Positions 1-64,000 of a DNA stretch of 64,000 nucleotides are shown one piece after another. Position 1 is the first letter of the stretch. The number at the start of each line of letters is the position of its first letter. The translations under genes and the position numbers were made by a program. This DNA is from a phage. The notes under the pieces were generated by a model. It ran no database searches. It saw only the letters and a program-made list of their open reading frames with translations, and was not told where the DNA came from. The stretch is taken from the sequence record PZ256263.1. One strand, given 5' to 3'.

Positions 1-92
1 AGCCGCTCCGCGCGCGTTTCCTAAAAAGGGGGAGTCCTCAAATAAAAAAGGGTTATTGGCAATGCCTTTACACCTCCTTCAACGTTCCAGCG

Positions 93-557
93 TTTCCCCG
101 TGCCTACTCCCCGTTATTCTTTCCCCGTGTATACTACCCAATACATTACCTACCCGTTTATTTAGTTCCCCTTTAAAGAGTGAGAGAAAGGCTATACTCT
201 GATAAGGCACAATCATAACAGGTCTAATAATACCGTATTGTTACCATTCAGCTCCCCATAGTTTGAGTGTAAATAGTTTCAATAGTAATAATTATGAGTG
301 CAATAATGATGTATGTATTAATTAAGTGGATGATTGTATTTCTTTTAATTGTTTCTTTTATTACTTTCTTTTTCAGCGTGCCTTTGTGAGTACGAAGTAC
401 GAACGTCTTTGATGTTTGAGTTATACAATTATTTAAGTGGTATATTATTACCGCACTATCTTGCATGTTTCCCCGTGGTCTGTCCTGCGGTTGTGTGTTC
501 CCCGTTCGTCCTGGTCTGTTGGTCTGCTACCCGTAGCGCCAGCGTAACACCCGTAGG
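93..557. repeat. Cluster of short CCCCGT-containing direct repeats (TTTCCCCGTG at 93-102, 120-129, 468-477; variants near 107, 154, 498, 529, 549)
   Basis: Direct reading of the non-coding region at the window start; no convincing ORF/RBS. Possible terminal, packaging or origin-associated iterons. Confidence 0.45.
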
Positions 558-671
558 ATTAGTGTTATAAAGTAACAATAGTCAGTAAGATAATCCCCTG
601 AATGCAGAAAGTTTAGTAAATTAAATTCCTTTAGTTTTCAGTAGGATGCAAGAAAGTTAGAAAATAAATGG

Positions 672-699
672 TTGACAGGCTTTTCCTTTATTATATAGT
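672..699 (+). promoter_or_regulatory. Host sigma70-like promoter (TTGACA, 16-nt spacer, TATAGT)
   Basis: -35 TTGACA at 672-677 and -10 TATAGT at 694-699, AT-rich upstream, about 45 nt before the first gene. Confidence 0.6.
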
Positions 700-743
700 T
701 GCGATTGTAGTTCGTAGTTTTCATCAACCGTAAGGAATATCAA

Positions 744-1616
744 ATGTCTAAAGTAGCAATTAACCACTTGAACAAAGCAAACGAAAGCCTTTCCTCTTTG
801 GGCTTGTCTGTTGGTAGTCCTGATGCGTGGATGGAAAACGAAAGCGCACGTAAAGGATTCAAAAACTCTGTAATGCTGGCTTGCTTGATCATTAATTCCA
901 CTGCGAACGCTTTACAGTGTGAAGATGAAAGCACGTTCAAAGAAAACGGTTTTACCGATATGCAGGACGCTATCAATTGCTACATTCAAGCAAATTTAGA
1001 TAGTTGGAATCAGAAAGATTGGCCTGAATCATGCCGCGATGTGAAAGCTGAATTATCCCGCTTGTCTGTCATGGTTGAAGCATGGAACAAGAAAAACAAG
1101 AAACAGCCAATCAAGCCTACTGTTGCAAGTAAGATTATGAAGTCTGTTAATCTGGCAAGTTATGCACTGGTTGCAGCTATTGGTGTTAGTGCACTGGTCA
1201 CATCTCTTTCTGATAAGGCTATCGCTAGTCCTACTCCTGCAACTGATGCCGCTGATGTTTTCGCTAGTTCCATCAATAAGGGTTGGATGATTTGCAACGG
1301 TGCGGATAGTGATGGAAGTACTATTGTATTAAAAATGAAGTTTAGCAACGTAACTAATGATGGCGTTCTCTTTCAGTCTAAGACACTAGACAATCAGCCT
1401 AACAATGATCTAGTTCTCAAGCGCACCGATAGTGACTCGGATATGGTTACATTTGGCACTGTACAACGTTACGAAGACGTTAAAGCTGTAACCAATCTAG
1501 TGAGTTATGGCCCGATCAATGAGTCGATGATTGCTACCACTGTTTACAATAACGCTGATAACGCTGTTTATACCGTTCACGTTAATTTAGCCAACTGTAT
1601 TAAGGCTAGTAAGTAA
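744..1616 (+). CDS. Hypothetical early protein (290 aa) with a central hydrophobic segment
   Basis: Long ORF directly downstream of the sigma70-like promoter; putative TM segment VNLASYALVAAIGVSALVTSL; no recognisable motif. Confidence 0.6.
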   Translation: MSKVAINHLNKANESLSSLGLSVGSPDAWMENESARKGFKNSVMLACLIINSTANALQCEDESTFKENGFTDMQDAINCYIQANLDSWNQKDWPESCRDVKAELSRLSVMVEAWNKKNKKQPIKPTVASKIMKSVNLASYALVAAIGVSALVTSLSDKAIASPTPATDAADVFASSINKGWMICNGADSDGSTIVLKMKFSNVTNDGVLFQSKTLDNQPNNDLVLKRTDSDSDMVTFGTVQRYEDVKAVTNLVSYGPINESMIATTVYNNADNAVYTVHVNLANCIKASK

Positions 1617-1641
1617 ATAACCTATTTTTGGGAGTGTAAAA

Positions 1642-1905
1642 ATGGCTATTAAAGAAATTAAGCTGGCTAATGGTTTTTCTTGCTTCGTTGGTCGTTCTGA
1701 AATCATGTTTAACACGCTTGATGGTCAGATAACCTTGCCTATTATCACTTTTTGCAAGATGGAATTTCAGCCTCTTAAGGATTGGTTAGCATTTGCTGAC
1801 CTTGAAATTACCCGTGAAGACTTCAAATCAATTTATATTGACGGTGATTTATCACTGGCTAACCTGCTTAATCATGGGCTAATTAAGGGTGATATTAATG
1901 GCTAA
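1642..1905 (+). CDS. Hypothetical protein (87 aa)
   Basis: ORF with GGGAG-like RBS upstream, tightly packed in the early operon. Confidence 0.5.
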   Translation: MAIKEIKLANGFSCFVGRSEIMFNTLDGQITLPIITFCKMEFQPLKDWLAFADLEITREDFKSIYIDGDLSLANLLNHGLIKGDING

Positions 1906-2119
1906 CCGTATCGTGATTAATAAATCAGTATCTTTAAACGGTTGTATCGTTGAAGTGCTAGGATGTTATGGCGAAAGCAGGTTATCCGCTCCCGCGCTAT
2001 GCAATTTGTCAGAATACAAAGCACGCATAACCGTTGCCTATTTAGGCGGTGAGTTATCATCTGACGATTATCAGGCACTAGTTAATCATTATGAGGATTG
2101 GAAACGTTATGGGAAATGA
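1898..2119 (+). CDS. Hypothetical protein (73 aa)
   Basis: ATG at 1898 preceded by AAGGGTGA; the track start at 1889 is an in-frame GTG. Confidence 0.45.
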   Translation: MANRIVINKSVSLNGCIVEVLGCYGESRLSAPALCNLSEYKARITVAYLGGELSSDDYQALVNHYEDWKRYGK

Positions 2120-2372
2120 AACTATCGCGTTAATTGATACGCATAATTACGGTGGCGTTACACTATCCTTTGATGAATCAACCGACGTTGGTTATTTGTC
2201 TTTTCTTTCCAAAGGTGAGATACAAAATATACGCTTTCCTATTGTCTGCTTAGTGCAAGATTATCTAACTATTGGGAAGTATTTAGCCCAGCGTGGGATT
2301 TTGTTGTCGCTGGAAGAAGTGGAACAAATCAGCGTATCATTTTTTGGCGAGGGTAGCAATGAAGAAGAATGA
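2109..2372 (+). CDS. Hypothetical protein (about 87 aa)
   Basis: ATG at 2109 overlaps the upstream stop (coupled arrangement); alternative start 2091. Confidence 0.45.
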   Translation: MGNETIALIDTHNYGGVTLSFDESTDVGYLSFLSKGEIQNIRFPIVCLVQDYLTIGKYLAQRGILLSLEEVEQISVSFFGEGSNEEE

Positions 2373-2464
2373 TTATTTTTGGCGTTGCTTGTTCGTTGTT
2401 ACAGTGGCGTTATTCGTCGCTGATATGCTTTATTCTTATATTCTCTAACTAAAGGTTTATTATC

Positions 2465-2830
2465 ATGGGTATTATCAAATTTGTAGTAAAAGTATTCGTA
2501 GGCTTCTTTCTGGTTGTTCTTCTGTTAGGTGTCCTGTTATCGGCTATGGGTAGCGTTAAGGCTGCAACATTCTCCCCTGCTACGGTGGAAGGTTTACAGT
2601 GCACCTATTTGATAGAAAATTATGATACCGGTAAAAAGTCACCTAAAGTTATTATTTTGCATGTAAATGATTTCGATCATGTGCAATCAGATAGTAAAAC
2701 TATTCTACTGGTAAATGAAACTACTGGTAAACAAATAACGGTCGATCACTTGATGCGCTCATCGTTAACGCTCTTTGATGAGTCTATGAATGAAATTGAG
2801 TCCGGTAATGGTCAATGTGTAAATCCATAG
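2465..2830 (+). CDS. Small membrane or secreted protein (121 aa)
   Basis: N-terminal hydrophobic stretch FVGFFLVVLLLGVLLSAMG; RBS-like AAAGG upstream. Confidence 0.55.
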   Translation: MGIIKFVVKVFVGFFLVVLLLGVLLSAMGSVKAATFSPATVEGLQCTYLIENYDTGKKSPKVIILHVNDFDHVQSDSKTILLVNETTGKQITVDHLMRSSLTLFDESMNEIESGNGQCVNP

Positions 2831-2906
2831 GCTTAATCTTTCTCCTGTATTGTGCCGTGGTCATGCCTATGGTCATAATCTATCTGATGCTTTAAATCCT
2901 TCCTGT

Positions 2907-2936
2907 AAGCCTCCTAGTGAGGCTTTTCTATTTTCT
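2907..2936 (+). terminator. Rho-independent terminator-like hairpin
   Basis: AAGCCTC / GAGGCTT stem with 5-nt loop followed by TTCTATTTTCT. Confidence 0.55.
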
Positions 2937-3107
2937 AAGGTGATTGTATACCTTACTCCCTTTTAGCTCATTGTGATGCGTTATAGGCCGCTTGTTATCG
3001 CTTTACAAGCCTTTTCCTATGATGTATCACGTTCGCCCGCTCTTTTACCTTCCCATAGTGAAAAAGTTTAAAATATTTTGTTTTACCCTATTGCATCCCT
3101 CACTGAT

Positions 3108-3116
3108 TAATGTATA
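3108..3116 (+). promoter_or_regulatory. TAATGTATA motif (candidate promoter for the phage sigma factor)
   Basis: Exact TAATGTATA; the same motif recurs upstream of several genes. No ORF lies immediately downstream, so function here is uncertain. Confidence 0.3.
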
Positions 3117-3216
3117 CTTCATTTCATCGGGTACGATGTAAAACATACAAGGCAAGGAAACTTGCCCCGCTCTTTAAAAATCAGGCTAGAAAGTGAAAAT
3201 ATTCTTAAAAAGAGTA

Positions 3217-3245
3217 TTGACACCGAAAACAGCCTGATATATAGT
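3217..3245 (+). promoter_or_regulatory. Strong host sigma70-like promoter (TTGACA, 17 nt, TATAGT)
   Basis: Consensus -35 at 3217-3222, 17-nt spacer, -10 TATAGT at 3240-3245; AT-rich UP-like sequence upstream. Confidence 0.65.
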
Positions 3246-3848
3246 GAGCATAGTCAGCGATGACTTAAAAAATCCCGCTCTTTAAAAATATGATTTGTCT
3301 TACGGGTGGCGGCGACGTCATTACTATAAGGCGCTCAGTTAATCGGTAGAATTGATTCCTGATTCATACGTGACGCAGGCGGACAATAAGCAATATCAAT
3401 AAGCCTTATTTGTTCGATACTTTCAAAAGATTAATGCTTGAAAGCGCACTAGATTCCCTGAAAGACAAATCAGACTTATCATCTTGCCCTTTCGCATAGA
3501 TTCACGCGAGATAAGGGAAAGGAATTAAAAGAAGATGATAAAAAGAGTTGCAAACGTGGTTAAAGTAGTCCATACTAACCACAAGTTAGCAAAACATCGC
3601 TAACTAGTTCCCAAATCAACGTATCGCGGGAAAGGTGGCACATAGTGCAGCGATTAGTTCAGGTGTAGGCGGCCTGTTAATGAATCAGTAAGCCTTCAAT
3701 GTGACAGTGATTAGCAGACACTTTAAAAGGCTAAACGCTCTTTAACAATATGAATCATAAGTTAAGCCTCACCGCTTAATCTTCAATCAAATAAAGCTGA
3801 TTGATATATCCTCCCAATAGTGGGAACGACGAAAAAGATTAAAAAGCG

Positions 3849-3877
3849 GTTGACAGCGAAAACAACATGATTCATAA
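3849..3877 (+). promoter_or_regulatory. Strong host sigma70-like promoter (TTGACA, 17 nt, CATAAT)
   Basis: Consensus -35 at 3849-3854, 17-nt spacer, -10 CATAAT at 3872-3877; flanks resemble the promoter at 3217. Confidence 0.65.
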
Positions 3878-4801
3878 TGAGCACTCACTAAGCAAATCAT
3901 CGCTTCAGTGAAAAGCGTAACAACGGCTAACAGTTGCATAGTGTGAGAAAGCACACTGATAGATTTACCGCTCTTTAATAATTTAAACATTCTCCTATAT
4001 CGGTTGAATATGTTAGATGATAATAACCATCGGATAACATACCAGATAAAACGGCGTAAAACTCCCTAAATTATCAGGGTAAACAGTTTTACATTCCCTT
4101 ACTGGAAACGTCACCACTGATAAACAGATTCATCGAGTACACGCAAAGACTTAAGCTAATCGCCCACGGTTAAGGGTAGCGGCGGTCATCGCTAACATGG
4201 TGCTACGGTGAAAGAAGTTAATCAGGGTAGGCAATCCCGACGAATTAACGCTCAATTGAGAGCGGCGGGGAGTGGTTAAAAAGTGGCAAATTGCTATTTA
4301 ACAATAAGGTTTAGTGTGAACGTTTACGATGTGAACGGCTTGAGATTCATCTTATGATGAAAGTACATAGTCGGTTTATGTAGTAAACTTGCCGAAAGAT
4401 ATAAAACGTCGGAACATTAGACGGTCAATGACTCTTTCGCAATAGTATCCCGTAGTGGGCGATGACTAGCGATTGAGAGTTGATATAAAAGGATAGGCGA
4501 GAGCGAAAGCAAAGTAAACGATATTGCCGACGGTTACAATAACGTAACTAATTAGAGTCGGACGCACTGCCTTATTGTGATGATTGATCATCGCTATCAG
4601 GTCGGCTTCGTTTATAGCGACTAATTAAAGATACCAGATGAAACATCACGGATAAGGGGGCGGCAAGGTTAACTCCTGATAAGACCGCCCCACTTACCTA
4701 TAACTACTGAATAGTTAGCGGTTATAGTTAAGTTAATAGCGACTTAAACAAGCTCATAGAGAGCGGGGCAATAGCGCCCTTATAATTGAAAGGTGAATAT
4801 C

Positions 4802-5701
4802 ATGGCTAAAATCTTTAATCTGGTAAAAGAATCTGGTTTTAACGCACTGGCTAACAACATTCGTAGCAATAATGCGGCGATCAAACAAGATGTTTCTAAC
4901 TTCCTGTTAGGGCACTTGCAGCACTTCCGCAGTAACGGTAAAAAGCTGGACGTATTGCAGACGGCTGTTGACTTCCTGTTAACTGAACGTTTTCGTGATA
5001 TGGATGTTATCGCTACCGCAATTACTTTCTTAACTCCTATCAAGTTTAACACCGATGCGGCAAATGGTCGTAAAAAGTGGATTAATCTGGAAGGTGAGGC
5101 GAAAGCTAAAGAAGACGCGAAAGAAGCACAAATTAAGGCCAAAATGGAACAAAACCGCGCTCGCTGGTCAAACGCTTTCGAAAACTTCGCGTTAGGTCGT
5201 GAAATTGAAGTCGATAATCCTAACTTCTTCAAAGGTTGCAATGACAACGTAGCGGCACACCTGCAAATTCCGGCAAAGAATAAAGAAGACTTTAACCAAG
5301 ATATTTACGCTTTGGTTGAACGCTTGAATGCAATCCGTATTGAAGCCAAATTACTGGCTGATGAGCGCAACGGCGCAACTAGTGATAACACTATTGCCCT
5401 GAGCGAAGAGGTAGGAAAGGTTAAGAAATCTTTTGATTCACTCATCAAGAAAGTCACGGCCTCAACGGTAGCGATCTCTGATGACTACCTGATGAACGCA
5501 TCAAGCAAGGAATTGGAATCTCTCGATTCATACGCTGATGAAATGGAAAAGACTGTTGCAGCTATGCAGGAGAAGTTAGAAAGTCTGCGCGGTCGTATCT
5601 CTTCAACGGTTGCTACCCGTACCGAACAAGCGGCGAAAGCAGAAGAAGAAGAAGTATTGCGCAAAGCGGCTGAAATTATGGCAGCACGTCAGGCTGCATA
5701 A
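4802..5701 (+). CDS. Hypothetical early protein (299 aa), predicted helical/coiled-coil
   Basis: ATG at 4802 with AAAGGTGA RBS 6 nt upstream; followed by a strong terminator, suggesting a discrete highly expressed early unit. Confidence 0.7.
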   Translation: MAKIFNLVKESGFNALANNIRSNNAAIKQDVSNFLLGHLQHFRSNGKKLDVLQTAVDFLLTERFRDMDVIATAITFLTPIKFNTDAANGRKKWINLEGEAKAKEDAKEAQIKAKMEQNRARWSNAFENFALGREIEVDNPNFFKGCNDNVAAHLQIPAKNKEDFNQDIYALVERLNAIRIEAKLLADERNGATSDNTIALSEEVGKVKKSFDSLIKKVTASTVAISDDYLMNASSKELESLDSYADEMEKTVAAMQEKLESLRGRISSTVATRTEQAAKAEEEEVLRKAAEIMAARQAA

Positions 5702-5723
5702 GTAAGACAATTCAAATAAACAT

Positions 5724-5759
5724 AAGGCGCTATCTTAACGGGTAGCGCCTTTTCTTTTA
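5724..5759 (+). terminator. Rho-independent terminator
   Basis: Perfect 9-bp stem AAGGCGCTA / TAGCGCCTT followed by a T-run. Confidence 0.7.
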
Positions 5760-5812
5760 TCAGTGCATTGATTCAGTGCATTAATCAAAGAATCTAATCA
5801 AAGGTGATGATC

Positions 5813-6031
5813 ATGTTAATTACGCATACCACGATTTATCGGAATCTTGTCAACGGTCAACATTACCGCCTATCTAAAAAGTATGGCGTTGAATGTAAAT
5901 GTGTTATTACCGGTGAATGGTATCCGTCGCCAATGAAGATTGAAGCATTGGAACGTGAAGCGATCAGCTATATTATCACGCAAGAAACAACGTTAGGCCG
6001 TATCTTAAGAAAGTTGGGATTGAGAAAATGA
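5813..6031 (+). CDS. Hypothetical protein (72 aa)
   Basis: ATG at 5813 with AAGGTGA 5 nt upstream; tandem 13-bp direct repeat just upstream. Confidence 0.5.
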   Translation: MLITHTTIYRNLVNGQHYRLSKKYGVECKCVITGEWYPSPMKIEALEREAISYIITQETTLGRILRKLGLRK

Positions 6032-6252
6032 TATTCAGTAGCAATTTTGGCAAGTGTCCTATTTGTGAGAAACATCGCAGCACGGGAAACCATCGCAAAT
6101 GTAGTAAGATATTACAGCGCCAACGTGATAACAATCATTGGGAAACTGTACACACTAATCAGCGTAAAGAAGAAGTTAGAAAAATGGCTGTTAAAGCGTC
6201 ATTTGCTCAATCCACCCGTATTGAACACATTCAAAGGTATCAAGCATCATGA
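6028..6252 (+). CDS. Hypothetical Cys/His-containing protein (74 aa)
   Basis: ATGA start/stop overlap with the upstream gene; CPICEKH motif; preferred over the overlapping other-frame ORF 6047-6259. Confidence 0.45.
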   Translation: MIFSSNFGKCPICEKHRSTGNHRKCSKILQRQRDNNHWETVHTNQRKEEVRKMAVKASFAQSTRIEHIQRYQAS

Positions 6253-6458
6253 TCACTAATATTTCAGAGTTTAAGAAAGCTCCTTCCCGACTGTTAGGCC
6301 GTCGTGTTGTATATCTTTACAGCAACAAAGGTAAATGTACAACCGGAAGAATTACAACGGTGAGTAGTACCAACAAAACACTACTAAAGTTATGCGTGGC
6401 TATGGATGACGGTACAATCCTGCTACGAAGTTGGAAATCTTTCGGTTTACTTGATTGA
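6249..6458 (+). CDS. Hypothetical protein (69 aa)
   Basis: ATGA overlap with the upstream gene (translational coupling pattern). Confidence 0.45.
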   Translation: MITNISEFKKAPSRLLGRRVVYLYSNKGKCTTGRITTVSSTNKTLLKLCVAMDDGTILLRSWKSFGLLD

Positions 6459-6527
6459 GTTGTTTGTTCAAGCCTGTCACCTTGATGGGCTTGCCCGATA
6501 TAACTTATCACTAAAAGGAATAAGATT

Positions 6528-6971
6528 GTGGCTAAATCAAAAATCAGCATGAAGGGTGGGCGTTGTTTTTCTATCTCTGAACTGGAGAAAGAGAAGCCGA
6601 AGGCAACCAATCACGTCAGTAAGCGTAGTTTAAAACGTCGTGCTGCAAAGGCTGAAGCTGAATCCCATATTCCTTCTAGTGTGGCAAAGCGTATAGGCCA
6701 TCGTGTTCATCGTGCTGATGCGTTATTGTTAGCCGATCATAAACGTTCTTTATTACAGAGCGGGGGAGCTAAAACAGAAGAGGAGAAGAAGTTAGAAATC
6801 TTCTGTAATGGTCGCACCCGTGGTAAACAGAAGTTTAAGGGTAGCACTAAAGACCCTCAAGCATTTCCTAAGACAAGTCAGTGTGCGCCTGATGTTTTCT
6901 ACGCAGATAGTAAACACAAATGGGGAGTTGAAAAATACATTGACCCCATCAAAGAGGCAAGGGTTAAATAG
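6528..6971 (+). CDS. Hypothetical basic protein (147 aa)
   Basis: GTG start; Lys/Arg-rich sequence. Confidence 0.45.
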   Translation: MAKSKISMKGGRCFSISELEKEKPKATNHVSKRSLKRRAAKAEAESHIPSSVAKRIGHRVHRADALLLADHKRSLLQSGGAKTEEEKKLEIFCNGRTRGKQKFKGSTKDPQAFPKTSQCAPDVFYADSKHKWGVEKYIDPIKEARVK

Positions 6972-7051
6972 TAGGAATATAGCCCCCTCTTTTAGTACTA
7001 TGACGCTCTTTCTGTCGCGTCGTGCCCTCTCCCCATTTGAAGCTTCCGCAT

Positions 7052-7074
7052 AGCCGCCTTTGAGCGGCTTTTTG
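7052..7074 (+). terminator. Rho-independent terminator-like hairpin
   Basis: GCCGC / GCGGC stem followed by TTTTT. Confidence 0.55.
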
Positions 7075-7136
7075 CGTTGCTGTAAGTGCATTTGCGAGTG
7101 TATTTATAGCAACGGTCATGTGTTGCTTTCAGGTTT

Positions 7137-7163
7137 GCCCCGGCTACGGCTGGGGCTTTTTTA
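7137..7163 (+). terminator. Rho-independent terminator
   Basis: GCCCCGGC-tacg-GCTGGGGC stem (one G-U pair) followed by TTTTTTAT. Confidence 0.6.
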
Positions 7164-7211
7164 TGCCCGTAAAACAGGAGGTAGCAAGTTCTGATAACAA
7201 CGGCCCAGCTA

Positions 7212-7601
7212 ATGTTGACATTGACTATTTATTATGAGGCAGGGAATCAGCCAACCGCATGTAAAGCTATGGTTGCGGATACCGTGATAAATAGAATGGC
7301 CCAACGAAAACTGACCGCTGAACAGGTGATAAGACAAAAGAACCAGTTTGAGTGGATTCCGGTACTATTAAAACAGGAGAAACCTTATAAACGTTATGTA
7401 AAGCTGATTCGTGATAAAAATCCGATGACTAAGAAGGCCATTGGAGAAAGCGAGCGGCTGGCTAAACGTGCCCTTAAGAAGAATTATGTTCCGCTGTACA
7501 GTGGGACTTACTTTCAGAGTAAGAGCGAAGGGGTGCCAAAATGGTATGCCAATCCTATGTATTGTGGTGATTTAGTGTTCGATAATAGCTCTAGGGAATA
7601 A
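7212..7601 (+). CDS. SleB/CwlJ-like cell-wall hydrolase domain protein (129 aa)
   Basis: YYEAGNQ...VADTVINRM...VIRQKNQFEWIP...PKWYANP resembles the Hydrolase_2 (SleB/CwlJ) pattern by eye; start codon uncertain. Confidence 0.5.
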   Translation: MLTLTIYYEAGNQPTACKAMVADTVINRMAQRKLTAEQVIRQKNQFEWIPVLLKQEKPYKRYVKLIRDKNPMTKKAIGESERLAKRALKKNYVPLYSGTYFQSKSEGVPKWYANPMYCGDLVFDNSSRE

Positions 7602-7800
7602 TCACTAGTGCCAGATTTGACAAACTAAATTCCTTTATAAACCAACCACTTAGTAAATTTATTGAAAAAGATGGTAGTATTCTGGGACTATGGGTAATGC
7701 TCTGTATATAGACCCTTTGAAAATTTCTTAGAAAATAAGTTTACTAAATATAACTTACTTAAATAATATTACTTTTAATCTCTGATAAAGGGTAAACAAT

Positions 7801-8097
7801 ATGACTTTAGAAGTATATAAATTCCTTTTTGTAAGCTGTTTAACTATCAGCGTTCTAGGGTTTATTATTCTCAGAAACAAAGCAGCAAGCTGGGAGAGAA
7901 TGTACAAATCTCTAGTCCGAGTGGATGAGATGTATAATGAGAAAGTTAAAGCAACTCTTAACGATCTTATTATGCAAGTTGAGGACAGAAACAAGCGTCT
8001 TCAGAATCTCAACCATGAAGTATTACGCCTTGCTCGTGCTAATGAAGATTTGCGAGTAGCCATTGCTAAACAGCAGGAGATTAACAGTGAAGCATGA
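7801..8097 (+). CDS. Hypothetical membrane-anchored coiled-coil protein (98 aa)
   Basis: N-terminal hydrophobic segment then a heptad-like charged region. Confidence 0.5.
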   Translation: MTLEVYKFLFVSCLTISVLGFIILRNKAASWERMYKSLVRVDEMYNEKVKATLNDLIMQVEDRNKRLQNLNHEVLRLARANEDLRVAIAKQQEINSEA

Positions 8098-8344
8098 TAT
8101 CAATACAGCACCTGTGGTTAAGCAGCTTAAAGATCTAAGAGTGGGGGATGTTTTTGAAACTGTACCACATAAGAATAAGTTGTATCTTGTAGTAAAACTC
8201 GATTCTTCAACTGTTTATCAAGCCCAATGGAAACCTGATAAAAAGGTAGTAGTAGATCTTACTTCAGATAGAGTAACAATGTTGAGAAAAGATACTGTTG
8301 TTCAAATAGTTGATAATGTTCGTCTTACTAATAAGGTGGATTAA
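8087..8344 (+). CDS. Small paralogous protein, family A member 1
   Basis: Shares GDVF ... aromatic pair ... NLxTG-like pattern with 10 other ORFs; GTG at 8087 with CAGGAGA RBS (track start 8063). Confidence 0.5.
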   Translation: MKHDINTAPVVKQLKDLRVGDVFETVPHKNKLYLVVKLDSSTVYQAQWKPDKKVVVDLTSDRVTMLRKDTVVQIVDNVRLTNKVD

Positions 8345-8346
8345 CA

Positions 8347-8583
8347 GTGAAAGTTAATATTAAATCCGATCGTACAATGCTTCGCTTAAATAATATGAAG
8401 CCGGGCGTTCTATTTGAGCGTAAAGATTCCCTTTACATCAGAACCGACACTCTGTACGCAGATAATTATATCAACTGTGTTGATGTAGTAACTGGAAAGC
8501 TCATGCCTTTTAAACGGGATGAAGTCTGCCAAGTTCGTAGCGATCTCCACATAACTAACATAGAGGCTAAAGATGAAGATTGA
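8347..8583 (+). CDS. Small paralogous protein, family A member 2
   Basis: GTG start after AAGGTGGA; family A pattern (PGVLFERK ... LYIRT ... VDVVTGKL). Confidence 0.5.
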   Translation: MKVNIKSDRTMLRLNNMKPGVLFERKDSLYIRTDTLYADNYINCVDVVTGKLMPFKRDEVCQVRSDLHITNIEAKDED

Positions 8584-8824
8584 TCTTGAGATGAAAGCTA
8601 AAGAGTTGTGTGTGGGTGATTTGAAACTTGGTGATGTATTCCAAGTTAAGGCAACATGTATTGATTATTACATGATCGTTCAGCTATATACACCACATGT
8701 GTCAGAGACTGATCTTCGGAATGGTTGTGTAGTGCTTAGTTTAAGCACCAATCAAGTAATGAAGCTAGATTCAAACTTACCTGTTTCAGTTATCCATGAT
8801 GCAGTAATTACCAATCGGAAGTGA
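8573..8824 (+). CDS. Small paralogous protein, family A member 3
   Basis: LGDVFQV ... DYYMIV ... family A pattern. Confidence 0.55.
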   Translation: MKIDLEMKAKELCVGDLKLGDVFQVKATCIDYYMIVQLYTPHVSETDLRNGCVVLSLSTNQVMKLDSNLPVSVIHDAVITNRK

Positions 8825-8826
8825 AC

Positions 8827-9039
8827 ATGAACATTGAAAAGAAGGTTGTTGACGAGGCTGTTCAGTTACGATCTCTTGAAACACATGATGTATTTGTGTG
8901 GGGAGGTAGTCTGTTTCAGAAATCTGCTTATGCTGTAGAGGGTGGGGTTCGTTGTTTTAATATCTTCAACAATGAGATGCAAATCCTACCTAACTTCGCT
9001 CATGTGAATAAACTTATCCACCTTTCTATTTATCAATAA
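8827..9039 (+). CDS. Small paralogous protein, family A member 4 (divergent)
   Basis: ATG at 8827 after GGAAGTGA; weaker family A pattern (HDVFVWG). Confidence 0.45.
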   Translation: MNIEKKVVDEAVQLRSLETHDVFVWGGSLFQKSAYAVEGGVRCFNIFNNEMQILPNFAHVNKLIHLSIYQ

Positions 9040-9049
9040 GGGCAATTAG

Positions 9050-9268
9050 ATGGAAATTAAAGTAGTTGATTACCCTAAATATGCAAACGCAGAAGATGTC
9101 AAGGGCGGTGATGTTTTCTCTTACGATAGACGTTTCTGGCTGATGTTAGAAGATAAAACTCCTGATGGTTTGTGTAAGGCCGCTAACTTGAACAGTGGTT
9201 CTGTTGAAGTCTTTGGTCTATCAACAACTGTTATGCCACGTCCTGATCTGTGTTTATCTCAAAAGTAA
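9050..9268 (+). CDS. Small paralogous protein, family A member 5
   Basis: GGDVFSY ... FWLML ... ANLNSGSV family A pattern. Confidence 0.55.
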   Translation: MEIKVVDYPKYANAEDVKGGDVFSYDRRFWLMLEDKTPDGLCKAANLNSGSVEVFGLSTTVMPRPDLCLSQK

Positions 9269-9626
9269 CACCGACTTATAGCCCTTGTGCTTATCAGAGG
9301 GCTATGTGAGGGTGTTCCTCATTAACTTATTAATTCAGGCATATGCCACACCGCTAGGGAGAGCTTGCTCGAACATCCGGTGTTAGACTAAAACCTGTTA
9401 ATTTTCGAAAGACTTTCTGATATGTAGGGGTACATATTAGTTTGGGATTCAGGAGACTTCCTAGGGGTAGGGAGTCTTCACCAGTTGGAATAAGAGATAG
9501 CTCTAGAACCTGAACTCTTAGGCAGAGAAGGTCGGCAATGAGTACGCGGTCAGAATTAGTCTACTGACTAGGGCTATCCCTTATATCAACTGGCAATAAT
9601 GCCTCCACTAACAAAGAGAGATAGGT

Positions 9627-9767
9627 ATGAAAGTATCAACCAAACGTATGAACCGCCCTGAACGTATGGATGCAGTAGCTAACGGTGCTCTGAAACTGGA
9701 AGGCTTCTGGGTTCATGCAATGTCAGCCATCCGTAACAAGCAAGGTAATTGGACCTATGCCGGTTAA
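9627..9767 (+). CDS. Small hypothetical protein (46 aa)
   Basis: ATG preceded by a GAGAGA-like RBS; below the ORF-track size cutoff. Confidence 0.35.
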   Translation: MKVSTKRMNRPERMDAVANGALKLEGFWVHAMSAIRNKQGNWTYAG

Positions 9768-9789
9768 ATCAGTCCATGTAATAGGTATG

Positions 9790-9966
9790 CGAGAGATCAT
9801 TCGCATTGCCTTAATGGAACACACTGATCGCAACGCTCAACTAACGCAAATCTCTAAGTGTCTTAACTGTTCGAGAGATGTGGCTAAGGAATTAATGTTC
9901 GCATTCCTTTATAATGCAGAAGACGAAACGCTACAGAATCATCTGATTCGTGGTGTGAGTCAATAA
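9790..9966 (+). CDS. Small hypothetical protein, possible HTH (58 aa)
   Basis: Internal ATG of track ORF 9715-9966 chosen to avoid overlap; start uncertain. Confidence 0.35.
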   Translation, partial: REIIRIALMEHTDRNAQLTQISKCLNCSRDVAKELMFAFLYNAEDETLQNHLIRGVSQ

Positions 9967-9971
9967 AGAGA

Positions 9972-10000
9972 GGCTGCCTTCGGGCGGCCTTTGTTGTTTT
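9972..10000 (+). terminator. Rho-independent terminator
   Basis: GGCTGCC-ttcg-GGCGGCC stem (one G-U pair) followed by TTTGTTGTTTT. Confidence 0.6.
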
Positions 10001-10043
10001 AATTAAGGGACAACTCTTACTTAAACTAACAAGAGGTGCTTAT

Positions 10044-10391
10044 ATGAGATGCATAGTTAAAAGTTGGGAAACTAAATCGGGTCTTCGTGCTGTGATTATG
10101 CACATGAACAATTCCCACTTATGTGGGTATGTAGAGTTACCAGATAGTTTGAAACATAAAAACTTCACCGGATATAACGGAGAGGAAAAGGTTGTTTGTT
10201 ATGTGAACGTTCATGGTGGTGTCACATGGCAAGACACACTTGAAGAGATGGGTGGTTTGGATACAATCGGATTTGATTGTGCCCATGCAGGCGATAAGAC
10301 ACAGTTCAACCCTAACGGGGTTCCAAGAACAGAAGCGTTCTGCATCAACGAGTGCGAACAAATGGCTGAACAACTGAGAGATCTTGAATAA
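10044..10391 (+). CDS. Hypothetical protein (115 aa)
   Basis: ORF with AAGAGG RBS; His/Cys/Asp-rich, possible metal site; no confident family. Confidence 0.5.
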   Translation: MRCIVKSWETKSGLRAVIMHMNNSHLCGYVELPDSLKHKNFTGYNGEEKVVCYVNVHGGVTWQDTLEEMGGLDTIGFDCAHAGDKTQFNPNGVPRTEAFCINECEQMAEQLRDLE

Positions 10392-10569
10392 AATGTCTAA
10401 GCAAACAATCAAAAATACGCAAGCTGGTTACTCTTATGTTAACTCTCCTTGCTGTGGTGCTCGTGTTAATCTGGTTAAGGAAGAGGTTCGTATCGTTCAG
10501 CGTGGCGCTACTGTTGTTCGTTCATGCTGTGTCTGTGGTAATGATATCTTTATTAAAGGTAAAGTATGA
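10384..10569 (+). CDS. Small zinc-ribbon-like protein (61 aa)
   Basis: Two Cys pairs (CCGAR ... CCVCGND). Confidence 0.45.
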   Translation: MNKMSKQTIKNTQAGYSYVNSPCCGARVNLVKEEVRIVQRGATVVRSCCVCGNDIFIKGKV

Positions 10570-10817
10570 AAAACTTCCAAGCTGCACCAATAACTAAAGT
10601 GATCGAAGTTGATGATGCGATGATGACTGTTCCTCTGAACACTCGTTACATTGCAATTGACAAGATGGGTTATGTATGGGCTTGGAAGATTAAGCCTAGT
10701 TATAACGCATTGTTTGATGAGTTTGTTTGTACTGGTACTTACAGTCCTACATTCTTGGGTTTATTTGGAGAGTTTGATGGTAAGCATAAAATCATCACTC
10801 TCCCTGCTTGTGCTTGA
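10566..10817 (+). CDS. Hypothetical protein (83 aa)
   Basis: ATGA overlap with the upstream gene. Confidence 0.45.
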   Translation: MKNFQAAPITKVIEVDDAMMTVPLNTRYIAIDKMGYVWAWKIKPSYNALFDEFVCTGTYSPTFLGLFGEFDGKHKIITLPACA

Positions 10818-10824
10818 GGTTATT

Positions 10825-10989
10825 ATGTTCAAGTGGTTTAAACGTTTCTTCCATCTCCATGATTGGGAGACAATAAAAGAAATTCGTTTACACATATATA
10901 ATGAGATTGGTCAAATAGAAGACACAGGTACTCGTTATATACTTCGATGTAAAACATGTGGTCATATCACCAAGCGAGATATGATCTAA
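10825..10989 (+). CDS. Small hypothetical protein (54 aa) with C-terminal CxxC
   Basis: ATG at 10825 after GAGGTTATT; ends just upstream of the tRNA. Confidence 0.4.
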   Translation: MFKWFKRFFHLHDWETIKEIRLHIYNEIGQIEDTGTRYILRCKTCGHITKRDMI

Positions 10990-10997
10990 ATAATTCT

Positions 10998-11073
10998 GCG
11001 CTCTTAGCTCAATGGATAGAGCAGTAGCCTTCTAAGCTATTGGTTACAGGTTCGAGTCCTGTAGGGCGCACCA
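10998..11073 (+). tRNA. tRNA-Arg (anticodon UCU), 76 nt including CCA
   Basis: Hand-folded cloverleaf: acceptor GCGCTCT/AGGGCGC, D-arm GCTC-AATGGAT-AGAGC, anticodon loop CTTCTAA, T-arm ACAGG-TTCGAGT-CCTGT, discriminator A then CCA. Confidence 0.85.
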
Positions 11074-11093
11074 AAATCAAATAGGAGGTGGTT

Positions 11094-11393
11094 ATGAGTT
11101 GGGGTGGTGTAATATCCTTAATCTGTATCTTCCTTGTCTGTGTGGCCCTTACAGGCTGCGTACAGAGCCGTCCTGATGGGTGGTGTGCAGTAGCAGTGGA
11201 TGGTATTTGTGTATCTCGCTGGCATAAAGGTGAGAAGGTTCCTTCTGGTGAGATTGATATGCGCTGGAACGGGGCAACCTGCTCTAATGCTAACCCTTCT
11301 ATTAATGAAGAGAAGTCTACGCCAGACAATGTTGTGATTGATACAGCGTTGTGGTGTGGTGGCTCTACGATTACAACCGGTAAGGAGTGGTAA
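11094..11393 (+). CDS. Cys-rich lipoprotein (99 aa)
   Basis: AGGAGG RBS; signal peptide with lipobox LTGC (ICIFLVCVALTGC); about 10 Cys in the mature part. Confidence 0.55.
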   Translation: MSWGGVISLICIFLVCVALTGCVQSRPDGWCAVAVDGICVSRWHKGEKVPSGEIDMRWNGATCSNANPSINEEKSTPDNVVIDTALWCGGSTITTGKEW

Positions 11394-11394
11394 T

Positions 11395-11643
11395 ATGACA
11401 GCTCATTATTGGAATACAAAGAAGCTTCTTGAAGAGATGGCTGGGGGTAGTAGAGTACAGCTGATTTCTATGCTTAGGATGGATGCTCGCTCTTTACGTT
11501 TCCAAGTAAAGATTGGTAACTTCAGTGATGGTCTTTATTACACACTGAAGGAAAGAATTAAGAAGACTCACTTTATTATGTACGGAATCAAACCGAGAAC
11601 ATATGTTAACTACATGTATTGGGATACATGCTACGATAATTGA
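11395..11643 (+). CDS. Hypothetical protein (82 aa)
   Basis: ATG at 11395 after AAGGAG. Confidence 0.5.
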   Translation: MTAHYWNTKKLLEEMAGGSRVQLISMLRMDARSLRFQVKIGNFSDGLYYTLKERIKKTHFIMYGIKPRTYVNYMYWDTCYDN

Positions 11644-11649
11644 GGTTAT

Positions 11650-11872
11650 TATGTTATTAGAAGCTAAGCAAACATTACCAGTAGTTCCTTTGTCTACACT
11701 TCTTAGTGGGAGTGCTTTTAGACATGATAATGGTTTTTGGATTAAGGGCGACCAAGAGGTTGGAGGATATATTACCTGCATCAACATCTGCAACGGCGTT
11801 GTTGACGGATTTCGTCCAGCCGCTGAAGTCACTCCTCAATCCAACGCAAAGGTTGTAGGTTTGGTATATTAA
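11650..11872 (+). CDS. Small paralogous protein, family A member 6
   Basis: About 60 percent identical by eye to 11882-12103 (FWIK, GYITC, NG-VDG-RP, VGLVY). Confidence 0.55.
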
Positions 11873-11881
11873 GGAACTTAT

Positions 11882-12103
11882 ATGAAATTAGATTCTAAAC
11901 AATCCCTTAAAACTGTTGAACTGTCCACACTGCCAAACGGAAGTATTTTTGGTCATGATAAACACTTCTGGATTAAAACAGACTACTTGAACGATGGGTA
12001 TATTACCTGCGTCAACCTTTGGAATGGTTCAGTGGATGGCTATCGCCCTAGTGCAAAAGTAGTCCCTCAGCCTGATGCAAAGGCTATAGGTTTGGTCTAC
12101 TAA
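11882..12103 (+). CDS. Small paralogous protein, family A member 7
   Basis: Tandem duplicate of 11650-11872. Confidence 0.55.
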   Translation: MKLDSKQSLKTVELSTLPNGSIFGHDKHFWIKTDYLNDGYITCVNLWNGSVDGYRPSAKVVPQPDAKAIGLVY

Positions 12104-12112
12104 GGAGTTCAT

Positions 12113-12286
12113 ATGAGCTGTTATGGTGGAGGTGAAGTTTATGATGACGATGATATGGAATCTAATGGGGAATGCCCCGATTGCGGGTGTGAGACGTTTG
12201 ATGGTGTATCAGTGTACCCTACCTGTAGTTACTCACCAGTGATTTGTAAAACATGTGGAGATCAACCTTGTGATCAGTCCTGTTAG
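12113..12286 (+). CDS. Small Cys-rich protein (57 aa)
   Basis: AAGGAG RBS; CPDCGC ... CKTCGDQPCDQSC; acidic DDDD run. Confidence 0.5.
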   Translation: MSCYGGGEVYDDDDMESNGECPDCGCETFDGVSVYPTCSYSPVICKTCGDQPCDQSC

Positions 12287-12287
12287 T

Positions 12288-12503
12288 ATGTTAATTATTT
12301 ACCTGATAGGTGTGGTGTTATCAGGTGTGTTCGTTAAGGTTGTTGATATTAAAGATGATCAAGTCTTCAGACATTGGAGCGGATATCCAAATCTCAGCAA
12401 AATAGCAATTGTCCTTTTCTTGTGGCCTATCATTGTTGCGTTGCTTATAATTATAGGACTTTGGACTTTGCTATGGGAGTTAATTCTTCCTGTCAAAAAG
12501 TAA
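12288..12503 (+). CDS. Small membrane protein (about 71 aa, two predicted TM helices)
   Basis: Hydrophobic segments IIYLIGVVLSGVFV and IAIVLFLWPIIVALLIIIGLWTLLW. Confidence 0.45.
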   Translation: MLIIYLIGVVLSGVFVKVVDIKDDQVFRHWSGYPNLSKIAIVLFLWPIIVALLIIIGLWTLLWELILPVKK

Positions 12504-12798
12504 GAGCTTATCGTGAAGGATTCTTACGAGAGTCCTTTGAGATAGGACTTCAGATCTCCTATCAAACTAACATTCATGTAACTAGCCCATAAGGGCGTTA
12601 CCCTTTAATAACCCAGCCCACTAAGGGGGCGGGAGTTTAGTGCTGGATGAGCATAACGCTTATTCCTACAAAGGCAACCGATTGTTAGATCTTACATGCA
12701 AACTTAATTAATAGGATAAGGGAGGATTCGTCCCCTCCCCCTATTTTATTGAATCTTTATCTAAGCAAGTCTTATATAAATGTTTAATTGGGGGATGT

Positions 12799-13110
12799 AT
12801 GAAAGCTCGAAGAACTATATGGACTCCGATACAGATTGAAAATCTTCGGAGATTAATCAAAGAATACTCTGTCCAAGAGATTGCTCAGATTATGAATGTA
12901 ACGGAGAATGCAGTTAATACAGCTTGCACTAAGTTCGGAATCTCTAGAGCTGTAATCCGAGTTAAGTGGTCTAAAGAAGAAGATCAGTTCCTTATCCGTA
13001 ATGCTGGGTTCATGTCTATTCAGAGAATGGCTGACATGCTCGGTAGAAGTTATGCTGCTGTACAGAACAGGGCATGTATGCACCTTAACATTAGCCTCAA
13101 ACTTAAATAG
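12799..13110 (+). CDS. Putative DNA-binding protein with two HTH-like repeats (103 aa)
   Basis: Internal duplication W..x..L..Lxxxxxx..IAxxM.....AV. reminiscent of sigma region 4 / Myb-like HTH. Confidence 0.45.
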   Translation: MKARRTIWTPIQIENLRRLIKEYSVQEIAQIMNVTENAVNTACTKFGISRAVIRVKWSKEEDQFLIRNAGFMSIQRMADMLGRSYAAVQNRACMHLNISLKLK

Positions 13111-13118
13111 GAATCAAT

Positions 13119-13373
13119 ATGAAAGTTAATGAGTTAAACAAAACTACCAAGACTGTGAAACTGCACACTCTGAAAAAGGGTGATACATTCCGTTTAGAGG
13201 AGAATGGTCCAATCCATATGGTTTGTACTGCGGCATCTACTAACTGGGTAGAAGTTGCACGAGATCGAGTAGTGTGTGTCAGGCTGGAAGATGGTAGTCT
13301 GAGCGGTCCAGTTGAAGGTATCTCTGTTATTCCTGTTAAGGTTGAAGCTAACGTTATTAAGGACTCTAAATGA
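13119..13373 (+). CDS. Small paralogous protein, family A member 8
   Basis: KKGDTFRLE ... family A pattern. Confidence 0.5.
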   Translation: MKVNELNKTTKTVKLHTLKKGDTFRLEENGPIHMVCTAASTNWVEVARDRVVCVRLEDGSLSGPVEGISVIPVKVEANVIKDSK

Positions 13374-13615
13374 AGATCATCCCAAAGAAAAAGGATAATA
13401 CGGTACGGTTGGAAACGATCATTCCCGGAAACCCCTTCGTGGTTCAGCACGGAAGTGCCTCTCCTCAATATTATATGAGGGTTGAAAATGCTTCTGGTAA
13501 TATCCGTATAGCCAGTGGCTGGGTTCCTGTGGTAAACCTTTCCACAGGTGTACTATCTGTTAAAGGTCTTGATGATCAGGTAGAAATGATTCGTATGTCA
13601 GTGGTTCAGGAGTAG
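13370..13615 (+). CDS. Small paralogous protein, family A member 9
   Basis: QYYMRV ... VVNLSTGVL family A pattern. Confidence 0.55.
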   Translation: MKIIPKKKDNTVRLETIIPGNPFVVQHGSASPQYYMRVENASGNIRIASGWVPVVNLSTGVLSVKGLDDQVEMIRMSVVQE

Positions 13616-13617
13616 GT

Positions 13618-13866
13618 ATGAGCATCATTAATATTAAGGTTAAGGGCAAGGAGGAAATAGTCCTCCGTGTTAGAGATCTAAATATGTCAGATGTGTTCAC
13701 TCTCCAAGAGTGTCAGAATCAAAAGATTTATATGCTTACAGCTAAAAGCAGGGGCTGTCAACCTGCTGGAGCTGTTAACCTAGGCACTGGAGAACTACGT
13801 GTCATCTCTGGTGATATGGTTGTTGGTGAGAAGTTTATTAAGGCTGAAATCATCTTAACTTCATAG
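13618..13866 (+). CDS. Small paralogous protein, family A member 10
   Basis: SDVFTLQ ... IYMLT ... AVNLGTGEL family A pattern. Confidence 0.55.
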   Translation: MSIINIKVKGKEEIVLRVRDLNMSDVFTLQECQNQKIYMLTAKSRGCQPAGAVNLGTGELRVISGDMVVGEKFIKAEIILTS

Positions 13867-13874
13867 GTGATCTA

Positions 13875-14087
13875 ATGACACAAGAAGAGAAAGATATACT
13901 CATCCAGAATGCGTATCTACTGTTTTCCTCTGAGGATGTTCTGTTCGATCAGCTTTCTAAATTGTGGAAAGTGTCCGAAGAAGAGACTAAAGAGAAGTTT
14001 TATTCTGGCATAACAGAAGATTACAAATCTTTTCTTGGTGAGGTGCTGAGAGATCGGCATGTGTATCTAAGTAATTACGCCTGTTAA
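13875..14087 (+). CDS. Hypothetical acidic protein (70 aa)
   Basis: ORF with GGTGA-like RBS. Confidence 0.45.
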   Translation: MTQEEKDILIQNAYLLFSSEDVLFDQLSKLWKVSEEETKEKFYSGITEDYKSFLGEVLRDRHVYLSNYAC

Positions 14088-14320
14088 TAGGAAAACAAGT
14101 GATCACATTTAATGATTCTACAGAAGAAATGACCAACATGAAAGGCTTCGGTCAACGACAGCCTGACGGTTCAATTATCTGGTTCGTAAATGGACAGAAA
14201 AAGGTAGCTAAATAAGCCCTCTTCTCTCCTCCTTTTAGTACTATGACGCCTCTCTGTGGGCGGCCCAATTTGCGTAGGGAATTCCCTCTACGCAGTCATG
14301 ATTTTTAAGGAATTTCCCCT

Positions 14321-14554
14321 ATGTCTAAAGTAAGTGCAATTGATGCAATCCGTCAACCGTTCCAGTTCCAATCCAAATCAACCCAAACCTTCAGCGAGCC
14401 TAAGCAAATTCGCTTGGGTGGCACAGAGAAGACTGTGTTTGATCTGGCTAAAAACAAGAGCGTTACCGTAGTTGATGGTGGCACTCTGGTTAACGTTTCC
14501 CATCGTATCCGCACTGGCAAAACTGCCAAAGATCGTGCTAAGAAAGGTGAGTAA
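14321..14554 (+). CDS. Hypothetical protein (77 aa)
   Basis: ORF with AAGGAA RBS. Confidence 0.45.
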   Translation: MSKVSAIDAIRQPFQFQSKSTQTFSEPKQIRLGGTEKTVFDLAKNKSVTVVDGGTLVNVSHRIRTGKTAKDRAKKGE

Positions 14555-14796
14555 TGAAAATAGGGAAACCAGCTAAGGATGTTCTAGCGAAGATTGGTGA
14601 TATCTCTATTGGGGAAGTTTTCTCAGCTGAGCACTTTTCAAGTTACTACATGAGAATCCCTGACACTAAAGTTGAGGGTTGCATCATCCCTGCCAACGCA
14701 GTTAACCTGAACACAGGACACCTGTCTGCATTCAAACCTGATTCACAGGTTACTGAAATCAAAGATGCCTACCTCGCCTTTGGTGGGGATAAGTAG
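14554..14796 (+). CDS. Small paralogous protein, family A member 11
   Basis: IGEVFSAE ... SYYMRI ... AVNLNTGHL family A pattern. Confidence 0.55.
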   Translation: MKIGKPAKDVLAKIGDISIGEVFSAEHFSSYYMRIPDTKVEGCIIPANAVNLNTGHLSAFKPDSQVTEIKDAYLAFGGDK

Positions 14797-15027
14797 AGTA
14801 ACATCTATAGCCTTCTTCTGAGGGCTATGTGAGTTATTCTGACTCAACTAACCTAATCTTAATATATTTCCCGTATGGGGCCGATGCTAGGGCGAGGAAT
14901 GTTCCTCAAACATCCGTCGGATAGATATTTTAAGAGCAGGTTATCCACAGATATTGGGTAATATCTTTTTGGATTTAAAGCTTGGCTCTTTTCGGAGAGT
15001 CCTTTTTTAAATTCAATGAGAGGAAAT

Positions 15028-15180
15028 ATGTCTAAATTAGATTTAAAACTGCTAGCAGCAGCGATAGTGATTTGTGCACTAGCACTGGTAACGCAGAGAA
15101 CATCTGGATTTATTCAGTGTTTCTTTTCTGGGCAATCCACTTATCAGTGGGTTATTGACGAGTGTAAACAACAGGAGTAA
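15028..15180 (+). CDS. Small membrane protein (50 aa)
   Basis: GAGAGGAAAT RBS; hydrophobic LLAAAIVICALALV. Confidence 0.4.
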   Translation: MSKLDLKLLAAAIVICALALVTQRTSGFIQCFFSGQSTYQWVIDECKQQE

Positions 15181-15182
15181 GT

Positions 15183-15545
15183 ATGAATACACGTCCCATC
15201 AAGGGCAACGTTAATATTGAAACTCTGAACAAGGTTGCATCAAACCTCGGTGGAATGTCCAACGATGAGCTTGAGCAAGAACTTGCTTGGATTGCAAGTG
15301 GTATCAAAGTTGCTAAAGGTAAGATTGCTCGTGAGCAAAGCAACATGAAAGCTCACAAGTATGTCATCCGTCATGCAAACATGTTACCAGAGCGGGTTGT
15401 ACATCTTGCCCGTAAAAACTACGCAGAAGCAAAGAAAGCTCTGGAAGAAGCTACTTTCCAGAAGCATCAATTTATGAACAACTATAGAAACTTCCGAGAT
15501 ATTCTTTATATCCGTAAGTCGATTGAGTTGATTAAAAACCAATAG
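15183..15545 (+). CDS. Hypothetical protein (120 aa)
   Basis: ORF with GGAG RBS; helical, charged. Confidence 0.5.
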   Translation: MNTRPIKGNVNIETLNKVASNLGGMSNDELEQELAWIASGIKVAKGKIAREQSNMKAHKYVIRHANMLPERVVHLARKNYAEAKKALEEATFQKHQFMNNYRNFRDILYIRKSIELIKNQ

Positions 15546-15556
15546 AGGTTGGTATA

Positions 15557-16750
15557 ATGTTTCCAGTAACATTAGAAGATACTGAAGGTAATGTTTTAAC
15601 GGTCAACCCTCCTTGTTATGGGTTCCTTCAGCTTCGCAACTATAACGGTGGCGTTGATGAAGATGATGACGAAGATGAATACTTCGACCCTAACATGTAT
15701 GAGGCAACTCATGGGTGGAATATGCACGTTCGAGTGTGGCATGAAGAAGCTAACGTTCGTAGTGCTGATGGGGAAGAGTTCCTGTTGAGCCGAGAGATGG
15801 ATATGTGTAAAATCAAGCATATCTGGAACTCCGGAACTCACATGAAGATGTTAGGTTTTAGACGTTGGCGTGATGAAAAACCTGTATCCGCAGCTTTAGG
15901 TTGGGGTGCTATTGATTACGAAGGCGAGCTTAAAAACAACATTGAACGTTGGAATGACAAAAACCCTGAACATCGAACCACACCTCGTGCTGTACTGGAA
16001 GCTATGGAAGCATTTGTGGACAAAGATCGTCCCTCCTGTTTACGCTGGCACGATAAAGGTTTTATGGGGGTAGCAACTGAAAATGTTCCTGCTGATCGTT
16101 GTCTATTCTATTTGATGTTAGATCGAACCTTCTATTGTGAAGATGAAGAGAGTCAAGTTGAAACCTTCCTCCACAAATGGTTGGTTGAAGGCTGGACAAT
16201 CCTTCAGTCTTATGTTTACTCACGAATGGTTAGCACTTACACTAACCTCTTGGGTGAAACGAAAGCAACTCTGGTTGGTAATGATTGGGATGCTTGTATC
16301 TTCCCAGCGTCACTATTTACAGTCGGCATGGCTGATAAATACGCTGAAGCATTTCAAGTGCCTTGGCGTCAACAGTCGTATAGAGACGGGTGTGGTCACT
16401 TCCGTGATGAAGACTTTAAGTGGATTCATTATGAGAACGATGAAACAGCAGAATTGCGAGTTAACAACTCAATGTTCTTGCCAGTGATGCACCCCGATCT
16501 AGTAAAAGATGGGTCAGAGATACTTAAAGGTGATAATCTTTTGGTTAACTTTACCCGTCGCGTGTCTAAAAATGAGAGAACAGCTAACAGGCTAATCTAC
16601 GGCATTCGTGCCGAGGCTAAAGACCTGTTCAACATCTACAACATTATTCAGCGATTTAGTAGTGGAACTCTGGACCAAAGTTCGGAGTATTCAGTGATTC
16701 CATCCTCTGAGTGGGATGGTATTATGAGCGGATTATTTTTAGGAAAATAA
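15557..16750 (+). CDS. Hypothetical protein (397 aa), first gene of the amidoligase module
   Basis: Acidic DEDDDEDE run and conserved Cys/His/Trp; no family recognised by eye; contiguous with downstream module genes. Confidence 0.55.
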   Translation: MFPVTLEDTEGNVLTVNPPCYGFLQLRNYNGGVDEDDDEDEYFDPNMYEATHGWNMHVRVWHEEANVRSADGEEFLLSREMDMCKIKHIWNSGTHMKMLGFRRWRDEKPVSAALGWGAIDYEGELKNNIERWNDKNPEHRTTPRAVLEAMEAFVDKDRPSCLRWHDKGFMGVATENVPADRCLFYLMLDRTFYCEDEESQVETFLHKWLVEGWTILQSYVYSRMVSTYTNLLGETKATLVGNDWDACIFPASLFTVGMADKYAEAFQVPWRQQSYRDGCGHFRDEDFKWIHYENDETAELRVNNSMFLPVMHPDLVKDGSEILKGDNLLVNFTRRVSKNERTANRLIYGIRAEAKDLFNIYNIIQRFSSGTLDQSSEYSVIPSSEWDGIMSGLFLGK

Positions 16751-16760
16751 AAGGTTAGTT

Positions 16761-17732
16761 ATGTCAATCTCCACAACGATCGTACCTCAGAATCTTCAAC
16801 AAGATTTAGGGGAACAGAAGTTCTTAGGTCGTGGGTGCTTCGGTATTCACAACTACATGCAAGGCCAGTGTGTAAATGACATTAATGGTGAAGTTATCAC
16901 GGAAGAAGGGCGCTATCGTCGCTTCAACCGCGATATCAACTTGCAACTGGAGATGTTGAATTACTGGACTCACTCTTTTCATGGTCATGTTGCATCCGAT
17001 ATTGAAAAGAACTTGATTGAAACAGCGGACATTATGAACTCTATGTCTTGCTATCGTGATGTATTTACAATCACTTCAGCGAACAGTGTTGCTGTCAATC
17101 TTCGTGAGCATCCAGCAGATCAGATCTTCACAGGACTTATGCTCTTCCGTAGCATTCTGGAAGGGCAGTATCGTGGAATGGATTTCCTAGCAGAAGGAAT
17201 TGAAGACAGGGAAGAGTGGCTGAAGCGTAAACGCATCGGAATCGCTCTAGTGTTAGCTGGGTTAGGTCGTGACTTCTTCGGTGGGTGGTCTCAACGAGGA
17301 ATAGCCAATGGGAATAGCGAGAGCACCTCTATTGTTATTAATAACAATATGTCAGCAGCAGCATTCCTTCCTTTGGTTGTAGACTCTGATGAATACACGA
17401 AACAAGTATGGGTTCAAAATCCCTTCGGTGTTGGTGACAATGAGAATGGTTATGTTCGTAACCATAACCCAGAGGCCTTACGAAGATTTGCTCGTGCTAA
17501 AGATCAAGACCCAACTGAGTATGCAACAATGTCAGAGTGGTTAAGACTCTGGTCCATCTGTTATGGTCACAAACGTGAAGCAATAGACGACAAGTTGGGA
17601 AACATTACAGTACAAAACTTTACAGCCCGACTGATTCAAAGAACTGGAGCAGATTCCGGTCTTACTCTTGAAGAAGTTGGTAACACAATCTCATCTCTCT
17701 TTTCTGAACTAGTGGAGTATTACAATGACTAA
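16761..17732 (+). CDS. Hypothetical protein (323 aa), amidoligase module
   Basis: Tight spacing with neighbours; no recognisable motif. Confidence 0.55.
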   Translation: MSISTTIVPQNLQQDLGEQKFLGRGCFGIHNYMQGQCVNDINGEVITEEGRYRRFNRDINLQLEMLNYWTHSFHGHVASDIEKNLIETADIMNSMSCYRDVFTITSANSVAVNLREHPADQIFTGLMLFRSILEGQYRGMDFLAEGIEDREEWLKRKRIGIALVLAGLGRDFFGGWSQRGIANGNSESTSIVINNNMSAAAFLPLVVDSDEYTKQVWVQNPFGVGDNENGYVRNHNPEALRRFARAKDQDPTEYATMSEWLRLWSICYGHKREAIDDKLGNITVQNFTARLIQRTGADSGLTLEEVGNTISSLFSELVEYYND

Positions 17733-27697: not shown

Positions 27698-29011
27698 ATG
27701 ATTGTTATCCCGATTAACCAAATTGAAGATAAGGTTGCTCAACAACCTGATATCTCTGTTGGTCGTCACTTCATTGAACAGTTGATTAACAACAACTTGA
27801 TTCCAGATGGTATCTGTCCCATCATTACTGGTGGGGCTGTTCGTGATGCTGTCCTTAATAACATAGCTCCACATGACATTGATATCTTTATTGTCAGAGG
27901 ACAAACACCAAGAACTCAAAACACTTTCATCCCAACTGATCGTTGGCAAGAGCTTGGACGGGAGATTGAAAGTAATGTGAAGGAATGGCTAGAGTCACAA
28001 GATATTGAATATGCATCACTTCTTGCTGAAGCTACAAACGAATCCTATGCTGGGGGTTCTCAATTAACATTCACTGATATTATTGAGTTTCAGTGGAATG
28101 GGGTTCGTATCCAATTCATGTTTAATTATCCTACTTCTATTGAAGAGGTATTGGATAATTTTCCTATGATGTGCCGTGGTGCGATGACTCTTGACAACTT
28201 ATTCATGACTTCTCACGGATATTTGGCTATGACTTCCCCTTGTCCAGTGGTTGTCTCTAGTCGTGAAATCAGGTATGTTCACAAGAAGTGGCCTAACTCA
28301 CAAGTGTTGAGATTTTCCTCTCCAGCAGTTGCGCATCAATACATGGCCCAAACTCGATATCTTCCCACACCTCAGCCAGTTAGTCATCTAGTCAATGGAT
28401 TAGGTCAGGTTTCTCTTATTGAAGATACAACAAGTGCTCTATATTGTGTTAACCGAGACATGAGTCGATTCTTTGGAATCCCTTATGAAGAGATTCAGAT
28501 TATGTCTAGTCTTCACGGTTCTGGTCAGATTCATGCGTATTGGTCTGAGGGGTTGACAAATTTAACGACTAACACGGGTGGTGATCTGCTTGGTCGAGAA
28601 GAGGAACCTAACCGACACAATGCAATTGAAGGGGTGTTTGTAGCCCCTGCAATGCGTCGAGCACAAGAGTCACGAAGAGAAAGCCCTACTCGTAGAACAT
28701 CTTTTGAAGAAGCTCTTGGTATTACAAGTGATTCTATGGAGCGATGGATGGCTAGACCCTCTCGTGGTCGACCAAACGGCTTAACTGTTAGCGCACGTCA
28801 GTTCTCTGGTCAGGGTTTCGCTGTTGGTGATATCAACGCACCTGTTAGGGCTGTGTGGGCTGATGAAGATATGGAACAGGATTTGGGAGATAGTCTCGCT
28901 GATCAATTTGTTGCCAACAACCCTGAAGTATTAGAACCTCAAACCCGTACAGTTCGGTTTGCCGATGAAGCGGGTCGTGGAATCTCTTTTGAAATAGACG
29001 AAAATAACTAA
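27698..29011 (+). CDS. Pol-beta-superfamily nucleotidyltransferase-like protein (CCA-adding / poly(A) polymerase-like head), 437 aa
   Basis: N-terminal IITGGAVRDAVL ... DIDIFIV resembles the GGAVRD / DxD head motif of class-II tRNA nucleotidyltransferases; the rest is unrecognised. Confidence 0.45.
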   Translation: MIVIPINQIEDKVAQQPDISVGRHFIEQLINNNLIPDGICPIITGGAVRDAVLNNIAPHDIDIFIVRGQTPRTQNTFIPTDRWQELGREIESNVKEWLESQDIEYASLLAEATNESYAGGSQLTFTDIIEFQWNGVRIQFMFNYPTSIEEVLDNFPMMCRGAMTLDNLFMTSHGYLAMTSPCPVVVSSREIRYVHKKWPNSQVLRFSSPAVAHQYMAQTRYLPTPQPVSHLVNGLGQVSLIEDTTSALYCVNRDMSRFFGIPYEEIQIMSSLHGSGQIHAYWSEGLTNLTTNTGGDLLGREEEPNRHNAIEGVFVAPAMRRAQESRRESPTRRTSFEEALGITSDSMERWMARPSRGRPNGLTVSARQFSGQGFAVGDINAPVRAVWADEDMEQDLGDSLADQFVANNPEVLEPQTRTVRFADEAGRGISFEIDENN

Positions 29012-29020
29012 GGAATAAGA

Positions 29021-29554
29021 ATGGGTTTACTAGGAAGTATTGAACTGCACGATGTAATTGACAATGGTTATCTGGGTGCGGAGCATAAATATGTTAACGC
29101 TGCTAGTGTGGATATCCGTATTGGTGATACTATCCTTGTTGAAGAACAGGCTGATGGCATCGTTGATATTGATGCGAAAGAGAATCTTCAGTGGAAGGAA
29201 GTAAAGATTCCTGAAGAAGGTTTGGTTATCACTCCGGGTCAGTTCTTCTTGGCTCACTCTATGGAGGAGTTTAATCTTCCAGATAACATCTCAAGTCTGT
29301 TTGTTCTGCGTTCGTCTATGGCTCGTTGTGGTTTGAACCACCTTCACGCCGGTTGGGCAGATGCAGGATTTAATAGTAGTAAGCTGACATTTGAATTCCA
29401 TAACGTAACCAAGCACCACAGCTTACGAGTTCGTGCTGGTATGCGTGTTGGTCAGATGGTTATGTTTGAGCACTCTCATGCAGGGGAACATTCCTACGCA
29501 GTGAAGGGTCGTTATAATAACTCTGAAGGTGTGGTTGCATCTAAAGGTGTGTAA
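29021..29554 (+). CDS. dcd: dCTP deaminase (dUTPase-superfamily)
   Basis: AASVDIRIG, LRSSMARCGL, DAGF, GMRVGQMVMFE align by eye with Dcd. Confidence 0.75.
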   Translation: MGLLGSIELHDVIDNGYLGAEHKYVNAASVDIRIGDTILVEEQADGIVDIDAKENLQWKEVKIPEEGLVITPGQFFLAHSMEEFNLPDNISSLFVLRSSMARCGLNHLHAGWADAGFNSSKLTFEFHNVTKHHSLRVRAGMRVGQMVMFEHSHAGEHSYAVKGRYNNSEGVVASKGV

Positions 29555-29752
29555 ATGAAAAAGTGGATTGTTCGTGTACATGATAACACGACTGGAGAGT
29601 TAGTAGCTGTAGATTTTGTTAAGACTCGAGAACACGCACGTAGGGTCAAAAATCAATACAAATCTACTTTTAGACTTAATAAGGTTACACTAGGAAAAGC
29701 TATCGTGAATAGTGAAGGTGCTTTTTGTGTTAACAGTAAGGTTTATTATTAA
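29555..29752 (+). CDS. Small paralogous protein, family B member 1 (65 aa)
   Basis: Three tandem 65-69 aa ORFs with shared basic pattern and C-terminal aromatic pair; TAATG start/stop overlaps. Confidence 0.5.
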   Translation: MKKWIVRVHDNTTGELVAVDFVKTREHARRVKNQYKSTFRLNKVTLGKAIVNSEGAFCVNSKVYY

Positions 29753-29961
29753 TGAGACCAATCACCATGAGACAATTTTGGTTAGCAAAGATTAAGTGGG
29801 CATCAGGTGGCATGACTATGACTGCACTACCCACTCGCCAACAAGCTCGAGATTTTAAAAAGACTATGCTTACTGGTGACGTGGTCAACAGTATCAGTAT
29901 CCATAAGGCCAAGGAGTATTCTTCTGGTCGTGTTTATATCAGCGGAAAGGTACATTACTAA
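29752..29961 (+). CDS. Small paralogous protein, family B member 2 (69 aa)
   Basis: Same pattern as 29555-29752; TAATG overlap. Confidence 0.5.
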   Translation: MRPITMRQFWLAKIKWASGGMTMTALPTRQQARDFKKTMLTGDVVNSISIHKAKEYSSGRVYISGKVHY

Positions 29962-30170
29962 TGAAAAAGATGTGGGCTATTCATGTTGTTTGGGATCTTG
30001 AGCAACACACGAGAAAAGATAACATCAAATTGTTTGACACTCGCAAAGAGGCTCGTATTGCTAAGAAACAGTTGAAGACTCTGGGCACAATAGTAAAAAG
30101 CGCTGACATACATCGCTGGTATGAAGACCCTAACACTGGTTCTTTTATGTCTAAAGTAATTTACTACTGA
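29961..30170 (+). CDS. Small paralogous protein, family B member 3 (69 aa)
   Basis: Same pattern; TAATG overlap. Confidence 0.5.
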   Translation: MKKMWAIHVVWDLEQHTRKDNIKLFDTRKEARIAKKQLKTLGTIVKSADIHRWYEDPNTGSFMSKVIYY

Positions 30171-30194
30171 TTGGTAGTAGATATGATAACTCTC

Positions 30195-30203
30195 AAATGT
30201 ATA
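30195..30203 (+). promoter_or_regulatory. AAATGTATA motif (candidate phage-sigma promoter)
   Basis: Near-consensus motif 40 nt upstream of the ATG at 30243. Confidence 0.35.
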
Positions 30204-30242
30204 TAGAGTACAATAAGAATTTGTATTTTACAGGAGAGAGTT

Positions 30243-30569
30243 ATGTTAGATTTGAGTAAAGTGGCCCCGCCCACTGAAGAGATTACAAAATCCAAGGTGA
30301 TGCAACAGTTTTATCATCGTGATATGCTTGGTCGCTTTATCAAGAATCGTGATGTTGTTGCTTGGTCTATTGGTAATCAGGGATATCTGTTGAAGGTTCT
30401 TCAGGTTACAGGTTCAACTGCTAAGCGGGTTAAGGTGTATGACCCTGAAATGGGGCGTTCTAAGTCAGTAGACCCACAGAACTGCATCGTAATTACCCAG
30501 CAGGTGATAGCAAATCTAGAAAGAAATGTAGCAAACTCTACTGAGTTAGAAGGAGAAGACCCTAAGTGA
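30243..30569 (+). CDS. Hypothetical protein (108 aa)
   Basis: GGAGAGAG RBS. Confidence 0.5.
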   Translation: MLDLSKVAPPTEEITKSKVMQQFYHRDMLGRFIKNRDVVAWSIGNQGYLLKVLQVTGSTAKRVKVYDPEMGRSKSVDPQNCIVITQQVIANLERNVANSTELEGEDPK

Positions 30570-31060
30570 TTCCAAAGGAATTGGAAGGGAAGATTGATGT
30601 AACAGAAGATGGTAGAGTATTTACTATAAAGAGTGGAAGGTTTTTAACCCTCCACACTAATGGTGCCTATTACAGAGTTACTATTTACTTTCCTGAAGGA
30701 TTAAAGAATTTCTATGTCCACAGGCTGGTTGCTAGTAAGTACATACCGAACCCTGATAATCTTCCATGTGTCAACCATAAGGATGGCAATAAACTCAACA
30801 ATCATAAAGATAATCTTGAATGGTGTACCCACCGAGAAAACTCTCAACATGCATCATCATTAGGTCTGATGGTACAGAGGTTTGGAGAAGACAATCCACA
30901 GTCTAAACTTACTCTAGAAGATGTAGAGTACTGTAGGAGAGTTTATATCCCTCGAGATAAAGAGTTTGGAGGCTCTGCCCTTGCAAGACGTTTTGGTGTC
31001 TCTCAGCAAGTGATATCAAAAGTTCTACTTAATCAAACTTGGAGGGAATATAATGCATAA
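30566..31060 (+). CDS. HNH homing endonuclease (164 aa)
   Basis: NHKDGNKLNNHKDNLEWCTHRENSQHA HNH signature plus C-terminal HTH-like region. Confidence 0.8.
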   Translation: MIPKELEGKIDVTEDGRVFTIKSGRFLTLHTNGAYYRVTIYFPEGLKNFYVHRLVASKYIPNPDNLPCVNHKDGNKLNNHKDNLEWCTHRENSQHASSLGLMVQRFGEDNPQSKLTLEDVEYCRRVYIPRDKEFGGSALARRFGVSQQVISKVLLNQTWREYNA

Positions 31061-31616
31061 GAATGTCTTTGATTTACCTGAGATTGGTCGTGTCGAATAC
31101 AATATGTTAGACCGATCTGAGCTTTCAATCTCTCGTCTTGAAACGATGCAGGGTATGATTAGCGGAAACAGCCTAGAACACATCCTGAGCTGCTTACAAG
31201 CTAACATGGAACTCTTGCATATCAAAGCTAAAAACTACCACTGGAACGTCTCTGGTGCAGGATTTCAGGGTGTTCATGGTATGTTTGATGAGCTGGAAGA
31301 TTACGCACGACAGGTAGGAGATCGTATTGCTGAACGTATGCGTTACCACTGTGTTAAAGTGGATGCTACAGCAGCTAACTACCTCTCTCATGCTTGGTTC
31401 TCAGAGGGTAATGCTGATCTGGACATGGACGGTATGCTCTCTGATATGTGCATGACCTTGATGTGTATTATTGAGAAGATGGATGAGTTTGATGGTGATT
31501 TAGCCACCTACCCTGTCGATCAGAGTATGCTTCAAGAAATTAATGAAGGTCTTGGCAAGTATTGCTACTTCGTCAAGAGCAACATGTCCCATTCAAGTGG
31601 TGACGTGTCTTACTAA
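31053..31616 (+). CDS. Dps-like ferritin-fold protein (187 aa)
   Basis: HIKAKNYHWNVSGAGFQGVHGMFDELEDYARQVGDRIAERM matches the Dps ferroxidase-centre signature by eye. Confidence 0.65.
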   Translation: MHKNVFDLPEIGRVEYNMLDRSELSISRLETMQGMISGNSLEHILSCLQANMELLHIKAKNYHWNVSGAGFQGVHGMFDELEDYARQVGDRIAERMRYHCVKVDATAANYLSHAWFSEGNADLDMDGMLSDMCMTLMCIIEKMDEFDGDLATYPVDQSMLQEINEGLGKYCYFVKSNMSHSSGDVSY

Positions 31617-31677
31617 AAACCTCCGCCCTGTCTCCTAACCCGAGGTGGGGCGAACTTATTTATAAGGATATAGATAT

Positions 31678-31857
31678 ATGTTATCAGCAATCGTATGGGG
31701 TATTTGGGCTATCTTTATTGGTGGTGGTATTTATTGGGCTTCTGGTAAGCTTATTGAAGAAACTCCTGATAAGAAAGGTGAGATTCAAACAGCATCAACT
31801 ATCATGGTTATCGTAGCTGTTGTTATCCCATTCCTGCTTCACCTCCTGACTGCATAA
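31678..31857 (+). CDS. Small two-TM membrane protein (59 aa)
   Basis: Two hydrophobic helices (AIVWGIWAIFIGGGIYWA; IMVIVAVVIPFLLHLL). Confidence 0.4.
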   Translation: MLSAIVWGIWAIFIGGGIYWASGKLIEETPDKKGEIQTASTIMVIVAVVIPFLLHLLTA

Positions 31858-31865
31858 GGATTTAC

Positions 31866-32141
31866 ATGTCTAAAGTAATTAAGTTTTATAGTGATCAGTG
31901 TGCTCCATGTAAAGCAATGGCTCCTACCTTTGAGAAGGTTGTTAAGGAGTTTGATGTAGAAGTGGAAGAGATTAACATCCTTGAAGGTGATGGTCGTGAA
32001 CAAGCTGTTAAGTATGGTGTACGAAGTATCCCTGCTTTCGTTGTGCCTGACCGTAACAGTGGTGCACACTACAGCCTCTCCGGTATGCAGACTGAAGCAA
32101 ACCTGAAAGCATTTTTGGACACAGCCCTGAGAAATAAGTAA
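31866..32141 (+). CDS. Thioredoxin-fold protein (CAPC active site), 91 aa
   Basis: FYSDQCAPCKAMAP active-site region and thioredoxin-like length. Confidence 0.7.
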   Translation: MSKVIKFYSDQCAPCKAMAPTFEKVVKEFDVEVEEINILEGDGREQAVKYGVRSIPAFVVPDRNSGAHYSLSGMQTEANLKAFLDTALRNK

Positions 32142-32156
32142 TAAGGATATTCACGG

Positions 32157-32813
32157 ATGAATGAACAACTACAAGCAACATTAATTGAAGCTATGGGAAG
32201 TGATCGTAGCGTAGTAAACGCAGCTCGAGTTTCCTTTGGCGTAACCCGTGAAGGTGATTTAAATGAACGTGATGAACGTCTCATCAACTTTCTCGCAAGA
32301 GAGAAGCATGTTACCCCATTCCGACACCCGCAAGTCAGTTTCCGATGCAAAGCACCTATTGCAATTGCGAGACAGTTGGGCAAGCATCAGGTTGGATTCT
32401 CGTGGAACGAAATGTCCCGGCGGTATAAAGATGGAGCAGTTGAAGTCTTCATCCCTAAAGAGATTTTTGCGAGACCTTCGGACCTCCATGCAGGTTCAGG
32501 GGTTCAACTCATCGACGGAGAGCGAGCTGAAGCATTAATGCTGATTAACGATTCATATGAAGCTTCTCTAGCAGCATATGACAAGTTGATTGAATTTATT
32601 GCACCAGAGCAAGCTCGATTTGTTCTTCCTCAGGGGATGATCACTGAGTGGGTGTGGACCGGTTCTTTGTATGGCTGGTTTGAGTTGTGTCGTCAGCGAC
32701 TCTCCTCTCACGCTCAATATGAAGTTCGAGTGTTTGCTAAATCTCTAGATGAAGAGATGGCTAAGCTCTACCCAATCTCGTGGGCAGCTCTGAAGAAAAC
32801 TTTGGAGAGTTAA
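32157..32813 (+). CDS. thyX: Flavin-dependent thymidylate synthase (ThyX-like)
   Basis: FRHPQVSF ... GFSWNEMSRRY resembles the ThyX RHR...S.RY signature; by eye. Confidence 0.65.
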   Translation: MNEQLQATLIEAMGSDRSVVNAARVSFGVTREGDLNERDERLINFLAREKHVTPFRHPQVSFRCKAPIAIARQLGKHQVGFSWNEMSRRYKDGAVEVFIPKEIFARPSDLHAGSGVQLIDGERAEALMLINDSYEASLAAYDKLIEFIAPEQARFVLPQGMITEWVWTGSLYGWFELCRQRLSSHAQYEVRVFAKSLDEEMAKLYPISWAALKKTLES

Positions 32814-32829
32814 TATCAGAGGCTTTCTG

Positions 32830-33063
32830 ATGAAAATCAAACATATTACAGATATTCAGGAGGCATTTAGAATGCTTCCTCGAAGAGAGAAGGATAAGAT
32901 TAAAAAGCTTATTCAAGTTTATGGTCATACATCTAAAGATGATGTAGACTATATGCCTTCTACTTTCGTAGAGTGTGGGATTGCTCGCGGTTTCACATTC
33001 GACCATAAAGTGTTTCAGCAATTCGTTGACCACTGGAGAAAAGATGGAAAAGAAAGTCTGTAG
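32830..33063 (+). CDS. Hypothetical protein (77 aa)
   Basis: ORF with RBS-like sequence. Confidence 0.45.
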   Translation: MKIKHITDIQEAFRMLPRREKDKIKKLIQVYGHTSKDDVDYMPSTFVECGIARGFTFDHKVFQQFVDHWRKDGKESL

Positions 33064-33229
33064 CTTCTGTAAGAAAGAGAAGCCTATCATCAATTTTAAG
33101 CCCAATCCTGTGACTGGTTTGTCTCATGTTATGTGCCACTCCTGTAGGACATACCTTGAAATAAAACACACTATCAATAGGTTGCATTATTATCACCCAA
33201 CAACATTCAAATTTAAGGTTGTGAAATGA
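33044..33229 (+). CDS. Small zinc-ribbon protein (61 aa)
   Basis: GGAGAAAAG RBS; CSFCKK ... CHSCRT. Confidence 0.45.
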   Translation: MEKKVCSFCKKEKPIINFKPNPVTGLSHVMCHSCRTYLEIKHTINRLHYYHPTTFKFKVVK

Positions 33230-33429
33230 AAACTTTGTGGACTCTTGACTGCCAAGACGATGACGGAGAGCGTTGGACTTGGAAATATTTCCTAGGGAAA
33301 CCGACACCTGATAACCCTGCTTTGGATTGTGCTTCATATGAAGACGCCAAGAAATTGGTAAACGGAGAGAAAGTTTGGTCTCCGGATAATGAAGTTATGT
33401 ACTTTTTAACAGAACGGAAATTTTCATAA
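33226..33429 (+). CDS. Hypothetical protein (67 aa)
   Basis: ATGA overlap. Confidence 0.45.
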   Translation: MKTLWTLDCQDDDGERWTWKYFLGKPTPDNPALDCASYEDAKKLVNGEKVWSPDNEVMYFLTERKFS

Positions 33430-33758
33430 TGATCGATGGTAATACATTTAGGACTTCAAATGGAAGTGAAATAAGTCCCGCTGAAGTAATCAATCGGCAT
33501 AGAAGGCAATTGATCATCCATTCCTATTTGTATTACTGGTTGGATGACCCTATCTGGTCTGATGATAAATGGCAACAAGTTGCTAATGATTTGGTTGAGT
33601 TGCAAGCCTTATATCAAGAGCCTACCGGAGTCTTTGACAATGAGTTCAAAGATTGGGATGGTTCTACAGGAATGCATCTCCCACACAACGAGGCTGTTGC
33701 TTGTATGGCGACAGCTGTTTACAGGATTCATAAAGATATGAACCATGAAGTGCTCTAA
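33429..33758 (+). CDS. Hypothetical protein (109 aa)
   Basis: TAATG overlap. Confidence 0.5.
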   Translation: MIDGNTFRTSNGSEISPAEVINRHRRQLIIHSYLYYWLDDPIWSDDKWQQVANDLVELQALYQEPTGVFDNEFKDWDGSTGMHLPHNEAVACMATAVYRIHKDMNHEVL

Positions 33759-33930
33759 ATGTGAAGGAACAAACCTTCATTTAAGTAATAAGGTTATCAG
33801 AGAGCTTGCCAAAGGCTCTCCAACCAAAGGGAAGAACAAACGATTTACTAACGTCAGGGTTTATACAGCAATCTGTAAAGACTGCTTAACTACTGAGTGT
33901 CATTACGAAGAAATTGGAGAGCGTAAATGA
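33745..33930 (+). CDS. Small zinc-ribbon protein (61 aa)
   Basis: CSKCEG ... CKDCLTTEC. Confidence 0.45.
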   Translation: MKCSKCEGTNLHLSNKVIRELAKGSPTKGKNKRFTNVRVYTAICKDCLTTECHYEEIGERK

Positions 33931-34664
33931 GTCGTCGTCAATCACGGAAAGAATCACGGAAAGACCTTCGTCGGGAAGCACTTGTCACTCGTAAGGGTAA
34001 GCGAGAGTTTGAAGAGGTGGTTTTAGCAAAGCCTGTAGTCCCTCAGAACCAGTTTCAGTCTGAGCTACTCAATGCTATTAAGACTAAACAAGTTGTGTTC
34101 ACAGACGCTCCTGCGGGCTGTGGTAAGACCTTTGTAATCACTTCCACAGTTATTGATGCACTGAAGAGTGGTAAGATTCAGAAGATCATTCTGAGTCGTC
34201 CTTCAGTTGGTATGGGCAATTCTCTTGGGTTGCTTCCGGGAGGGATGCGTGAGAAGTTTGAACCTTACCTGATGCCTATCATTGATGTTATTACTCAGCG
34301 ATATGGTAAGGGGTTCTATGAATGCCAGCTCGGTAACAGTAACATTGAGTTCGTACCTCTGGAATATCTCCGTGGTCGTTCTTTCAATGATGCTATTGTT
34401 ATTGTTGATGAGTTCCAGAACACAACTAAAGATGAAGCCTTCTCAATCATGACTCGATTGGGAGAAACCTCTCAGCTGTTCTGCATGGGTGATACTAACC
34501 AGCATGATATGCGTGGTCGTGAGAGTGGTCTTACTTGGGCTACTAACTTTATTGATGAACATGATCTGTATGAGTTCGCTGAGATTGTAGACGGAGAATC
34601 AGATGACATTGTTCGTTCTGGTTTTTGTAAGGCGATTGTTAAAGCAATGGAAAAGAAAGCTTAA
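33927..34664 (+). CDS. phoH: PhoH-like P-loop ATPase (245 aa)
   Basis: Walker A DAPAGCGKTF, Walker B IVIVDEFQN and overall PhoH-like layout. Confidence 0.75.
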   Translation: MSRRQSRKESRKDLRREALVTRKGKREFEEVVLAKPVVPQNQFQSELLNAIKTKQVVFTDAPAGCGKTFVITSTVIDALKSGKIQKIILSRPSVGMGNSLGLLPGGMREKFEPYLMPIIDVITQRYGKGFYECQLGNSNIEFVPLEYLRGRSFNDAIVIVDEFQNTTKDEAFSIMTRLGETSQLFCMGDTNQHDMRGRESGLTWATNFIDEHDLYEFAEIVDGESDDIVRSGFCKAIVKAMEKKA

Positions 34665-34675
34665 ATAGTAACTTA

Positions 34676-34698
34676 TAATGTATACTCCTTAATGTACA
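34676..34698 (+). promoter_or_regulatory. Tandem TAATGTATA / TAATGTACA motifs (candidate phage-sigma promoters)
   Basis: Exact consensus at 34676-34684 and a near copy at 34690-34698, 37 nt upstream of an AAGGAG RBS and the ATG at 34721. Confidence 0.4.
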
Positions 34699-34720
34699 CT
34701 GATATATTAAGGAGTTTTAA

Positions 34721-35035
34721 ATGGCAGACCATGTAGGAAAGAGAGATTATGCACAAGAAAGACGTACCGCAATTGCCCGTGGTGAGACAGGCGTTGGGAG
34801 CAAGAGCGGAGATGCTCAGCGCCACCGTGCACGTCGCATCGTTGAAAAGCGCGATGGAAAAGCTGCTGTCAGAGGTAAAGATGTTGGACACAAACGAGCT
34901 GTCAAGTCTGGAGGCTCTAATGCGTCAAGCAACTTACGTGTTGAATCAGTCAGCTCAAACCGTTCAAACGGCGGCAAAAGTGGTGATCGAGCTGGAAAAG
35001 CAGCTGGAGCACGCAAAGGAGCTTTAAGCTCATAA
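34721..35035 (+). CDS. Highly basic Gly/Ser/Arg/Lys-rich protein (104 aa), likely abundant
   Basis: Consensus AAGGAG RBS at ideal spacing; third-position A/T bias matches other genes, unlike the G-rich third positions of overlapping ORF 34749-35027. Confidence 0.5.
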   Translation: MADHVGKRDYAQERRTAIARGETGVGSKSGDAQRHRARRIVEKRDGKAAVRGKDVGHKRAVKSGGSNASSNLRVESVSSNRSNGGKSGDRAGKAAGARKGALSS

Positions 35036-35045
35036 AGAGGTTATA

Positions 35046-35339
35046 GTGTCAGCAGAAACAAAAAGATGTACAATTCACACTTATTGTAAATTCTGTAAAG
35101 CAGAGGGTGTAAAAAGAGTTGCAACTTTAATGACCAAGTATTCTCCAAGTAGAGGATACAGGGACCACTATAAGCACTACTCTTGTAGTGATCACTCCCA
35201 TCTATTAGAAGATACAGACCCGAATAGAACAAGGAGAGAGCATAACATCGATCTGAGAGCTACTCTCAAGGAAATGAAAAATAACTCTCGGAACAACCAT
35301 TACACTGAAGCTGACTATCAAACTTGGCTTCGTCTCTAG
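35046..35339 (+). CDS. Hypothetical Cys/His-rich protein (97 aa)
   Basis: GTG start after AAAGAGG; CxxC ... C.DH.H. Confidence 0.45.
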   Translation: MSAETKRCTIHTYCKFCKAEGVKRVATLMTKYSPSRGYRDHYKHYSCSDHSHLLEDTDPNRTRREHNIDLRATLKEMKNNSRNNHYTEADYQTWLRL

Positions 35340-35344
35340 AACAA

Positions 35345-35379
35345 AGGCTGCCTAATCAGGTGGCCTTTTCTTTTTTATA
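35345..35379 (+). terminator. Rho-independent terminator
   Basis: AGGCTGCC-taatca-GGTGGCCT stem (two G-U pairs) followed by TTTTCTTTTTTAT. Confidence 0.55.
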
Positions 35380-35408
35380 AACCAAATTAAACTTCTTAGG
35401 TAATAAAT

Positions 35409-35663
35409 ATGTCTATTGTAAAAATCGTAAATATCATTGATGTAACTCGTACCGGTAAGACTATCAGTTGGAAATTCACCAATAAGCATAGAGGTTCAGA
35501 GAACATCATTCGTTATATGATTCAACAAAACCCAAATACAGCTCGCACTAACGTACTCCTTCGAGGAGCTGATGGAAAATTTATTTCTTATAAGAATAAG
35601 AACGTAGAAAAATCTTTCCGTGTTGCAGTAGAAAACCTCATCCCATTCCCTAAAGGAGTTTAA
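35409..35663 (+). CDS. Small paralogous protein, family C member 1 (84 aa)
   Basis: Shares TARTNVLLRGADGKFISYK ... ENLIPFPKG with 35665-35949. Confidence 0.5.
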   Translation: MSIVKIVNIIDVTRTGKTISWKFTNKHRGSENIIRYMIQQNPNTARTNVLLRGADGKFISYKNKNVEKSFRVAVENLIPFPKGV

Positions 35664-35664
35664 T

Positions 35665-35949
35665 ATGAATAAGTTAGCTATGGTTCAGATTCGAGACACA
35701 TACCCTAATCGCCCAGAACAGAAACCACGTACTTGGTCTTACCTACTAGCTGAGAGTAAGACTATTGACAACTTCTCTGTAGGGATTGATACTATCCCGA
35801 CCAGTATCACTTTGCTTCCTCACAAAACAGCCAGAACTCATGTGATGTTACGAGACAGCAAAGGTAAATTTATCTCTTATCGTGATTCACGAATCAATAA
35901 TGAGATTAAATCTGCTATGGAATTTTTGATGCCATTCCCAAGAGGTTGA
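35665..35949 (+). CDS. Small paralogous protein, family C member 2 (94 aa)
   Basis: TARTHVMLRDSKGKFISYR ... EFLMPFPRG. Confidence 0.5.
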   Translation: MNKLAMVQIRDTYPNRPEQKPRTWSYLLAESKTIDNFSVGIDTIPTSITLLPHKTARTHVMLRDSKGKFISYRDSRINNEIKSAMEFLMPFPRG

Positions 35950-35952
35950 GCG

Positions 35953-36111
35953 ATGAAAGAATACATTTATGTAGGACAGCGCTGGTTCGGTGATGAATGG
36001 GAAGGTGGATATAGCGTTGTGAAAGCTTTTAAGTCTGAGGAAGATGCCAAGGCATGGGTCTTAAAAGATGACGTTGGCGAGAGAACTTATATTGAAGTCG
36101 AGGTAGAGTAG
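35953..36111 (+). CDS. Small acidic protein (52 aa)
   Basis: ATG 3 nt after the upstream stop; below the ORF-track cutoff. Confidence 0.35.
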   Translation: MKEYIYVGQRWFGDEWEGGYSVVKAFKSEEDAKAWVLKDDVGERTYIEVEVE

Positions 36112-36112
36112 G

Positions 36113-36535
36113 ATGCCATTACCAGCTAGACATCAAAACCGTTTCCTAGTTCTCAAGTGGGATGATATCGAAATGAATCTCACTGAACACGAACTTGATT
36201 TGTTCCATGAACTACTGTCAGAGATTCGCTCTGGTATCCCTGATCGTCAGTATGTAGTTATCAGTGATAAGCACCCTCAAGAGTTTGAAGAAGCTTGGGG
36301 TATGAAGCTGGCTTATATTCAGAGAGCTATTCGAGAAAGAGAAGAAGTCGCTAACCAAAGGGTTGTGGCTCATTTAGTACGAGAGCAACCTCGTGAAGCT
36401 AGGGCTAACCATGCACCACCCCCACCCCCTCCTTGGACAGTTGTCAACGGGACAGTTAGGGCTTACAGTGATGAAGCTACCATGTTAGATGTAGTAGAAG
36501 ACAACCAAGCATTTACAGATTTACTTTACCAATAA
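36113..36535 (+). CDS. Hypothetical protein with poly-Pro tract (140 aa)
   Basis: ORF abutting the upstream gene; PPPPPPPW tract. Confidence 0.5.
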   Translation: MPLPARHQNRFLVLKWDDIEMNLTEHELDLFHELLSEIRSGIPDRQYVVISDKHPQEFEEAWGMKLAYIQRAIREREEVANQRVVAHLVREQPREARANHAPPPPPPWTVVNGTVRAYSDEATMLDVVEDNQAFTDLLYQ

Positions 36536-36551
36536 TTTAAAGGAGTATAAA

Positions 36552-38396
36552 GTGAGCAACCCGGACGCTCTCCCATTTTTGACAGAGATGACTGTCGCTG
36601 ATATAATCTCTAAGCAAGCAAAGCACGGAGTGAGTTTCAACCGAAGAAATGCTCGGTGGTATGTTCACCTCCTTAAAGAGATTATTGTTAATATTGACAA
36701 AGAACTGATTCCTCTCTTACCTAAGATGAGATTAGATGGCTCAACTTATATGAAGCCGTTTAAGAAGTCTGGAGCTTTACAGAAGTGGCCTCAAGCCTAT
36801 TGCGATAGAGTTGGCCTCAAGAGAGAAGACATTGGTGGAGCATTCACCTGTGTCGAGTACGTAGACTTTGACCCATCGAAAGATGCACGAGTTAAAGAAG
36901 CCCTTATGGATGAGGGTTTTCTTCCTCCAGAGTTTAACGTATCTAAAAAGCCTTGGAACACTTTCGAAATTAAGAAAGACATGCGAAAGTATGGAACATA
37001 CCAAGCATGGTACACCGCTTGGATGCGAGGCAATGCTAAACAGAAACAGACAGCCGAGATGGTTGACGCTGATATTAAGAAGTTCTTAGAGAAACACTTT
37101 AGGTTCAAGACTAAGAACTACATGAAGGCTTATGTGTTTGGTTTGGGATTAAACCCTAACCGACGTAACCCTGTAACATTTGACGAGATTAAGAAAGCAC
37201 TAGCTACCTCAAACAAGTGGCCTACAGCTCCTACAAACCTCGAGGAGACTCTTGAAGAAGGGTTAGGGGGTGAGCTAGGGAGTGTCGGAAGTTTGCTTAA
37301 GAGACGTGTTGTAGCGGCTCACAGGCTAGGTCTTATTAGTGGACTTATAGCAAAGGAGCGCGAAGATGGTAAACTTTCGGCAGAAGCTAACAGCTGCGCT
37401 ACGCCGACTTTTCGATTCAAACATCGTATCGTGGTTAATATTCCCTCCCGTGGTTTGTTTGGTCATGAGTGTCGCAGTTTGTTTGAGTCTGACTATAACT
37501 CAGATGATGATCACTCTCGTCCTTTCGTTATTACTAACGTTGTTCCTGATGGTTGTTATATACGAAAAGGTACTAACGTAATTTATGAAAAAGGTAAGCC
37601 GGGGAAGAAAGATAAGCCTGTAGGTGCTTACAAATATTACATACCCGCTGGTAAAGAAGTATTCTTAGGGTATGATGGTTCTGGATTAGAGTTGCGTATG
37701 CTTGCACACTACCTCATTAAAGAGTGTAGAGATATGCTTGCTGAAGCAATAGAAGAAAACAATCCAGCTAAGAAAGCTCTGGCAGAACGTGGTTTAGCTT
37801 CTGCTATTATGTATCGTGATATTCTCCTTGAAGGTGATATCCACTCTCACAACCAGAAACTTGCTGGTCTTCCTACTCGTGACAACGCTAAGACATTTAT
37901 CTACGCATTCAACTATGGTGCTGGTGATGCTAAGCTCGGTTCAATTGTAGGTGGTGGGGCTGACGAAGGTTCAGTGATGCGAGCACGTTTCTTGGCAGAG
38001 AACCCGTGTATTGCAATCCTCATTGATCGTATGACAGAGAAAGCTGCTCAAGGATACTTGATTGGTGTTGATGGTCGTAAGATTACAATGAGACGGGATG
38101 CCACTGGTAAGGTTATGGTTCATAAAGCACTTAACACCCTCCTGCAATGTGCTGGTGCTGTTGTTATGAAATATGCTATGATGTTCCTTAACAAGTGGAT
38201 TGAGAGAGATGGGGTTCGTTGTGCTAAGGTAATTGATATGCACGATGAGGGCCAGTTCTCAGTGAACCGTAATGATGTACAGAAACTCAAAGAACACACC
38301 GAGCTTTGTGTTAAGAAGGCTGGTGAGTATTTGAACATGGAATGTCCTCTGGCATCTGATTGTCAGATTGGACTTAACTGGATGCATACACACTAA
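36552..38396 (+). CDS. Family-A DNA polymerase, polymerase-domain subunit (614 aa)
   Basis: Motif A LGYDGSGLELRMLAHY, motif B RDNAKTFIYAFNYGAGDAKLG, motif C VIDMHDEGQF; no exonuclease motifs in this ORF. Confidence 0.85.
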   Translation: MSNPDALPFLTEMTVADIISKQAKHGVSFNRRNARWYVHLLKEIIVNIDKELIPLLPKMRLDGSTYMKPFKKSGALQKWPQAYCDRVGLKREDIGGAFTCVEYVDFDPSKDARVKEALMDEGFLPPEFNVSKKPWNTFEIKKDMRKYGTYQAWYTAWMRGNAKQKQTAEMVDADIKKFLEKHFRFKTKNYMKAYVFGLGLNPNRRNPVTFDEIKKALATSNKWPTAPTNLEETLEEGLGGELGSVGSLLKRRVVAAHRLGLISGLIAKEREDGKLSAEANSCATPTFRFKHRIVVNIPSRGLFGHECRSLFESDYNSDDDHSRPFVITNVVPDGCYIRKGTNVIYEKGKPGKKDKPVGAYKYYIPAGKEVFLGYDGSGLELRMLAHYLIKECRDMLAEAIEENNPAKKALAERGLASAIMYRDILLEGDIHSHNQKLAGLPTRDNAKTFIYAFNYGAGDAKLGSIVGGGADEGSVMRARFLAENPCIAILIDRMTEKAAQGYLIGVDGRKITMRRDATGKVMVHKALNTLLQCAGAVVMKYAMMFLNKWIERDGVRCAKVIDMHDEGQFSVNRNDVQKLKEHTELCVKKAGEYLNMECPLASDCQIGLNWMHTH

Positions 38397-38405
38397 AGGT
38401 GAGTG

Positions 38406-38771
38406 ATGAGAGAAACCAATATCATCTACAGAACATTGAGATGTTTAGCTAAAGAGAGGGGGATGGAGGATTTCCTCCTCCAATATTATGAAATAGCTAA
38501 GACTGGAATTTATCCAAAATGGTTTAGTGAAGATCAAGGATTATGCTTCAACTTCCGCTGTTATAAGAGATATTATTATTTCACAAAGCATTTAGATATT
38601 GACGACATGAAGAATATGTTTAATCAAGAAGAGTTCTTTGACCCAACATATCCCTTCGGATGTGATCAATATTTTAGAGATAGAGACAACGGGGCACATC
38701 ATAAGAATCCAAAACGACGGGCTTGGATTAAAAATACACTGAAAACTCTATATAGTATTGAGGTTGAGTGA
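38406..38771 (+). CDS. Hypothetical protein (121 aa)
   Basis: AAAGGTGAG RBS; ATG at 38406. Confidence 0.5.
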   Translation: MRETNIIYRTLRCLAKERGMEDFLLQYYEIAKTGIYPKWFSEDQGLCFNFRCYKRYYYFTKHLDIDDMKNMFNQEEFFDPTYPFGCDQYFRDRDNGAHHKNPKRRAWIKNTLKTLYSIEVE

Positions 38772-38962
38772 TGAGTATTAAGGGTTATTATGAATCTTGG
38801 GCCGTCTTCAGTGGTGGCTCCACTCTCGTAGCATTAAATGGTCAACTGTGTATCTTTGAGACAGAGAACTTAGCAATAACCAAAGCAGCAGAGCTAGTTC
38901 GAAAGTTTCCAAACAAGACATTCACAGTTAAAAGGATAGAAGTACCTGCATTGGTAGAGTGA
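38768..38962 (+). CDS. Hypothetical protein (64 aa)
   Basis: GTGA overlap. Confidence 0.4.
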   Translation: MMSIKGYYESWAVFSGGSTLVALNGQLCIFETENLAITKAAELVRKFPNKTFTVKRIEVPALVE

Positions 38963-39145
38963 ATAAATAAGACGAATGAACTATTCTTATTGATTGGTTC
39001 GTAACAAGGAGATTGAAGTGGAAGAGATGCCATCGGATTGGTGTTATCGTCAGAGCGCCATCTGTAATGAACAAGGTCGTCCTGATGAGGCTGAGTTCTA
39101 TCTAGAGCTAGCCGAACTGTGGAAAGAGCGAGAGGAGAAAGAGTG

Positions 39146-39313
39146 ATGGAAGGTATTTACCGTAAACCACCTCCGAAATACAACATCCTTTATACTGATA
39201 CAACAGGTGAGTTTAGAAGTGTGTTAGTTTACACGGATGAAGAACGAAACCGAATGGTTGCTGCTATTGAAGCCAATGGTGGTACAATCATGCGAATTTA
39301 TAACATAACATAA
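39146..39313 (+). CDS. Small hypothetical protein (55 aa)
   Basis: ATG after GGAGAAAGAG; the track ORF starts further upstream. Confidence 0.4.
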   Translation: MEGIYRKPPPKYNILYTDTTGEFRSVLVYTDEERNRMVAAIEANGGTIMRIYNIT

Positions 39314-39322
39314 GGAATATCA

Positions 39323-39499
39323 ATGACTGCTTCTGAATTAAAAGAAACCCTGTCCACTGAAGAAGGTAAAGCTTTCTTCTTATCTCAAGTACACTCTATG
39401 GGTAAAGATGCCCTTCGCCAAGCAGTCGTTGAGCTTACTGGTGTAGTGATTGACTTGAGTATCGAAAATGAAGCACTTGAAGCTAAAGTGACCGACTAA
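39323..39499 (+). CDS. Small hypothetical protein (58 aa)
   Basis: TAAGGAA RBS; followed by a terminator. Confidence 0.4.
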   Translation: MTASELKETLSTEEGKAFFLSQVHSMGKDALRQAVVELTGVVIDLSIENEALEAKVTD

Positions 39500-39505
39500 A
39501 TAAAG

Positions 39506-39530
39506 AGCTGCCTTAGGGCGGCTTTTCTTG
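39506..39530 (+). terminator. Rho-independent terminator
   Basis: AGCTGCC-ttag-GGCGGCT stem (one G-U pair) followed by TTTCTTG. Confidence 0.5.
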
Positions 39531-39938
39531 TCTAAAGGATTTGACATGAATATTGGTTTAGATTATGATGACACTTACACAGCAGATAGACGTCTGTGGA
39601 GAGATGTGATAGGCTTGATGAAAGAGTATGGACATGATGTAAGATTCGTGACTTTCCGTTTCTCAGAGCCTAATGGTTATGATAACGTGGGTATCTTATA
39701 TGATGCAGAGACTCTGCAAATACCTGTCATCTTTTGCAATGGCGTTCAGAAAGATGACGTGTGTCGTCAGTTAGGTTTCTTTGTAGATATCTGGATTGAC
39801 GACTTCCCTGTTGGAATCCCTAAGAAAGACCACCTAGATGGGATGCTGAAGGGCGTAAGACTTAATGACCTTAGAGCAGCACCCCCTGTAGAAATAGCCG
39901 CTCCTGTGTACTCTGAAGAGCCTCTGGTGATTCGATGA
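39528..39938 (+). CDS. HAD-superfamily phosphatase-like protein (136 aa)
   Basis: N-terminal IGLDYDDTYT (DxDxT-like motif I) and C-terminal FVDIWIDDFP (motif IV-like); by eye. Confidence 0.45.
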   Translation: MSKGFDMNIGLDYDDTYTADRRLWRDVIGLMKEYGHDVRFVTFRFSEPNGYDNVGILYDAETLQIPVIFCNGVQKDDVCRQLGFFVDIWIDDFPVGIPKKDHLDGMLKGVRLNDLRAAPPVEIAAPVYSEEPLVIR

Positions 39939-40111
39939 AGAAGATAATCCTTTGGGCTTTAGGTATAGCTCTATTCCTGTATCTGATTGATATCGGAGGA
40001 GATGCCAGTAGAGAAGACTGTGAAGTTAGGTTGTCTCAGGAATTTAAGTCAGAGACAAAGTGGGTTAACGGTCGATGCTATGTAAAAGATTGGGGAAGAA
40101 CTTCTCGATGA
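39935..40111 (+). CDS. Small membrane protein (58 aa)
   Basis: ATGA overlap; N-terminal hydrophobic IILWALGIALFLYLI. Confidence 0.4.
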   Translation: MKKIILWALGIALFLYLIDIGGDASREDCEVRLSQEFKSETKWVNGRCYVKDWGRTSR

Positions 40112-40275
40112 AAAAGTATAGCGTATGGATTAACGAGGAAGAAGAAGGTTTTGATGAGGCTGGAGGGTGGGTAAATATTCTAAACACTGACGACATAGAA
40201 GAGGCCGAGAAGTGCGCCCTAAACTACAACTCTGGGTATTATGAAAGAAATTGGGAATATGAGGAAGAAGAATGA
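40108..40275 (+). CDS. Small acidic protein (55 aa)
   Basis: ATGA overlap with the upstream ORF. Confidence 0.4.
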   Translation: MKKYSVWINEEEEGFDEAGGWVNILNTDDIEEAEKCALNYNSGYYERNWEYEEEE

Positions 40276-40493
40276 TTTGGGTTCACACTTATAGAATTGG
40301 AAAGAAAGGGCTTACTACTATTCACACATCTGAAGATAGTGCTAAAGCATCTCAGGCTGTACTGAAAGGAAAGATCACACCTTATGTAGTCGCTGAAGAA
40401 AAGAAGAATCCTCCAGTTCTAGAATATCTAGGAACAGGTAAAGCTTATACAGCACTGGATGTTATTAACAATAAACAAGGAGATGTGGTATAA
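40272..40493 (+). CDS. Hypothetical protein (73 aa)
   Basis: ATGA overlap. Confidence 0.45.
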   Translation: MIWVHTYRIGKKGLTTIHTSEDSAKASQAVLKGKITPYVVAEEKKNPPVLEYLGTGKAYTALDVINNKQGDVV

Positions 40494-40494
40494 A

Positions 40495-40710
40495 ATGGAA
40501 TACATTGATAAATATTCAAGTGAAGATTCAAAAGACGCTGATGTTTTATTCATATTGAAAACAGACTGTCTAGAACACGGACAGCTTATTAACTTTATGG
40601 AATTGGCAAAGCTTAAAGAAGAGATTGATCAACTGTACAGTGATGAGCAATCCAGATTACTTTCTCTGTCTCTACTAGGTGATCTAACTTGTGATGGATG
40701 TACAATTTAA
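40495..40710 (+). CDS. Hypothetical protein (71 aa)
   Basis: ATG at 40495; C-terminal CDGC. Confidence 0.4.
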   Translation: MEYIDKYSSEDSKDADVLFILKTDCLEHGQLINFMELAKLKEEIDQLYSDEQSRLLSLSLLGDLTCDGCTI

Positions 40711-40719
40711 GAGGTCTTT

Positions 40720-41223
40720 ATGGCTGAAGTTTATTTTGCAGGAGATGGTCACTTAGGCCATCGCAACATCTGTAGTTTTCGTAAGCAATTTAAAAACATC
40801 GAAGAACATGACAAAGCAATTCTGGCTGCTTTTGACCACGTAACCAAACGTGATAAAATCTTCTTTACTGGTGATTGGGTATTTGAAAAGTATGCCCTTG
40901 ATATTATCTCTGAAGTGAAAGGAGAGAAGCATCTGGTCTTAGGGAACCATGATAGGTTAGAACTTCTCCCTGATATGATGAAAGTCTTTCGTAGAATCTC
41001 TGGTGATTATAAGTATAAGGAGTTTTGGATAACTCATATTCCTATTCACACTGATGAGATGAGAGGGAAGTTTAATATTTATGCTCATACACATAACCAT
41101 GTAATTGATGATTGGAGGTATTTCTGTACATCAATGGAGCAAATTAACTATAAAGCTGTTTCTCTGCAAGAGATTAGGAAGATTTTTGATGAAAGAAGAA
41201 AAGAACAAGATCTCATTATTTAA
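40720..41223 (+). CDS. Calcineurin-like metallophosphoesterase (167 aa)
   Basis: GDGHLGH, FTGDWV, LGNHD, AHTHNH are the conserved metallophosphatase motifs. Confidence 0.75.
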   Translation: MAEVYFAGDGHLGHRNICSFRKQFKNIEEHDKAILAAFDHVTKRDKIFFTGDWVFEKYALDIISEVKGEKHLVLGNHDRLELLPDMMKVFRRISGDYKYKEFWITHIPIHTDEMRGKFNIYAHTHNHVIDDWRYFCTSMEQINYKAVSLQEIRKIFDERRKEQDLII

Positions 41224-41692
41224 AGAACCTGTAGTTTATAAAGACTCTATCAGAGATCAATATAATGAGATGTTAAAGAAACAAGCTGATTCTAATCTTC
41301 GTTATCAGAGGATAGTAGAACAATCTAACTTTAAAGGTTTACTTGAATGGTAACTTATATCCTTTACTTCTTAGCTTTCTTAGGAATAGTCTTTTTATCT
41401 ATTATTCTTGAATTTGGTTTAAGTAAGTTAGTTAATTATTTAGGTAGTAAGTAATTAATATTCTTTTAAATAGAGAATCAAAGTCCCTAGGAGTCCCCAC
41501 AACCTAAATCAAGGATTCCTTAATTCTCTATTTTTATCTCGCAGGTGGCTCCTGCCCTTCGGTACTTGCAAGGGATTCTATGAATTGCCCAATGTACAAG
41601 CCTGCAAGAGTTATTCTCTAACTCTACCTTATATACATTACCGTTAGTGAGTATCTACTACCAATAAAATGATACTTATCTTACAAAAGTTA

Positions 41693-41701
41693 TAATGTAT
41701 A
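41693..41701 (+). promoter_or_regulatory. TAATGTATA motif (candidate phage-sigma promoter)
   Basis: Exact motif 60 nt upstream of the ATG at 41761, inside a 400-bp AT-rich intergenic region. Confidence 0.4.
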
Positions 41702-41760
41702 TTATACATAACCGCTCAAAGAGAGCAACAATCTATCAAATTAAATAAGGAAATTAAAAT

Positions 41761-42507
41761 ATGTCTATGATTCCAACTATCGCAACTTCTTCCCGTAAAT
41801 CCAACTACGACATCATCCCTGATGGTGAGTATGAAGCACGTATTGTTCGTGTAGTAGGTTTGGGTGTTCACAATCGTGACCCTTGGGTTGACCCGAAGAC
41901 CAAAGCAGTAACTCCTAAGAATCCAGCTTTCCGTATGGATTTGGCTTTCGAGCTGATTGGTGTTGATGCTACTGGTAAAGATTCCGATGGTAAGGCATTA
42001 GAACCACGTCCTGCTTGCCAGTTCAAGAGTTATGATGTAAACCCACGAGCTAAGAACTCTGGTATTCTTGATCTCTGCAAGATGATTGACCCAAGCATTC
42101 AAGCACTGAAAGGTGATCTGTCTTGGTTTAAGGATGTGCTGTTAGGTCAGCCTGTTAACATTCTGGTTAACTCTTACACTAACAAAGCTGGTGAAGTTAA
42201 AAACTCCATCAAGACCATTTCTCCAATCCCAACCAAATATCGTGCAGCAGTTGGTGAAGCTCGTAGCCCTCTGGTATTCTTCGAACCGTATGCTGAAACC
42301 GATGAGAACGTAGCATCCTATCAACTGATGTTCCCGTTCCAGCGCAACCTGCTTACTCAAGCTAATGACGCTAAGAACATGCCTCTGGCTGGTCGTGAAA
42401 TTACTCGTGCTTCTGAAACAGAGCAGAAAGAAGCTACCCCTTCAATCCCTACGATTGATAAAGAGCCTGCTTCTACTTACGAAGACGACAACGATAGCCC
42501 ATTCTAA
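41761..42507 (+). CDS. Putative single-stranded DNA-binding protein (248 aa)
   Basis: Acidic C-terminal tail ending ...YEDDNDSPF (compare E. coli SSB ...DDDIPF and T7 gp2.5 terminal Phe); AAGGAAA RBS; own promoter motif and terminator. OB fold not verified. Confidence 0.5.
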   Translation: MSMIPTIATSSRKSNYDIIPDGEYEARIVRVVGLGVHNRDPWVDPKTKAVTPKNPAFRMDLAFELIGVDATGKDSDGKALEPRPACQFKSYDVNPRAKNSGILDLCKMIDPSIQALKGDLSWFKDVLLGQPVNILVNSYTNKAGEVKNSIKTISPIPTKYRAAVGEARSPLVFFEPYAETDENVASYQLMFPFQRNLLTQANDAKNMPLAGREITRASETEQKEATPSIPTIDKEPASTYEDDNDSPF

Positions 42508-42528
42508 TAACTCTCCTTGTTATAGCTT

Positions 42529-42552
42529 AGCCACCTCCGGGTGGCTTTTTTC
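42529..42552 (+). terminator. Rho-independent terminator
   Basis: AGCCACC-tccg-GGTGGCT stem followed by TTTTTT. Confidence 0.7.
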
Positions 42553-42564
42553 GTTGGAGACAAC

Positions 42565-42915
42565 ATGCAAAACACATTAAGTGATAACTTAGGGTTTATC
42601 GTTTTCTCGGCTCTTGTATTCTTTGGTGGTATGAAGTTTAACGAGTACCAAACAGACAGCAGTAATCTGGACAAAGAGAAGCACCAGCAAGAGTTAGAGA
42701 TTGAAAGAAGTAGAGCAGCTGATGAAGTTGCTCAGAGGGTTCTTACCGGTTTATCTAACTGGAAGAAGAACACGGAAACCGTTTATAAAGAGATGCATTA
42801 TGAGAAAACTAAACCAGTTTTTTATAATGTCTGCGCTAGTGATGAGTATGTCAGCTTGTTCAATGAGCGACAACAGCAGGCAATCAATGCCCTTACCAAC
42901 AAACCTAAAAGCTGA
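42565..42915 (+). CDS. Putative i-spanin (Rz-like), 116 aa
   Basis: N-terminal TM LGFIVFSALVFFGG then charged helical domain; embedded lipoprotein ORF in the +1 frame. Confidence 0.45.
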   Translation: MQNTLSDNLGFIVFSALVFFGGMKFNEYQTDSSNLDKEKHQQELEIERSRAADEVAQRVLTGLSNWKKNTETVYKEMHYEKTKPVFYNVCASDEYVSLFNERQQQAINALTNKPKS

Positions 42916-43059
42916 ATGTAGGGTTGACCTGCCTCTTTTAGAAAGTGCTCAAGGAAAAGCACTAGCCACTACGTTGGAGTGGTATCAGGACCAGTACACA
43001 GAATGTGCTGCCAATCACAATGGATTGCTAGAAGCTCTGAAAGAGCGTGGAATAGAATA

Positions 43060-43060
<1 letters not shown>
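42800..43060 (+). CDS. Putative o-spanin (Rz1-like lipoprotein), 86 aa, overlapping the i-spanin
   Basis: AAAGAG RBS; signal peptide MRKLNQFFIMSALVMSMSAC with Cys, Pro-containing mature region; starts inside and extends past 42565-42915. Confidence 0.4.
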
Positions 43061-44546
<1,486 letters not shown>

Positions 44547-44556
<10 letters not shown>

Positions 44557-45158
44557 ATGGTGAGTCTAAACCTTTAGTAGTAATTCTTAATGGACCTCCG
44601 GGTTGTGGGAAAGATACAATAGCTAGTGCTTGGGTTAATGCACATTCATACCATCACAATCATTTAACCAAATCCTTCAAGGAGCCGATGTATAGAGTGG
44701 CTGCTGCTGCACTAGGAATGCCTCTAGAAAACTTCCTAGCACGCTATGAAGATCGTGAATGGAAAGAAAAATCTAGACCAGAGTGGGGAGGGAAGTCTGT
44801 AAGAGATTTGATGATTTCTACAAGTGAAGACTTCTTAAAACCTATGTTTGGCAACAATCATATGGGGAACCTCGCTGTAAAGAGCATCAAACAAGAGGAG
44901 TTAGGTCAGGATGACATTATTGTTTTTACTGACGGAGGTTTTGATGCAGAGGTACGAGAACTAGAAAAGAATTTCCATGTCCAAGTTGTCCAAGTGCTTA
45001 GAGATGGTTGCTCTTTTAATGGAGACTCTCGTTCATACATTGAAGGGGAGCAGAGAAAAACATATCTGCTGTTTAACGACTCAACTATTGAATCAGCAGT
45101 GTTAGATCTAGATTGGATTATCGCTCAAGCTCAGGATGATATTTATGGAAGAAGTTAA
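44547..45158 (+). CDS. P-loop nucleotide kinase (dNMP-kinase-like), 203 aa
   Basis: Walker A ILNGPPGCGKDT; size and layout resemble T4 gp1-type kinases. Confidence 0.55.
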
Positions 45159-45963
45159 GCTCCCTGAAGTAGCTATAGTGGACGCTGACGTTCTTCGATA
45201 TGAAGTAGGTGCTCTTACTCAAGAGCATCCCTTTCTTGACACAGGACGTGTTCCCGTTGATTACAATTTCATGATTGAACGACTTCAGTACAAGATAGAT
45301 ACTATCATTGCTCGCTCAGGTTGCAGTAAGGTTGTGTTCTACTTCAGCGAAGGTGGTAACTTCCGCTTCGATGTTGCTAAGCAGCAAGACTACAAAGCAA
45401 ATAGACCTCCCGGAGAAAGACCTTTTCACTGGCAAAATGTTGGTGATTATATTAAAGGTAAATATGAATACATAGATGTATTTGGGAGAGAGGCTGATGA
45501 TGCATTAGCTGAAAGGCAACGTAGGGATAAGAACACTATCATCTGTACTAGAGACAAAGATTTGTTAATAACTCCCGGATGGCATTACCGTTGGGCTTGT
45601 GGAGAAAGACAAAAAGAGGTTCCCCCTCACTATGTATCTGATTTAGTTTCATGGCAAAACTTCTTCTATCAGATGTTGATTGGAGATGGTACAGATAATA
45701 TCCCCGGATGTGGAGAACGTAAAGAAGTTATGTGGGGCGGTAAGCTCCAGCTTCGACGTCAAGGAATAGGGAAGAAAGCAGCAGCTAAACTATTGGCTGG
45801 TGTTACAGATAAGTGGACCATGTATCATATAGTACGAATGGAATATTATAAGAAGTTCGATACTGAAGATGAAGAGAAAATGCTTGAGAATGCTCGGCTG
45901 CTCTTTGTTGGTCAGACTCCGGAAGACCTGTTCGACTGGACATGGTTAGATAAATCTTGGTAA
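45136..45963 (+). CDS. 5'-3' exonuclease / flap endonuclease (FEN/PIN family), 275 aa
   Basis: GREADDALA, TRDKDL and helix-hairpin-helix GDGTDNIPGCGE ... GIGKKAAAKLL motifs. Confidence 0.8.
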   Translation: MIFMEEVKLPEVAIVDADVLRYEVGALTQEHPFLDTGRVPVDYNFMIERLQYKIDTIIARSGCSKVVFYFSEGGNFRFDVAKQQDYKANRPPGERPFHWQNVGDYIKGKYEYIDVFGREADDALAERQRRDKNTIICTRDKDLLITPGWHYRWACGERQKEVPPHYVSDLVSWQNFFYQMLIGDGTDNIPGCGERKEVMWGGKLQLRRQGIGKKAAAKLLAGVTDKWTMYHIVRMEYYKKFDTEDEEKMLENARLLFVGQTPEDLFDWTWLDKSW

Positions 45964-45976
45964 TAAGGATATTATA

Positions 45977-46156
45977 ATGGGTAAATTTGATTATCGTTCA
46001 TATGATGAAAACTCCTCCAATCGTGAATCTCGTAAAGATCAAAAGATTAAACATCAACTGTTTGATCAGCGAACTGGTCGTATTCCTCGTGAGGGCAAAG
46101 TGAGCCATCGTGTAAACAAACGAGTTTGGGAAGAAGCTGATTATGGCGAAGTCTGA
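45977..46156 (+). CDS. Small basic protein (59 aa)
   Basis: ATG after TAAGGA; below the track cutoff. Confidence 0.35.
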   Translation: MGKFDYRSYDENSSNRESRKDQKIKHQLFDQRTGRIPREGKVSHRVNKRVWEEADYGEV

Positions 46157-46544
46157 GAAGACTCGCTGTAGTGGAATGTGGACTGAAGCTCGTTATAACT
46201 CTTTCATCAAGTCAGGGATTCGTTCTCTGACTAGAAAGTGGAAGCCCATGTTTGATGCACTAGCAGACGCCAAGACAGAGCAGAAGATTAATCCAAAGAC
46301 AGGAAGACTGGCAATGCACTTTAAGTGTGCCATGTGTGGTAATGACCACCCTGTAAAGGATATGGCTATTGACCATATAGAGCCTATAGTCCCTCTTGAC
46401 CATGAAGCAACTTGGGATGAAATTATCTCTCGTGCTCTATGTGAGAAAGAAGGTTTTCAGGTTCTATGTAAAGACCCTTGTCATAAGATTAAAACAAAAG
46501 AAGAGAATGATGCAAGAAAACAATTCAAAAAAGGAAATGAGTGA
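46143..46544 (+). CDS. HNH endonuclease (133 aa)
   Basis: CAMCG ... DHIEPI ... CHKIKT HNH-type motif. Confidence 0.7.
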   Translation: MAKSEKTRCSGMWTEARYNSFIKSGIRSLTRKWKPMFDALADAKTEQKINPKTGRLAMHFKCAMCGNDHPVKDMAIDHIEPIVPLDHEATWDEIISRALCEKEGFQVLCKDPCHKIKTKEENDARKQFKKGNE

Positions 46545-46764
46545 TGATCAAAAATCTACGCAACAAGTACTTCGCTTTCGCTATCGCAATTGGAGAGGCG
46601 AGATTGCTGACCGGTCCGTTATTCCACTCCGAACCTCCGTTGCTAGCTCCCGTTTTCATAACGGTGGCAAACCTTGTTGGATTATGACAGCGATTGATGT
46701 AGAGAAAGATGAGATTAGAGAGTTCAAGCTCTCAGATATTATTCAATATTATGATTTGATCTAG
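46537..46764 (+). CDS. Hypothetical protein (75 aa)
   Basis: Internal ATG of track ORF 46396-46764 chosen to limit overlap; start uncertain. Confidence 0.35.
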   Translation: MSDDQKSTQQVLRFRYRNWRGEIADRSVIPLRTSVASSRFHNGGKPCWIMTAIDVEKDEIREFKLSDIIQYYDLI

Positions 46765-47025
46765 GAGGGAATATGGTCTATGATCAAGATATTCTAGACG
46801 AATTGCTTAAAATGGCAAATCGCCTTACAGAGATTATCGAAGAAATAAAAGTCAGAGAAGAGTCTTACTTAGCAGCCGAGGAAAATTGGGATGTATGAGG
46901 ATGAATTTGATGGATTTTGAAAAGATAAAACAGATCAAAATTGATATGATGAAAAAGTTCAAAGCGGCTTATGATAAAGCTGTTAAAGAAGGAACTATCA
47001 CTTACAAGAAAATCTAGAAACAAAT

Positions 47026-47063
47026 AAAGCCCTCTTGGATTTCTCCTTGAGGGCTTTTCTTTT
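47026..47063. terminator. Bidirectional rho-independent terminator between convergent units
   Basis: Perfect 9-bp stem AAAGCCCTC / GAGGGCTTT with T-rich runs on both strands; between the last plus-strand ORF and the stop of the minus-strand gene at 47065. Confidence 0.7.
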
Positions 47064-47064
47064 A

Positions 47065-50000
47065 TCACTCCTTAGGTCGAACTCTTACACGGAGTCTCGA
47101 TTGACGCTTACTGCGTTCAAGCTTCTCTGACAATGAGCCACGTTTAATCTTCGGCTTCCCTTCGTCATTAAACTTCTCCAAGAACTGCAAGTACTCAGTA
47201 CGATTAGTTGTCTTGTAAGAAGGAATCTTAATATCAGGGTTCTCTTCAATCACACGTCTAATCTTCGCTACATCATCCCTACCAAGCAACTTACTCTTAG
47301 CCTGTTCAGCTGTAGAACCAAAGATCTTCTCCAGTGCTCTGGATTTGTTACCACCTGCGGAAGAAGCACCAAGTTTAGCAATGGCAGAGTAATCATCAGC
47401 ACTAAACCAAGCTACTGGATTATCACCATACTTCTTCTTGTTTTCAGCAGCAGTCTGCAATGCACGTACAAATCGACGGTTGTTACCAGCCTTATCTGCA
47501 CCATGAACCCTGTCTAAAACTTCAGCCACACTAGCCAACTCATCCAAGCTCTTCCCACTCAAGAAAGCTTTCTCTACTTTATCAGCAAATACCTCTTCCT
47601 GTTGTTTAATGCTTTCCAAGATATCAGAATTTGCTTGAGATCTTTCATCATCAGGCAGAGCAGAACGAATCTTCTCCATCTCCAACTCTTCCTCTTGCAG
47701 TTTCTTAATATCAGAGTCAACCTTCTGAGCCTCCTCAACAGCCTTCCTAGTATCCGCATCCAAGTTATCAAGCTTACCTTCAGTATCTCCAGTAACCTTA
47801 ACAATCTCTTTCTCGATAGGAGTCATTGATTCGTACTTCTTAGCAAACTTCTCAACATCAGCTTCGATACGAGAACGAGCATTCTGATGTTCAGTAGGAG
47901 TCATAGGCTTCTCAAGAAGTGCATAACGGTTATCCATATAGGAACCAGCAAATGCTTCAGCATCCTCTCTAGATATGCCCTTATCTTCCATAGTACGCAT
48001 CAGGCGGCGATGAATGTCATCACGTTGACGTTGTACTGCCATAAGGTCATTCTCACGCTCTTGAGCTGCTTTAAGCTCTTCACTGCGCTTAACTCTCTTG
48101 TCCACATCAAACTTACGGTTCATCTCTTCCGCTTGCTCATACATCTTGTTCAACTTGGCCTGACGAGCATCTTCCTCTGCATCAGTTAAACGACGCTGAC
48201 GATCAAGGTAATCTGACTCGGCGTTGTGGATACGTTCAATATAACTACGGAACTTCTCTGGAGGAACTGGAGAGTTCTTGTCATGGTGAGCAGCCAACTG
48301 TTTCAATGTACGAGATTCCTGAGCCTCACGAACAGGTTTAGGTAAACCTTCCATCATCTTCTCAATCTCACTCTTCTGAGCTGCAATAGCCTCTAGAGTT
48401 TTACGTTCATTCTCAACAGCAGCCTTAGCATCTGAACGAGCCTGAGCCTTTTTCCTGAGGGTAGCAAGACGTTCTTCACGAGCCTGTAAGTGCTTAGCAG
48501 CAGCTTCGTACTGAGAGTTCTTGTTAGCTTTGTTGAAGGCATTCACTTCTCTGTTGTAGGTGTTGATAAACCCATCCCAAATATCCTTCATCTGACCAAC
48601 TTCCAAAGCCTCTTCCCTACCAGCCTTCTCTGAAGATTTAAACTTCCCATCTACAAAGTCATTCATCAGCTTACGCATAGCATCTTTCTGAGCAGGACGT
48701 AAAGGTTCTGAATCAATCAAAGTATCAATCTCAGACTGAAGCTCTTTCTTCTGGTCAACCAGTTTAGGAGCATCCTTCTTATCGAAAGCTTTGTTTTCTT
48801 CTAGAGCTTGTTGATACAGTCTATCAAACTCATCCTCACGCTGCTTCTGATACAACCTTTCAGCACGACGTTTCAGACTATCTAAGTTAGTTACGTTCCC
48901 ACCTAAACCTTTCTCTTCAGCACGTAATGCCTTAGTAGCAATATCTTCTGGCAGACCACGTTCCTTAACCCATTCAGCAAAATTAGTTCGTACAGTGTTG
49001 TTCTTAGCAGTAGCAATACCTTGCTGAGAAGCCAGCTGGTTACGAGCCATTTCTTCATGACGTTCAGTGTTGATAGCATTATCTTCCTGACGAATACGAC
49101 GCATCAATTCCTTAGGATCACCCTTATAAGCCAAGAAGTTTTCAGCAGTAGCCTTAGCCTTAGCAGCCTTAGAGTACAGAGAACGAGCAAAACGTTCTGC
49201 ACGATCTTTAGTAGCCTGACGAGCAGCACTAGACATAGCAGCTAAACGTTCTACACCACTTGCCGGTTTAACGTCCTGTACAGCTTCCTTAGGAGCTTTA
49301 GGAGCACGGGCAGGTAATGGCTCAGCTTTGACTGTTGGTTCCTCTACGGTAGGTTCTGGAGCCTGTGCGGCCTCTTCTTGAGCACGTTGCTGTTCCATTG
49401 CACGACGCTCCTCTAAAGGGTTACGAGCAGGGAGAGGTTCAGCCTGTGGAGCTTGTTCGACCGGAGCTTCTTGAGCAGCTGCTGCCTCTTCTTCAGCGCG
49501 ACGCTGTTCAGCCTGACGGATAGCACGTCTTTGCGCAACTAAATCACGAGCTGTGAGAGAAGTTTCTTGAGGAGCAGAAGAAGGAAGATTTTCTTCCGTC
49601 ACAGTACTAGAAGAAGGCTCCCGAACCGGTTCGGTTTCCACGTCATTTTGCGTCTTAAATTTAATGTCATCAACAACTGGTTCTTCTTCCATCTTAGCAC
49701 GAGCTTCATCAGCAGTAGACTTAGCACGAGCAACTTCCAAATCACCACGAGCCAGAGAGCGGATAGCTTCACTGTTAGACTCTTGTTGCTTAACACGTTG
49801 AGAACGGGCACGCTGAGAAGAGAAGCGATTCAGAGCATACTTAGCAGCACCGAGAGTGTTCATTACCAGGCTAGGTGAAGAAGCCTCACGGAATCCATCA
49901 TCAGTCAGGGAAGTCCAACCACGATCTTGGTTACTCATAAACTTAGCCGTATTGTTCAGAGTGTAAGCATCTTGGATAGGATTAAAACCTTCAGGCATAC

Positions 50001-51486
50001 CTTTCAGTTTCTTCAACCCACCAATAGCTTTCTTCATCTCTGGAGAAACATTATCAGCCATCTTCTGTAGTTCAGCAGCTTTCTCTACAAAGTTATTAAA
50101 GTCTTCACCATCACGAGCTTTGAATCGATTTGCTTCATTGTAGAAAGTCTTGTAAGCATCAATGAAATCACGGTCGGCTTGTGTACGGTTCTTAATATCA
50201 ATTGGACTACCAGTAAAATCACCAGAAGCTCGGAGAGAAGTTAATTCACGGTCTAGGTTATCTAGAACATCTGTAAGAGCTTTCGTGTTGTCTTTGGTGT
50301 AGTCAGCCATTGCATCCTTCATAGCAACAGCCTGCTTCTGGTTGTGCTCATTATCAGCAAATGCTTTACCACGAGTCTTAGCAGGAGAAGCTAAAGGATT
50401 AAGGCCCGGAATGTTGGAATGTTCTTTCTGAACAGAAGCAGCTTTCTCAGCACGAGCTTGGTCAGTATTAAGAATACGCTGAGCAGCAGGAGAATCCACA
50501 GCAACAGCATCTGTAATACGGAATCCATTCTCATCCAGAAGATTCAGAGCAGAAGCAGCGTTAGCAGTTTCAGCTTTAGAGTAAGCTTCTTTCAGTTCAT
50601 CAATGTTCTTAGCACTACGAATTAGTTCATCATCAGCAGCAATATCAGTCTTCGCATACTCTGGAGTATTCTTGAAGACAGCAGAATCCGGACGGCTAAT
50701 CAATCCATGAACCCCACCAACTGCACCACCGAATGCAGCACCCATAGCACCTTCTTCGATAGCACCTTCTAATACATTAGCAAAGGTTGTGTCATCTCCG
50801 TGCTTATTCTGAGCTTCAGCAGCACCTACAAGAGCACCACCTTTAGCACCAGCCACTGCGTTACTAGCAACGTTCTGACCAATACGTCCAAGTGTGGACT
50901 CAGCTGTACCAACAGCACCCGGAAGGATTCTCTGAGCCGCATAGTTAGCACCACCAACTAAGGCTGCATCTAGAATAGACTTATCTTCTCCCTCTTCAGG
51001 GGTTTGGTCTGCATATGCGCGACCTGTCTCACGACCTGCTATGATAGCAGCAGCAGCCAATGGGTTAGCAACTGTCAAACCGATATCACCAGCAACGCCA
51101 GCATACTGACCGACAGTTTTACCAATCCCATCCTCAATCTTATCCATACGTTCTTTCAGAAGGTTCTGAGAGTTCTCTTGGATACGCTTACCATAACTAG
51201 TCTGTGCTCCAGCTAGATTCTCACCAATCTCAACTAAACCACCAATACCTTTAGCAGCACTAGCTGCAATGTTTGCACCACCGGATTGAAGAGCATTTGA
51301 CACACCTTGAGCAAACTCACCTATAGCACCACGTTCTTCTTGTTGTGGTTGTGCTACTGGTTGTTCCTCAGGAATAGAGCCACCTGCTGCCTTATATTGT
51401 TCTCTCATTTGAGCTTGTTGCTCCGGAGAGGCATTCAGATACGCAGGAGCTTTGGAAGCTTCTTCCCACGGTTTAATGTTAGCCAT
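47065..51486 (-). CDS. Large virion-associated protein (about 1474 aa); internal/ejection or tape-measure-like
   Basis: Very long charged, Ala/Glu/Lys-rich ORF; second in-frame ATG at 51486 has a GGAG RBS (track start 51531). Confidence 0.6.
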   Translation of the reverse strand: MANIKPWEEASKAPAYLNASPEQQAQMREQYKAAGGSIPEEQPVAQPQQEERGAIGEFAQGVSNALQSGGANIAASAAKGIGGLVEIGENLAGAQTSYGKRIQENSQNLLKERMDKIEDGIGKTVGQYAGVAGDIGLTVANPLAAAAIIAGRETGRAYADQTPEEGEDKSILDAALVGGANYAAQRILPGAVGTAESTLGRIGQNVASNAVAGAKGGALVGAAEAQNKHGDDTTFANVLEGAIEEGAMGAAFGGAVGGVHGLISRPDSAVFKNTPEYAKTDIAADDELIRSAKNIDELKEAYSKAETANAASALNLLDENGFRITDAVAVDSPAAQRILNTDQARAEKAASVQKEHSNIPGLNPLASPAKTRGKAFADNEHNQKQAVAMKDAMADYTKDNTKALTDVLDNLDRELTSLRASGDFTGSPIDIKNRTQADRDFIDAYKTFYNEANRFKARDGEDFNNFVEKAAELQKMADNVSPEMKKAIGGLKKLKGMPEGFNPIQDAYTLNNTAKFMSNQDRGWTSLTDDGFREASSPSLVMNTLGAAKYALNRFSSQRARSQRVKQQESNSEAIRSLARGDLEVARAKSTADEARAKMEEEPVVDDIKFKTQNDVETEPVREPSSSTVTEENLPSSAPQETSLTARDLVAQRRAIRQAEQRRAEEEAAAAQEAPVEQAPQAEPLPARNPLEERRAMEQQRAQEEAAQAPEPTVEEPTVKAEPLPARAPKAPKEAVQDVKPASGVERLAAMSSAARQATKDRAERFARSLYSKAAKAKATAENFLAYKGDPKELMRRIRQEDNAINTERHEEMARNQLASQQGIATAKNNTVRTNFAEWVKERGLPEDIATKALRAEEKGLGGNVTNLDSLKRRAERLYQKQREDEFDRLYQQALEENKAFDKKDAPKLVDQKKELQSEIDTLIDSEPLRPAQKDAMRKLMNDFVDGKFKSSEKAGREEALEVGQMKDIWDGFINTYNREVNAFNKANKNSQYEAAAKHLQAREERLATLRKKAQARSDAKAAVENERKTLEAIAAQKSEIEKMMEGLPKPVREAQESRTLKQLAAHHDKNSPVPPEKFRSYIERIHNAESDYLDRQRRLTDAEEDARQAKLNKMYEQAEEMNRKFDVDKRVKRSEELKAAQERENDLMAVQRQRDDIHRRLMRTMEDKGISREDAEAFAGSYMDNRYALLEKPMTPTEHQNARSRIEADVEKFAKKYESMTPIEKEIVKVTGDTEGKLDNLDADTRKAVEEAQKVDSDIKKLQEEELEMEKIRSALPDDERSQANSDILESIKQQEEVFADKVEKAFLSGKSLDELASVAEVLDRVHGADKAGNNRRFVRALQTAAENKKKYGDNPVAWFSADDYSAIAKLGASSAGGNKSRALEKIFGSTAEQAKSKLLGRDDVAKIRRVIEENPDIKIPSYKTTNRTEYLQFLEKFNDEGKPKIKRGSLSEKLERSKRQSRLRVRVRPKE

Positions 51487-51524
51487 AACGTCTCCTTTTA
51501 TAAATAAAAATGTCCTACCCCCTA

Positions 51525-51533
51525 TATACATTA
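51525..51533 (-). promoter_or_regulatory. TAATGTATA motif (candidate phage-sigma promoter)
   Basis: Minus-strand CTATAATGTATATA, 39 nt upstream of the ATG at 51486. Confidence 0.4.
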
Positions 51534-51553
51534 TAGAAGGCAGGACTTAGGTC

Positions 51554-53209
51554 TTATTGCGTGAACCAGCTAGTGTCTTCGACAGCTGATAAAGCACCGT
51601 TCAGTTTAGGATTGGTTGCTGCACCACCAACTGCTTCTTCTGCTTGTTCAGAGAAAACACCTAGAGGGTCATAGAAACCACCAGAAGGGATTGCACGGTT
51701 AACCAATGCAGTAGCTCTCTTCTTATCCATACCAGAACCGATGTACGCTTCGATAGTAGCTCTCTTAGCATCAGCAACACCTTTCATTGCAGAGGTGTGA
51801 CCAACGTTAGCTTGCTTACGAGCATAAGCAAGAGCAGAATCAGTAGGACGCCATCCAGATTTCAGTGCAAACTTGTTGCCAACACGAACGAAGATTGATG
51901 GGTCTTCTGCAAAGTGCCCCAAGTCTTCTTCGGTAAGAGAACGAGTAGCACCGATTTCAGCTCTTGCGGAGTTCATGATAGCTTGCATGTAAGCAGAACG
52001 AGCTGTCTGATAGTCTTTATCTTTAACCGCTTTGTCAGCCAAATCCAAATCTTTGTTGGACTGGTTAAACAGACCACCTTTCTCTGCCCACTGCTTAGCA
52101 ACTGTACCTTCAGCTGTGTTCTGAGCAAGACGAACTTCTTTAGGGTTAAAGTTAAAACTCTGAGCAGCTTGTTCAGCACGTTCAGCCTTAACTTTATCAC
52201 GATAACCAATCAACTCTTTCTGACGTTCAAAGTTCATGTTAGCTCTTTCTTCAGCGGCACGACGAGTTTCATCAGCACGCTCACGCATAGTTTGCTCTTG
52301 AATCTGTTGACGTCTATCCCATTCAGCATTTTGTCGTTCTTCACGAGCAGCATACAGCGCTTCTTTCTGAGCAGGGTCTACAGCTCTCATCTTCAGTAGA
52401 GAAGGGTCTCCGTTAGCAATAGCAGCTGCGATCGAGTCTTGAGAGAAGCCTTGTTCAATCAGAGCATCACGGTTAGCTTCCAGTTGCTTCTTAGTCTCAT
52501 CTTGATTAGCCATTCCCTGACCAATCTGGAAAGCTTCAATAGGAGATTTACCTGACATAATGGAAAGACCTACACCCATCAAACCTGTGTAGAAACTAGA
52601 GTTCTGATAGAATGGTTCTTTCTGTAGCTTGTTCCAAGCTTCCGAAGGGTCTTTAGCTTTCGCAACTTGCAAGATATCATTGTTAACACGTTCCTGATCT
52701 TTAGCACGAGTAGCAGCAGCCATTCCATCACCAGTATCTTGTCCTTGAGCAAGAGTATTAATCACACCTTGTGCCTGTTCCACCTGAGAAGGAGTAAACT
52801 CCATAGGACCAGCTTCTAACGGTTTAGTAGGAGGTGTTACCGGAAGAGGGTCACTAGGCATAAGCCCAGCATCCTGTAAACCTTGATCAGTGGATAGGTT
52901 AGGGTTAGACGCTACAGGGGCCGGTGCTCCAATATCAATACCCTGAAGACTGGTAGGAGTCCCTTGATTCTGCTGTTCCATAAGACGTTGCTGGAATCCC
53001 GGATTAACCATAGCATTCTGATCTTCTTCTGCCTGAGAGACAAGACCCGCAAGAGATGAAGGTACAGCAGGACGTTGATACATAGAAATATCTGCTGTCT
53101 GAGTTGGTCTAGCCATATAAGGAGAGGCCGAAGCCGCTCCCGGATTAACACCATAGAAAGTATTTCTCGGGTCACGACTTCTGACCTGAGCGTAAGTTGT
53201 CTGTTGCAT
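51554..53209 (-). CDS. Virion-associated protein (551 aa)
   Basis: AGGAGA RBS; Gln/Ala-rich with a helical charged C-terminal half; within the late cluster. Confidence 0.55.
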   Translation of the reverse strand: MQQTTYAQVRSRDPRNTFYGVNPGAASASPYMARPTQTADISMYQRPAVPSSLAGLVSQAEEDQNAMVNPGFQQRLMEQQNQGTPTSLQGIDIGAPAPVASNPNLSTDQGLQDAGLMPSDPLPVTPPTKPLEAGPMEFTPSQVEQAQGVINTLAQGQDTGDGMAAATRAKDQERVNNDILQVAKAKDPSEAWNKLQKEPFYQNSSFYTGLMGVGLSIMSGKSPIEAFQIGQGMANQDETKKQLEANRDALIEQGFSQDSIAAAIANGDPSLLKMRAVDPAQKEALYAAREERQNAEWDRRQQIQEQTMRERADETRRAAEERANMNFERQKELIGYRDKVKAERAEQAAQSFNFNPKEVRLAQNTAEGTVAKQWAEKGGLFNQSNKDLDLADKAVKDKDYQTARSAYMQAIMNSARAEIGATRSLTEEDLGHFAEDPSIFVRVGNKFALKSGWRPTDSALAYARKQANVGHTSAMKGVADAKRATIEAYIGSGMDKKRATALVNRAIPSGGFYDPLGVFSEQAEEAVGGAATNPKLNGALSAVEDTSWFTQ

Positions 53210-53222
53210 ATTTATCTCCTAA

Positions 53223-54191
53223 TTAAGTACTAGCCAACCCACCGATTACACCCCCAGCTAATGCACCCCAAGGCCCAAAGGAAGAGCCAGCTGCTGCACC
53301 ACTCATAGTTCCACCAAGGAAACCACCTTTGCCACCAGATGTTTTAGTAGTTGTAGTTTGTCCGAGAGCACCGTTAAGTACACCTGCTGCACCGAGTTGG
53401 TTATTGATATCTTGCCATCCCCAATTAGCTGCGTTCTGAGCATTCTGGTAGGCATTATCATATTCATTCTGTTGTTGCTGTTGTTGCTGCAACCCTGCAT
53501 TCCATTGATTCATTATTTGCTGTTGAGACAAATTAGCACCCTGCTGACCTAGGTTAGAAAGGTTAGAACCAATATTAGAAAGACCAGAGAGAGCAGCTGC
53601 CTGATTCTGTCTATTACCAGAGAGGATGCTTTCAGCTTGGCTAATAGCCGAGTTATAGGCACTATTGGTAATATCTGTTGCTTGGCCTTGCATCTGATTC
53701 AGAGCATCACCTTGGGCAAAAGACTTAGCCATACGAGCACCTGAACCTTGTTGACCAGCATACTGTTGAGCTAACTGAGGAAGAGCATTACGTGCCAAGT
53801 TCTGTTGAACCTGTTCATTATTAGCTGTAATGGCTGCTTGCACAGCGTCATCATCATACAGTTGACCAGCGAGAGCACCAATCTGTTCTCCAGTAATCCC
53901 ACCTTGTCCAGAGAGGCTCTGATAGCCTTTATAGGCATTATCCAGATACCCTAACCCTTGACCTGCTGCATCCATGTATTGCTGTGAGAGAGTGCCTAAA
54001 GCGCCAGATTGTGCTAGGTTATTAAGTGCCTCTGTCTGATTATTATTAAACCCTACATTGTCACGATAAACATAATCCCCTGAACTAGTATTACCAATCT
54101 GTTGGTTAAGCTGGTCAATATACTGTTGAATGTATTCAGGGCGAATCATTTGGGAAGTAGTTTTACTACCCCCGCCTCCGAAAAGTCCCAT
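53223..54191 (-). CDS. Q/N/G/A-rich low-complexity virion protein (322 aa)
   Basis: Strong compositional bias (QQQQQ, GxG runs). Confidence 0.5.
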   Translation of the reverse strand: MGLFGGGGSKTTSQMIRPEYIQQYIDQLNQQIGNTSSGDYVYRDNVGFNNNQTEALNNLAQSGALGTLSQQYMDAAGQGLGYLDNAYKGYQSLSGQGGITGEQIGALAGQLYDDDAVQAAITANNEQVQQNLARNALPQLAQQYAGQQGSGARMAKSFAQGDALNQMQGQATDITNSAYNSAISQAESILSGNRQNQAAALSGLSNIGSNLSNLGQQGANLSQQQIMNQWNAGLQQQQQQQNEYDNAYQNAQNAANWGWQDINNQLGAAGVLNGALGQTTTTKTSGGKGGFLGGTMSGAAAGSSFGPWGALAGGVIGGLAST

Positions 54192-54203
54192 ATCAAATCT
54201 CCT

Positions 54204-55256
54204 TTAGTTTGCTCCAAATGCCCCTAAGACACCACCTAAGATATTACTACCTGCTGTGGATAACCAGTTAGACTGACCTTTCTGTTGAGAAAGGTTAGAA
54301 CCTCCAATCATAGGACCAGCCATTCCAGATTGCCCACCTGAGTTGTTATAGGAACTCCAAGCATTCTGAGTCTGTTGGTTAGGAGAGAAAGCACCCATAC
54401 GACCTGCAATACCTAATCCAGTGATACCAGCACCTAGGAGCTGTTGTCCAGTATTAACCCCCGGAGCAGCATTCTTAATCGTGTACCCAGCCATTGGGCT
54501 TACACTATTTAATACATTAAGTTGGTTGTTAAGCTGATTCCACCCATACTGTTGAGAGCCAATAGCGTTCTGCCAATTAATATCAGCTTGAGCTTGGGCT
54601 TGTTGCTGTTGTAGATTACCAGCCATGAGTTGATTCTGGATAGCTTGTTGAGTTGCCTGAACACCTTGAGCACCAAGATTGAGATTCTGTCCAGCCAATC
54701 CTGACTGAGCACCAAGTAAGCCCCTCTGGAAGTTTTGGTCTTGTTGAAGAGCACTGATTCCCATATTCTTGCCACTGATAGTACGAGCTAAGTTTGTATT
54801 AGCACTGTTCAGAGCAGCACCTTGAGCAGCAGCTCTACGGAGAGAACCTGAATCAGAACCATTTCCGAGGGATACATTGGAAGCTGCTTTGCTAGTAGCT
54901 TGTGCAAGGGCTGAGTTATTCAAACCTTTACTAAAGTTATTAACCCCTTCAGCTGTTACTCCACCACCATTGACAATATTCTGATACTGCTGTGCAAGAG
55001 AGTTTAATTGGTCCAACCCTTGCTGTGTACGAGGCGTGTACATATCAGCCAATTGCTTCTGAGTAGTAGAAGCTGCTAAGTTGTTCAGAGCACCCTGTTG
55101 GTTGCCATTAAACCCAGCCAGTTGTTGGGAGATGAATCCCGGATCGTTGTTCTGCATATTCTGAGCATTAGCAACAATCTGCTTCAGCAGGGCATCAACC
55201 TGAGAGGAAGGGGCCACTGTGGTTTTGCTAGAAGCTGATTTTCCAAATAAAGACAT
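54204..55256 (-). CDS. Q/N/G/A-rich low-complexity virion protein (350 aa)
   Basis: Same composition as 53223-54191; possible paralog. Confidence 0.5.
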   Translation of the reverse strand: MSLFGKSASSKTTVAPSSQVDALLKQIVANAQNMQNNDPGFISQQLAGFNGNQQGALNNLAASTTQKQLADMYTPRTQQGLDQLNSLAQQYQNIVNGGGVTAEGVNNFSKGLNNSALAQATSKAASNVSLGNGSDSGSLRRAAAQGAALNSANTNLARTISGKNMGISALQQDQNFQRGLLGAQSGLAGQNLNLGAQGVQATQQAIQNQLMAGNLQQQQAQAQADINWQNAIGSQQYGWNQLNNQLNVLNSVSPMAGYTIKNAAPGVNTGQQLLGAGITGLGIAGRMGAFSPNQQTQNAWSSYNNSGGQSGMAGPMIGGSNLSQQKGQSNWLSTAGSNILGGVLGAFGAN

Positions 55257-55275
55257 AAGTCCTCCTTAAAGATTA

Positions 55276-56058
55276 TTACTTTACACCAATGCTAGCCAGA
55301 CGTCTGAGCACTGCTTGTGTTTGTGGACTGTACTGAGAACCTGCTGCATGTGGTGCACTTGCCCTCTGAACTGTTTGAGAAGTGGGAGGTTTACCAGCAA
55401 GCATAGCAGCTACCCCTAATACTGCATTACCAAAGTTCTGTTGAGGTTTCTGATTTTCGCCTTCCTGCACTTCATCAGAGTAAAACTCTACTGGATTTCC
55501 ACCTAAAGCACCTGTCTTAGAAGCAGCAATCTCTGCCTGAGTTGGAGCTTGTGCGGCCTTCTCTCTATCTAACAAGTCAGGACTAAACTGATTGACTGGT
55601 TGAACAGCTTGCAAAGCTCCAACAGGGTTAGCAATCTGAGAAGCTGCATCACCATAGAAAGGAAGAAAGTGTTTGTTGTTCATTGAGTCAAGGGCTTGAG
55701 GTGTAAATCCCTTTTTACCAGCGAACATTTGCTTAGCACCACCGATACCTTCTGAGTAACCAACCATTGCTTTCTTAACATCACCATTAAAAGCCTTTAA
55801 GTTATCTCTAATATAACGAGCACCCATATCAATATTCTTTGCTGGGTCAAGTCTGTCTTCTAGTTTGTAACCGTAATCTTTAGCCAACCCTTTACTAATC
55901 TGCATTAAACCTACAGGACCAGTTCCAGAAGCCACTGTAGGACGACCACTAGACTCTCTTTGGATTACAGCATGAATCAAAGCAGCAGGAATCCCATACT
56001 TCTTTGAAGCCTGTTGAACCATTGGGTCTAGTTCTTCAATACCCATTCTAATTGACAT
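55276..56058 (-). CDS. Lytic transglycosylase (SLT domain) virion protein (260 aa)
   Basis: IQRESSGRPTVASGTGPVGLMQISKGLAKDYGY is a classic SLT/goose-lysozyme-like motif. Confidence 0.8.
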   Translation of the reverse strand: MSIRMGIEELDPMVQQASKKYGIPAALIHAVIQRESSGRPTVASGTGPVGLMQISKGLAKDYGYKLEDRLDPAKNIDMGARYIRDNLKAFNGDVKKAMVGYSEGIGGAKQMFAGKKGFTPQALDSMNNKHFLPFYGDAASQIANPVGALQAVQPVNQFSPDLLDREKAAQAPTQAEIAASKTGALGGNPVEFYSDEVQEGENQKPQQNFGNAVLGVAAMLAGKPPTSQTVQRASAPHAAGSQYSPQTQAVLRRLASIGVK

Positions 56059-56067
56059 AATAACTCC

Positions 56068-57102
56068 TTATTGTATACTCCTGAATATTTTCCTAGCATC
56101 TAATATCGGAATGCTTAATCCGAGAGCACCACCCCCTCCTAAATCATATTGACTACTCCAAGAGTAAATCATCCTTCCGAAACCTGTACCGAAAGAAGAG
56201 CCATTCATCATGTGAGATCTTGTGTGTTGAAAATACCAACCACTAGCCTTACCTCTTATTGCTCCAGCACCATAAGATAGAGGTATCATTGGATAGGCCA
56301 AAGATGTGTTACCACCACTCATAGGCATAAATCCCTCAACATTAAAAGGGGTTCTATATGTAGAAAAAACACACTGAGACCCATTTGGAGAAAAGATATT
56401 TAAACCTCCATTGTGGGTTGGTACTCCCGAACCATCACAGAAGACGGCAATCCTAACACCACCAATGTACCCTGTTTGGTTTGTGTTACCATTATCATGA
56501 GATCTGTTCTGGTACACATAAACAACCCTATTAGATGGGTTGTATAGTAGCCCTGCTCCGCCGTTACTCCAATTCGCGTAGACAGTTGCTCGGCTCATGT
56601 CAAAACCACCAATATCTGGTATTTGAAGAGAACCGTTTATATCACCCTCCCAAGCCCAAATACATTGACCAACAACTCCAGAATCAGAGATTGAGAAATA
56701 GTCAGCAGAGTTGGAGAATGTGATTCCATAGTTCCTGTTAGCTCTAGGCCATATTTGATACACATTAAAAGCCATATCAAATACCCAACCATTTACGTTA
56801 TAGTCCATAGTAACTCTGAAGGTTGAGTTATTAATAACAGATATATCCGTTAGCCAATATACATCAGACGTTACATTAGGAGGTATATATCTCTCCCAAA
56901 CAACAGACCCTGTTGGAACTACAACTATCTGACCACTACCATCCCAACCACTTATAGGCAAATCACAGGTATTTCCGCTAAAAGAGAAATTCCCACTGAC
57001 TCTATTTCTGAGTTGAGGGAATGTGCTACCACTATCAATATAAATATCAGCAGGGGCCGCTGGACCCGGACCAACCGGGCGTGTCCATATTCCATATGCC
57101 AT
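56068..57102 (-). CDS. Putative tail protein (344 aa)
   Basis: Gly/Asn/Ser/Trp-rich beta-type composition; 1-nt gap to the upstream tail gene. Confidence 0.45.
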   Translation of the reverse strand: MAYGIWTRPVGPGPAAPADIYIDSGSTFPQLRNRVSGNFSFSGNTCDLPISGWDGSGQIVVVPTGSVVWERYIPPNVTSDVYWLTDISVINNSTFRVTMDYNVNGWVFDMAFNVYQIWPRANRNYGITFSNSADYFSISDSGVVGQCIWAWEGDINGSLQIPDIGGFDMSRATVYANWSNGGAGLLYNPSNRVVYVYQNRSHDNGNTNQTGYIGGVRIAVFCDGSGVPTHNGGLNIFSPNGSQCVFSTYRTPFNVEGFMPMSGGNTSLAYPMIPLSYGAGAIRGKASGWYFQHTRSHMMNGSSFGTGFGRMIYSWSSQYDLGGGGALGLSIPILDARKIFRSIQ

Positions 57103-57103
57103 G

Positions 57104-58072
57104 TTACCAACTCCCTATTCTTATGCGAAGAGTTCCACTCCCATCATAAAAATCTATTCTATTACCATTCATCCACAACTGAGAACCACCTGTACCACCC
57201 ATAACAAAATCACCACCAACAGTAAGTCTCCAGTTAGAACCCCACATAGAACCAGCAGTGATTTTATCCGCTGATAAGTTCTGAATCTGAGCATTGGAGA
57301 TGGATACGTTATCAATCTGTGCCCATTGGATTCTAGCGTTAGCTATCTGAGCTGTTGTGATATTGACGTTCTTTATATCAGCAAACTCCATCCTAGCCCT
57401 ACCACCCTCAAACACAAAAGGTGTGTTACCAGAGCTGCCATCACCAACAATAAACTTGTTAGCTGTTACTTGGAATTGACTGTTTGTTCCATTGTTAGTT
57501 AACTTGACCCCAGCATACCTTCCGTTGACTGTAGAGTTAACACCCCACGTAGCTTCATACTCAGAGAGTTTCATATACTGAGAGAGGCTTCCGTTGATAT
57601 TTTGTAGTTCTGTCTGAACAAGAGCAATCTCTTGACCTTGATCATTAACAATACCTTCTACTGTCTGAATCTTAGTTGTGTTGCCTTCGATGCTAGTCTT
57701 AAAACCAGATACAGTGCTTTCTAGTTTTACAGGAGGTTGAACAGAGTTATCCCAAATGTCCTCAGTGGACAGATTCCCCATCTGGGTTTGGATATCTGCA
57801 ATAGCTGTTTCTATCTCTGTAGTAATTCTATTCTCAAGCTCATCAAATTGAAGATTCATTGCATTAAGAGCTTTAATACGAACATCAATCTCTTCGTGAA
57901 TTTCATCTATAGCTTGGAACATTTGGTTAGTAGCTGTGCTAACTTTTTGTAATTCATCATACACTGCTACGTTATATGTTTCTGTGTCCTGTACATTATT
58001 GAGAAACCCAACGTTGTACGGGAGTGTGGTGTTGTTGCGACCAGTGTTCTTACGAAAACCACCTGCACCCAT
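57104..58072 (-). CDS. Putative tail fiber/tail protein (322 aa)
   Basis: ATG at 58072 with GGAGGA RBS (track start 58138 would overlap); coiled-coil N-half and beta-rich C-half. Confidence 0.5.
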   Translation of the reverse strand: MGAGGFRKNTGRNNTTLPYNVGFLNNVQDTETYNVAVYDELQKVSTATNQMFQAIDEIHEEIDVRIKALNAMNLQFDELENRITTEIETAIADIQTQMGNLSTEDIWDNSVQPPVKLESTVSGFKTSIEGNTTKIQTVEGIVNDQGQEIALVQTELQNINGSLSQYMKLSEYEATWGVNSTVNGRYAGVKLTNNGTNSQFQVTANKFIVGDGSSGNTPFVFEGGRARMEFADIKNVNITTAQIANARIQWAQIDNVSISNAQIQNLSADKITAGSMWGSNWRLTVGGDFVMGGTGGSQLWMNGNRIDFYDGSGTLRIRIGSW

Positions 58073-58115
58073 AAGTTCCTCCAAAACAATAAAAGGGGCA
58101 CGAAGCCCCTTGTTG

Positions 58116-61100
58116 TTATCTCCGCCCGCCAACAGCAAACTCTATCGTTAAACCATTGATAGCAGCATTACTGTTAACATCATTATCTATAACATTATAG
58201 AAAAGGTATGGATGGTTCAGTCTCACCGAGACATGCCTGTCAACACCGATCGTATATGTTTTAGATGTGTGTGGGTGTCCATATTCATTTGAGAATTGAC
58301 TACCACCAGCTTCAAATATGTAAGTACCTGAACCAGTTGTCTGAGGTCGGAACCTGTTAATATGCTTCTGATTCCACTCATTCGTCACATTATCAAAATC
58401 TATACCAGTCCTCTCCAACCTCATTTCCAGAGGTTTCTCTATAACAACATCGTTTAGCCTGTCATAGAAATAATCAAGAGCGCCTACATCCACCTGATAG
58501 AATCCCTTCAAGAATGAACCTACTATCGTAACCCTCTGTCTAAAGTTTGTTGCATCCTTTCTCCAAACGAGTTCTTTAATAGATGGGTCATCCCAAGTGA
58601 TTTCTTGGAAGTCAGACCAGATTGGACCTCTTTCTAAAACAGGAGGATCAACCAGACCAATACACTGAGCATATGGGATAGTACGGAAAGACCAAGTATC
58701 AAACTCATAATTCCATACAGCAGCTTTAGTACAAGCGAAGCTTTCTTTTGGCTCCCCCGGACCTACATACAGAACCCAAACTTCTTTCTTATCCTGATGC
58801 AAGTGTACTCGAGTTGCTAGAGGGTTAACCAGACACACCTCGTTAATCAGCATGTTTTTGACACGGTTAGATGCAATTGACTTCTTGGTTGCACCATTAT
58901 GTAAGATCACATCGTTCTGAGTAACTACGAAGTGACTACCTTCTACTTCAACCACACACTCAGGAGCAAGGATACCAGAGTCGTTAAAGAGTTTCTTGAA
59001 CATTAGAGGTTGGTACGTGTTATTAGTCGGAGAACCAATATACGTTTCAAACTCTGTATAAACAAACAAGTAGTCTTTAAGAGGTAGGATATCAATCAAG
59101 CTACCATTAGAATCTGCTAAGTCGATGTAACCAGCATACCCATTCTCTAGAGCCTGAGTCTGCCCTACGATGTTAGAAGCTAAGTCCGAAGACACAACTC
59201 GATCATAGGCAAAGTCATCCCACAGTGTAGGAGCCTTGTTCTCGTTGGCAAAGTTAGACCAACGAAGACGAAGAGGGTAGTTAGTGGTAACACCAGAAGC
59301 ATTAGCCTCTCTCATATTCAGAGCAAAAAGACGGTTGTTAAAAGATCTTACTCTCTCACATTTCCAGTTAAACTTCTTGACTGAAGGGTTTCCATCATTA
59401 TCAACAACTGTTTGCTCACCCCACCCCGGAAGGTCTACAAAGTATTCTGATTCGAATTCTTTTACCTGAGGAGTTTCATAGTGAGTTGTAGCAACTGCAC
59501 AGTTAGAGATAACAGCGTGATACCAAGGGTAGTCATCAAAAGCATCGTAATCCTTCTGAGTCATCTGACTGACAGTACATGTTACGTTAATCTCTCCTTT
59601 ACGAAGAGCAACCAGTTTGATAGATTTACCAGTAACTGAGGTTGTAGAAACATAACCAGTTTTATCAACAGACCACTGATAAGAGTACTCACCTTCTGGA
59701 GAAGCTGTGGCTGTAATGACAATCTCTTCACCAACATCAAGAGAAGCGCTGACAATATCTAAGGTTACAGATGACAGAGGGGTTGCCAGTAAAGAAGCTC
59801 TTGCAAAACCTTCAATGTCATTCACGTTAGAGTAATCGTAGAAGTTATTACCTTCGTACATCCCTGACGTATCAATACCAGATGTAGGCTCAGCAAAATA
59901 AACCGTCTCTTCACTTTCAGGAGGAGTTACTACTTCTTCCTCTTGAGTTTCTACTGACTCTGACACAGGAGCGGCAAATGCCATAGCACTTGTTCTCATT
60001 GTCCTTCCAGCTAAATCCACACGTACAGTACAGACAGCAACTCTGCTACCTTCTTCAGTGGTAGCTGTAATCTCAGTAAAACCAGCAAGTAGAGCGTTGA
60101 TCGTCCCTTGTGTGCCAGTCCCTGATACTGTTGCAATATTTGGATTAGAAGAGGTCCAAGTAATATTTTGATTAGGGGCGTTAGCAGGAGAAAGGGTAGC
60201 AGTTAAGATATACTGAGAACCTCTACTCACAGTAACATCTGACTGGCTTAAAGAAATGCTATCAATCTGAGGGATAGAAACAACCTCACAAGAAGCAGTC
60301 TTAGTTCCGTTATCAGCAGTGATTGTTACGTTACCTTCTCCATTCGCTGTAATGACGGCAGTTAAAGAGTTGGCATTAGGGGTTACGGATACGATAGAAG
60401 CGTTATTGCTGGACCAAGTTACAGGAGTTTTGCCAGTAACAGCCGTGAGAGTAGTAGTCCCTCCTTTACGAATTGTAACAGTGTCTTGACTCAAGAAGAT
60501 GCCTGAATCACCATCAATGATATTAACAGCAATCTGAGCCACTACGGATTCATTGGCAGTAGAGATAGTTACTACAAGATTACCCTCTTTCTCAAAAGAT
60601 GTTAGAGTAGCAAGTTTAGAGTCACTAGGGTCTACCGTAACACTTCCATAGGCCGAGTTACTAACCTCCCAAATAAGATCAGTATTGTTAGCATCAGCAG
60701 GGAGAAGAGAAACCTCTAGATTCTTGGTCTGATTGAAGTTCATTGAGATAGTTGATTCTTTAGGAACGATCTGAGAAACAACTGGATAAATCTTAATTGA
60801 GGCAGAAGCCTTCTTAGTGACTGTAGCAACCTTACGGCTAATATCAGTCAAGCTTTCATCTGTCAGTTTATATAACTTCTTATCCGTACCTACAACAAGA
60901 AAGCTATTACCTGCGCTATAATAATCGAAAGGCATAGAAACGAAAGACAGAGGGGTTAAATCCTTATCTTCATCTACATAAGAAAGAGGGGCATTGCCCC
61001 CCGTCTTAAATACTCTCTGCTCAACAAATCGAGCATTTATAGCATTAGTGAAAGCATTAGGAGCTAAGTCTGTCGGAGCCTGATCAGCGATAACGCCTAC

Positions 61101-61133
61101 AGCACCTAGTGACTTTATTGGATACAGCGCCAT
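58116..61133 (-). CDS. Large tail protein with bacterial Ig-like (Big_2-type) repeats (1005 aa)
   Basis: Tandem about 80-aa repeats with TxxxVxV...AT/S patterns typical of Ig-like group 2 domains; position in late cluster. Confidence 0.55.
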   Translation of the reverse strand: MALYPIKSLGAVGVIADQAPTDLAPNAFTNAINARFVEQRVFKTGGNAPLSYVDEDKDLTPLSFVSMPFDYYSAGNSFLVVGTDKKLYKLTDESLTDISRKVATVTKKASASIKIYPVVSQIVPKESTISMNFNQTKNLEVSLLPADANNTDLIWEVSNSAYGSVTVDPSDSKLATLTSFEKEGNLVVTISTANESVVAQIAVNIIDGDSGIFLSQDTVTIRKGGTTTLTAVTGKTPVTWSSNNASIVSVTPNANSLTAVITANGEGNVTITADNGTKTASCEVVSIPQIDSISLSQSDVTVSRGSQYILTATLSPANAPNQNITWTSSNPNIATVSGTGTQGTINALLAGFTEITATTEEGSRVAVCTVRVDLAGRTMRTSAMAFAAPVSESVETQEEEVVTPPESEETVYFAEPTSGIDTSGMYEGNNFYDYSNVNDIEGFARASLLATPLSSVTLDIVSASLDVGEEIVITATASPEGEYSYQWSVDKTGYVSTTSVTGKSIKLVALRKGEINVTCTVSQMTQKDYDAFDDYPWYHAVISNCAVATTHYETPQVKEFESEYFVDLPGWGEQTVVDNDGNPSVKKFNWKCERVRSFNNRLFALNMREANASGVTTNYPLRLRWSNFANENKAPTLWDDFAYDRVVSSDLASNIVGQTQALENGYAGYIDLADSNGSLIDILPLKDYLFVYTEFETYIGSPTNNTYQPLMFKKLFNDSGILAPECVVEVEGSHFVVTQNDVILHNGATKKSIASNRVKNMLINEVCLVNPLATRVHLHQDKKEVWVLYVGPGEPKESFACTKAAVWNYEFDTWSFRTIPYAQCIGLVDPPVLERGPIWSDFQEITWDDPSIKELVWRKDATNFRQRVTIVGSFLKGFYQVDVGALDYFYDRLNDVVIEKPLEMRLERTGIDFDNVTNEWNQKHINRFRPQTTGSGTYIFEAGGSQFSNEYGHPHTSKTYTIGVDRHVSVRLNHPYLFYNVIDNDVNSNAAINGLTIEFAVGGRR

Positions 61134-61142
61134 AATTCCTCC

Positions 61143-61946
61143 TTAGCTAATACGTCTCCAAATGTGAGCTGCTCTGAATGGTGGCAAAGTGTTAATAGGT
61201 TGACGAGAGATATCATCACGACCAAGACTTACACTACCAGAGATTGTATGAGTGTGAGTATCATTATCAGTTCTCTGACTATATCCACCACCCGGACTAT
61301 ACCAGTTTGGCGAGCTGTTATGACCACTAGCATCTCCACGACCAAATACCATATTGTGACTGTGAGTATTACTGGATAGAGAGAAGCTGGAGCCATTAAC
61401 TGTCATCAAAGGTACGTTCTCAGTTCGAATAGTATTGAAGACACGACCACCAGTACCACCTGCTTGGAACTCAACTCTTTGAGCGTTAGGAACAGAACCA
61501 TCAGGGTTTACTACACCAGTACCCATGATAACACCAGTCACTTTAGCCCAAGAGCCAAACCCTAAGGAGATTGAATCACCGGGGTTAATGTCTTCTTCAG
61601 TGATGTAATAAGAACCGATTCGATAGAGCTTATTCTCCATCCAGTTCTTCATGAACGCTTCCATCTGGCCTTTAGTAACAACATCCTTGTCACCAGTTCC
61701 CGGAGTAACATTCTTGATCATAAGACCACCAACATCCATTGCATCACCAGTAAACTTGAGCTTCTCTGACATGATCTTAAAGGTGTCAGAATCTATATCA
61801 ACTGGCTCTGTAACATTGGGGAATGTGTTCTGTAACGTTTGTTTAATGAGGCGGATTTGAGCCGCCCCTTCGTAGATGTAATCCCTGTCTCTAGGATAGA
61901 GTGGGTTTAAGTCGGTAATAACTACCGCATTAGTTTCGATAGCCAA
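61143..61946 (-). CDS. Putative tail fiber / receptor-binding protein (267 aa)
   Basis: Gly/Ser/Thr-rich C-terminal region; between the large tail protein and the endolysin. Confidence 0.4.
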   Translation of the reverse strand: MAIETNAVVITDLNPLYPRDRDYIYEGAAQIRLIKQTLQNTFPNVTEPVDIDSDTFKIMSEKLKFTGDAMDVGGLMIKNVTPGTGDKDVVTKGQMEAFMKNWMENKLYRIGSYYITEEDINPGDSISLGFGSWAKVTGVIMGTGVVNPDGSVPNAQRVEFQAGGTGGRVFNTIRTENVPLMTVNGSSFSLSSNTHSHNMVFGRGDASGHNSSPNWYSPGGGYSQRTDNDTHTHTISGSVSLGRDDISRQPINTLPPFRAAHIWRRIS

Positions 61947-61958
61947 AAGGCACCTCCA

Positions 61959-62450
61959 TTAATATTTACCTTCGGTGTAAAGATTAGCTTCTGCAACTCT
62001 TCTATTATGAAGACCCTGACTTCTCTGCTTCTCTCCCTTGACCGTTATTTTATCCCAACGAAGAAATTCGGAATAAACATCCCCCTTAACATCTCCATTG
62101 ATTACCTTCCTTAACTTAGATGTGCTCAAAGCCCCACTGCCAACATTGAAGTTGAAAGAAGTGAGTGCATCAAACTCATGAACTAGTAAAGGAACCTTTA
62201 TGTTCTTCTGAGTAGCACGAACAGAGTCTTGTGTGTCTCTATCTAGCAGAGCTAGACAATCCTCTATAGAATACGTTAATCCTTGTCTAACCGGATAACC
62301 ATTCATATCGCGCGTAGCCCCTACACATATAGTCCAGATACCTGCGGAATCTTTATAAGCCTTTGTTCTCATACCCTCATGCTTCATGATGAATTCCATT
62401 CCAGCTGGGCTTAAGTTTAGTTGTACAGGTGGCAATGCGACGTTATCCAT
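61959..62450 (-). CDS. Endolysin, GH24 (T4-type) lysozyme (163 aa)
   Basis: FIMKHEGMRTKAYKDSAGIWTICVGAT catalytic E-D-T region and GLHNRRVAEANLY motif. Confidence 0.85.
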   Translation of the reverse strand: MDNVALPPVQLNLSPAGMEFIMKHEGMRTKAYKDSAGIWTICVGATRDMNGYPVRQGLTYSIEDCLALLDRDTQDSVRATQKNIKVPLLVHEFDALTSFNFNVGSGALSTSKLRKVINGDVKGDVYSEFLRWDKITVKGEKQRSQGLHNRRVAEANLYTEGKY

Positions 62451-62479
62451 TTCTAACCTCCTTTTGTAGTCCCTTTAAA

Positions 62480-62698
62480 TTAAGGTAGTATCTTTCTCAG
62501 AGCGTTAGATTCAGCATCAGGGCAAATAACAACTAAGTTATTTTGAATTGTTCTCTGCTTGCATTGAGAGCTAAGCTTCTCTACTGGAGCAGGGACAGTT
62601 ACTAATGGATGAACTGCGCCTACAGGAACTGCGGTGGATACCACAACACCTGCGCCTAAACATATTAAACCATATGCAGCTTGTTTCATCATTTTCAT
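62480..62698 (-). CDS. Small membrane/secreted protein next to the endolysin (possible holin or lysis accessory), 72 aa
   Basis: Basic N-terminus, one hydrophobic helix AAYGLICLGAGVVVSTAVPVGAV; GGAG RBS. Confidence 0.35.
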   Translation of the reverse strand: MKMMKQAAYGLICLGAGVVVSTAVPVGAVHPLVTVPAPVEKLSSQCKQRTIQNNLVVICPDAESNALRKILP

Positions 62699-62770
62699 TT
62701 GAGTGTCTCCTATATATTAACCTCTTGGGATATATTAGTTTCATTACTTACTAAGGGTACTCACTACTAA

Positions 62771-62786
62771 AGCCCCCGAAGGGGCT
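62771..62786 (-). terminator. GC-rich hairpin downstream of the tail fiber gene (weak terminator/attenuator)
   Basis: AGCCCC-cgaa-GGGGCT stem; flanking U-tract is weak on both strands. Confidence 0.35.
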
Positions 62787-62790
62787 TATA

Positions 62791-64000
62791 TTACCTCTCT
62801 GCTAGTTTTGCTTCTAGAACTTCAATACGCTTCAGAAGGTCTTGAACAACCTGCATAGTATCAAGGAGCATAGGAGCTGAGTCTAGCTCTTTCTGTTCTT
62901 GCTCTACACCATCATTGTCGTGGAACCTACGAGTCTTAACATAAAGAGGTTCTACCTTTTCTGCTTGCTGTGCAATAATACCACGACGAGTTCTTCCTTG
63001 CTCATCATTGTTATACACAAATGATTTGAAATCCAAACCTTTAATAGCTTTGATAGCTTTCTCAGGGGAAATATCTTGGATATCATGTTTTAATCTTTCA
63101 TCTGACACGGGATTCAGAGCAAGAGTGTATGTTCCAGTAGAGCCGGGTTGCCAAGTATAATATAAAATCTCATTCCTGTTTGGTCGAAGTGTTAGACGGC
63201 AACCGTATTTGTTGTCTTCATCACCTGCAACGTGCCAGCAAGAATCGGCAAAAGTTCCGGCGTCGTTGTGAATCATGCCAACATGAGTGGTGGTCTTGTA
63301 TCCCCCACTAGATGATTGAGAAGCACTTAGTATGGAATTGAAGGAGAAGTTAGACCCTAGCCCTTGGTTGTCCATGGAGAATGTTCCTTTCCTAGCTCCT
63401 GTTTCACTCCAAGACATCAAAGTGCCAAATCTAGAAACATACCTATCAGAATTCAGTGTACCAGAATCGTCGAAAGCTAACTGCTTGGTAACTCCTTTAG
63501 TTTTATTGTAGACGTCAATGATTCCATAGTAAGCTCCGTTGATGTAGGCATCAGTTTTGAGAGTAGTAGAAGCTTCTACTTCTGAACCGATTTTATACTC
63601 AGAGACAACTGACCCACTAGAAACTTTCGTTCCATTGGAAGGTCGTGTGGTGTCACTATTAATAACAGACCAAGAAGTATTAGCAGCAACAAATCCACCA
63701 TGAGCACGAATAGTCCAAACCCCCACAAAGTTTCTCGGTATAATGTTGTCAGAGATACTATAACGACCATAAACTGGGTTGGACCGGCTTGCGTCGAAGA
63801 CTAGAGTATTATTACGTCCATCAACTGCACCGGACCCCGGAGGTATAGTGTCCCCTCCACCAGCCGGATACAAACTGTTATCCGTATAGAATGAATCTTG
63901 CACAGACGTCCCGAATATCCCTGCATAAGTCCCGGCTGATACACCAGCGACCTTACCTTTGATATTGGGTGCAGCAGAATCATAGATAACACCATTGTTA
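62791..64000 (-). CDS. Tail fiber protein with C-terminal intramolecular chaperone (peptidase S74-like) domain; 5' end beyond the window
   Basis: C-terminal SDERLKHDIQDI ... GIIAQQAEKVEP ... LLKRIEVLEAKL matches the auto-cleaving chaperone domain of phage fibers/endosialidases. Frame stays open to position 64000; the track's M at 63903 is an internal GTG. Confidence 0.8.
   Translation of the reverse strand, partial: NNGVIYDSAAPNIKGKVAGVSAGTYAGIFGTSVQDSFYTDNSLYPAGGGDTIPPGSGAVDGRNNTLVFDASRSNPVYGRYSISDNIIPRNFVGVWTIRAHGGFVAANTSWSVINSDTTRPSNGTKVSSGSVVSEYKIGSEVEASTTLKTDAYINGAYYGIIDVYNKTKGVTKQLAFDDSGTLNSDRYVSRFGTLMSWSETGARKGTFSMDNQGLGSNFSFNSILSASQSSSGGYKTTTHVGMIHNDAGTFADSCWHVAGDEDNKYGCRLTLRPNRNEILYYTWQPGSTGTYTLALNPVSDERLKHDIQDISPEKAIKAIKGLDFKSFVYNNDEQGRTRRGIIAQQAEKVEPLYVKTRRFHDNDGVEQEQKELDSAPMLLDTMQVVQDLLKRIEVLEAKLAER

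Follow-up and report, generated by a model that had tools for sequence, protein, structure and literature searches.

Same-strand CCCCGT repeats at the end of a phiEco32-like coliphage genome are most likely a packaging signal

The window analyzed here, a 64-kb stretch of phage DNA, opens with an array of short CCCCGT-type repeats which lies in and beside the direct terminal repeat (DTR) of a Kuravirus genome. The array is real and under selection, as is evident from the excess of copies, their strand bias, the conservation of their cores and the replacement of the motif by others in particular lineages. We regard it as a genuine, if rather unremarkable, signal at the genome end that most likely serves DNA packaging. 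In its specific form, this reading holds that the repeats are a short-repeat array of the T7 type that surrounds the concatemer junction, serving cutting and packaging directed by the small terminase subunit (TerS); we infer the binding and packaging roles, and give the whole an even chance of being correct. A first-pass annotation of the same DNA had proposed a terminus, a pac site or an origin at 93-557, and a pac-type role is the best supported function that we infer for the repeats.

Homology confirms that the window starts where the genome of a Kuravirus (phiEco32-like) coliphage physically ends, with its predicted DTR at positions 1-193. The first 3 kb are 90-96% identical to Kuravirus coliphages, in reverse-complement orientation, and base 1 is aligned to the very last base of the phiEco32, SU10 and YF01 genomes. 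In the records of phiEco32 and YF01 the first 193 nt recur exactly as the last 193 nt, a repeat that the YF01 record annotates as a direct terminal repeat. A DTR of 193 bp has been published for phiEco32, SU10, Paul and YF01; that of phiEco32 was mapped experimentally, and those of SU10, Paul and YF01 were confirmed from reads with sharp termini (PMC4281155, PMC9965538, PMC6787329). The alignment of base 1, taken with the 193-nt homology to these mapped relatives, therefore places the start of the window at a genuine genome end, which bears out the initial suggestion of a terminus. No second copy of 1-193 occurs within the 64-kb window, the genome being ~77 kb long with its other end outside the window. 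The short repeats had also been offered as a possible terminal repeat, which is right insofar as one cluster of them sits inside the DTR and wrong insofar as they are not themselves the DTR.

Features of the DTR known from relatives can be located in the window (Table 1). The internal repeat pair is the one published for SU10 as CCCTTTTTTA, 10 nt and CCCTTTTTTA again, 21 nt from the end (PMC4281155), and the conserved DTR positions numbered ~130-170 in another publication correspond to ~24-64 of the window (PMC9965538). At 193^194 (a caret marks each boundary) the window reads TAAAGAGTGAGAGAAAGGCT^ATACTC, and the conserved inner boundary ending in GAAAGGCT^A is present. The outer boundary in relatives (2981-3006 of locus L006) reads GAGTGGGGCT^AGCC. 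Both boundaries carry GAGTG-N(0-6)-G[GC]CT^A, a candidate consensus for the terminase cut site.

Table 1. Features of the genome end, in window coordinates.
Feature	Position	Strand	Description
DTR	1-193		aligned end to end with the repeat of phiEco32, SU10 and YF01; right-end copy in phiEco32 orientation
Internal repeat pair	22-31, 43-52	+	TAAAAAGGGG and TAAAAAAGGG; most conserved part of the DTR, invariant alignment columns
A1	93-102	+	TTTCCCCGTG, inside DTR; core invariant in 8 aligned genomes
A2	107-115	+	CTCCCCGTT, inside DTR; semi-conserved, shifted in Nieuwekanaalvirus relatives and absent from KarlSchell
A3	120-129	+	TTTCCCCGTG, inside DTR; core plus GTGTA invariant
A4	150-158	+	CTACCCGTT, inside DTR; CCCGTTTATTT invariant
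Inner DTR boundary	178-194		GAGTGAGAGAAAGGCT^A; presumed terminase cut site making the other genome end
AT-rich spacer	265-467		20-28% GC over 271-390; invariant blocks 288-324, 363-379 and 427-455
B1	468-477	+	TTTCCCCGTG, outside DTR; in all Kuravirus and Nieuwekanaalvirus relatives examined
Companion motif GGTCTG	477, 513, 521 (477-526)	+	three copies, cluster B
B2	498-506	+	TTCCCCGTT, cluster B
B3	527-536	+	CTACCCGTAG, cluster B; from 20-nt local duplication
B4	547-556	+	ACACCCGTAG (ACCCGTAG at 549-556); kept in all clades including SU7-like
Sigma-70 early promoter	672-699	+	TTGACA-16-TATAGT, near-consensus, ahead of first gene (744-1616); not part of the array

The decamer TTTCCCCGTG, originally noticed at 93, 120 and 468, is exact at these three plus-strand positions and occurs nowhere else in the 64 kb; in shuffled sequences 0.05 matches are expected, and a count of three was not attained in any of 100 shuffles. 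The shorter CCCGT variants mentioned along with it are likewise present (A2, A4 and B2 to B4). Plus-strand CCCGT occurs 31 times in the window, and eight of these copies, all in the same orientation, fall inside 93-557 (Poisson p ~3e-10 for enrichment over the remaining window), with at most two in the densest other span of 465 nt. The longer form TTCCCCGT is found four times in 93-557 and not at all in the rest of the window, and the first 1000 nt hold no minus-strand copy (ACGGG).

The repeats do not form the single cluster of 93-557 that had been drawn around them. They stand as two clusters of four copies each, A (93-158) and B (468-557), separated by a conserved AT-rich spacer. Cluster A lies inside the DTR, and cluster B lies ~275 bp inboard, outside the DTR and upstream of the early genes. 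The consensus of the array is yyCCCGTk. The fourth copy of cluster B was supplied by a 20-nt local duplication (529-548, ACCCGTAG...ACCCGTAG) that is confined to the window and its closest relative, ev_rybdy3. Cluster B is accompanied by GGTCTG, which in relatives is often found 1-2 nt past a CCCGT copy (CCCGTnGGTCTGY) and which neither the cluster inside the DTR nor the one beyond it contains. In the GGTCTG region phage EP335 has ATCTGTT, the same as the T7 RNA-polymerase pause core; as there is no gene for a phage RNA polymerase, the match is probably a coincidence.

The cores of the repeats are conserved beyond their surroundings. In an alignment of the window with seven relatives, three of them only ~67% identical in this region, CCCGT cores occupy aligned positions even in the ~67%-identical genomes, and in the DTR no variation is seen at 17 of the 20 core positions, compared with 72 of the 173 others (Fisher p 2.4e-4). 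Three copies of cluster B are kept in every aligned genome, the fourth being limited to the window and ev_rybdy3. Three to five further copies on the same strand make up a third cluster, 120-600 nt beyond the far side of the DTR in the left unique end, on the way to the terminase genes. This cluster was found in ev_rybdy3, phiEco32, YF01, KarlSchell, KBNP1711, NJ01 and others; it was seen in junction-spanning assemblies or by joining the ends of phiEco32 or YF01, as the far side is not part of the window. Across the concatemer junction the whole array spans ~1.1 kb. All 13 copies in ev_rybdy3 are on one strand (binomial p 2.4e-4), and nine Kuravirus and Nieuwekanaalvirus junctions hold no ACGGG within 900 nt on either side. 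Each of three SU7-like junctions has a single, distant reverse-strand copy 829-870 nt upstream. An IMG/VR scan with a conserved 24-mer of the DTR returned known genomes only, and a full-text literature search for the motif together with phiEco32, within a scope that did not extend to the original phiEco32 descriptions (which may mention the repeats), gave nothing relevant.

The motif itself changes between lineages. In the SU7-like clade (AnnaHegner, MLP3, 101114BS3 and ECBP2) ACCCAT replaces CCCCGT, and CCCGT is retained in a part of cluster B alone. CCCGT is missing from the Privateervirus phages of Proteus and Cronobacter, which carry in the equivalent non-coding region 10-13 copies of CATAGT on one strand and none on the other; their putative TerS is ~50% identical. 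In Proteus phage P59 and Cronobacter phage 009 the element reads yCATAGT, with 10-12 one-strand copies within ~440-490 bp of a ~1.7-kb non-coding region upstream of putative terS and none on the other strand in 9.3 kb. Privateer-type phages have been reported with "novel end types", and the yCATAGT array may therefore mark their unmapped termini.

A candidate for the protein that reads these motifs is encoded nearby. The concatemer junction lies ~1.3-1.5 kb upstream of putative terS, with the repeats flanking the presumed cut sites. The name TerS rests on gene position and on a published HHpred annotation of the phi32_6 homolog, which matched no Pfam family and no PDB sequence. Among the E. 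coli phages the protein shows 91-100% identity, and a scan of IMG/VR based on it gave 11 loci. At residues 33 and 36, in the basic segment GKFxKGNKFGRPKGSR, all CCCCGT genomes have N/N and the two ACCCAT genomes examined have E/T; N33E and N36T are the sole clustered TerS changes in that segment. This co-variation of TerS and motif is suggestive only: it goes back to what is essentially a single evolutionary change in the E. coli phages, and with the CATAGT of Privateervirus counted in, the independent events are few.

The arrangement closely resembles that of T7. The heptamer CCTAAAG occurs three times inside the 160-bp terminal repeat of T7, eight times at 175-332 and twice before the right repeat, with no copy on the other strand; these arrays are reportedly the SRL and SRR of Dunn and Studier's work of 1983, with CCTAAAG as their heptamer. 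Both T7 and Kuravirus have a short exact terminal repeat, an element of 6-8 nt that lies on one strand inside the repeat and on both sides of the junction, and arrays that come after the genome end but before the first strong early promoters of the host type. They also share the presence of similar sequences at both repeat boundaries, the T7 boundaries having TA^TCT..ACAG in common. SP6 and phiKMV follow the T7 pattern too, with strand counts at their left ends of 12 versus 0 for CTTAGT and 10 versus 1 for CCTGGC, respectively. Against the arrays of T7, SP6 and phiKMV, the Kuravirus array is therefore another case of a known architecture with an unrelated motif, and as yyCCCGTk and CCTAAAG are unrelated, it is an analog of the T7 array and not a homolog, the likeness being architectural only. 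It also differs in layout: the T7 array begins 15 nt past the repeat, whereas cluster B is ~275 nt away across conserved AT-rich DNA. To our knowledge, the function of the T7 arrays is not firmly established. Kuravirus phages are without a phage RNA polymerase (PMC4281155), and the polymerase-dependent steps of T7 maturation therefore cannot apply as such. The small terminase of T7, gp18, is said to recognize pacB in the concatemer (PMC9860248).

Packaging sites of other phages offer a second comparison. Short elements repeated on the flanks of a cut site characterize lambda cosB, P1 pac and SPP1 pac: cosB has R1-R3, P1 pac has seven TGATCA/G hexamers around the cut, SPP1 has pacL and pacR, and T7 and T3 have pacB. 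Like the Kuravirus array, these sites consist of lineage-specific short repeats that flank the terminase cut, within ~2 kb of the terminase genes in the concatemer. Unlike them, the Kuravirus array surrounds two cut sites 193 nt apart instead of one and is more widely spread, over ~1.1 kb.

These likenesses suggest a model in which replication would yield head-to-tail concatemers and TerS (the phi32_6 homolog), as an oligomer, would bind the oriented repeats. Bound TerS may then position the large subunit to cut at both boundaries (..G[GC]CT^A), and the two cuts would leave each packaged genome with a repeat at either end. The position of cluster B weighs against packaging: it is 275 nt from the nearest cut site, past the AT-rich block, and also suits an origin or a regulatory region.

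Several conserved elements lie between the DTR and the first gene. The block at 288-324 (ATTATGAGTGCAATAATGATGTATGTATTAATTAAGT) is, across all three E. coli clades, better conserved than any other non-coding block in this interval, and holds only near-matches to the phage-sigma motif AATGTA. The invariant block at 427-455 (AATTATTTAAGTGGTATATTATTACCGCA) includes TGgTATATT, a look-alike of an extended -10 element that would fire rightward into cluster B and that a consensus promoter scan did not detect. The early promoter that had been placed at 672 is indeed a near-consensus sigma-70 promoter, invariant in the aligned relatives and annotated as a promoter in the records of 4E8 and SU7. A phage sigma (gp36) promoter was also considered, the consensus of which is AATGTA (PMC12276001). 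This sequence occurs at 142-147 (minus strand) inside the DTR, directed toward the genome end, and at the other end it would face the late genes; as a conserved feature it was rejected, the same positions reading AATGAA in phiEco32. Elsewhere in the window, matches to the extended form tAATGTAtA at 3109, 30196, 34677 and 41694 (+) and at 41639 and 51532 (-) are likely gp36-dependent middle or late promoters.

Two further observations concern the annotation and composition of the window. Small early proteins of 87 and 121 aa (1642-1905 and 2465-2830) bear the RefSeq and PHROG labels "polymerase" and "terminase", which look like propagated mislabels because neither has Pfam support. GC skew flips from positive to negative at ~48 kb, presumably the point where gene orientation reverses.

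Among the other explanations, a replication origin would have the CCCGT copies act as iterons for a phage or host initiator and the AT-rich DNA at 271-390 as an unwinding element, with forks running outward from the junction in the directions of the two divergent units of transcription. Two GC-richer repeat clusters do enclose an AT-rich block (20-28% GC), the spacer holds invariant non-coding blocks, and gene orientation and GC skew diverge at the junction. The region also resembles the lambda ori and plasmid Rep iterons in having direct repeats on one strand by an AT-rich block in non-coding, divergently transcribed DNA. However, the Kuravirus unit is much shorter than those iterons, with a conserved core of 5-8 nt, its irregular spacings of 12-16 or 27-32 nt are not those of 17-22-nt iterons in helical phase, and its copies extend into the DTR and across the junction. 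Positions 1-800 contain no DnaA-like box (with up to one mismatch) and no IHF consensus, no initiator gene is recognizable among the neighboring proteins, and the GC skew is confounded with the direction of transcription. The equivalent junction architecture is not known to be the primary origin of T7, and the T7 annotation shows only promoters at the comparable region. We therefore judge an origin unlikely, and less likely than a pac-type site on account of the short core, the spacing and the lack of DnaA and IHF boxes. An association with transcription is somewhat harder to credit still, and we think it improbable that a phage DNA-binding protein on the repeats controls the early promoter at 672 and late promoters across the junction, for instance in early shut-off. 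Such a role fits cluster B only, which lies 115-200 nt upstream of a strong early promoter in a divergent intergenic zone; most copies are 500-1200 nt from that promoter, in the DTR and beyond, none overlaps its -35 or -10 hexamer, and the arrays of T7, SP6 and phiKMV track the terminal repeat and not a particular promoter. About equally improbable is that the repeats and GGTCTG are signals for primase, helicase loading or nicking that aid the copying of the DTR or the making of the single-stranded tails by which genomes are joined into concatemers. The strict one-strand orientation would suit this, and TGGTC, which resembles the recognition site of T7 primase, occurs three times in cluster B. 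Primase sites are trinucleotide-based, however, and need no conserved 7-10-mer, and GGTCTG is missing from the clusters inside and beyond the DTR. Maturation of the T7 type does need the terminal repeat to be duplicated (PMC4281155).

That the array is debris of slippage and duplication in fast-evolving non-coding DNA, devoid of function, is very unlikely. One copy (527-536) did arise by a recent 20-nt duplication shared only by the window and ev_rybdy3, but the cores are far better conserved than their flanks and keep aligned positions in genomes that are ~67% identical, their orientation is uniform, and independent lineages maintain arrays of different motifs. A gene for a small protein or a structured RNA over the repeats is hardly credible. 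Positions 56-570 do contain open reading frames of 45-73 aa, and in some GenBank records hypothetical proteins are annotated in this region; yet no frame of at least 45 aa in 1-743 is kept across relatives, in agreement with the initial view that the region holds no credible genes, and the indels are not multiples of three. An Rfam scan of 1-1000 at E values up to 1 gave no match. When 455-570 and 60-193 were folded as single strands, the z-scores for both strands ranged from -1.0 to +0.4, hence no hairpin or RNA signal in these segments, and a terminator-like hairpin at 473-490 was rejected, as it is not conserved in the diverged clade. Protection from RecBCD by Chi-like sites was also rejected: in the same orientation at both ends, the repeats could protect only one of them.

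Under the packaging reading, the array is a concrete candidate for the packaging signal of podophages of the C3 morphotype, a group whose mechanism of replication and packaging the authors of the SU10 study call unknown (PMC4281155). For this phage, the genome end and the 193-bp DTR are now fixed, which matters for getting its orientation and annotation right, and the ~12 conserved cis elements should not be deleted when phiEco32-like therapeutic phages are engineered or minimized. Arrays like those at the T7 ends reach beyond the Autographiviridae. It is a tentative and still doubtful proposition that one-strand arrays of hexamers or heptamers in and beside short terminal repeats are a general, lineage-specific cis element of podophages with T7-style maturation, and their role could be other than TerS binding, such as duplication of the repeat or the handling of ends at ejection. 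If the element is general, the Kuravirus family, with ~100 genomes and natural switches of the motif, would be a good system in which to settle its function.

Follow-up and report, generated by a model that had tools for sequence, protein, structure and literature searches.

The region between positions 2831 and 4801 of the window (the whole 64,000-nt stretch of phage DNA analysed, record PZ256263.1) is probably a self-contained early transcription unit, conserved in the phiEco32-like (Gordonclarkvirinae) phages and in more distant relatives, which would make a boxA/Nus-type leader RNA running into gp124. As far as sequence comparison can establish them, its promoters, its consensus boxA copies, its non-coding nature, a conserved fold of the plus strand and a conserved layout are well founded. 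Kuraviruses are common among E. coli phages and find use in therapy, but little work has been done on their molecular biology. The early product with the strongest promoters appears in their case to be no protein but a large RNA, conserved and folded.

Coding status and layout of the unit

The window shows a Kuravirus (phiEco32-like) genome as its reverse complement, beginning at the right end, and 99 phage records match it, with SkaterBoy_Bas90 at the top (98.5%). The phiEco32 counterpart of the region (72787-74730, minus strand) carries no annotation. Nearly all the 99 records also leave it without annotation, and a few call short hypothetical ORFs there.

The original prediction had described 2831-4801 as free of ORFs, and both the ORF list and a codon-phase test bear this out. 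There is no ORF of at least 25 aa on the plus strand between 3500 and 4793, and the region has 38-57 stop codons per frame, the longest open stretches being 33-41 codons. Furthermore, the variable sites fall evenly on the three codon phases (134/136/135, p=0.99), against 80/55/256 (p=1e-40) in the adjoining gene. A coding reading was rejected because codon periodicity is absent and stops occur in every frame, and the same lack of periodicity speaks against a conserved small protein-coding gene. All the elements that had been pointed out in the region were found, displaced by 1 nt at most.

Regarding known RNAs, an Rfam 15 cmscan of window positions 1-12000 (E <= 1), which covered GOLLD, ROOL, OLE, 6S, rRNA, riboswitches and introns, gave no match in 2831-4801, and a tRNA/tmRNA scan found none in the region. 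There was no match either when the region was compared by BLAST with 5,426 complete E. coli genomes, and a host rrn leader is therefore not the source from which it was copied.

An intrinsic terminator on the plus strand at 2907-2935, with a 7-bp stem (2907-2925, 4 G-C pairs) and a T-run, closes the early operon that lies upstream (genes at 744-2830), and the annotations of SU10 and 4E8 also give a terminator here. At the other end, the gp124 homologue (4802-5701, plus strand, 299 aa, phrog_13018) is followed by the strong intrinsic terminator that ends the unit (5724-5761, plus strand; 12-bp stem, 6 G-C pairs, T-run), whose equivalents are kept in distant relatives. The order of promoters with boxA, structured RNA, gp124 and terminator is conserved, and this layout suggests that gp124 is co-transcribed with the structured RNA. 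Comparison of gp124 with Pfam and PHROGs was uninformative on its function, and a comparison of its AF2 model (helical, pLDDT 71.6) with PDB and BFVD gave no similar fold outside its own family.

Promoters and boxA copies

Two strong rightward promoters had been predicted, and both were recovered, the second of them at 3850-3878 and not at 3849-3877. P1 (3217-3245, plus strand, TTGACA-17-TATAGT) and P2 (plus strand, TTGACA-17-CATAAT) each match sigma70 at 11 of 12 positions and have an A-rich tract upstream; they are 82% identical over 34 nt, and their predicted starts lie near 3252 and 3885. They are the top two sigma70 sites by score in 2000-6000. At a loose threshold the scan gave 11 sites against 10.6 expected, so the total is not above chance; P1 and P2 stand out by their score, by their conservation in 23/23 relatives and by a published listing, since both appear verbatim among the predicted SU10 early promoters (Table S2 of PMC4281155).

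The motif previously noticed at 3108 is also present, and we could now identify it: TAATGTATA (3108-3116, plus strand) exactly matches tAATGTAtA, the middle/late promoter consensus of the phage sigma factor gp36 of phiEco32 (PMC4281155, PMC12276001), and shares 11 identical nt with a site at 34676. We found it in only 3 of the 23 relatives (the window, ECBP2 and KBNP1711), and it is absent from phiEco32 itself, whose six mapped promoters lie ahead of genes 6, 13, 26, 40, 58 and 68 (PMC8948821). The position is not conserved across the 23 relatives and, judging from these genomes, the site is lineage-specific.

The four dispersed repeats of the original prediction were confirmed, and what had not been recognised is that they match boxA. 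The repeat CGCTCTTTAANAA occurs exactly four times (3168, 3276, 3736 and 3969, all on the plus strand); with up to one mismatch 0.33 occurrences would be expected in 64 kb, and the observed count was reached in 0/100 shuffles. The copy first placed at 3735 starts with A, not C. Perfect matches to GYTCTTTAANA, the gamma-proteobacterial boxA consensus (PMC5725501), start at 3169, 3277, 3737 and 3970, all on the plus strand and inside 813 nt, where 0.56 would be expected in the whole 64 kb; none of 100 shuffles reached the window total of 5. By its sequence, CCGCTCTTTAAnAAT is boxA, the signal for Nus-factor antitermination that occurs in rrn operons, at the nut sites of lambda and in the early leader of T7. 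BoxA is the loading site for NusB/NusE.

The copies boxA1 (3168-3180) and boxA2 (3276-3288), both CGCTCTTTAAAAA, boxA3 (3736-3748, CGCTCTTTAACAA) and boxA4 (3969-3981, CGCTCTTTAATAA) are all on the plus strand. BoxA2 and boxA4 lie on the transcribed strand, about 24 and 85 nt 3' of the predicted P1 and P2 starts and ahead of long untranslated RNA, and boxA3 would be an internal 'spacer' boxA inside the P1 transcript. As had been noticed, most copies (3/4) are preceded by a hairpin on the plus strand. GGCAAG-GAAA-CTTGCC (3151-3166), read from the sequence and also given, on the opposite strand, by an inverted-repeat scan, is directly 5' of boxA1, and GTCA-GCGA-TGAC (3253-3264), read from the sequence, lies where the P1 transcript is predicted to begin. 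The third is a boxB-like hairpin (AGUGUG-AGAAAG-CACACU, 3940-3957), 11 nt 5' of boxA4, with compensatory changes in 3/6 pairs (UA/CG/GC/AU at one of them). A further hairpin with a degenerate boxA-like motif, UGCUAUUUAACAA (boxA5-like, 4283-4305, plus strand, C4 changed to A), came from the repeat and helix analysis; of the 23 Kuravirus/Suseptimavirus relatives scanned, 22 have it, and it was not found in TH34 and L004. Its function is doubtful, because the mismatch is at the position C4 whose mutation abolishes the function of the suhB boxA (PMC5725501).

A motif search in related genomes, which had been suggested as a check, gave 3-6 boxA copies per genome in 23/23 close relatives. Each of eight distant relatives has 2-3 copies, on the plus strand only and solely upstream of the gp124 homologue, the last one 870-936 nt before its ATG, and every promoter has a boxA after it. 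The boxA4 core is invariant even where gp124 is 47-50% identical (around 50% overall nucleotide identity). The related phage 7-11 has an ORF-free leader of about 1 kb without any boxA, and thus a long leader can do without boxA in the wider group.

The folded RNA

The alignments demonstrate, at the level of predicted pairing, that the region downstream of P2 corresponds to an extensively folded, conserved plus-strand RNA. For the RNA at about 3885-4801 we obtained 280 predicted pairs, and 98.4% of the cells (pair x sequence) were standard pairs. Compensatory changes affected 86 pairs, against 39.5 +/- 3.5 in shuffles (0/500 reached this number) and 9-15 in slid controls. The RNAalifold energy was -454 for the plus strand and -383 for the reverse complement, and the single-sequence MFE z-scores were -7.6 and -4.1 respectively. 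The covariance and structure search that had been recommended therefore detects compensatory changes above the controls, also out of sample: in two groups of relatives whose neighbouring protein is 47-70% identical, 77% and 60% of the pairs were kept, against 36-44% in slid controls, with 248 and 181 compensatory cells against 80-116.

Positions 3760-4801 are almost without indels in the alignment of relatives. Across genera, the RNA sequence is conserved better than the adjacent gene: the identity of the non-coding zone is 87% in SU7 and 89% in Bas86, and that of the neighbouring gene is 76% and 75% respectively.

Regarding the individual domains, all predicted on the plus strand, domain I (3988-4274) is closed by 3988-3995 with 4267-4274 and has a conserved AUCGCCCACGG..GGGUAGCGGCGG core. 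In intermediate relatives its closing helix reaches 97% pairing and has 16 compensatory cells; distant relatives conserve the inner helices less well, to which alignment error may contribute. Domain II (4303-4576) is closed by 4303-4310 with 4569-4576, a helix that is 91-100% paired and shows compensatory changes in both out-of-sample groups, and many of its inner helices covary. Domain III (4577-4649) is a long interrupted helix of 18 + 7 pairs, also 91-100% paired out of sample. It is followed by a hairpin at 4653-4696, with a nearly invariant loop CAAGGUUAACUCCUGAUAAG and a covarying stem (5/12 pairs compensatory), and by four terminal hairpins (4698-4727, 4729-4746, 4752-4764 and 4765-4780) just 5' of the ribosome-binding site. 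The last two explain the pairing at 4757-4771 better than an 'anti-boxA' complementary to boxA1, a candidate that we rejected. Both MFE and alifold predict a helix of 3958-3969 with 4791-4800 over the gp124 ribosome-binding site, which is weak, marginally better than in control windows, and absent in distant relatives; therefore, a simple translational-control model is unsupported.

The P1 transcript would carry further elements of the plus strand. The 'elemA' (3290-3478) is a closed multi-stem domain whose closing helix joins 3292-3302 to 3467-3477; it has 57 pairs, 7 of them with compensatory changes. About half of the relatives have it, and so does PJNS034, an unrelated phage of 65 kb. Its absence from TacPo2 at the same site suggests a cassette-like behaviour, bounded by boxA copies. 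The hairpin at 3478-3539 (AUCAUCUU...AAGAUGAU, with an inner CCCUUUCGC/GCGAG..GGG stem; alifold of 21 distinct rows) is present in 23/23 aligned Kuravirus/Suseptimavirus relatives, and the variable segment that follows (3540-3735) occurs in a subset of them, with an alignment gap fraction of 0.5-0.77.

In this predicted fold boxA directly precedes the 5' strands that close domains: boxA2 precedes 3292-3302/3467-3477, boxA3 precedes 3746-3758/3867-3879, boxA4 precedes 3988-3995/4267-4274 and boxA5-like precedes 4303-4310/4569-4576. Each of boxA2 to boxA5 in the window is thus directly 5' of, or overlaps, the 5' strand of a closing helix. The helix of boxA3 pairs its 3' flank (3746-3758) with 3867-3879 in P2 and covaries between promoter-module types, and boxA1 with its 3' flank (3169-3187) pairs with the P1 spacer, -10 and +1 region (3231-3249).

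The folded RNA is apparently undescribed. A covariance model of the domain at 4107-4235 and an nhmmer profile of the whole RNA gave no significant homology beyond boxA in PJNS034, TacPo2 and 7-11, and for this reason a similarity to the 7-11 leader seen by eye was dropped. A pattern scan of IMG/VR gave only five contigs (L027-L031, one of which is L013), all of them close Kuravirus relatives. The same type of scan gave 101 matches in metagenomes, 7 of them real and all close relatives, and 52 matches in genomes of 185k species, none of them real.

Proposed function and alternative explanations

In the mechanism that we propose, host sigma70 RNA polymerase would start at the tandem near-consensus promoters P1 and P2, and each transcript would soon bear a hairpin and then a consensus boxA, with one more boxA between the RNA domains. 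The boxA RNA would bind host NusB-NusE and build a NusA/NusG/SuhB-modified elongation complex, as in rrn operons, lambda nut sites and CRISPR arrays. This complex would resist Rho-dependent termination, a resistance that would be needed since the RNA stays untranslated over about 0.9 kb from P2, or 1.55 kb from P1, and the complex may also chaperone long-range folding. The untranslated RNA would fold into several closed domains, enter gp124 without a terminator and stop after this gene. We infer the Nus-factor loading, the Rho resistance and the chaperone role by analogy. Our preferred guess is that the folded RNA either acts in cis as a leader or is processed to a stable RNA, in both cases working with gp124. 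The main inference of the original prediction, abundant early non-coding transcripts or a long structured leader, finds strong support in the covariation and in the lack of a coding signal. If this is confirmed, a virulent phage would be exploiting, with no N-like protein, the host machinery that antiterminates and folds rRNA, and a new family of large structured RNAs would join the few known from phages. The system is tractable, since E. coli K-12 with restored O-antigen is a host of the BASEL isolates Bas86-94.

The unit shares several features with the E. coli rrn control region: two strong sigma70 promoters in tandem, each with an A-rich tract upstream, a hairpin followed by boxA, boxA repeated before successive structured domains, a long untranslated structured product, and boxA immediately ahead of the 5' strand of helices that close domains over a long range (here in a predicted fold). 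The E. coli rrn boxA is UGCUCUUUAACAA, and the phage boxA is identical to it at 12 of 13 positions. The chaperone role is proposed in PMC8632103 and PMC10250234. However, the phage region has no sequence likeness to E. coli DNA, no rRNA/Rfam match and no recognisable boxC, its RNA runs on into a protein gene, and its link to Nus factors is by analogy.

T7, also a virulent coliphage, has several strong host-type promoters (A1-A3) near its genome end, followed by a perfect boxA (CGCTCTTTAACAA, T7 812-824, 63 nt after promoter A3) on the untranslated leader before the first early gene; the RNase III site R0.3 and gene 0.3 complete the T7 early leader system. Nevertheless, T7 makes do with a single boxA, and its leader measures about 175-430 nt, whereas here there are 4-5 boxA copies, 0.9-1.55 kb and a multi-domain covarying fold. 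The boxA consensus is also shared with lambda nutL/nutR, CRISPR arrays (PMC7665894) and suhB (PMC5725501), and in these systems boxA protects or regulates untranslated RNA with respect to Rho. Unlike lambda nut, we identified neither an N-like protein nor a lambda-type boxB (GAAAA pentaloop 3' of boxA), and the elements follow one another as in rrn and not as in lambda. The antitermination strategy of 7-11, the phage without boxA, 'remains to be defined' (PMC8948821).

A more far-reaching reading, which we consider possible and put forward tentatively, is that the RNA of about 0.9 kb represents a new 'ornate' phage RNA class arising from an rRNA-operon mimic and acting in trans, for example as an RNA factor of anti-defence or host takeover, or as an RNP with gp124. 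As the product of such a mimic, it would be made at once on infection, with strong tandem promoters, a boxA ahead of every domain and folding assisted by the Nus complex. In the BASEL collection these phages resist almost all the defence systems tested (PMC11990801). Like GOLLD, ROOL and OLE (PMC12286853, PMC5737381), large ornate ncRNAs borne by phages or bacteria, the RNA is phage-carried, conserved, several hundred to around 900 nt long and made of many domains with heavy covariation. It differs from them in that no covariance model matched in the Rfam scan, in that it forms an early leader close to its promoters, which is joined to a protein gene and coupled to boxA, and in that it does not adjoin tRNA genes.

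It is unlikely that the abundant early transcripts act mainly as a decoy for Nus factors (or RNA polymerase), titrating NusB/NusE/SuhB from the host rrn operons with their 4-5 boxA copies. Such a decoy would add to host shut-off, and the antitermination of phage RNA would be secondary. Plasmid over-expressed boxA RNA does compete for NusB, and several consensus copies stand here in one unit behind two very strong promoters. However, a decoy needs neither around 900 nt of covarying structure nor a conserved link to gp124, and distant relatives hold just 2-3 copies.

The original prediction had also raised a promoter-driven origin, which found no support and which we regard as quite improbable. 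The region would then be a transcription-activated replication origin primed or opened by its RNA, as with ColE1 RNA II or the promoter-dependent T7/T4 origins. It is true that it is a large ORF-free region with strong promoters near the genome end, that in distant relatives this stretch separates the divergent late and early operons, and that a structured primer RNA would covary too. Nevertheless, the region contains no DnaA box even at one mismatch, no iterons other than boxA and no AT-rich unwinding element, and its composition and skew show no anomaly. Furthermore, the RNA always leads straight into gp124 and then the terminator, and selection acts on RNA pairing, G-U pairs included.

Very improbable, too, is the possibility that the CGCTCTTTAA repeats are DNA operators which flank and control P1 and P2, and not RNA signals. 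BoxA1 and boxA3 do precede the -35 elements, by 48 and 113 nt, and an inverted repeat including CGCTCTTTAA embraces each promoter. However, the copies all point the same way and agree with the RNA boxA consensus at every position, those downstream of the promoters are where boxA is expected, as in T7, distant relatives have a copy after every promoter, and the inverted-repeat partners covary like RNA helices.

Finally, a non-functional spacer or hidden small protein genes, as the nearly general lack of annotation in the 99 records and the few short hypothetical ORFs might suggest, can practically be discarded in view of the massive covariation, the absent codon periodicity, the 38-57 stops per frame and a conservation higher than that of the flanking genes. 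This is worth taking into account as an annotation correction, since around 100 public genomes leave the locus blank or with spurious small ORFs.

Locus, coding potential and conservation

The region 2831-4801, upstream of gp124 (4802-5701, plus strand), had matches in 99 phage records, the top one being Escherichia phage SkaterBoy_Bas90 (98.5%). Its counterpart in phiEco32 (NC_010324), 72787-74730, is on the minus strand, from which we take the window to be a Kuravirus (Gordonclarkvirinae) genome in reverse complement, beginning approximately at the right end. In phiEco32 the region is located between genes 125 and 124 and is unannotated, and the same is true of nearly all the relatives. No Rfam family matched it, and a host origin of the sequence was tested and dropped. 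The terminator that had been predicted at its start was found, its stem spanning 2907-2925 with a T-run after it.

The original prediction described the region as ORF-free, and actually there was no plus-strand ORF of at least 25 aa between 3500 and 4793. In the 23-genome alignment, the variable sites of 3885-4801 were distributed over the codon phases as 134/136/135 (p=0.99), versus 80/55/256 (p=1e-40) in the adjoining gene, and no 150-nt sub-window showed codon periodicity. The region is non-coding; a conserved small protein gene, one of the cases named as refuting the original prediction, was found neither by the ORF scan nor by the codon-phase test. Regarding conservation, the non-coding zone 3476-4801 was 87% identical in SU7 and 89% in Bas86, both from another genus, versus 76% and 75% for the neighbouring gene, and there were almost no indels in 3760-4801. 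The region is under strong selection. A promoter-driven replication origin, which had also been suggested, was dropped because no origin signature was found in the region.

Two ORFs on the left side, 1642-1905 (87 aa) and 2465-2830 (121 aa), have homologues called 'polymerase' and 'terminase' in public records. Neither had a Pfam match, and these labels look like annotation artefacts spread through PHROGs. A tRNA gene (Rfam tRNA, 72 bits) is present on the plus strand at 10998-11070, around 6 kb beyond the region, and is not adjacent to the structured RNA.

Promoters and boxA repeats

Both predicted host-type sigma70 promoters are present on the plus strand with 11 of 12 matches each, P1 at 3217-3245 (TTGACA-17-TATAGT) and P2 at 3850-3878 (TTGACA-17-CATAAT), although the coordinates first given for P2 were one base too low. 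They are the top two promoter matches within 2000-6000. With the loose scan threshold used, the overall number of promoter-like sites was at chance level; P1 and P2 are set apart by their score, their conservation in 23/23 relatives and a published listing, as both sequences appear, letter for letter, in Table S2 of the SU10 paper among the early promoters predicted 'between CDS120 and CDS121' (PMC4281155). Therefore, both promoters had already been published, as had the existence of a 'spacer region'. No terminator lies between P1 and gp124. A third promoter close to consensus, TTGACAGGCTTTTCCTTTATTATATAGT at 672-700, upstream of the first early gene (744), is conserved in relatives and has no boxA after it.

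The motif noticed at 3108, TAATGTATA, is indeed there and is identical to the gp36 promoter consensus, gp36 being the phage sigma factor (PMC4281155, PMC12276001). It was found only in the window, ECBP2 and KBNP1711, being absent from phiEco32, and may represent at most a lineage-specific extra promoter around 45 nt upstream of boxA1.

The four-copy repeat was confirmed: CGCTCTTTAANAA occurs exactly four times, always on the plus strand, at 3168, 3276, 3736 and 3969 (boxA1 to boxA4), the chance expectation being around 0.3. All four are perfect matches to GYTCTTTAANA, the boxA consensus that Baniulyte et al. derived for gamma-proteobacteria (PMC5725501), and on this basis we identify the repeat as boxA, the NusB/NusE loading site of Nus-factor antitermination. 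The consensus has five matches in the 64-kb window versus 0.56 expected, and four of them lie in this region, inside a stretch of 813 nt. Short hairpins (loops GAAA, GCGA and AGAAAG) are located 5' of three copies, the same hairpin-then-boxA order as in rrn leaders. Phage T7 carries the same signal, CGCTCTTTAACAA, a perfect boxA at 812-824, before gene 0.3 and 63 nt downstream of A3, the most downstream of three strong early promoters; therefore, the phage studied here is not alone in having a boxA after such promoters. The T7 copy is not among the RefSeq-annotated features.

Anatomy and covariation of the RNA

The predicted elements, all on the plus strand, begin with the gp36-type motif, followed by a hairpin, boxA1, P1, a 5' hairpin, boxA2 and the closed domain elemA (3290-3478). 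Then come a hairpin at 3478-3539, present in 23/23 aligned Kuravirus/Suseptimavirus relatives, a variable segment, boxA3, small covarying hairpins and P2. Between P2 and boxA4 there is a hairpin at 3940-3957, and 3' of boxA4 domain I (3988-4274), a hairpin with a fifth, degenerate boxA copy at 4293, domain II (4303-4576) and domain III (4577-4649). A hairpin at 4653-4696 with a nearly invariant loop, CAAGGUUAACUCCUGAUAAG, and four small hairpins lead to the ribosome-binding site and the gp124 ATG at 4802, and a strong terminator (5724-5751) is located downstream of gp124, a gene for which we obtained no functional clue. A helix occluding the gp124 ribosome-binding site was tested and dropped.

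Each of boxA2, boxA3, boxA4 and the degenerate copy directly precedes the 5' strand of a domain-closing helix. For the promoter-upstream copies, the sequence that follows is paired to the respective promoter's spacer and -10 region, and these partners vary in concert between promoter-module types. An 'anti-boxA' of 15 nt, TAGAGAGCGGGGCAA at 4757-4771, just upstream of the gp124 ribosome-binding site, shows 93% complementarity to boxA1 with its 5' flank (3162-3176); the consensus fold places it in local hairpins instead. Short direct repeats at 4036-4052/4628-4644 (AACAUACCAGAUAAAAC / AAGAUACCAGAUGAAAC) and 4046-4059/4401-4414 (AUAAAACGGCGUAA / AUAAAACGUCGGAA) hint at sub-domain duplication or repeated binding sites.

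RNAalifold on 23 sequences (3880-4810) gave 238 pairs, 78 of them with compensatory double changes. In a 280-pair structure, 98.4% of the cells (pair x sequence) were paired and 86 pairs showed changes on both sides, versus 39.5 +/- 3.5 in column shuffles (86 was reached in 0/500); the covariation score was 0.216 versus 0.04-0.06. Sliding the partner by 1-3 columns left 9-15 such pairs, a comparison that is inflated by the structure being derived from the tested sequences themselves, and therefore we ran an out-of-sample test. It comprised eight metagenomic phage contigs, found through homologues of the neighbouring protein at 47-70% identity, whose upstream DNA fits the RNA profile; the Kuravirus-derived structure was then applied to an alignment made from sequence only. 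The intermediate relatives kept 77% of the pairs with 248 compensatory cells and the most distant ones 60% with 181, versus 36-44% and 80-116 in slid controls. The plus strand had an alifold energy of -454 versus -383 and an MFE z-score of -7.6 versus -4.1, and G-U pairs were frequent. Selection acts on RNA structure, with the plus strand favoured. The structured leader or non-coding RNA that had been proposed is thus backed by covariation, also out of sample, and by the lack of a coding signal.

Most likely, the RNA functions as RNA. Antitermination by boxA and Nus factors is established in rrn operons, lambda, suhB and CRISPR arrays (PMC5725501, PMC7665894, PMC8632103, PMC10250234). By analogy, host polymerase would initiate at P1 or P2, boxA-bound NusB-NusE with NusA, NusG and SuhB would turn it Rho-resistant, and an untranslated RNA of around 1-1.5 kb could then be made; the Nus-modified complex may also aid the formation of long-range helices. 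The promoters and the mechanism of boxA antitermination are already known. Full-text searches on phiEco32, Kuravirus and Gordonclarkvirinae turned up neither boxA nor a structured RNA at this locus, a mention in the two primary phiEco32 papers being possible. What appears to be new is a virulent phage whose dominant early transcription unit is a large structured RNA punctuated by boxA.

Distant relatives and other phage groups

The motif search in related genomes that had been proposed found two or three consensus boxA copies in 8/8 distant relatives, all of them on the plus strand and ahead of the gp124 homologue, with none elsewhere. From the final copy to the ATG of this homologue there are 870-936 nt, versus 833 in the window. 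In L135 and L137, the two distant contigs covered by a promoter and terminator scan, a boxA copy follows each tandem TTGACA promoter and a strong terminator follows the gp124 homologue. The layout of the unit is conserved.

In the Logan contigs L134, L135 and L137, from more distant relatives, a gene-free stretch of around 3 kb (~1950-5000) lies upstream of the gp124 homologue and adjoins terminase genes on the opposite strand. The Kuravirus RNA profile matches only its last ~1 kb (L135) or ~0.65 kb (L134, L137), leaving at least 2 kb outside. At the right end of Salmonella phage 7-11, gene 151 is preceded by an ORF-free leader of around 1 kb (6865-7917, minus strand), with no boxA even when allowing 2 mismatches; homology with this leader was tested and dropped, none being detectable.

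elemA is present in around half of the relatives and, with 75% identity, in the unrelated 65-kb phage PJNS034, whose closest relative, TacPo2, is without it at the same boxA-bounded site; elemA thus behaves as a cassette. In PJNS034 (4000-5821; E. coli) and TacPo2 (4000-5623; Pantoea), an unrelated pair of 65-kb phages, the divergent terminase and early genes are separated by an ORF-free region of 1.6-1.8 kb, which contains strong promoters as well as consensus boxA copies. PJNS034 has elemA (~190 nt) in common with Kuraviruses, and both phages share the string CGCTCTTTAACAATATGAATCAT, which suggests that boxA-bounded RNA modules are swapped between phage groups.

What the first reader, a model, noticed from the sequence alone, without database searches (positions are those of the whole stretch)
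3108..51533. Recurrent TAATGTATA motif 37-60 nt upstream of start codons, likely the phage sigma-factor promoter
Exact or near-exact TAATGTATA occurs at 3108, 30195, 34676, 34690, 41693 (plus strand) and 51525-51533 (minus strand). All but the first lie at a consistent distance upstream of strongly RBS-equipped genes (30243, 34721, the SSB-like gene, the large virion protein). The genome encodes an ECF-like sigma factor (43520-44167). I recall a similar single-element promoter for phiEco32-type phage sigma factors but cannot verify it here.
Basis: partly seen in the sequence, partly recalled or inferred. Interest (0 to 1): 0.45.

Follow-up and report, generated by a model that had tools for sequence, protein, structure and literature searches.

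The report
Known phiEco32 sigma-factor promoters, rediscovered
The repeated TAATGTATA motif is the already published promoter element read by the phage's own sigma factor (phiEco32 gp36), so the finding is correct but ordinary; one extra conserved copy pointing the opposite way may be an unreported seventh promoter.

Summary
The window is a phiEco32-like coliphage (Kuravirus, 94-95% identical to MN03 and SU10). Exact TAATGTATA occurs 5 times against 0.78 expected; no shuffle reached 5. One-mismatch copies are not enriched (20 against 19). Four sites (30195+, 34676+, 41693+, 51525-) are the orthologues of phiEco32 promoters P68, P58, P40 and P26. Those promoters were mapped experimentally and are recognised by host RNA polymerase carrying phage sigma gp36 (consensus tAATGTAtA; cryo-EM structure 9M7Y). 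The window's sigma is 213/214 identical to gp36, and its gp79 co-activator is 100% identical. The -10 element is invariant in 12 genomes of two genera.

Corrections:
- 3108 is a chance overlap with a sigma-70 early promoter; its AATG core is not conserved.
- 34690 lies in the loop of a hairpin that hides a ribosome-binding site (RBS), and most relatives lack the motif there.
It diverges from P40 and carries the same -35 element as P68 at the same spacing. It is conserved in all 17 related genomes and is absent from the published six-promoter lists I could read. It would start a structured non-coding RNA of about 165 nt.
- The promoter is no longer strictly single-element, because gp36 also contacts -37G and -34A.

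The parts
30195..30203 (+). -10-like element (AAATGTATA, -15..-7) of the P68 orthologue, a middle promoter. Predicted start of transcription is at 30210, with a 33-nt leader to the ATG at 30243.
   Evidence: It is identical over 85 nt to phiEco32 P68. The element is 100% conserved in 12 genomes. Register. P68 was used for the cryo-EM open complex (PMC12276001).
30173..30183 (+). -35 element GGTAGTAGATA (-37..-27) of P68. It holds -37G (30173) and -34A (30176), which the gp36 C-terminal domain contacts.
   Evidence: It is 100% conserved. The contacts are described in PMC12276001.
34676..34684 (+). -10-like element of the P58 orthologue, a middle promoter. Predicted start is at 34691, with a 30-nt leader to the ATG at 34721.
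   Evidence: It is invariant in the 11 of 12 large loci that hold this region (absent from PH444), while the -60..-16 region is only about 65% conserved.
34684..34715 (+). 13-bp hairpin (ACTCCTTAATGTA...TATATTAAGGAGT) that sequesters the Shine-Dalgarno sequence of gene 34721. The P58 start (34691) lies inside its left arm.
   Evidence: -14.3 kcal/mol for the hairpin; the read-through RNA folds it and the P58-initiated RNA cannot. The sequence is conserved in relatives with an A/G change that keeps pairing.
30186..30244 (+). Hairpin whose left arm ATAACTCTC (30186-30194, upstream of the P68 start) pairs with GAGAGTTAT (30236-30244). The right arm covers part of the Shine-Dalgarno sequence and the first two bases of the start codon of gene 30243.
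   Evidence: It folds in all three sequence variants found in 12 genomes; the one A-to-G change gives a G.U pair.
41693..41701 (+). -10-like element of the P40 orthologue, a middle promoter. Predicted start is at 41708, with a 53-nt leader to the ATG at 41761 (the gp40 homologue, SSB-like).
   Evidence: The -10 element is invariant in 12 genomes; the -35 region is about 69% conserved.
41632..41640 (-). Exact TAATGTATA on the opposite strand, back-to-back with P40 ('antiP40'). It is a candidate seventh gp36 promoter with a predicted start at 41625(-). It is not in the published six-promoter lists.
   Evidence: It is present in phiEco32 at 36704(+) and in 17/17 related genomes. The footprint is 99% at -15..-7 and 98% at -37..-27, against 60% in the spacer.
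41652..41662 (-). GGTAGTAGATA at -37..-27 of antiP40. It is identical to the P68 -35 element and has the same 11-nt spacing to the -10 element.
   Evidence: there are only two exact copies in the window, and both lie 11 nt upstream of a -10 motif. Register.
41462..41625 (-). Putative non-coding transcript of about 165 nt from antiP40. It has a 5' hairpin (41607-41625), a variable middle module, and a nearly invariant block of about 95 nt that includes a long hairpin (41467-41534). On the + strand the same hairpin followed by TTTTTAT looks like the terminator of the upstream operon.
   Evidence: In the 5' hairpin, 2 of 6 pairs show compensatory changes. G.U pairs occur at 5 positions against C.A at 1, which favours the minus strand. 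There is no Rfam match, no conserved ORF and no E. coli match.
51525..51533 (-). -10-like element of the P26 orthologue, a late promoter. Predicted start is at 51518, with a 32-nt leader to the ATG at 51486 of the 1473-aa virion protein.
   Evidence: It is identical over 85 nt to phiEco32 P26 and invariant in 12 genomes. P26 was transcribed by the gp36 holoenzyme in vitro (PMC12276001).
51548..51556 (-). TAAGACCTA at -38..-30 of P26. phiEco32 late promoter P13 has the same element in the same register, so it may be specific to the late class.
   Evidence: (100% conserved).
51512..51546 (-). 15-bp hairpin followed by ATTTTTATTT, a terminator for transcripts arriving from upstream. The P26 -10 element sits at its apex and the P26 start lies in its right arm.
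43523..44167 (+). Sigma factor, the orthologue of phiEco32 gp36. It reads the motif.
   Evidence: 213/214 identical. Residues E79, H80, Y83, R84, W90, S91, S94, N95, Y186 and R187 are all present. PDB 9M7Y_F. The Pfam Sigma70_r2 match is below its cut-off.
24021..24269 (+). gp79 orthologue. It displaces sigma-70 region 4 and co-activates the gp36 holoenzyme.
   Evidence: 82/82 identical. PDB 9M7Y_G.
3108..3116 (+). It is a chance overlap with a sigma-70 early promoter (TTGCAT-16-TATACT) in the ORF-free early control region.
   Evidence: The AATG core is replaced by AGCG or GGCG in ES17, MN03, MN05 and XT32, while TTGCA and GTATACT stay invariant. It has C at -37 and T at -34. The site is absent at this place in phiEco32.

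Best explanation
The motif is the -10-like element of promoters used by E. coli core RNA polymerase carrying the phage sigma factor (gp36 orthologue, 43523-44167), assisted by the gp79 orthologue (24021-24269).

As shown for phiEco32, the gp36 N-terminal domain reads A-14, A-13, T-12 and G-11 of tAATGTAtA and melts the DNA from -11. Transcription starts 6-8 nt after the motif. The C-terminal domain, held in place by gp79, touches the -35 region at -37G and -34A.

In this window the sites at 30195+, 34676+ and 41693+ are the middle promoters P68, P58 and P40. The site at 51525- is the late promoter P26. P13 and P6 lie beyond the right end of the window. These assignments follow from near-identity with the experimentally mapped phiEco32 promoters. 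Transcription itself is inferred, not measured here.

Inferred additions, with my probabilities:
(a) The exact copy at 41632(-), which has a P68-type -35 element, is a seventh gp36 promoter. It fires away from gene 40 into a structured non-coding region of about 165 nt. About 0.55.
(b) At P58 and P68 the start site lies inside a hairpin that hides the ribosome-binding site. Only transcripts started by gp36 would then be translated, while read-through from early promoters stays silent. About 0.6.
(c) P26 sits at the apex of the terminator that ends the upstream late transcript.

Sites 3108 and 34690 are not part of the regulon.
For: - Enrichment: 5 exact copies against 0.78 expected.
- The window is 94-95% identical to phiEco32-type phages.
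- The sigma is 213/214 identical to gp36 and keeps all DNA-contact residues; gp79 is 82/82 identical.
- The phiEco32 motif positions coincide with genes 6, 13, 26, 40, 58 and 68, as published (PMC4331800; PMC8948821; PMC4281155).
- The window sites have flanks identical or nearly identical to P26, P40, P58 and P68.
- Positions -15..-7 are 100% conserved across the 12 Kuravirus and Suseptimavirus large loci (P58: the 11 that hold its region), while the flanks of P58 and P40 are 65-71% conserved.
- -34A is present at all five sites and +1 is a purine at all five.
- The structural basis is in PMC12276001.
- For antiP40.
- For the hairpins.
Against: - No transcript data exist for this phage, so start sites are predicted from the phiEco32 register.
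- -37G, reported as essential at P68, is A at P58 and P26. The -35 requirement is therefore not uniform, or its register differs between promoters.
- In this window P58, P40 and P26 also contain TATAAT at -17..-12, so some use by sigma-70 cannot be excluded.
[quoted passage not shown] There is no U-rich terminator on that strand. Most of the putative RNA is invariant, so covariation is confined to one 6-bp helix.
- For antiP40: the arrangement is absent from phage 7-11.
Confidence: 0.93

Rival explanations
1. The sites are host sigma-70 promoters, or dual-use promoters, with an extended -10-like TGTATA/TATAAT. The phage sigma is not needed.
For: The SU10 authors annotated the P68, P58 and P40 equivalents as sigma-70 promoters as well (PMC4281155). 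In this window TATAAT overlaps the motif at P58, P40 and P26, and the simple scan reports ATGATA-16-TATAAT at 41669-41696.
Against: - The invariant bases are AATGTA, not a sigma-70 hexamer.
- The overlapping TATAAT is not conserved: phiEco32 has CATAAT at P58 and CGTAAT at P40.
- The sigma-70-type -35 hexamers are poor.
- The literature reports gp36-dependent transcription from these promoters, and gp79 shuts off sigma-70 (PMC8948821, PMC12276001).
Confidence: 0.06
2. The motif copies are chance occurrences in AT-rich intergenic DNA.
For: One-mismatch copies are at the chance level (20 against 19.2). One exact copy (3108) does turn out to be a chance overlap.
Against: No shuffle reaches 5 exact copies. 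The element is invariant in 12 genomes while neighbouring bases vary. The sites are orthologous to mapped promoters.
Confidence: 0.01
3. The divergent copy at 41632(-), with the invariant block next to it, is a DNA-level element and not a gene for a functional RNA. It could be an origin of replication activated or primed by transcription, as at T7 or T4 origins, or simply the bidirectional terminator and insulator between the P58 and P40 operons.
For: - The block of about 95 nt is nearly invariant, which suits a protein- or DNA-level site. It holds a direct repeat, TAGGGACTCC/TAGGGACTTT.
- It lies in the most AT-rich 2 kb of the window (GC 0.36), just upstream of an SSB-like gene.
- On the + strand the hairpin is followed by TTTTTAT.
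Against: G.U pairs that are valid only on the minus strand occur at 5 positions. The 5' hairpin shows compensatory changes. No origin has been mapped in this phage group.
Confidence: 0.3

Closest known systems
phiEco32 gp36-dependent middle and late promoters P6, P13, P26, P40, P58 and P68 (Pavlova et al. 2012, as cited in PMC8948821, PMC4331800 and PMC12276001)
   Same: The consensus tAATGTAtA is the same. The sigma is 99% identical and gp79 is 100% identical. The genome positions and flanking sequences match, and so does the -35 contact at P68.
   Different: Nothing essential differs, so this is the same regulon in a sister phage. The extra divergent copy at 41632(-) (phiEco32 36704+) is not in the published set that I could read.
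Salmonella phage 7-11 late promoters, GTAAtg-(16)-aCTA, read by SaPh711_gp47 (PMC8948821)
   Same: A phage-encoded sigma drives the non-early genes from promoters at equivalent genome positions. An example is P48, upstream of the gp40 homologue.
   Different: The 7-11 consensus is bipartite and different. Its sigma is only 15% identical, and it has no gp79 and no middle class. No 7-11-type motif occurs in the window. There is no divergent promoter or conserved block upstream of 7-11 gene 48.
T4 late promoters (TATAAATA at -10, read by gp55 with co-activator gp33). From my own knowledge.
   Same: The promoter is dominated by a short, highly conserved -10 element. It is read by a diverged, truncated phage sigma that needs a small phage co-activator bound to RNA polymerase.
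   Different: The motif and the proteins are different. T4 couples late transcription to the sliding clamp. Here the sigma keeps a sigma-4-like domain that touches -35.
T4 lysozyme (e) and soc translational control by start-site choice (McPheeters et al. 1986). From my own knowledge.
   Same: Read-through early transcripts fold a hairpin over the ribosome-binding site. The late promoter starts inside the hairpin and so frees the site. This is the geometry predicted here for P58 and P68.
   Different: It is not tested experimentally here, and the promoters and genes are different.
Bacterial ECF (group 4) sigma promoters
   Same: The sigma has a two-domain (sigma-2 and sigma-4-like) architecture. 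The PDB entry names gp36 'RNA polymerase ECF sigma factor'.
   Different: There is no AAC -35 or CGT -10 signature. The Pfam Sigma70_r2 match is below its cut-off (18.2 against 24 bits). The literature calls gp36 a distant sigma-70-family homologue.

Membership tests
phiEco32 gp36-dependent promoters | A -10-like element tAATGTAtA with an intact AATGTA core | tested here: met
   30195 (AAATGTATA), 34676, 41693, 51525(-) and 41632(-) all carry it. 34690 (TAATGTACA) keeps the core in this window, but it reads TAGTGTACA in most relatives.
phiEco32 gp36-dependent promoters | The genome encodes the cognate sigma with its DNA-reading residues | tested here: met
   213/214 identity to gp36. E79, H80, Y83, R84, W90, S91, S94, N95, Y186 and R187 are present. 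It matches PDB 9M7Y_F.
phiEco32 gp36-dependent promoters | The genome encodes the gp79 co-activator and sigma-70 inhibitor | tested here: met
   82/82 identity. It matches PDB 9M7Y_G.
phiEco32 gp36-dependent promoters | Positional orthology with an experimentally mapped promoter | tested here: met
   P68, P58, P40 and P26 are matched by their flanks and downstream genes. This is NOT met for 3108. For 41632(-) the orthologous phiEco32 site exists (36704+), but it is not a mapped promoter.
phiEco32 gp36-dependent promoters | -35 contacts at -37G and -34A, as at P68 in the cryo-EM structure | tested here: inconclusive
   -34A is present at all five sites. -37G is present at P68, P40 and antiP40, but P58 and P26 have A there. 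3108 has C at -37 and T at -34.
phiEco32 gp36-dependent promoters | Transcription start 6-8 nt downstream, dependent on the gp36 holoenzyme | not testable with these tools
   This needs primer extension, 5' RNA-seq or in vitro transcription. It has been shown for phiEco32 only (PMC8948821, PMC12276001).
Host sigma-70 early promoters (for site 3108) | -35 TTGACA-like and -10 TATAAT-like hexamers 16-18 nt apart, conserved as such in relatives | tested here: met
   The site reads TTGCAT-16-TATACT. TTGC and GTATACT are invariant in 6 genomes while the AATG core is not, and there is an A/T-rich upstream stretch. It lies in the early control region next to TTGACA-17-TATAGT at 3217-3245 (SU10 Table S2).
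7-11-type gp47 promoters | Bipartite GTAAtg-(16)-aCTA | tested here: not met
   No match on either strand of the window.
Known RNA families (for the antiP40 transcript) | A match to an Rfam covariance model | tested here: not met
   The only gathering-level hit is tRNA-Arg at 10998. The best hits in 41300-41800 have E = 1.6 and 2.5.

The most novel reading that the evidence does not exclude
phiEco32-type phages have a seventh, unreported gp36-dependent promoter (window 41632-41662, minus strand; phiEco32 36681-36712, plus strand), back-to-back with P40. It carries the same -35 element as P68. It would make a structured non-coding RNA of about 165 nt, or an antisense or primer transcript, that is conserved across Kuravirus and Suseptimavirus. 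In addition, P58 and P68 would gate translation by starting inside hairpins that hide the ribosome-binding site.
Probability: 0.45. Interest if true: 0.45.

Novelty: already known. Interest (0 to 1): 0.18.

Why it matters
For the finding itself, the motif lets the middle and late transcription units of this phage be annotated by transfer from phiEco32: P68, P58 and P40 on the + strand, and P26 on the - strand. It also confirms that the gp36/gp79 switch is intact. Nothing new is learned about promoter recognition.

The by-products are more useful. They include a conserved divergent promoter with a P68-type -35 element, and class-specific upstream elements: GGTAGTAGATA at P68 and the divergent site, and TAAGACCTA at the late promoters P13 and P26. 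They also include start sites placed inside hairpins that hide the ribosome-binding site. These would refine the phiEco32 model of temporal control. They might help explain how one sigma serves two temporal classes. They also matter for anyone using gp36 and its promoters as an orthogonal expression module.

Tried and rejected
- One-mismatch motif enrichment: none, so near-matches were judged only by homology.
- My first ORF-based coding map mislabelled 3108 and 51525 as coding. I corrected this with the phiEco32 annotation. An earlier version of the script timed out.
- Pavlova 2012 and Savalia 2008 are not held in the library. The content of the primary mapping paper is therefore known only through later papers.
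- Supplementary Table S2 of the 7-11 paper contains gene tables only, with no promoter list.
- Rfam at the gathering and E-value thresholds gave nothing for the 41300-41800 region. E. coli genomes hold no match to the conserved block.
- A search for targets complementary to the putative RNA within the window found only 10-12-mers at the chance level.
- An IMG/VR pattern scan for the long hairpin returned the same five Kuravirus contigs plus unrelated chance hits.
- More distant gp40 homologues (L008-L010) and phage 7-11 lack the motif, the divergent promoter and the conserved block. The divergent element therefore has no support from outside this subgroup.
- 43448 TAATGTTTA and 62711 TAATATATA were considered as extra promoters and set aside. 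The first lies inside a coding region next to the sigma-70 promoter of the sigma gene. The second has A at the essential G-11 position.
Full report
OBSERVATION. Exact TAATGTATA occurs at 3108+, 34676+, 41693+ and 51525-51533(-). One-mismatch copies lie at 30195+ (AAATGTATA) and 34690+ (TAATGTACA). A fifth exact copy at 41632-41640(-) was overlooked. Five exact copies compare with 0.78 expected, and no dinucleotide shuffle out of 100 reaches five. A Markov simulation gave a mean of 0.62 and a maximum of 3. The one-mismatch class is at the chance level (20 against 19.2), so near-matches mean nothing by themselves.

WHAT THE WINDOW IS. A 6-kb piece is 94-95% identical to Escherichia phages MN03, SU10, YW01 and others of the genus Kuravirus. 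The window is the reverse complement of roughly 13.5-77.5 kb of phiEco32. The protein at 43523-44167 is 213/214 identical to phiEco32 gp36 and keeps every residue reported to touch promoter DNA. It matches PDB 9M7Y chain F. The protein at 24021-24269 is 82/82 identical to gp79 (9M7Y chain G).

WHAT IS KNOWN. Four papers in the library agree on the following.
- Six phiEco32 promoters upstream of genes 6, 13, 26, 40, 58 and 68 are used by host core polymerase with gp36.
- They share the element tAATGTAtA, and transcription starts 6-8 bp downstream.
- gp79 shuts off sigma-70 and activates the gp36 holoenzyme (PMC4331800; PMC4281155; PMC8948821; PMC12276001).
- The 2025 cryo-EM structure of RNAP-gp36-gp79 on P68 places AATGTA at -14..-9. 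N95, S91, S94, E79 and H80 read A-14, A-13, T-12 and G-11. R187 and Y186 of the C-terminal domain read -37G and -34A.
The primary mapping paper (Pavlova 2012) is not held, so I know its content only through these citations.

MAPPING. In phiEco32 the motif sits at 1677 (P6), 9101 (P13), 26014 (P26), 36632- (P40), 42937- (P58) and 46862- (P68, AAATGTATA). The window sites 51525-, 41693+, 34676+ and 30195+ have the same flanks and the same downstream genes. P13 and P6 fall outside the window. Across the 12 large loci from Kuravirus and Suseptimavirus, positions -15..-7 are 100% identical at P68, P40 and P26, and at P58 in the 11 loci that hold its region. The -60..-16 regions of P58 and P40 are only 65-71% identical. 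All sites have A at -34 and a purine at the predicted +1.

SITES TO DROP. Site 3108 lies in the 2-kb ORF-free early control region. In relatives the AATG core is replaced (TAGCG or TGGCG), while TTGCA and GTATACT are invariant. It has C at -37 and T at -34. It is a sigma-70 promoter, TTGCAT-16-TATACT, that happens to overlap the 9-mer in this lineage. Site 34690 reads TAGTGTACA in most relatives and runs from the left arm into the loop of a hairpin (see below).

THE MISSED SITE. Site 41632-41640(-) is an exact copy, back-to-back with P40. The predicted starts are at 41625(-) and 41708(+), 83 bp apart. At -37..-27 it carries GGTAGTAGATA. This 11-mer occurs exactly twice in the window: here and at P68, both 11 nt upstream of the -10 element. 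The site exists in phiEco32 (36704+) and in all 17 related genomes examined. Its footprint is that of a two-block promoter: 98% identity at -37..-27 and 99% at -15..-7, against 60% in the spacer and 69% upstream. It does not appear in the six-promoter lists or in SU10 Table S2.

Downstream on the minus strand there is no conserved ORF. There is instead a structured region (MFE -50 kcal/mol, z = -2.8) made of three parts:
- a hairpin that begins at +1, with compensatory changes in 2 of 6 pairs;
- a middle module that exists in two unrelated versions;
- a nearly invariant block of about 95 nt with a long hairpin.
G.U pairs occur at five positions against one C.A, which favours an RNA on the minus strand. 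No Rfam family matches, and neither do E. coli genomes. I found no target within the window. On the + strand the same hairpin followed by TTTTTAT looks like the terminator of the upstream operon. A purely DNA-level or terminator role remains a serious rival. Phage 7-11 has nothing comparable.

ARCHITECTURE AROUND THE PROMOTERS.
- At P58 the predicted start (34691) lies inside the left arm of a 13-bp hairpin that buries the Shine-Dalgarno sequence of gene 34721.
- At P68 the left arm (30186-30194) lies upstream of the start and pairs with part of the Shine-Dalgarno sequence and the first two bases of the start codon of gene 30243.
- At both promoters, read-through RNAs fold these hairpins and promoter-initiated RNAs cannot.
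- P26 has its -10 element at the apex of a 15-bp hairpin followed by a U-run, and it starts in the right arm.
- The late promoters P13 and P26 share TAAGACCTA at -38..-30. P68 and the divergent site share GGTAGTAGATA.
These are inferences from sequence and folding only.

MECHANISM. Shown by orthology with experiments on phiEco32: gp36 replaces sigma-70 on host core polymerase, gp79 removes sigma-70 region 4 and holds the gp36 C-terminal domain, the AATGTA core is read, and the DNA opens from -11. Inferred here: the start coordinates, the seventh promoter, the translational gating and the class-specific upstream elements.

VERDICT. The divergent promoter and its RNA are the only part that might be new. 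I put about 0.45 on its being a real, unreported gp36 promoter.

Noticed in passing
window 41632-41662 (-) and 41462-41625 (-): An exact TAATGTATA with a P68-type -35 element, divergent from P40 and conserved in 17/17 relatives. It is not among the six published promoters. It would start a structured non-coding RNA of about 165 nt whose 5' hairpin shows compensatory changes.
   Followed up: yes
window 34684-34715 (+): A hairpin hides the Shine-Dalgarno sequence of gene 34721. The predicted P58 start (34691) lies inside its left arm, so only P58-initiated mRNA would be translatable. This resembles T4 lysozyme/soc control.
   Followed up: partly
window 30186-30244 (+): The same logic applies at P68. 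ATAACTCTC, upstream of the start, pairs with GAGAGTTAT, which covers part of the ribosome-binding site and the first two bases of the ATG of gene 30243. The hairpin is kept in all three sequence variants among 12 genomes.
   Followed up: partly
window 51500-51546 (-): The P26 -10 element sits at the apex of a 15-bp terminator-like hairpin followed by ATTTTTATTT. Transcripts from upstream would stop where P26 transcripts begin.
   Followed up: partly
window 51548-51556 (-), 30173-30183 (+); L001 9078-9086: The upstream elements are class-specific. TAAGACCTA lies at -38..-30 of the late promoters P26 and P13. GGTAGTAGATA lies at -37..-27 of middle promoter P68 and of the divergent site. P58 and P40 have no conserved -35 block.
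   Followed up: partly
window 2830-4793: This is a 2-kb ORF-free early control region with strong sigma-70 promoters (TTGACA-17-TATAGT at 3217-3245 and TTGACA-17-CATAAT at 3850-3878). The 3108 promoter has an A/T-rich upstream stretch.
   Followed up: partly
window 43439-43456 and 43478-43507 (+): TAAGACCTA directly abuts a near-motif TAATGTTTA inside the gene upstream of the sigma gene. It is followed by a sigma-70 promoter, TGGACA-18-TATAAT, for the sigma gene. I did not resolve whether the near-motif has any function.
   Followed up: no
window 41761-42507 (+): The gp40 homologue ends in an acidic tail...EDDNDSPF, like bacterial SSB. One GenBank record annotates it as an ssDNA-binding protein. 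It has no Pfam hit and its PHROG is of unknown function.
   Followed up: partly
window 41347-41454 (+): A conserved 35-aa hydrophobic peptide gene (phrog_24970; phi32_41) lies directly in the path of any read-through antisense transcript from the divergent promoter.
   Followed up: no
L021 13300-13500; L003 2750-2934: In EcM-vB1-type genomes an insertion of about 120 nt more separates the two back-to-back promoters. There P40 acquires its own GGTAGT at -37..-32. The middle module of the putative RNA is replaced by an unrelated structured sequence in these genomes and in ECBP2.
   Followed up: partly
window 24021-24269 (+): The gp79 orthologue gives weak whole-sequence matches to TAL-effector repeat proteins in the PDB search (E = 1e-8 to 3e-4). 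No single stretch passes the threshold.
   Followed up: no
window 10998-11073 (+): A tRNA-Arg(TCT) gene, as in phiEco32.
   Followed up: no

Follow-up and report, generated by a model that had tools for sequence, protein, structure and literature searches.

The window analysed here, a stretch of 64,000 nucleotides of phage DNA (sequence record PZ256263.1), comes from a Kuravirus, a phiEco32-like phage of E. coli, and carries within its early operon two intergenic regions that share an identical sequence. An exact-match scan confirmed the 17-mer TTTTAGTACTATGACGC, which lies at 6990-7006 and 14233-14249, both on the + strand, and the identity between the copies extends to the 18 bases CTTTTAGTACTATGACGC (6989-7006 and 14232-14249, +). 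The (T/C)CT ending that had been assigned to the repeat is slightly off, as the 17-mer is followed by TCTTTCT in copy 1 and by CTCTCTG in copy 2. Copy 1 lies directly 3′ of the stop codon of the ORF at 6528-6971 and copy 2 directly 3′ of the stop codon of a small ORF ending at 14216, and hairpins were found at both, which bears out the predicted placement downstream of gene ends and upstream of hairpins. Two terminator-like hairpins follow copy 1 on the + strand, T1 (7052-7069) and the stronger T2 (7137-7156), while copy 2 is followed by one (14270-14295, +) whose T run does not directly adjoin the stem.

Comparison of one region with the other showed that beyond the 18-mer they are alike only in their pyrimidine-rich flanks, and because the likeness stops near the 18-mer the pair is not the leftover of a larger duplication. 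Apart from the 17-mer pair the window has no dispersed exact repeat of at least 17 bases. A direct 17-mer repeat arises in 4 of 30 shuffles (p about 0.1), so the exact repeat by itself is weak evidence against chance. Stronger evidence comes from the 10-base core inside the repeat, TACT(A/G)TGACG (TACTRTGACG), and its conservation. The window contains three copies of this core where 0.11 are expected, a count reached in none of 100 shuffles, with no enrichment of the 9-mer TACTRTGMC (3 observed vs 2.16 expected). The core count and the conservation across three genera together are much more than chance would give.

Sites 1 and 2, which are supported by the exact repeat and by alignment of relatives (11 intergenic regions for site 1), have their cores (TACTATGACG) at 6996-7005 and 14239-14248 on the + strand. 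The core scan located site 3, TACTGTGACG, at 49597-49606 on the − strand, inside a 1488-amino acid late ORF (47065-51531) homologous to phiEco32 gene 26; the two sites first predicted are both real, and this one is a third. The whole phiEco32 genome contains exactly the same three core sites. They are distributed over both strands, and all three fall on the non-template (sense) strand of the local transcription unit. Small hairpins accompany the two intergenic cores, GACGC/GCGTC at 7002-7021 (+) with its 5′ arm within the site 1 core and CGCC/GGCG at 14247-14262 (+) overlapping the 3′ end of the site 2 core.

Conservation was assessed in three Gordonclarkvirinae genera, using 11 genomes for sites 1 and 2 and 8 genomes for site 3. 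The map positions of all three sites are unchanged in each genome sampled, and 5′-TACTRTGMC-3′ is matched by all 22 instances of sites 1-2 and by all 8 of site 3, the sole variation within the core being A/G at position 5. The flanks diverge between genomes, completely so and above all at site 1, where the intergenic alignment leaves the 10-mer (except for its A/G position) and terminator T1 invariant, and nothing else. Gene content downstream of site 1 also differs among the genomes, phiEco32 genes 119 and 118 being inserted there. Site 3 lies in a coding region of ~70 % identity, yet its 10-mer is kept at the nucleotide level, and the preceding codon is AGT, ACT or GCT, with a third-position T in all. 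The short flank likeness and the retention of the sites across genera run counter to the possibility, raised with the original prediction, of duplication remnants with no conservation in relatives.

For decades it has been known that the genomes of T5, phiKMV-like, tf and LUZ24-like phages contain site-specific nicks, and to our knowledge the enzyme responsible at the tf/LUZ24-like motif has so far been left unassigned. The window core is an exact match to the tf nick consensus TACTRTGMC, single-strand interruptions having been mapped experimentally at 5′-TACT/RTGMC-3′ in the Pseudomonas putida phage tf (Glukhov et al. 2012, PMC3517423). The motif is physically nicked in >90 % of tf virions, nicking is lost on substitutions at positions 1, 3 and 4, and positions 5 and 8 are degenerate (PMC3517423). 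The likeness takes in the degenerate R as well as the G that usually follows, found at 12 of the 14 tf sites. Both tf and Kuravirus are podoviruses whose genomes end in short direct repeats. They share a replication and amidoligase module and a homologue of a small protein described below (mini-HNH), and most of their sites occupy the early region's coding strand; primase-helicase (47 %) and DNA polymerase (40 %) are shared between the window and tf, as are exonucleases and the amidoligase cluster. By sequence comparison the window phage belongs to the lineage that carries the tf-type system. The two differ in that tf has 14 sites, all on one strand, mostly intragenic and shown to be nicked, whereas the putative nick sites of Kuravirus number three and occupy both strands; two of these lie between genes and have additional conserved flanks and hairpins.

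The same motif, as WACTRTGAC, is associated with nicks in Pseudomonas phage Rembedalsseter and about 60 LUZ24-like relatives (Dougherty et al. 2025, PMC11780129), and mini-HNH homologues are found in Rembedalsseter and LUZ24. That group was recognised by strand-biased enrichment, at about 9 net copies per genome, and no enzyme was proposed (PMC11780129); in Kuravirus the net strand difference is one copy, which would therefore be undetectable by this approach. Nicked phages carry 9-14 sites compared with three in Kuravirus, and the sites are confined to one strand in tf, Rembedalsseter, PhCF1.2 and the SeKF_80 segment. Coliphage T5 (R/GCGCRGG) and phiKMV-like phages (CGACNNNNNCCTA/CTCCGG) provide the same concept of site- and strand-specific, ligatable nicks in virion DNA, but both the motifs and the phages are unrelated to the Kuravirus case, and no mini-HNH homologue was found in either group at the tblastn sensitivity used. 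A literature search found no report of nicks in Kuravirus DNA.

We consider it probable that the three sites are conserved recognition sites of a sequence-specific nicking system, the same as that of tf and LUZ24-like phages, with mini-HNH as the candidate nickase. Of the roles originally proposed for the repeat this favours an endonuclease target, the core being the mapped tf/LUZ24-like nick site, and makes an RNA processing signal less likely. By analogy with tf, a phage-encoded nickase would cut a single strand of the site, between T4 and R5, with predicted nicks between T6999 and A7000 (site 1, + strand), between T14242 and A14243 (site 2, + strand) and between 49603 and 49602 (site 3, − strand). 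In packaged DNA, two ligatable nicks would thus lie in the coding strand of the early genes, at distances of ~7.0 and ~14.2 kb from the early end, and a third at about 49.6 kb in the coding strand of the late genes, every one of them in the non-template strand of its transcription unit. We infer both the nicking of Kuravirus DNA and mini-HNH as its agent; the basis is identity with the nick consensus, conservation of the sites, relatedness of the phages and co-occurrence of the HNH family with the nick motif. Against the nick-site reading stand the presence of only three sites per genome, which for the 9-mer is no enrichment, the failure of the literature search to turn up physical evidence of nicks in any Kuravirus, their distribution on both strands and Aeromonas phage LAh_6, which has an HNH homologue 67 % identical yet no motif site in 74 kb. 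The context of the intergenic sites, with pyrimidine tracts, small hairpins and adjacent terminators, is also unexplained by a plain 10-bp nick site.

The most likely nickase would be mini-HNH, a protein of 104 amino acids encoded at 34721-35035 (+), homologous to phiEco32 gp58 and assigned to phrog_4590. Cleavage tests with the phage HNH endonucleases had originally been suggested; the present candidate is an HNH protein as well, but a cryptic one and not a canonical homing HNH such as HNH_3 at 30566-31060. It is 62 % identical to an unannotated tf reading frame and thus better conserved than the polymerase, the HNH motif reading DVGHKRAVKSGGSNASSNLRVESVSSN in the window and VVDHVKRVKDGGSNAPSNLRVRSLKSN in tf. 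The triad H57, N71 and N80 does not vary among 39 homologues, providing catalytic His/Asn residues at HNH spacing, and an N-terminal block, RGETGVGSKSGDAQRHRARR, is unique to the family. Searches with mini-HNH gave no Pfam match at E values up to 10 and no match in a sequence-profile search of the PDB; some source records name its homologues 'HNH endonuclease' or 'McrA'. The structural model, of moderate confidence (pLDDT 72.7), predicts strands at 53-57 and 72-76 followed by a helix at 77-86, a beta-beta-alpha core. Foldseek comparison of the model with the PDB returned HNH or colicin-type nucleases in about 14 of 19 matches and Rhs endonuclease toxin in 3 more, all at E>1, with a nicking enzyme (also E>1) among the top matches. 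Small phage HNH enzymes commonly nick one strand. Mini-HNH resembles the Gme HNH nicking enzyme (PDB 4h9d) and terminase-associated HNH proteins (PMC3592412) in its size of ~100 amino acids, its H..N..N motif and its predicted beta-beta-alpha core, but unlike small phage HNH enzymes it lacks CxxC zinc ligands, a Pfam HNH match and any significant structure or sequence match. The HNH assignment, based on the motif and the moderate model, is putative, and mini-HNH is a plausible candidate for the nicking enzyme.

The mini-HNH gene is preceded by a ribosome-binding site, AAGGAG (34710-34715, +), and lies just downstream of TAATGTATA (34676-34684, +), 37 nt upstream of the start codon, which matches the promoter consensus of the phage sigma factor gp36. 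Both this consensus and its place upstream of phiEco32 gene 58 have been described (PMC8948821, PMC4331800), and SU10 supplementary table S2 carries the same sequence as TAATGTATA.

Equally consistent with the conserved 10-mer and the accompanying HNH family are binding or cleavage sites of a sequence-specific DNA protein, possibly mini-HNH, that serve some role other than persistent virion nicks, for example nick-primed replication, initiation of recombination, or an early-operon boundary or operator. Sites 1 and 2 do lie at operon boundaries beside conserved terminators, with variable gene content (phiEco32 genes 119 and 118) downstream of site 1, and there are just three sites rather than the 9-14 of nicked phages. 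We nevertheless regard such a role as unlikely, as the same sequence is nicked in >90 % of tf virions and a function of the motif as origin, operator or recombination site is undocumented.

A greater degree of doubt attaches to an RNA element in the sense transcripts, in which the motif and its small hairpin would serve for attenuation or termination, or for RNase processing or stability at early mRNA 3′ ends, a reading that we judge quite improbable. The position of three of three sites on the sense strand agrees with it, as do the small hairpins, which in 7 of the 8 contexts start inside the core or directly behind it, and the 199-nt region around site 1, which with its terminators folds better than shuffles (z = −3.9). 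A T run follows the orthologous hairpins at EP335 site 2 and at SU7 site 1, where the hairpin is annotated as a terminator. In the window hairpins at 7002-7021 and 14247-14262 a T run was looked for and is absent, so neither qualifies as an intrinsic terminator, and an Rfam search gave no family match. It is moreover the 10-mer and not the hairpin that is invariant, KarlSchell_Bas89 site 1 keeping the 10-mer without a hairpin; site 3 sits in the middle of its 1488-amino acid ORF; and in relatives the 10-mer is a DNA nick site with most copies intragenic and at varied positions.

TACTAT resembles a −10 hexamer and both early copies are intergenic, but a promoter for host sigma-70 or gp36 is very improbable: the copies have no −35 or extended −10 element, a promoter scan was empty at 6980-7010 and 14225-14255, neither copy matches the gp36 promoter, a single element tAATGTAtA 6-8 nt upstream of the start site (PMC8948821, PMC4331800), copy 1 would fire into two terminators and the third site is intragenic. 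A functionless chance repeat or decaying duplication remnant, with which the 17-mer repeats in shuffles and the unremarkable 9-mer count agree, is scarcely credible given that across the three genera the core stays invariant at each syntenic position while its flanks diverge, that it exceeds expectation and that the copies lie outside any longer duplicated block.

If the three sites are true nick sites, the tf-type system would extend past Pseudomonas phages into a well-studied group of E. coli phages and mini-HNH could be the long-sought nickase for TACT/RTGAC nicks, offering a concrete candidate enzyme amenable to in vitro and deletion tests. The sites number three at fixed positions and could therefore be mutated separately, which would make these phages a minimal E. 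coli model, amenable to genetics, in which the purpose of phage genome nicks could be studied. A practical consequence concerns Nanopore sequencing and genome assembly of these therapeutic-candidate phages, both of which are affected by strand breaks.

The nicking system may reach further still. Homologues of mini-HNH were identified by tblastn in records of Gordonclarkvirinae (about 100) and of Pseudomonas phages (105), the latter including LUZ24 and Rembedalsseter, whose nicks were inferred from Nanopore data, as well as in 7-11-like and Photobacterium phages. Among the further mini-HNH lineages a strand-exclusive excess of the motif is seen in PhCF1.2 (6 vs 0) and SeKF_80 (5 vs 0), with about 0.7 expected per strand. 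We tentatively propose, as a possibility somewhat short of even, that mini-HNH (the phiEco32 gp58 family) is the nickase for TACT/RTGAC, that the system is present in LUZ24-like Pseudomonas phages, E. coli Gordonclarkvirinae, Salmonella 7-11-like and marine Photobacterium phages, and that Kuravirus virions carry exactly three nicks, all in the non-template strand. In the records of tf and several LUZ24-like phages the mini-HNH gene lacks annotation or is given in the wrong frame.

The window belongs to a phiEco32-like E. coli podovirus of the genus Kuravirus (subfamily Gordonclarkvirinae), with 98.9% identity to ev_rybdy3 and about 92-94% to phiEco32, SU10 and Paul over the 11-kb stretch compared. 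It begins at the physical genome end and has the opposite orientation to the phiEco32 record, so that the + strand codes for the early and middle genes. From about position 47,000 on, the late genes are encoded on the - strand. Confirming the original observation, the 17-mer TTTTAGTACTATGACGC occurs exactly at 6990-7006 and 14233-14249, both on the + strand, and full identity between the copies extends to 18 bases (6989-7006 and 14232-14249). The predicted setting, 3′ of gene ends and 5′ of hairpins, was confirmed for both: copy 1 (site 1) follows the stop codon of the ORF 6528-6971 and precedes hairpins at 7052-7069 and 7137-7156, and copy 2 (site 2) comes after a small ORF whose end is at 14216 and precedes a hairpin at 14270-14295. 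We rejected a larger duplication, of which the copies might have been remnants, since in the alignment similarity between the two regions is confined to the surroundings of the 18-mer, beyond which they have only pyrimidine-rich flanks in common. The claim that such a repeat is unlikely by chance is only weakly borne out for the 17-mer, an exact direct repeat of that length also arising in 4 of 30 shuffles, so that exact repetition by itself is weak evidence. The 10-mer core TACTRTGACG is present in three copies against 0.11 expected and at least three times in none of 100 shuffles, and coincidence is a very improbable origin of the sites. Scanning IMG/VR with the exact 17-mer returned three Kuravirus contigs only. 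The sole other long exact self-match of the window is a perfect 20-bp palindrome, TATTGTTATTAATAACAATA, at 17330-17349 within the ORF 16761-17732.

The comparison covered the early part of ten more genomes (Paul, NJ01, an IMG/VR contig, phiEco32, KarlSchell_Bas89, EP335, SU7, 101114UKE3, IME267 and ECBP2); the records that give taxonomy down to genus represent all three genera, Kuravirus, Nieuwekanaalvirus and Suseptimavirus. All ten genomes carry sites 1 and 2, with map positions unchanged. Around site 1 the flanks are unrelated across lineages, and the only invariant blocks of the intergenic region are TACT-R-TGACG and the first terminator-like hairpin (7052-7069); the region surrounding site 2 is better conserved in general. 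Within the 10-mer, the sole variation at the two sites among the genomes compared is A or G at position 5, with G at site 1 of phiEco32 and KarlSchell and at site 2 of EP335. The third copy, TACTGTGACG (site 3; 49597-49606, -), is internal to a 1488-aa late ORF, the counterpart of phiEco32 gene 26, and is invariant in eight of eight genomes from three genera within a segment where column identity averages only 70%. The preceding codon varies between AGT, ACT and GCT (Ser, Thr and Ala) but always ends in the T that is the first base of the motif, which indicates selection at the nucleotide level. The whole phiEco32 genome contains exactly three sites, the same as those of the window.

The core is identical to the consensus at which Pseudomonas putida phage tf carries localized single-strand interruptions, 5′-TACT/RTGMC-3′. 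In tf, 14 ligatable nicks on one strand only are present in >90% of virions, nicking is lost in variants of positions 1, 3 and 4 but tolerates variation at position 5, and TACTATGAC occurs in 8-9 copies on one strand in LUZ24, PaP3 and MR299-2 (PMC3517423). Native Nanopore reads of Rembedalsseter revealed 13 strand breaks at WACTRTGAC, a motif enriched in about 60 related phages (PMC11780129). The tf sequence has G after the motif at 12 of 14 sites, and the Kuravirus core therefore matches over 10 positions. A coincidental likeness is unlikely because the two phages are related: they share, in largely kept order, the primase-helicase (47% identity), DNA polymerase (40%), both exonucleases and a cluster of COOH-NH2 ligase, amidoligase, glutamine amidotransferase and ATP-grasp genes. 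From these comparisons, the two 17-mers and site 3 are probably recognition sites of a tf-type nicking system. The predicted cut, between T4 and R5 and on the non-template strand in each case, would be at 6999/7000 (+), 14242/14243 (+) and 49603/49602 (-). No report of the motif or of nicks in Kuravirus turned up in the literature searched. Kuravirus and tf termini are both unlike the motif, and we rejected it as the source of genome termini. Several tf nick sites (sci1, sci4, sci11) overlap start codons. The ATG within sites 1 and 2 opens short ORFs of 17 (6999-7052) and 21 codons (14242-14308); small peptides from these were rejected, since they lack a ribosome-binding site and conservation stops at the core.

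The best candidate for the nickase would be a 104-aa protein (34721-35035, +; mini-HNH), a homologue of phiEco32 gp58 whose 62% identity to its tf counterpart is the highest among the shared proteins. The tf homologue (L011 16129-16416, +) begins with TTG at 16129, preceded by GGAG, and is in another frame than the annotated tf_29 (16115-16429; described with one transmembrane region). Differences between window and tf fall at synonymous positions of the mini-HNH frame, which shows that this frame is the real gene; tf_29 thus appears to have been called in the wrong frame, mini-HNH being the conserved gene there. At the same locus, LUZ24 and many relatives have a hypothetical protein or an overlap with ‘DNA polymerase part I’. 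An HNH-like core of the protein reads DVGHKRAVKSGGSNASSNLRVESVSSN in the window and VVDHVKRVKDGGSNAPSNLRVRSLKSN in its tf homologue, and H57, N71, N80 and most of an N-terminal block, RGETGVGSKSGDAQRHRARR, are invariant in 39 diverse homologues. Pfam and PDB sequence searches gave no match and the PHROGs entry lists the function of the family as unknown. In an AlphaFold model (pLDDT 72.7) the motif forms two strands and then a helix. Foldseek matches of the model in the PDB, all at E>1 owing to the shortness of the alignable core, are mostly HNH or colicin-type nucleases, including McrA, Cas8-HNH, the Gme HNH nicking enzyme and colicins E7 and E9. An AAGGAG ribosome-binding site precedes the gene and a perfect gp36 promoter element, TAATGTATA, lies upstream (34676-34684, +); together with the gp36 promoter placed upstream of phiEco32 gene 58 (PMC8948821, PMC4331800), this suggests that the gene is expressed in mid-infection. 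A second exact TAATGTATA (3108-3116, +), absent from the six published phiEco32 gp36 promoters, falls within the early-promoter region, a long non-coding stretch at 2830-4790, with a strong sigma-70-like promoter (3217-3245) about 100 bp downstream of it. Pfam scans of 20 further window proteins identified no nuclease besides a canonical 164-aa HNH_3 homing-type endonuclease (30566-31060, +). We rejected the latter as the nickase, since such genes occupy different positions in relatives: Paul has one after the tRNA, KarlSchell_Bas89 one inside its COOH-NH2 ligase gene and SU7 one within its DNA polymerase gene. That the nicks exist and that mini-HNH makes them is, taken jointly, a tentative proposal to which we give somewhat less than even chances.

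The mini-HNH family is present in 254 phage records by tblastn, including about 100 Gordonclarkvirinae and 105 Pseudomonas phages (among them LUZ24, PaP4 and Rembedalsseter, where the gene directly follows the 3′-5′ exonuclease gene), with further matches in 7-11-like Salmonella and Proteus phages and in Cronobacter, Vibrio, Aeromonas and Photobacterium phages. TACTRTGMC occurs 14 times on the + strand and never on the - strand of tf (46 kb; about 0.6 expected per strand), six and zero times in Photobacterium phage PhCF1.2 (49.6 kb; about 0.75), five and zero times in Salmonella phage SeKF_80 (40 kb; about 0.65) and two and one times in the window (64 kb; about 1.0-1.1). G follows five of the six PhCF1.2 sites. 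In PhCF1.2 the TACTRTGAC sites are preceded by TAC, in SeKF_80 mostly by AC. These counts suggest that the PhCF1.2 and SeKF_80 lineages may also have unreported nicked genomes. Aeromonas phage LAh_6 is an exception to the link, with no TACTRTGMC site on either strand in the 74 of 101 kb scanned (about 0.7 expected per strand per 40 kb) despite a 67% identical mini-HNH, and on this phage we rejected universal co-occurrence. Its enzyme may differ in specificity, or the enzyme-motif link may be looser than proposed. A single ACTRTGAC in the 74 kb, against about 4.5 expected, could reflect motif avoidance or changed enzyme specificity.

Rather than nick sites, the repeats might be DNA-protein sites with a role other than persistent nicks, which we consider unlikely, or an RNA hairpin or processing element, which is less likely again. 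A small hairpin starts within or just 3′ of the core in seven of the eight contexts folded, the exception being KarlSchell site 1; the 3′ arm of the hairpin varies by lineage (GACGC/GCGTC, CGCC/GGCG, GACGCTC/GAGCGTC) and a T run follows it in SU7 and EP335. Upstream of site 2 a pyrimidine tract, CCCTCTTCTCTCCTCCTTTT (14217-14238; L007 11718-11739), is kept in all three genera, Rho loading and sequestering of a ribosome-binding site being possibilities for its role. The intergenic hairpins and tract go beyond what a plain nick site explains and leave room for an RNA-level or dual function. The tract includes CCTCC, resembling the anti-Shine-Dalgarno end of 16S rRNA. An Rfam scan at the E-value threshold returned tRNA and noise only, a weak MicX match (7035-7164) being far under the gathering cut-off, and a known RNA family was rejected. 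Copy 1 contains a stretch, CGCTCTTTC, presumably resembling a lambda-like boxA/nut signal; antitermination of this type was rejected as the stretch is missing from copy 2 and the orthologues and lies outside the invariant core. A promoter is a highly improbable reading: TACTAT resembles the -10 hexamer of a sigma-70 promoter, but neither a -35 nor a TGn element accompanies it and the promoter scan gave no match, and a gp36 promoter at the repeat was likewise rejected, as tAATGTAtA has no match there. The two tandem terminator-like hairpins after site 1 (7052-7156; compare L010 7040-7973) are conserved across genera, and no strong sigma-70-like promoter was seen downstream of them for many kilobases. 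Directly after them is a variable slot, which holds an ‘agglutinating adhesin’ gene and gene 118 in phiEco32 and is empty in the window.

Follow-up and report, generated by a model that had tools for sequence, protein, structure and literature searches.

A conserved SleB/CwlJ-type hydrolase gene in the early arm of a phiEco32-like coliphage, with a probable CTG start and a possible role as a minor second endolysin

We found that the open reading frame at 7212-7601 of a phiEco32-like coliphage encodes a conserved homologue of the SleB/CwlJ-type (Hydrolase_2) cell wall hydrolases, and that its true start is probably a CTG codon 21 nt upstream of the ATG first reported. The DNA analyzed, which we refer to as the window, is a stretch of 64,000 nucleotides (sequence record PZ256263.1). 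Our best explanation, to which we give about an even chance, is that the gene product is an ancestral endolysin that has been kept as a minor second, holin-dependent muralytic enzyme beside the late lysozyme. The domain call is not new. It is already public for phage Paul and, in UniProt, for phage SU10, and homology to the 7-11 'endolysin' has already been tabulated (PMC8948821). The contributions made here are refinements: the probable CTG start, the conserved layout of terminator, Shine-Dalgarno sequence and CTG, purifying selection measured on the gene, and a connection to the endolysin of 7-11-type phages.

Orthologues, family membership and predicted fold

The window is from a phiEco32-like (Kuravirus) coliphage. 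Roughly the first 46 kb, on the + strand, consist of early and middle genes, and the remainder, on the - strand, of structural and late genes. The gene and its putative catalytic codon are located as follows.

7212-7601, + strand: hydrolase ORF as first reported; ATG start, 129 amino acids plus stop; orthologue of phiEco32 gp117 with a Hydrolase_2 (SleB/CwlJ-type) domain
7236-7238, + strand: GAG codon for the putative catalytic glutamate (E9 of the 129-aa form, E16 of the 136-aa form)

A region of ~3 kb around the ORF matched ~100 phage records with 80-99% DNA identity. Nearly all of these are phiEco32-like prolate podophages of E. coli (Gordonclarkvirinae: Kuravirus, Suseptimavirus, Nieuwekanaalvirus). 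Orthologues with at least 80% identity were present in 99 phage records. Orthology to phiEco32 gp117 (phi32_117) is indicated by 98-99% protein identity and by a shared syntenic slot between gp120-like and gp116-like genes. The two phages differ in that phiEco32 has the 798-nt gp119 gene just upstream of the hydrolase and the window does not. The gp117 product is labeled hypothetical in phiEco32 and in most other records. In the curated record of phage Paul, gp123 is called 'cell wall hydrolase' with PF07486 cited, and the SU10 orthologue (UniProt A0A0B4N207) is called 'Cell wall hydrolase SleB domain-containing protein'. Several further phage records use 'cell wall hydrolase' or 'hydrolase'. 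A supplementary table from the Severinov laboratory lists SaPh711_gp111 and GAP52 gp023 as homologues of phi32_117 (PMC8948821).

The 129-aa form matched the Pfam family Hydrolase_2 (PF07486) with 33.5 bits (E = 6.6e-8), above the curated gathering threshold of 27 bits, and the 136-aa form scored 33.3 bits. The alignment places residues 13-114 of the protein on model positions 2-85 of 100, stopping short of the model end. Because the match starts at residue 13, the putative catalytic glutamate (E9) falls outside the part covered by the model. Among the PHROGs, the gene has a family of its own (phrog_12974) and a weak match to the endolysin family phrog_938 (E = 9e-8). No relevant family was found in NCBIfam with the hydrolase protein, and a single-sequence phmmer search of the PDB gave no relevant match. 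A narrow profile made from 14 close sequences did not match SleB in the PDB. When run exhaustively with HMMER, this profile yielded 90 relatives at E ≤0.001, mostly stand-alone proteins of 120-150 aa. From these relatives we drew an alignment of 34 sequences that includes homologues down to ~25% identity. The profile from this broader alignment found the SleB catalytic domains 4F55 (E = 1.9e-17) and 4FET (E = 7.2e-17) in the PDB. By these profile matches, the ORF is a real and conserved homologue of the SleB/CwlJ-type cell wall hydrolases, as the preliminary description of this DNA had proposed.

Only two residues, E9 and R28, are invariant in the 34-sequence alignment, and V21, Q45 and F46 are nearly so. 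E9 is also invariant among the 14 close sequences. It aligned with the first glutamate of the YGESRGEP motif of SleB (chain position 26 in 4F55 and 120 in 4FET), and the hydrolase has the Y-x-E-(A/S) motif at the end of helix 1. Judging by the construct numbering, we take the aligned SleB residue to be the published catalytic glutamate, Glu157 in Bacillus cereus and Glu151 in Bacillus anthracis. The catalytic glutamate of SleB is essential for its lytic transglycosylase activity and is shared with CwlJ (PMC12331253). The C-terminal G-x-H-x-F(Y) motif, whose histidine is present in SleB and most other members of the 34-sequence alignment, is missing; the window and the whole Kuravirus-related clade have C-G-D-L-V-F.

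An AlphaFold model made with a shallow alignment was unusable (pLDDT 52). The AF2 model made with the 34-sequence alignment had a pLDDT of 93.4 and a pTM of 0.87, and the protein has a helical insertion around residues 48-90. A Foldseek search of BFVD with this model found the SU10 orthologue (TM 0.97) and dozens of predicted phage SleB-type hydrolases (TM 0.55-0.76, probability 1.00), including the 'endolysin' of Erwinia phage Y2. The best Foldseek match in the PDB had an E value of only 1.7. We took this blank to reflect either a search failure or the helical insertion rather than a lack of homology, and gave it little weight beside the profile match to SleB.

We found no export signal in the 136-aa form by simple hydropathy; that is, no 19-residue Kyte-Doolittle window reached 1.6. 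An N-terminal SAR or signal-anchor sequence was ruled out, as just 15 residues precede the charged glutamate and no window exceeded the hydropathy threshold.

Translation start and purifying selection

Several lines of evidence indicate that translation probably begins upstream of the ATG at 7212.

7191-7601, + strand: probable full coding sequence; 136 amino acids, non-canonical CTG start
7176-7182, + strand: Shine-Dalgarno sequence AGGAGGT, 9 nt upstream of CTG 7191 and 30 nt upstream of ATG 7212

The reading frame is open from 7185. There is no ATG, GTG or TTG within range of the Shine-Dalgarno sequence in any frame, and neither ATG 7212 nor the codon for Met29 has a Shine-Dalgarno sequence of its own. 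Phage records differ in the start that is annotated, and four kinds of product are found, with 136, 129, 128 and 101 aa. The records of Bas86 and Bas87 have the start equivalent to CTG 7191. Those of ECBP2, KBNP1711, EP335 and MLP3 have the 101-aa form, which starts at Met29 and removes the catalytic residue. The lineage of ECBP2, Bas87 and EP335 has CTT at the codon corresponding to 7212, and so the ATG is absent there.

We compared this region to that of five syntenic relatives with 58-73% identity. Their start codon, at the position homologous to CTG 7191, is TTG in four and ATG in one; AGGAGGT is directly upstream of it, and the products are 135-136 aa. Among Kuravirus-like sequences, the Shine-Dalgarno sequence is kept as AGGAGGT or AGGGGGT in 12 of 12. 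The CTG is invariant in all 12 of the phages that have it, as is the peptide L-I-T-T-A-Q-L. Codons 2-7 of the extension have only three variable sites in these 12 phages, all at third positions and all synonymous. The non-coding stretch just upstream of the CTG is variable at 12 of 28 bases, although a 1-nt indel accounts for part of this count. Based on the spacing from the Shine-Dalgarno sequence, the homology to the TTG and ATG starts of relatives, the invariant CTG, and the synonymous-only changes in the extension, we conclude that the true start is probably CTG 7191, giving a protein of 136 aa. Initiation at ATA 7194 instead appears less likely. In E. coli reporters, initiation at CUG is ~1-2% of that at AUG (bioRxiv 10.1101/063800), and protein output from the hydrolase gene is therefore predicted to be low.

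A small upstream ORF (7163-7237, equivalent to phiEco32 gp118) was considered as a gene or coupling partner and rejected, since EP335 no longer has its ATG and an indel disrupts its frame in the ECBP2 group.

By codon-level comparison, the hydrolase gene is under purifying selection. With Nei-Gojobori counts for 14 sequences, pN/pS for the whole gene was 0.21, and comparison of the window to ECBP2 gave an omega of 0.086 at a dS of 0.87. The segment upstream of Met29 is the most constrained in the gene (pN/pS 0.17), with 3, 0 and 10 variable sites at first, second and third codon positions. Because the strongest constraint is upstream of Met29, the 101-aa product is ruled out as the functional form.

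Transcription context and companion lysis genes

The hydrolase gene is in the arm that is transcribed by sigma70 and constitutes the early class in phiEco32 and SU10 (PMC4281155, PMC8948821). The spacer that heads the early operon (3091-3878) has three promoter-like sites, and two hairpins resembling intrinsic terminators are just ahead of the hydrolase.

3091-3118, + strand: sigma70-type promoter-like site, TTGCAT-16-TG-TATACT
3217-3245, + strand: sigma70-type promoter-like site, TTGACA-17-TATAGT
3850-3878, + strand: sigma70-type promoter-like site, TTGACA-17-CATAAT
7052-7077, + strand: intrinsic-terminator-like hairpin 1, 6-bp GC-rich stem and T-run
7137-7162, + strand: intrinsic-terminator-like hairpin 2, 8-bp stem with 7 GC pairs, then TTTTTT; ends 28 nt before CTG 7191

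The promoter-like sites agree with the three sigma70 promoters described in the spacer ahead of the early genes of SU10, in which early genes are CDS 69-125. The rows on either side in the homology table place the SU10 hydrolase orthologue at CDS 116. Synteny with the sigma70 early arm of phiEco32 and SU10, together with the sites at ~3091, 3217 and 3850, thus upholds the placement of the gene in the early region that had been made previously. That the hydrolase is expressed early is what this position would suggest.

There are three terminator-like hairpins between the sigma70-type promoters and the hydrolase, at 5724, 7052 and 7137. Hairpin 2 is annotated as a terminator in phage Paul. Tandem terminators are at the same place in two relatives (L089 and L091), and one terminator precedes 7-11 gp111; none was found ahead of the GAP52 homologue. 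We found no separate promoter between hairpin 2 and the start, where the gap is only 28 nt. A middle or late promoter for the phage sigma factor (gp36) was also considered and rejected. The sole exact TAATGTATA motif upstream, at 3108, overlaps a sigma70-type promoter and lacks conservation in phiEco32. Together, the terminators and the CTG start predict weak, read-through-dependent expression of the hydrolase.

The genes with which the hydrolase might act are as follows.

61959-62450, - strand: late T4-type lysozyme (GH24), the canonical endolysin; PF00959 Phage_lysozyme, E = 3.6e-32
62480-62698, - strand: putative holin adjoining the lysozyme; phrog_11161 holin, E = 3e-49, one hydrophobic segment
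55276-56058, - strand: virion-module protein with an SLT lytic transglycosylase domain; PF01464, E = 1.2e-23
7801-8097, + strand: conserved downstream neighbour; 98 amino acids, N-terminal transmembrane segment and coiled coil, 'DNA helicase' in databases

The hydrolase is not in the lysis cassette. [quoted passage not shown] The hydrolase had been described as a third peptidoglycan-active gene, distant from the late lysozyme and from the virion SLT protein, and the domain matches (PF00959 and PF01464) confirm both companions. The downstream neighbour has the same architecture, a transmembrane segment and a coiled coil, in the relatives L089, L091 and L093. Considering 7801-8097 as an i-spanin with an embedded o-spanin, we found no embedded or adjacent ORF with a lipobox.

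Related phages provide a comparison. The 7-11 gp111, GAP52_091 and Privateer endolysins are, like the window protein, single-domain Hydrolase_2 proteins; they are ~140 aa and 31-35% identical to it. Gp111 of 7-11 and GAP52_091 (141 aa) match PF07486 with 61.7 bits, compared to ~33 for the window protein, and are annotated as endolysins. As in the window, genes for the 7-11-type homologues are separate from the structural genes, being located in the non-structural arm, and the 7-11 gene is directly behind a terminator. In contrast to the window protein, with its CTG start and lost C-terminal motif, these homologues have an ATG start and retain the C-terminal G-x-H-x-F motif. The phiEco32-type holin and lysozyme genes were 'not found in 7-11 and GAP52' (PMC4281155), and the only endolysin identified in Privateer is its GAP52-type protein, encoded ~12 kb from the spanins (PMC7881722). 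That is, the Hydrolase_2 protein is the sole identified endolysin in 7-11-type phages, whereas the window has a holin-lysozyme pair as well.

There are similar arrangements in other coliphages. Phapecoctavirus coliphages (iGC_PHA_EC001) are reported to have a GH24 lysozyme and a separate Hydrolase_2 protein, and the SleB-like proteins CB7_83 and CR3_087 of Vequintavirinae have a signal peptide and are implicated in lysis; CB7_83 is toxic on expression. Both groups resemble the window in having a second Hydrolase_2 protein outside of the classic lysis cassette. Their proteins are longer and have a signal peptide, whereas no export signal was found in the Kuravirus protein. It is thus a known pattern for a Hydrolase_2 gene to stand alone, apart from a lysis cassette. 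With homologues outside the structural module in 7-11, GAP52 and Privateer, and pairs of GH24 and Hydrolase_2 proteins in other coliphages, the earlier view that a third muralytic gene is unexpected was overstated.

The window protein has the domain family and the Y-x-E-(A/S), N-R and Q-F motifs in common with SleB (4F55, 4FET) and CwlJ. It differs from SleB in lacking the N-terminal peptidoglycan-binding domain, the signal peptide and the C-terminal histidine, and in having the helical insertion. The substrate of SleB is the muramic-delta-lactam cortex, which is absent from E. coli. CwlJ, like the window protein, is a stand-alone catalytic domain (PMC12331253). In the E. coli periplasm, the type VI secretion effector T6EC3, which is SleB-like, is toxic only while its glutamate is intact (PMC11148199). 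Unlike a phage lysis enzyme, T6EC3 is a toxin that is delivered and is paired with a cognate immunity protein. It shows that a SleB fold is able to attack Gram-negative murein, and such activity of the window protein is therefore plausible.

Possible roles of the hydrolase

Our best explanation is that the hydrolase serves as a minor auxiliary endolysin. The Hydrolase_2 gene may have been the ancestral endolysin of the wider group, with the phiEco32 lineage, in which early transcription is shut off, later gaining the late holin-lysozyme pair. The sigma70 early operon transcript would reach the hydrolase only by read-through of the two intrinsic terminators. Inefficient translation from CUG, with a strong Shine-Dalgarno sequence, would then give the 136-aa protein. 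Because it has no export signal, the protein should stay in the cytoplasm, building up harmlessly, until the late holin opens the membrane. Once the membrane is permeabilized, the hydrolase would reach the murein and cut glycan strands alongside the lysozyme. It would do so as a small single-domain, CwlJ-like glycan-strand cleaver; its SleB relatives are lytic transglycosylases that use one catalytic glutamate. We infer, as parts of this explanation, that the protein has enzymatic activity, is expressed at a low level, depends on the holin, and contributes to lysis.

Analysis of SU10 particles bears on several of the possible roles. By mass spectrometry of a PEG-concentrated preparation, the hydrolase orthologue was absent from the 34 proteins detected (PMC4281155). 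The 34 proteins did include an internal virion protein, an injection protein, and several early and middle proteins (PMC4281155). The non-detection fits with low abundance and argues against packaging in the virion; it provides no positive sign that the protein is made.

Several considerations count against a role as an auxiliary endolysin. The C-terminal histidine motif is lost, the Pfam match ends at model position 85 of 100, and the Foldseek search of the PDB gave nothing significant. There are 54 kb between the hydrolase and the holin and lysozyme genes. In phiEco32, gp79 shuts off sigma70-dependent early transcription, so the hydrolase would have to persist until lysis. There is no shut-off of sigma70 in 7-11, where early transcripts last throughout infection, and an endolysin in the early arm is therefore unproblematic there. 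Lastly, the glycosidic bond in question is already a target of the GH24 lysozyme, so what a second enzyme would add is unexplained, which leaves some room for an early or conditional role.

One such role, which we consider unlikely, is an early function apart from lysis, in which small amounts of the muralytic enzyme, made soon after infection, would target the envelope, or else murein precursors or recycling intermediates in the cytoplasm. Such a function might serve host takeover or superinfection exclusion, or might involve cooperation with the membrane/coiled-coil neighbour encoded at 7801-8097. An early function would fit the location of the gene within a sigma70 early operon, the strong purifying selection on a gene that exists alongside a canonical late lysis pair, and expression signals that look deliberately throttled. 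It is also consistent with the bitopic membrane protein that always adjoins the hydrolase in all Gordonclarkvirinae-like relatives. However, this neighbour is absent beside the 7-11 and GAP52 hydrolase genes, and the 7-11-type homologue is treated as a lysis enzyme. Without a signal peptide or transmembrane segment, it is not evident how the protein would get to the periplasm ahead of holin triggering. In addition, we know of no cytoplasmic substrate that has the MurNAc-GlcNAc bond in polymer form, which also counts against an early function. We also think it improbable that the hydrolase is an ancestral endolysin, deliberately throttled by tandem terminators and a conserved CUG start but maintained by strong purifying selection, that does what the lysozyme cannot. 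It would then have either an early low-dose function in the envelope or in murein turnover, possibly together with the membrane/coiled-coil neighbour, or a function as a backup lysin in hosts or growth states with murein that resists GH24 lysozyme.

The hydrolase might instead be a decaying relic of the ancestral endolysin, redundant after gain of the holin and lysozyme and effectively silent, with its canonical start lost and its gene left behind terminators. The presence of CTG, and not TTG or ATG, at the ancestral start position could be read this way, as could the loss of the C-terminal histidine motif, a Pfam score just over the threshold, the lack of detection of the SU10 orthologue by mass spectrometry, and one truncated or frameshifted variant (P0015, 113 aa, in a 76-kb contig). 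We judge a relic to be quite unlikely. Purifying selection argues against decay: pN/pS is 0.21, with dS up to ~0.9, across three genera, and the orthologue is present in 99 records. The catalytic glutamate, the Shine-Dalgarno sequence and the CTG are all invariant, and the extension codons change only synonymously. The terminators also precede the 7-11 homologue and relatives with canonical starts, and so are not a sign of decay.

The preliminary description had suggested entry-related remodelling or a non-catalytic binding module, and neither fared well. A virion-associated lysin that acts at entry is very unlikely. Wall-degrading enzymes are common in phage particles and the hydrolase is small and basic, but action at entry would need packaging, and the gene is not part of the structural module, which is on the other strand. 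An SLT-domain protein is already present in the virion, and the SU10 orthologue was missing from the particle preparation in which internal virion and injection proteins were detected. Furthermore, an early gene of the incoming genome cannot help that genome's own entry. We regard as highly improbable that the protein is a non-catalytic peptidoglycan-binding module, or that the true product is the 101-aa form that starts at Met29 and lacks the glutamate: four records annotate that form, ATG 7212 has no Shine-Dalgarno sequence and the histidine motif is lost, but there is no Shine-Dalgarno sequence before Met29 either, the glutamate is invariant in the 34 homologues, the segment that contains it is under the strongest purifying selection in the gene, which argues against a non-catalytic module, and the BFVD model of the 101-aa form from EP335 fails to superpose on the full fold (TM 0.29).

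Because public annotation already includes the domain call, little is at stake there. Placing the start at CTG, in the ancestral position, would repair the annotation and would add a naturally occurring case of a phage gene with conserved CUG initiation. The hydrolase, a stand-alone SleB-type enzyme of 15 kDa with possible activity on E. coli murein, could have minor interest as an enzybiotic scaffold. The gene also bears on the evolution of lysis systems, as it connects those of two related groups of phages. The 7-11-type phages appear to use a Hydrolase_2 enzyme as endolysin, and the phiEco32-type phages would have added the late pair and kept the old enzyme. If so, the hydrolase would be a tractable case for learning why phages keep redundant lysins.

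Genes flanking the hydrolase gene

We found that the start of the hydrolase gene is overlapped by a small ORF equivalent to gp118 of phiEco32 (phi32_118).

7163-7237, + strand: small ORF, phi32_118 equivalent

This ORF is probably spurious as a gene (its ATG lies within the terminator T-tract and is missing in EP335), and in the ECBP2 group it is cut to 10 codons by a 1-nt indel. phiEco32 has an extra gene, gp119, with the gp120-like gene on one side and the hydrolase gene on the other.

phiEco32 7040-7837: gp119, 798-nt gene labelled 'tail protein'

gp119 is absent from the window (compared over 6972-7190), from Paul and KBNP1711, and from the ECBP2 group. The gene resembles a moron-type element inserted within the terminator region.

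On the other side of the hydrolase gene, a membrane protein gene is always found ~200 nt downstream, both in Kuravirus-type phages and in relatives that are 58-73% identical.

7801-8097, + strand: 98-aa protein, N-terminal transmembrane segment and long coiled coil
Counterparts in contigs of syntenic relatives: L089 4620-4904; L091 4539-4811; L093 4636-4944

No counterpart of this gene adjoins the Hydrolase_2 homologues of 7-11 or GAP52. The database label 'DNA helicase' (including phrog_12154) cannot be right for a product with this transmembrane and coiled-coil architecture. In its layout the protein resembles an i-spanin or a class III holin/antiholin, but no lipoprotein partner was found.

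Candidate promoters, tRNA and a sister lineage

We found five matches to the gp36 (phage sigma) promoter element TAATGTATA, which are candidate middle and late promoters.

34676 (+), 41693 (+), 41632 (-) and 51525 (-): exact matches
62711 (-): match with 1 mismatch, just upstream of the holin gene

The matches at 41632 (-) and 41693 (+) are divergently oriented and separated by 60 nt. Rfam gave a single hit in the window, its sole tRNA gene, which corresponds to the tRNA-Arg of the phiEco32 and Paul annotations.

10998-11070, + strand: tRNA gene

Five Logan metagenome contigs (L089, L091, L093, L099 and L100) represent a sister lineage of Gordonclarkvirinae-like phages. They share a syntenic block of gp124-like, gp120-like, hydrolase and gp116-like genes, and downstream of this block they have genes for TerB and KilA-N domains, both of which the window lacks.

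Holin and spanin candidates

The 'holin' of the window has one long hydrophobic stretch (approximately residues 6-36) and, after it, a tail that is rich in Pro and contains Cys.

62480-62698, - strand: 'holin', 72 aa, phrog_11161

No spanin genes were evident adjoining the holin-lysozyme pair of the window. In GAP52, a spanin candidate is located two genes downstream of the Hydrolase_2 'endolysin'.

GAP52 5621-6169: GAP52_089

GAP52_089 had no match in PHROG. Its product carries a lipoprotein signal (…FLLGC); the middle part is rich in Pro and Ser, and a weakly hydrophobic stretch precedes the basic C-terminus. These features resemble those of a unimolecular spanin. If GAP52_089 is indeed a unimolecular spanin, then the Hydrolase_2 region of GAP52 would be a lysis cassette.
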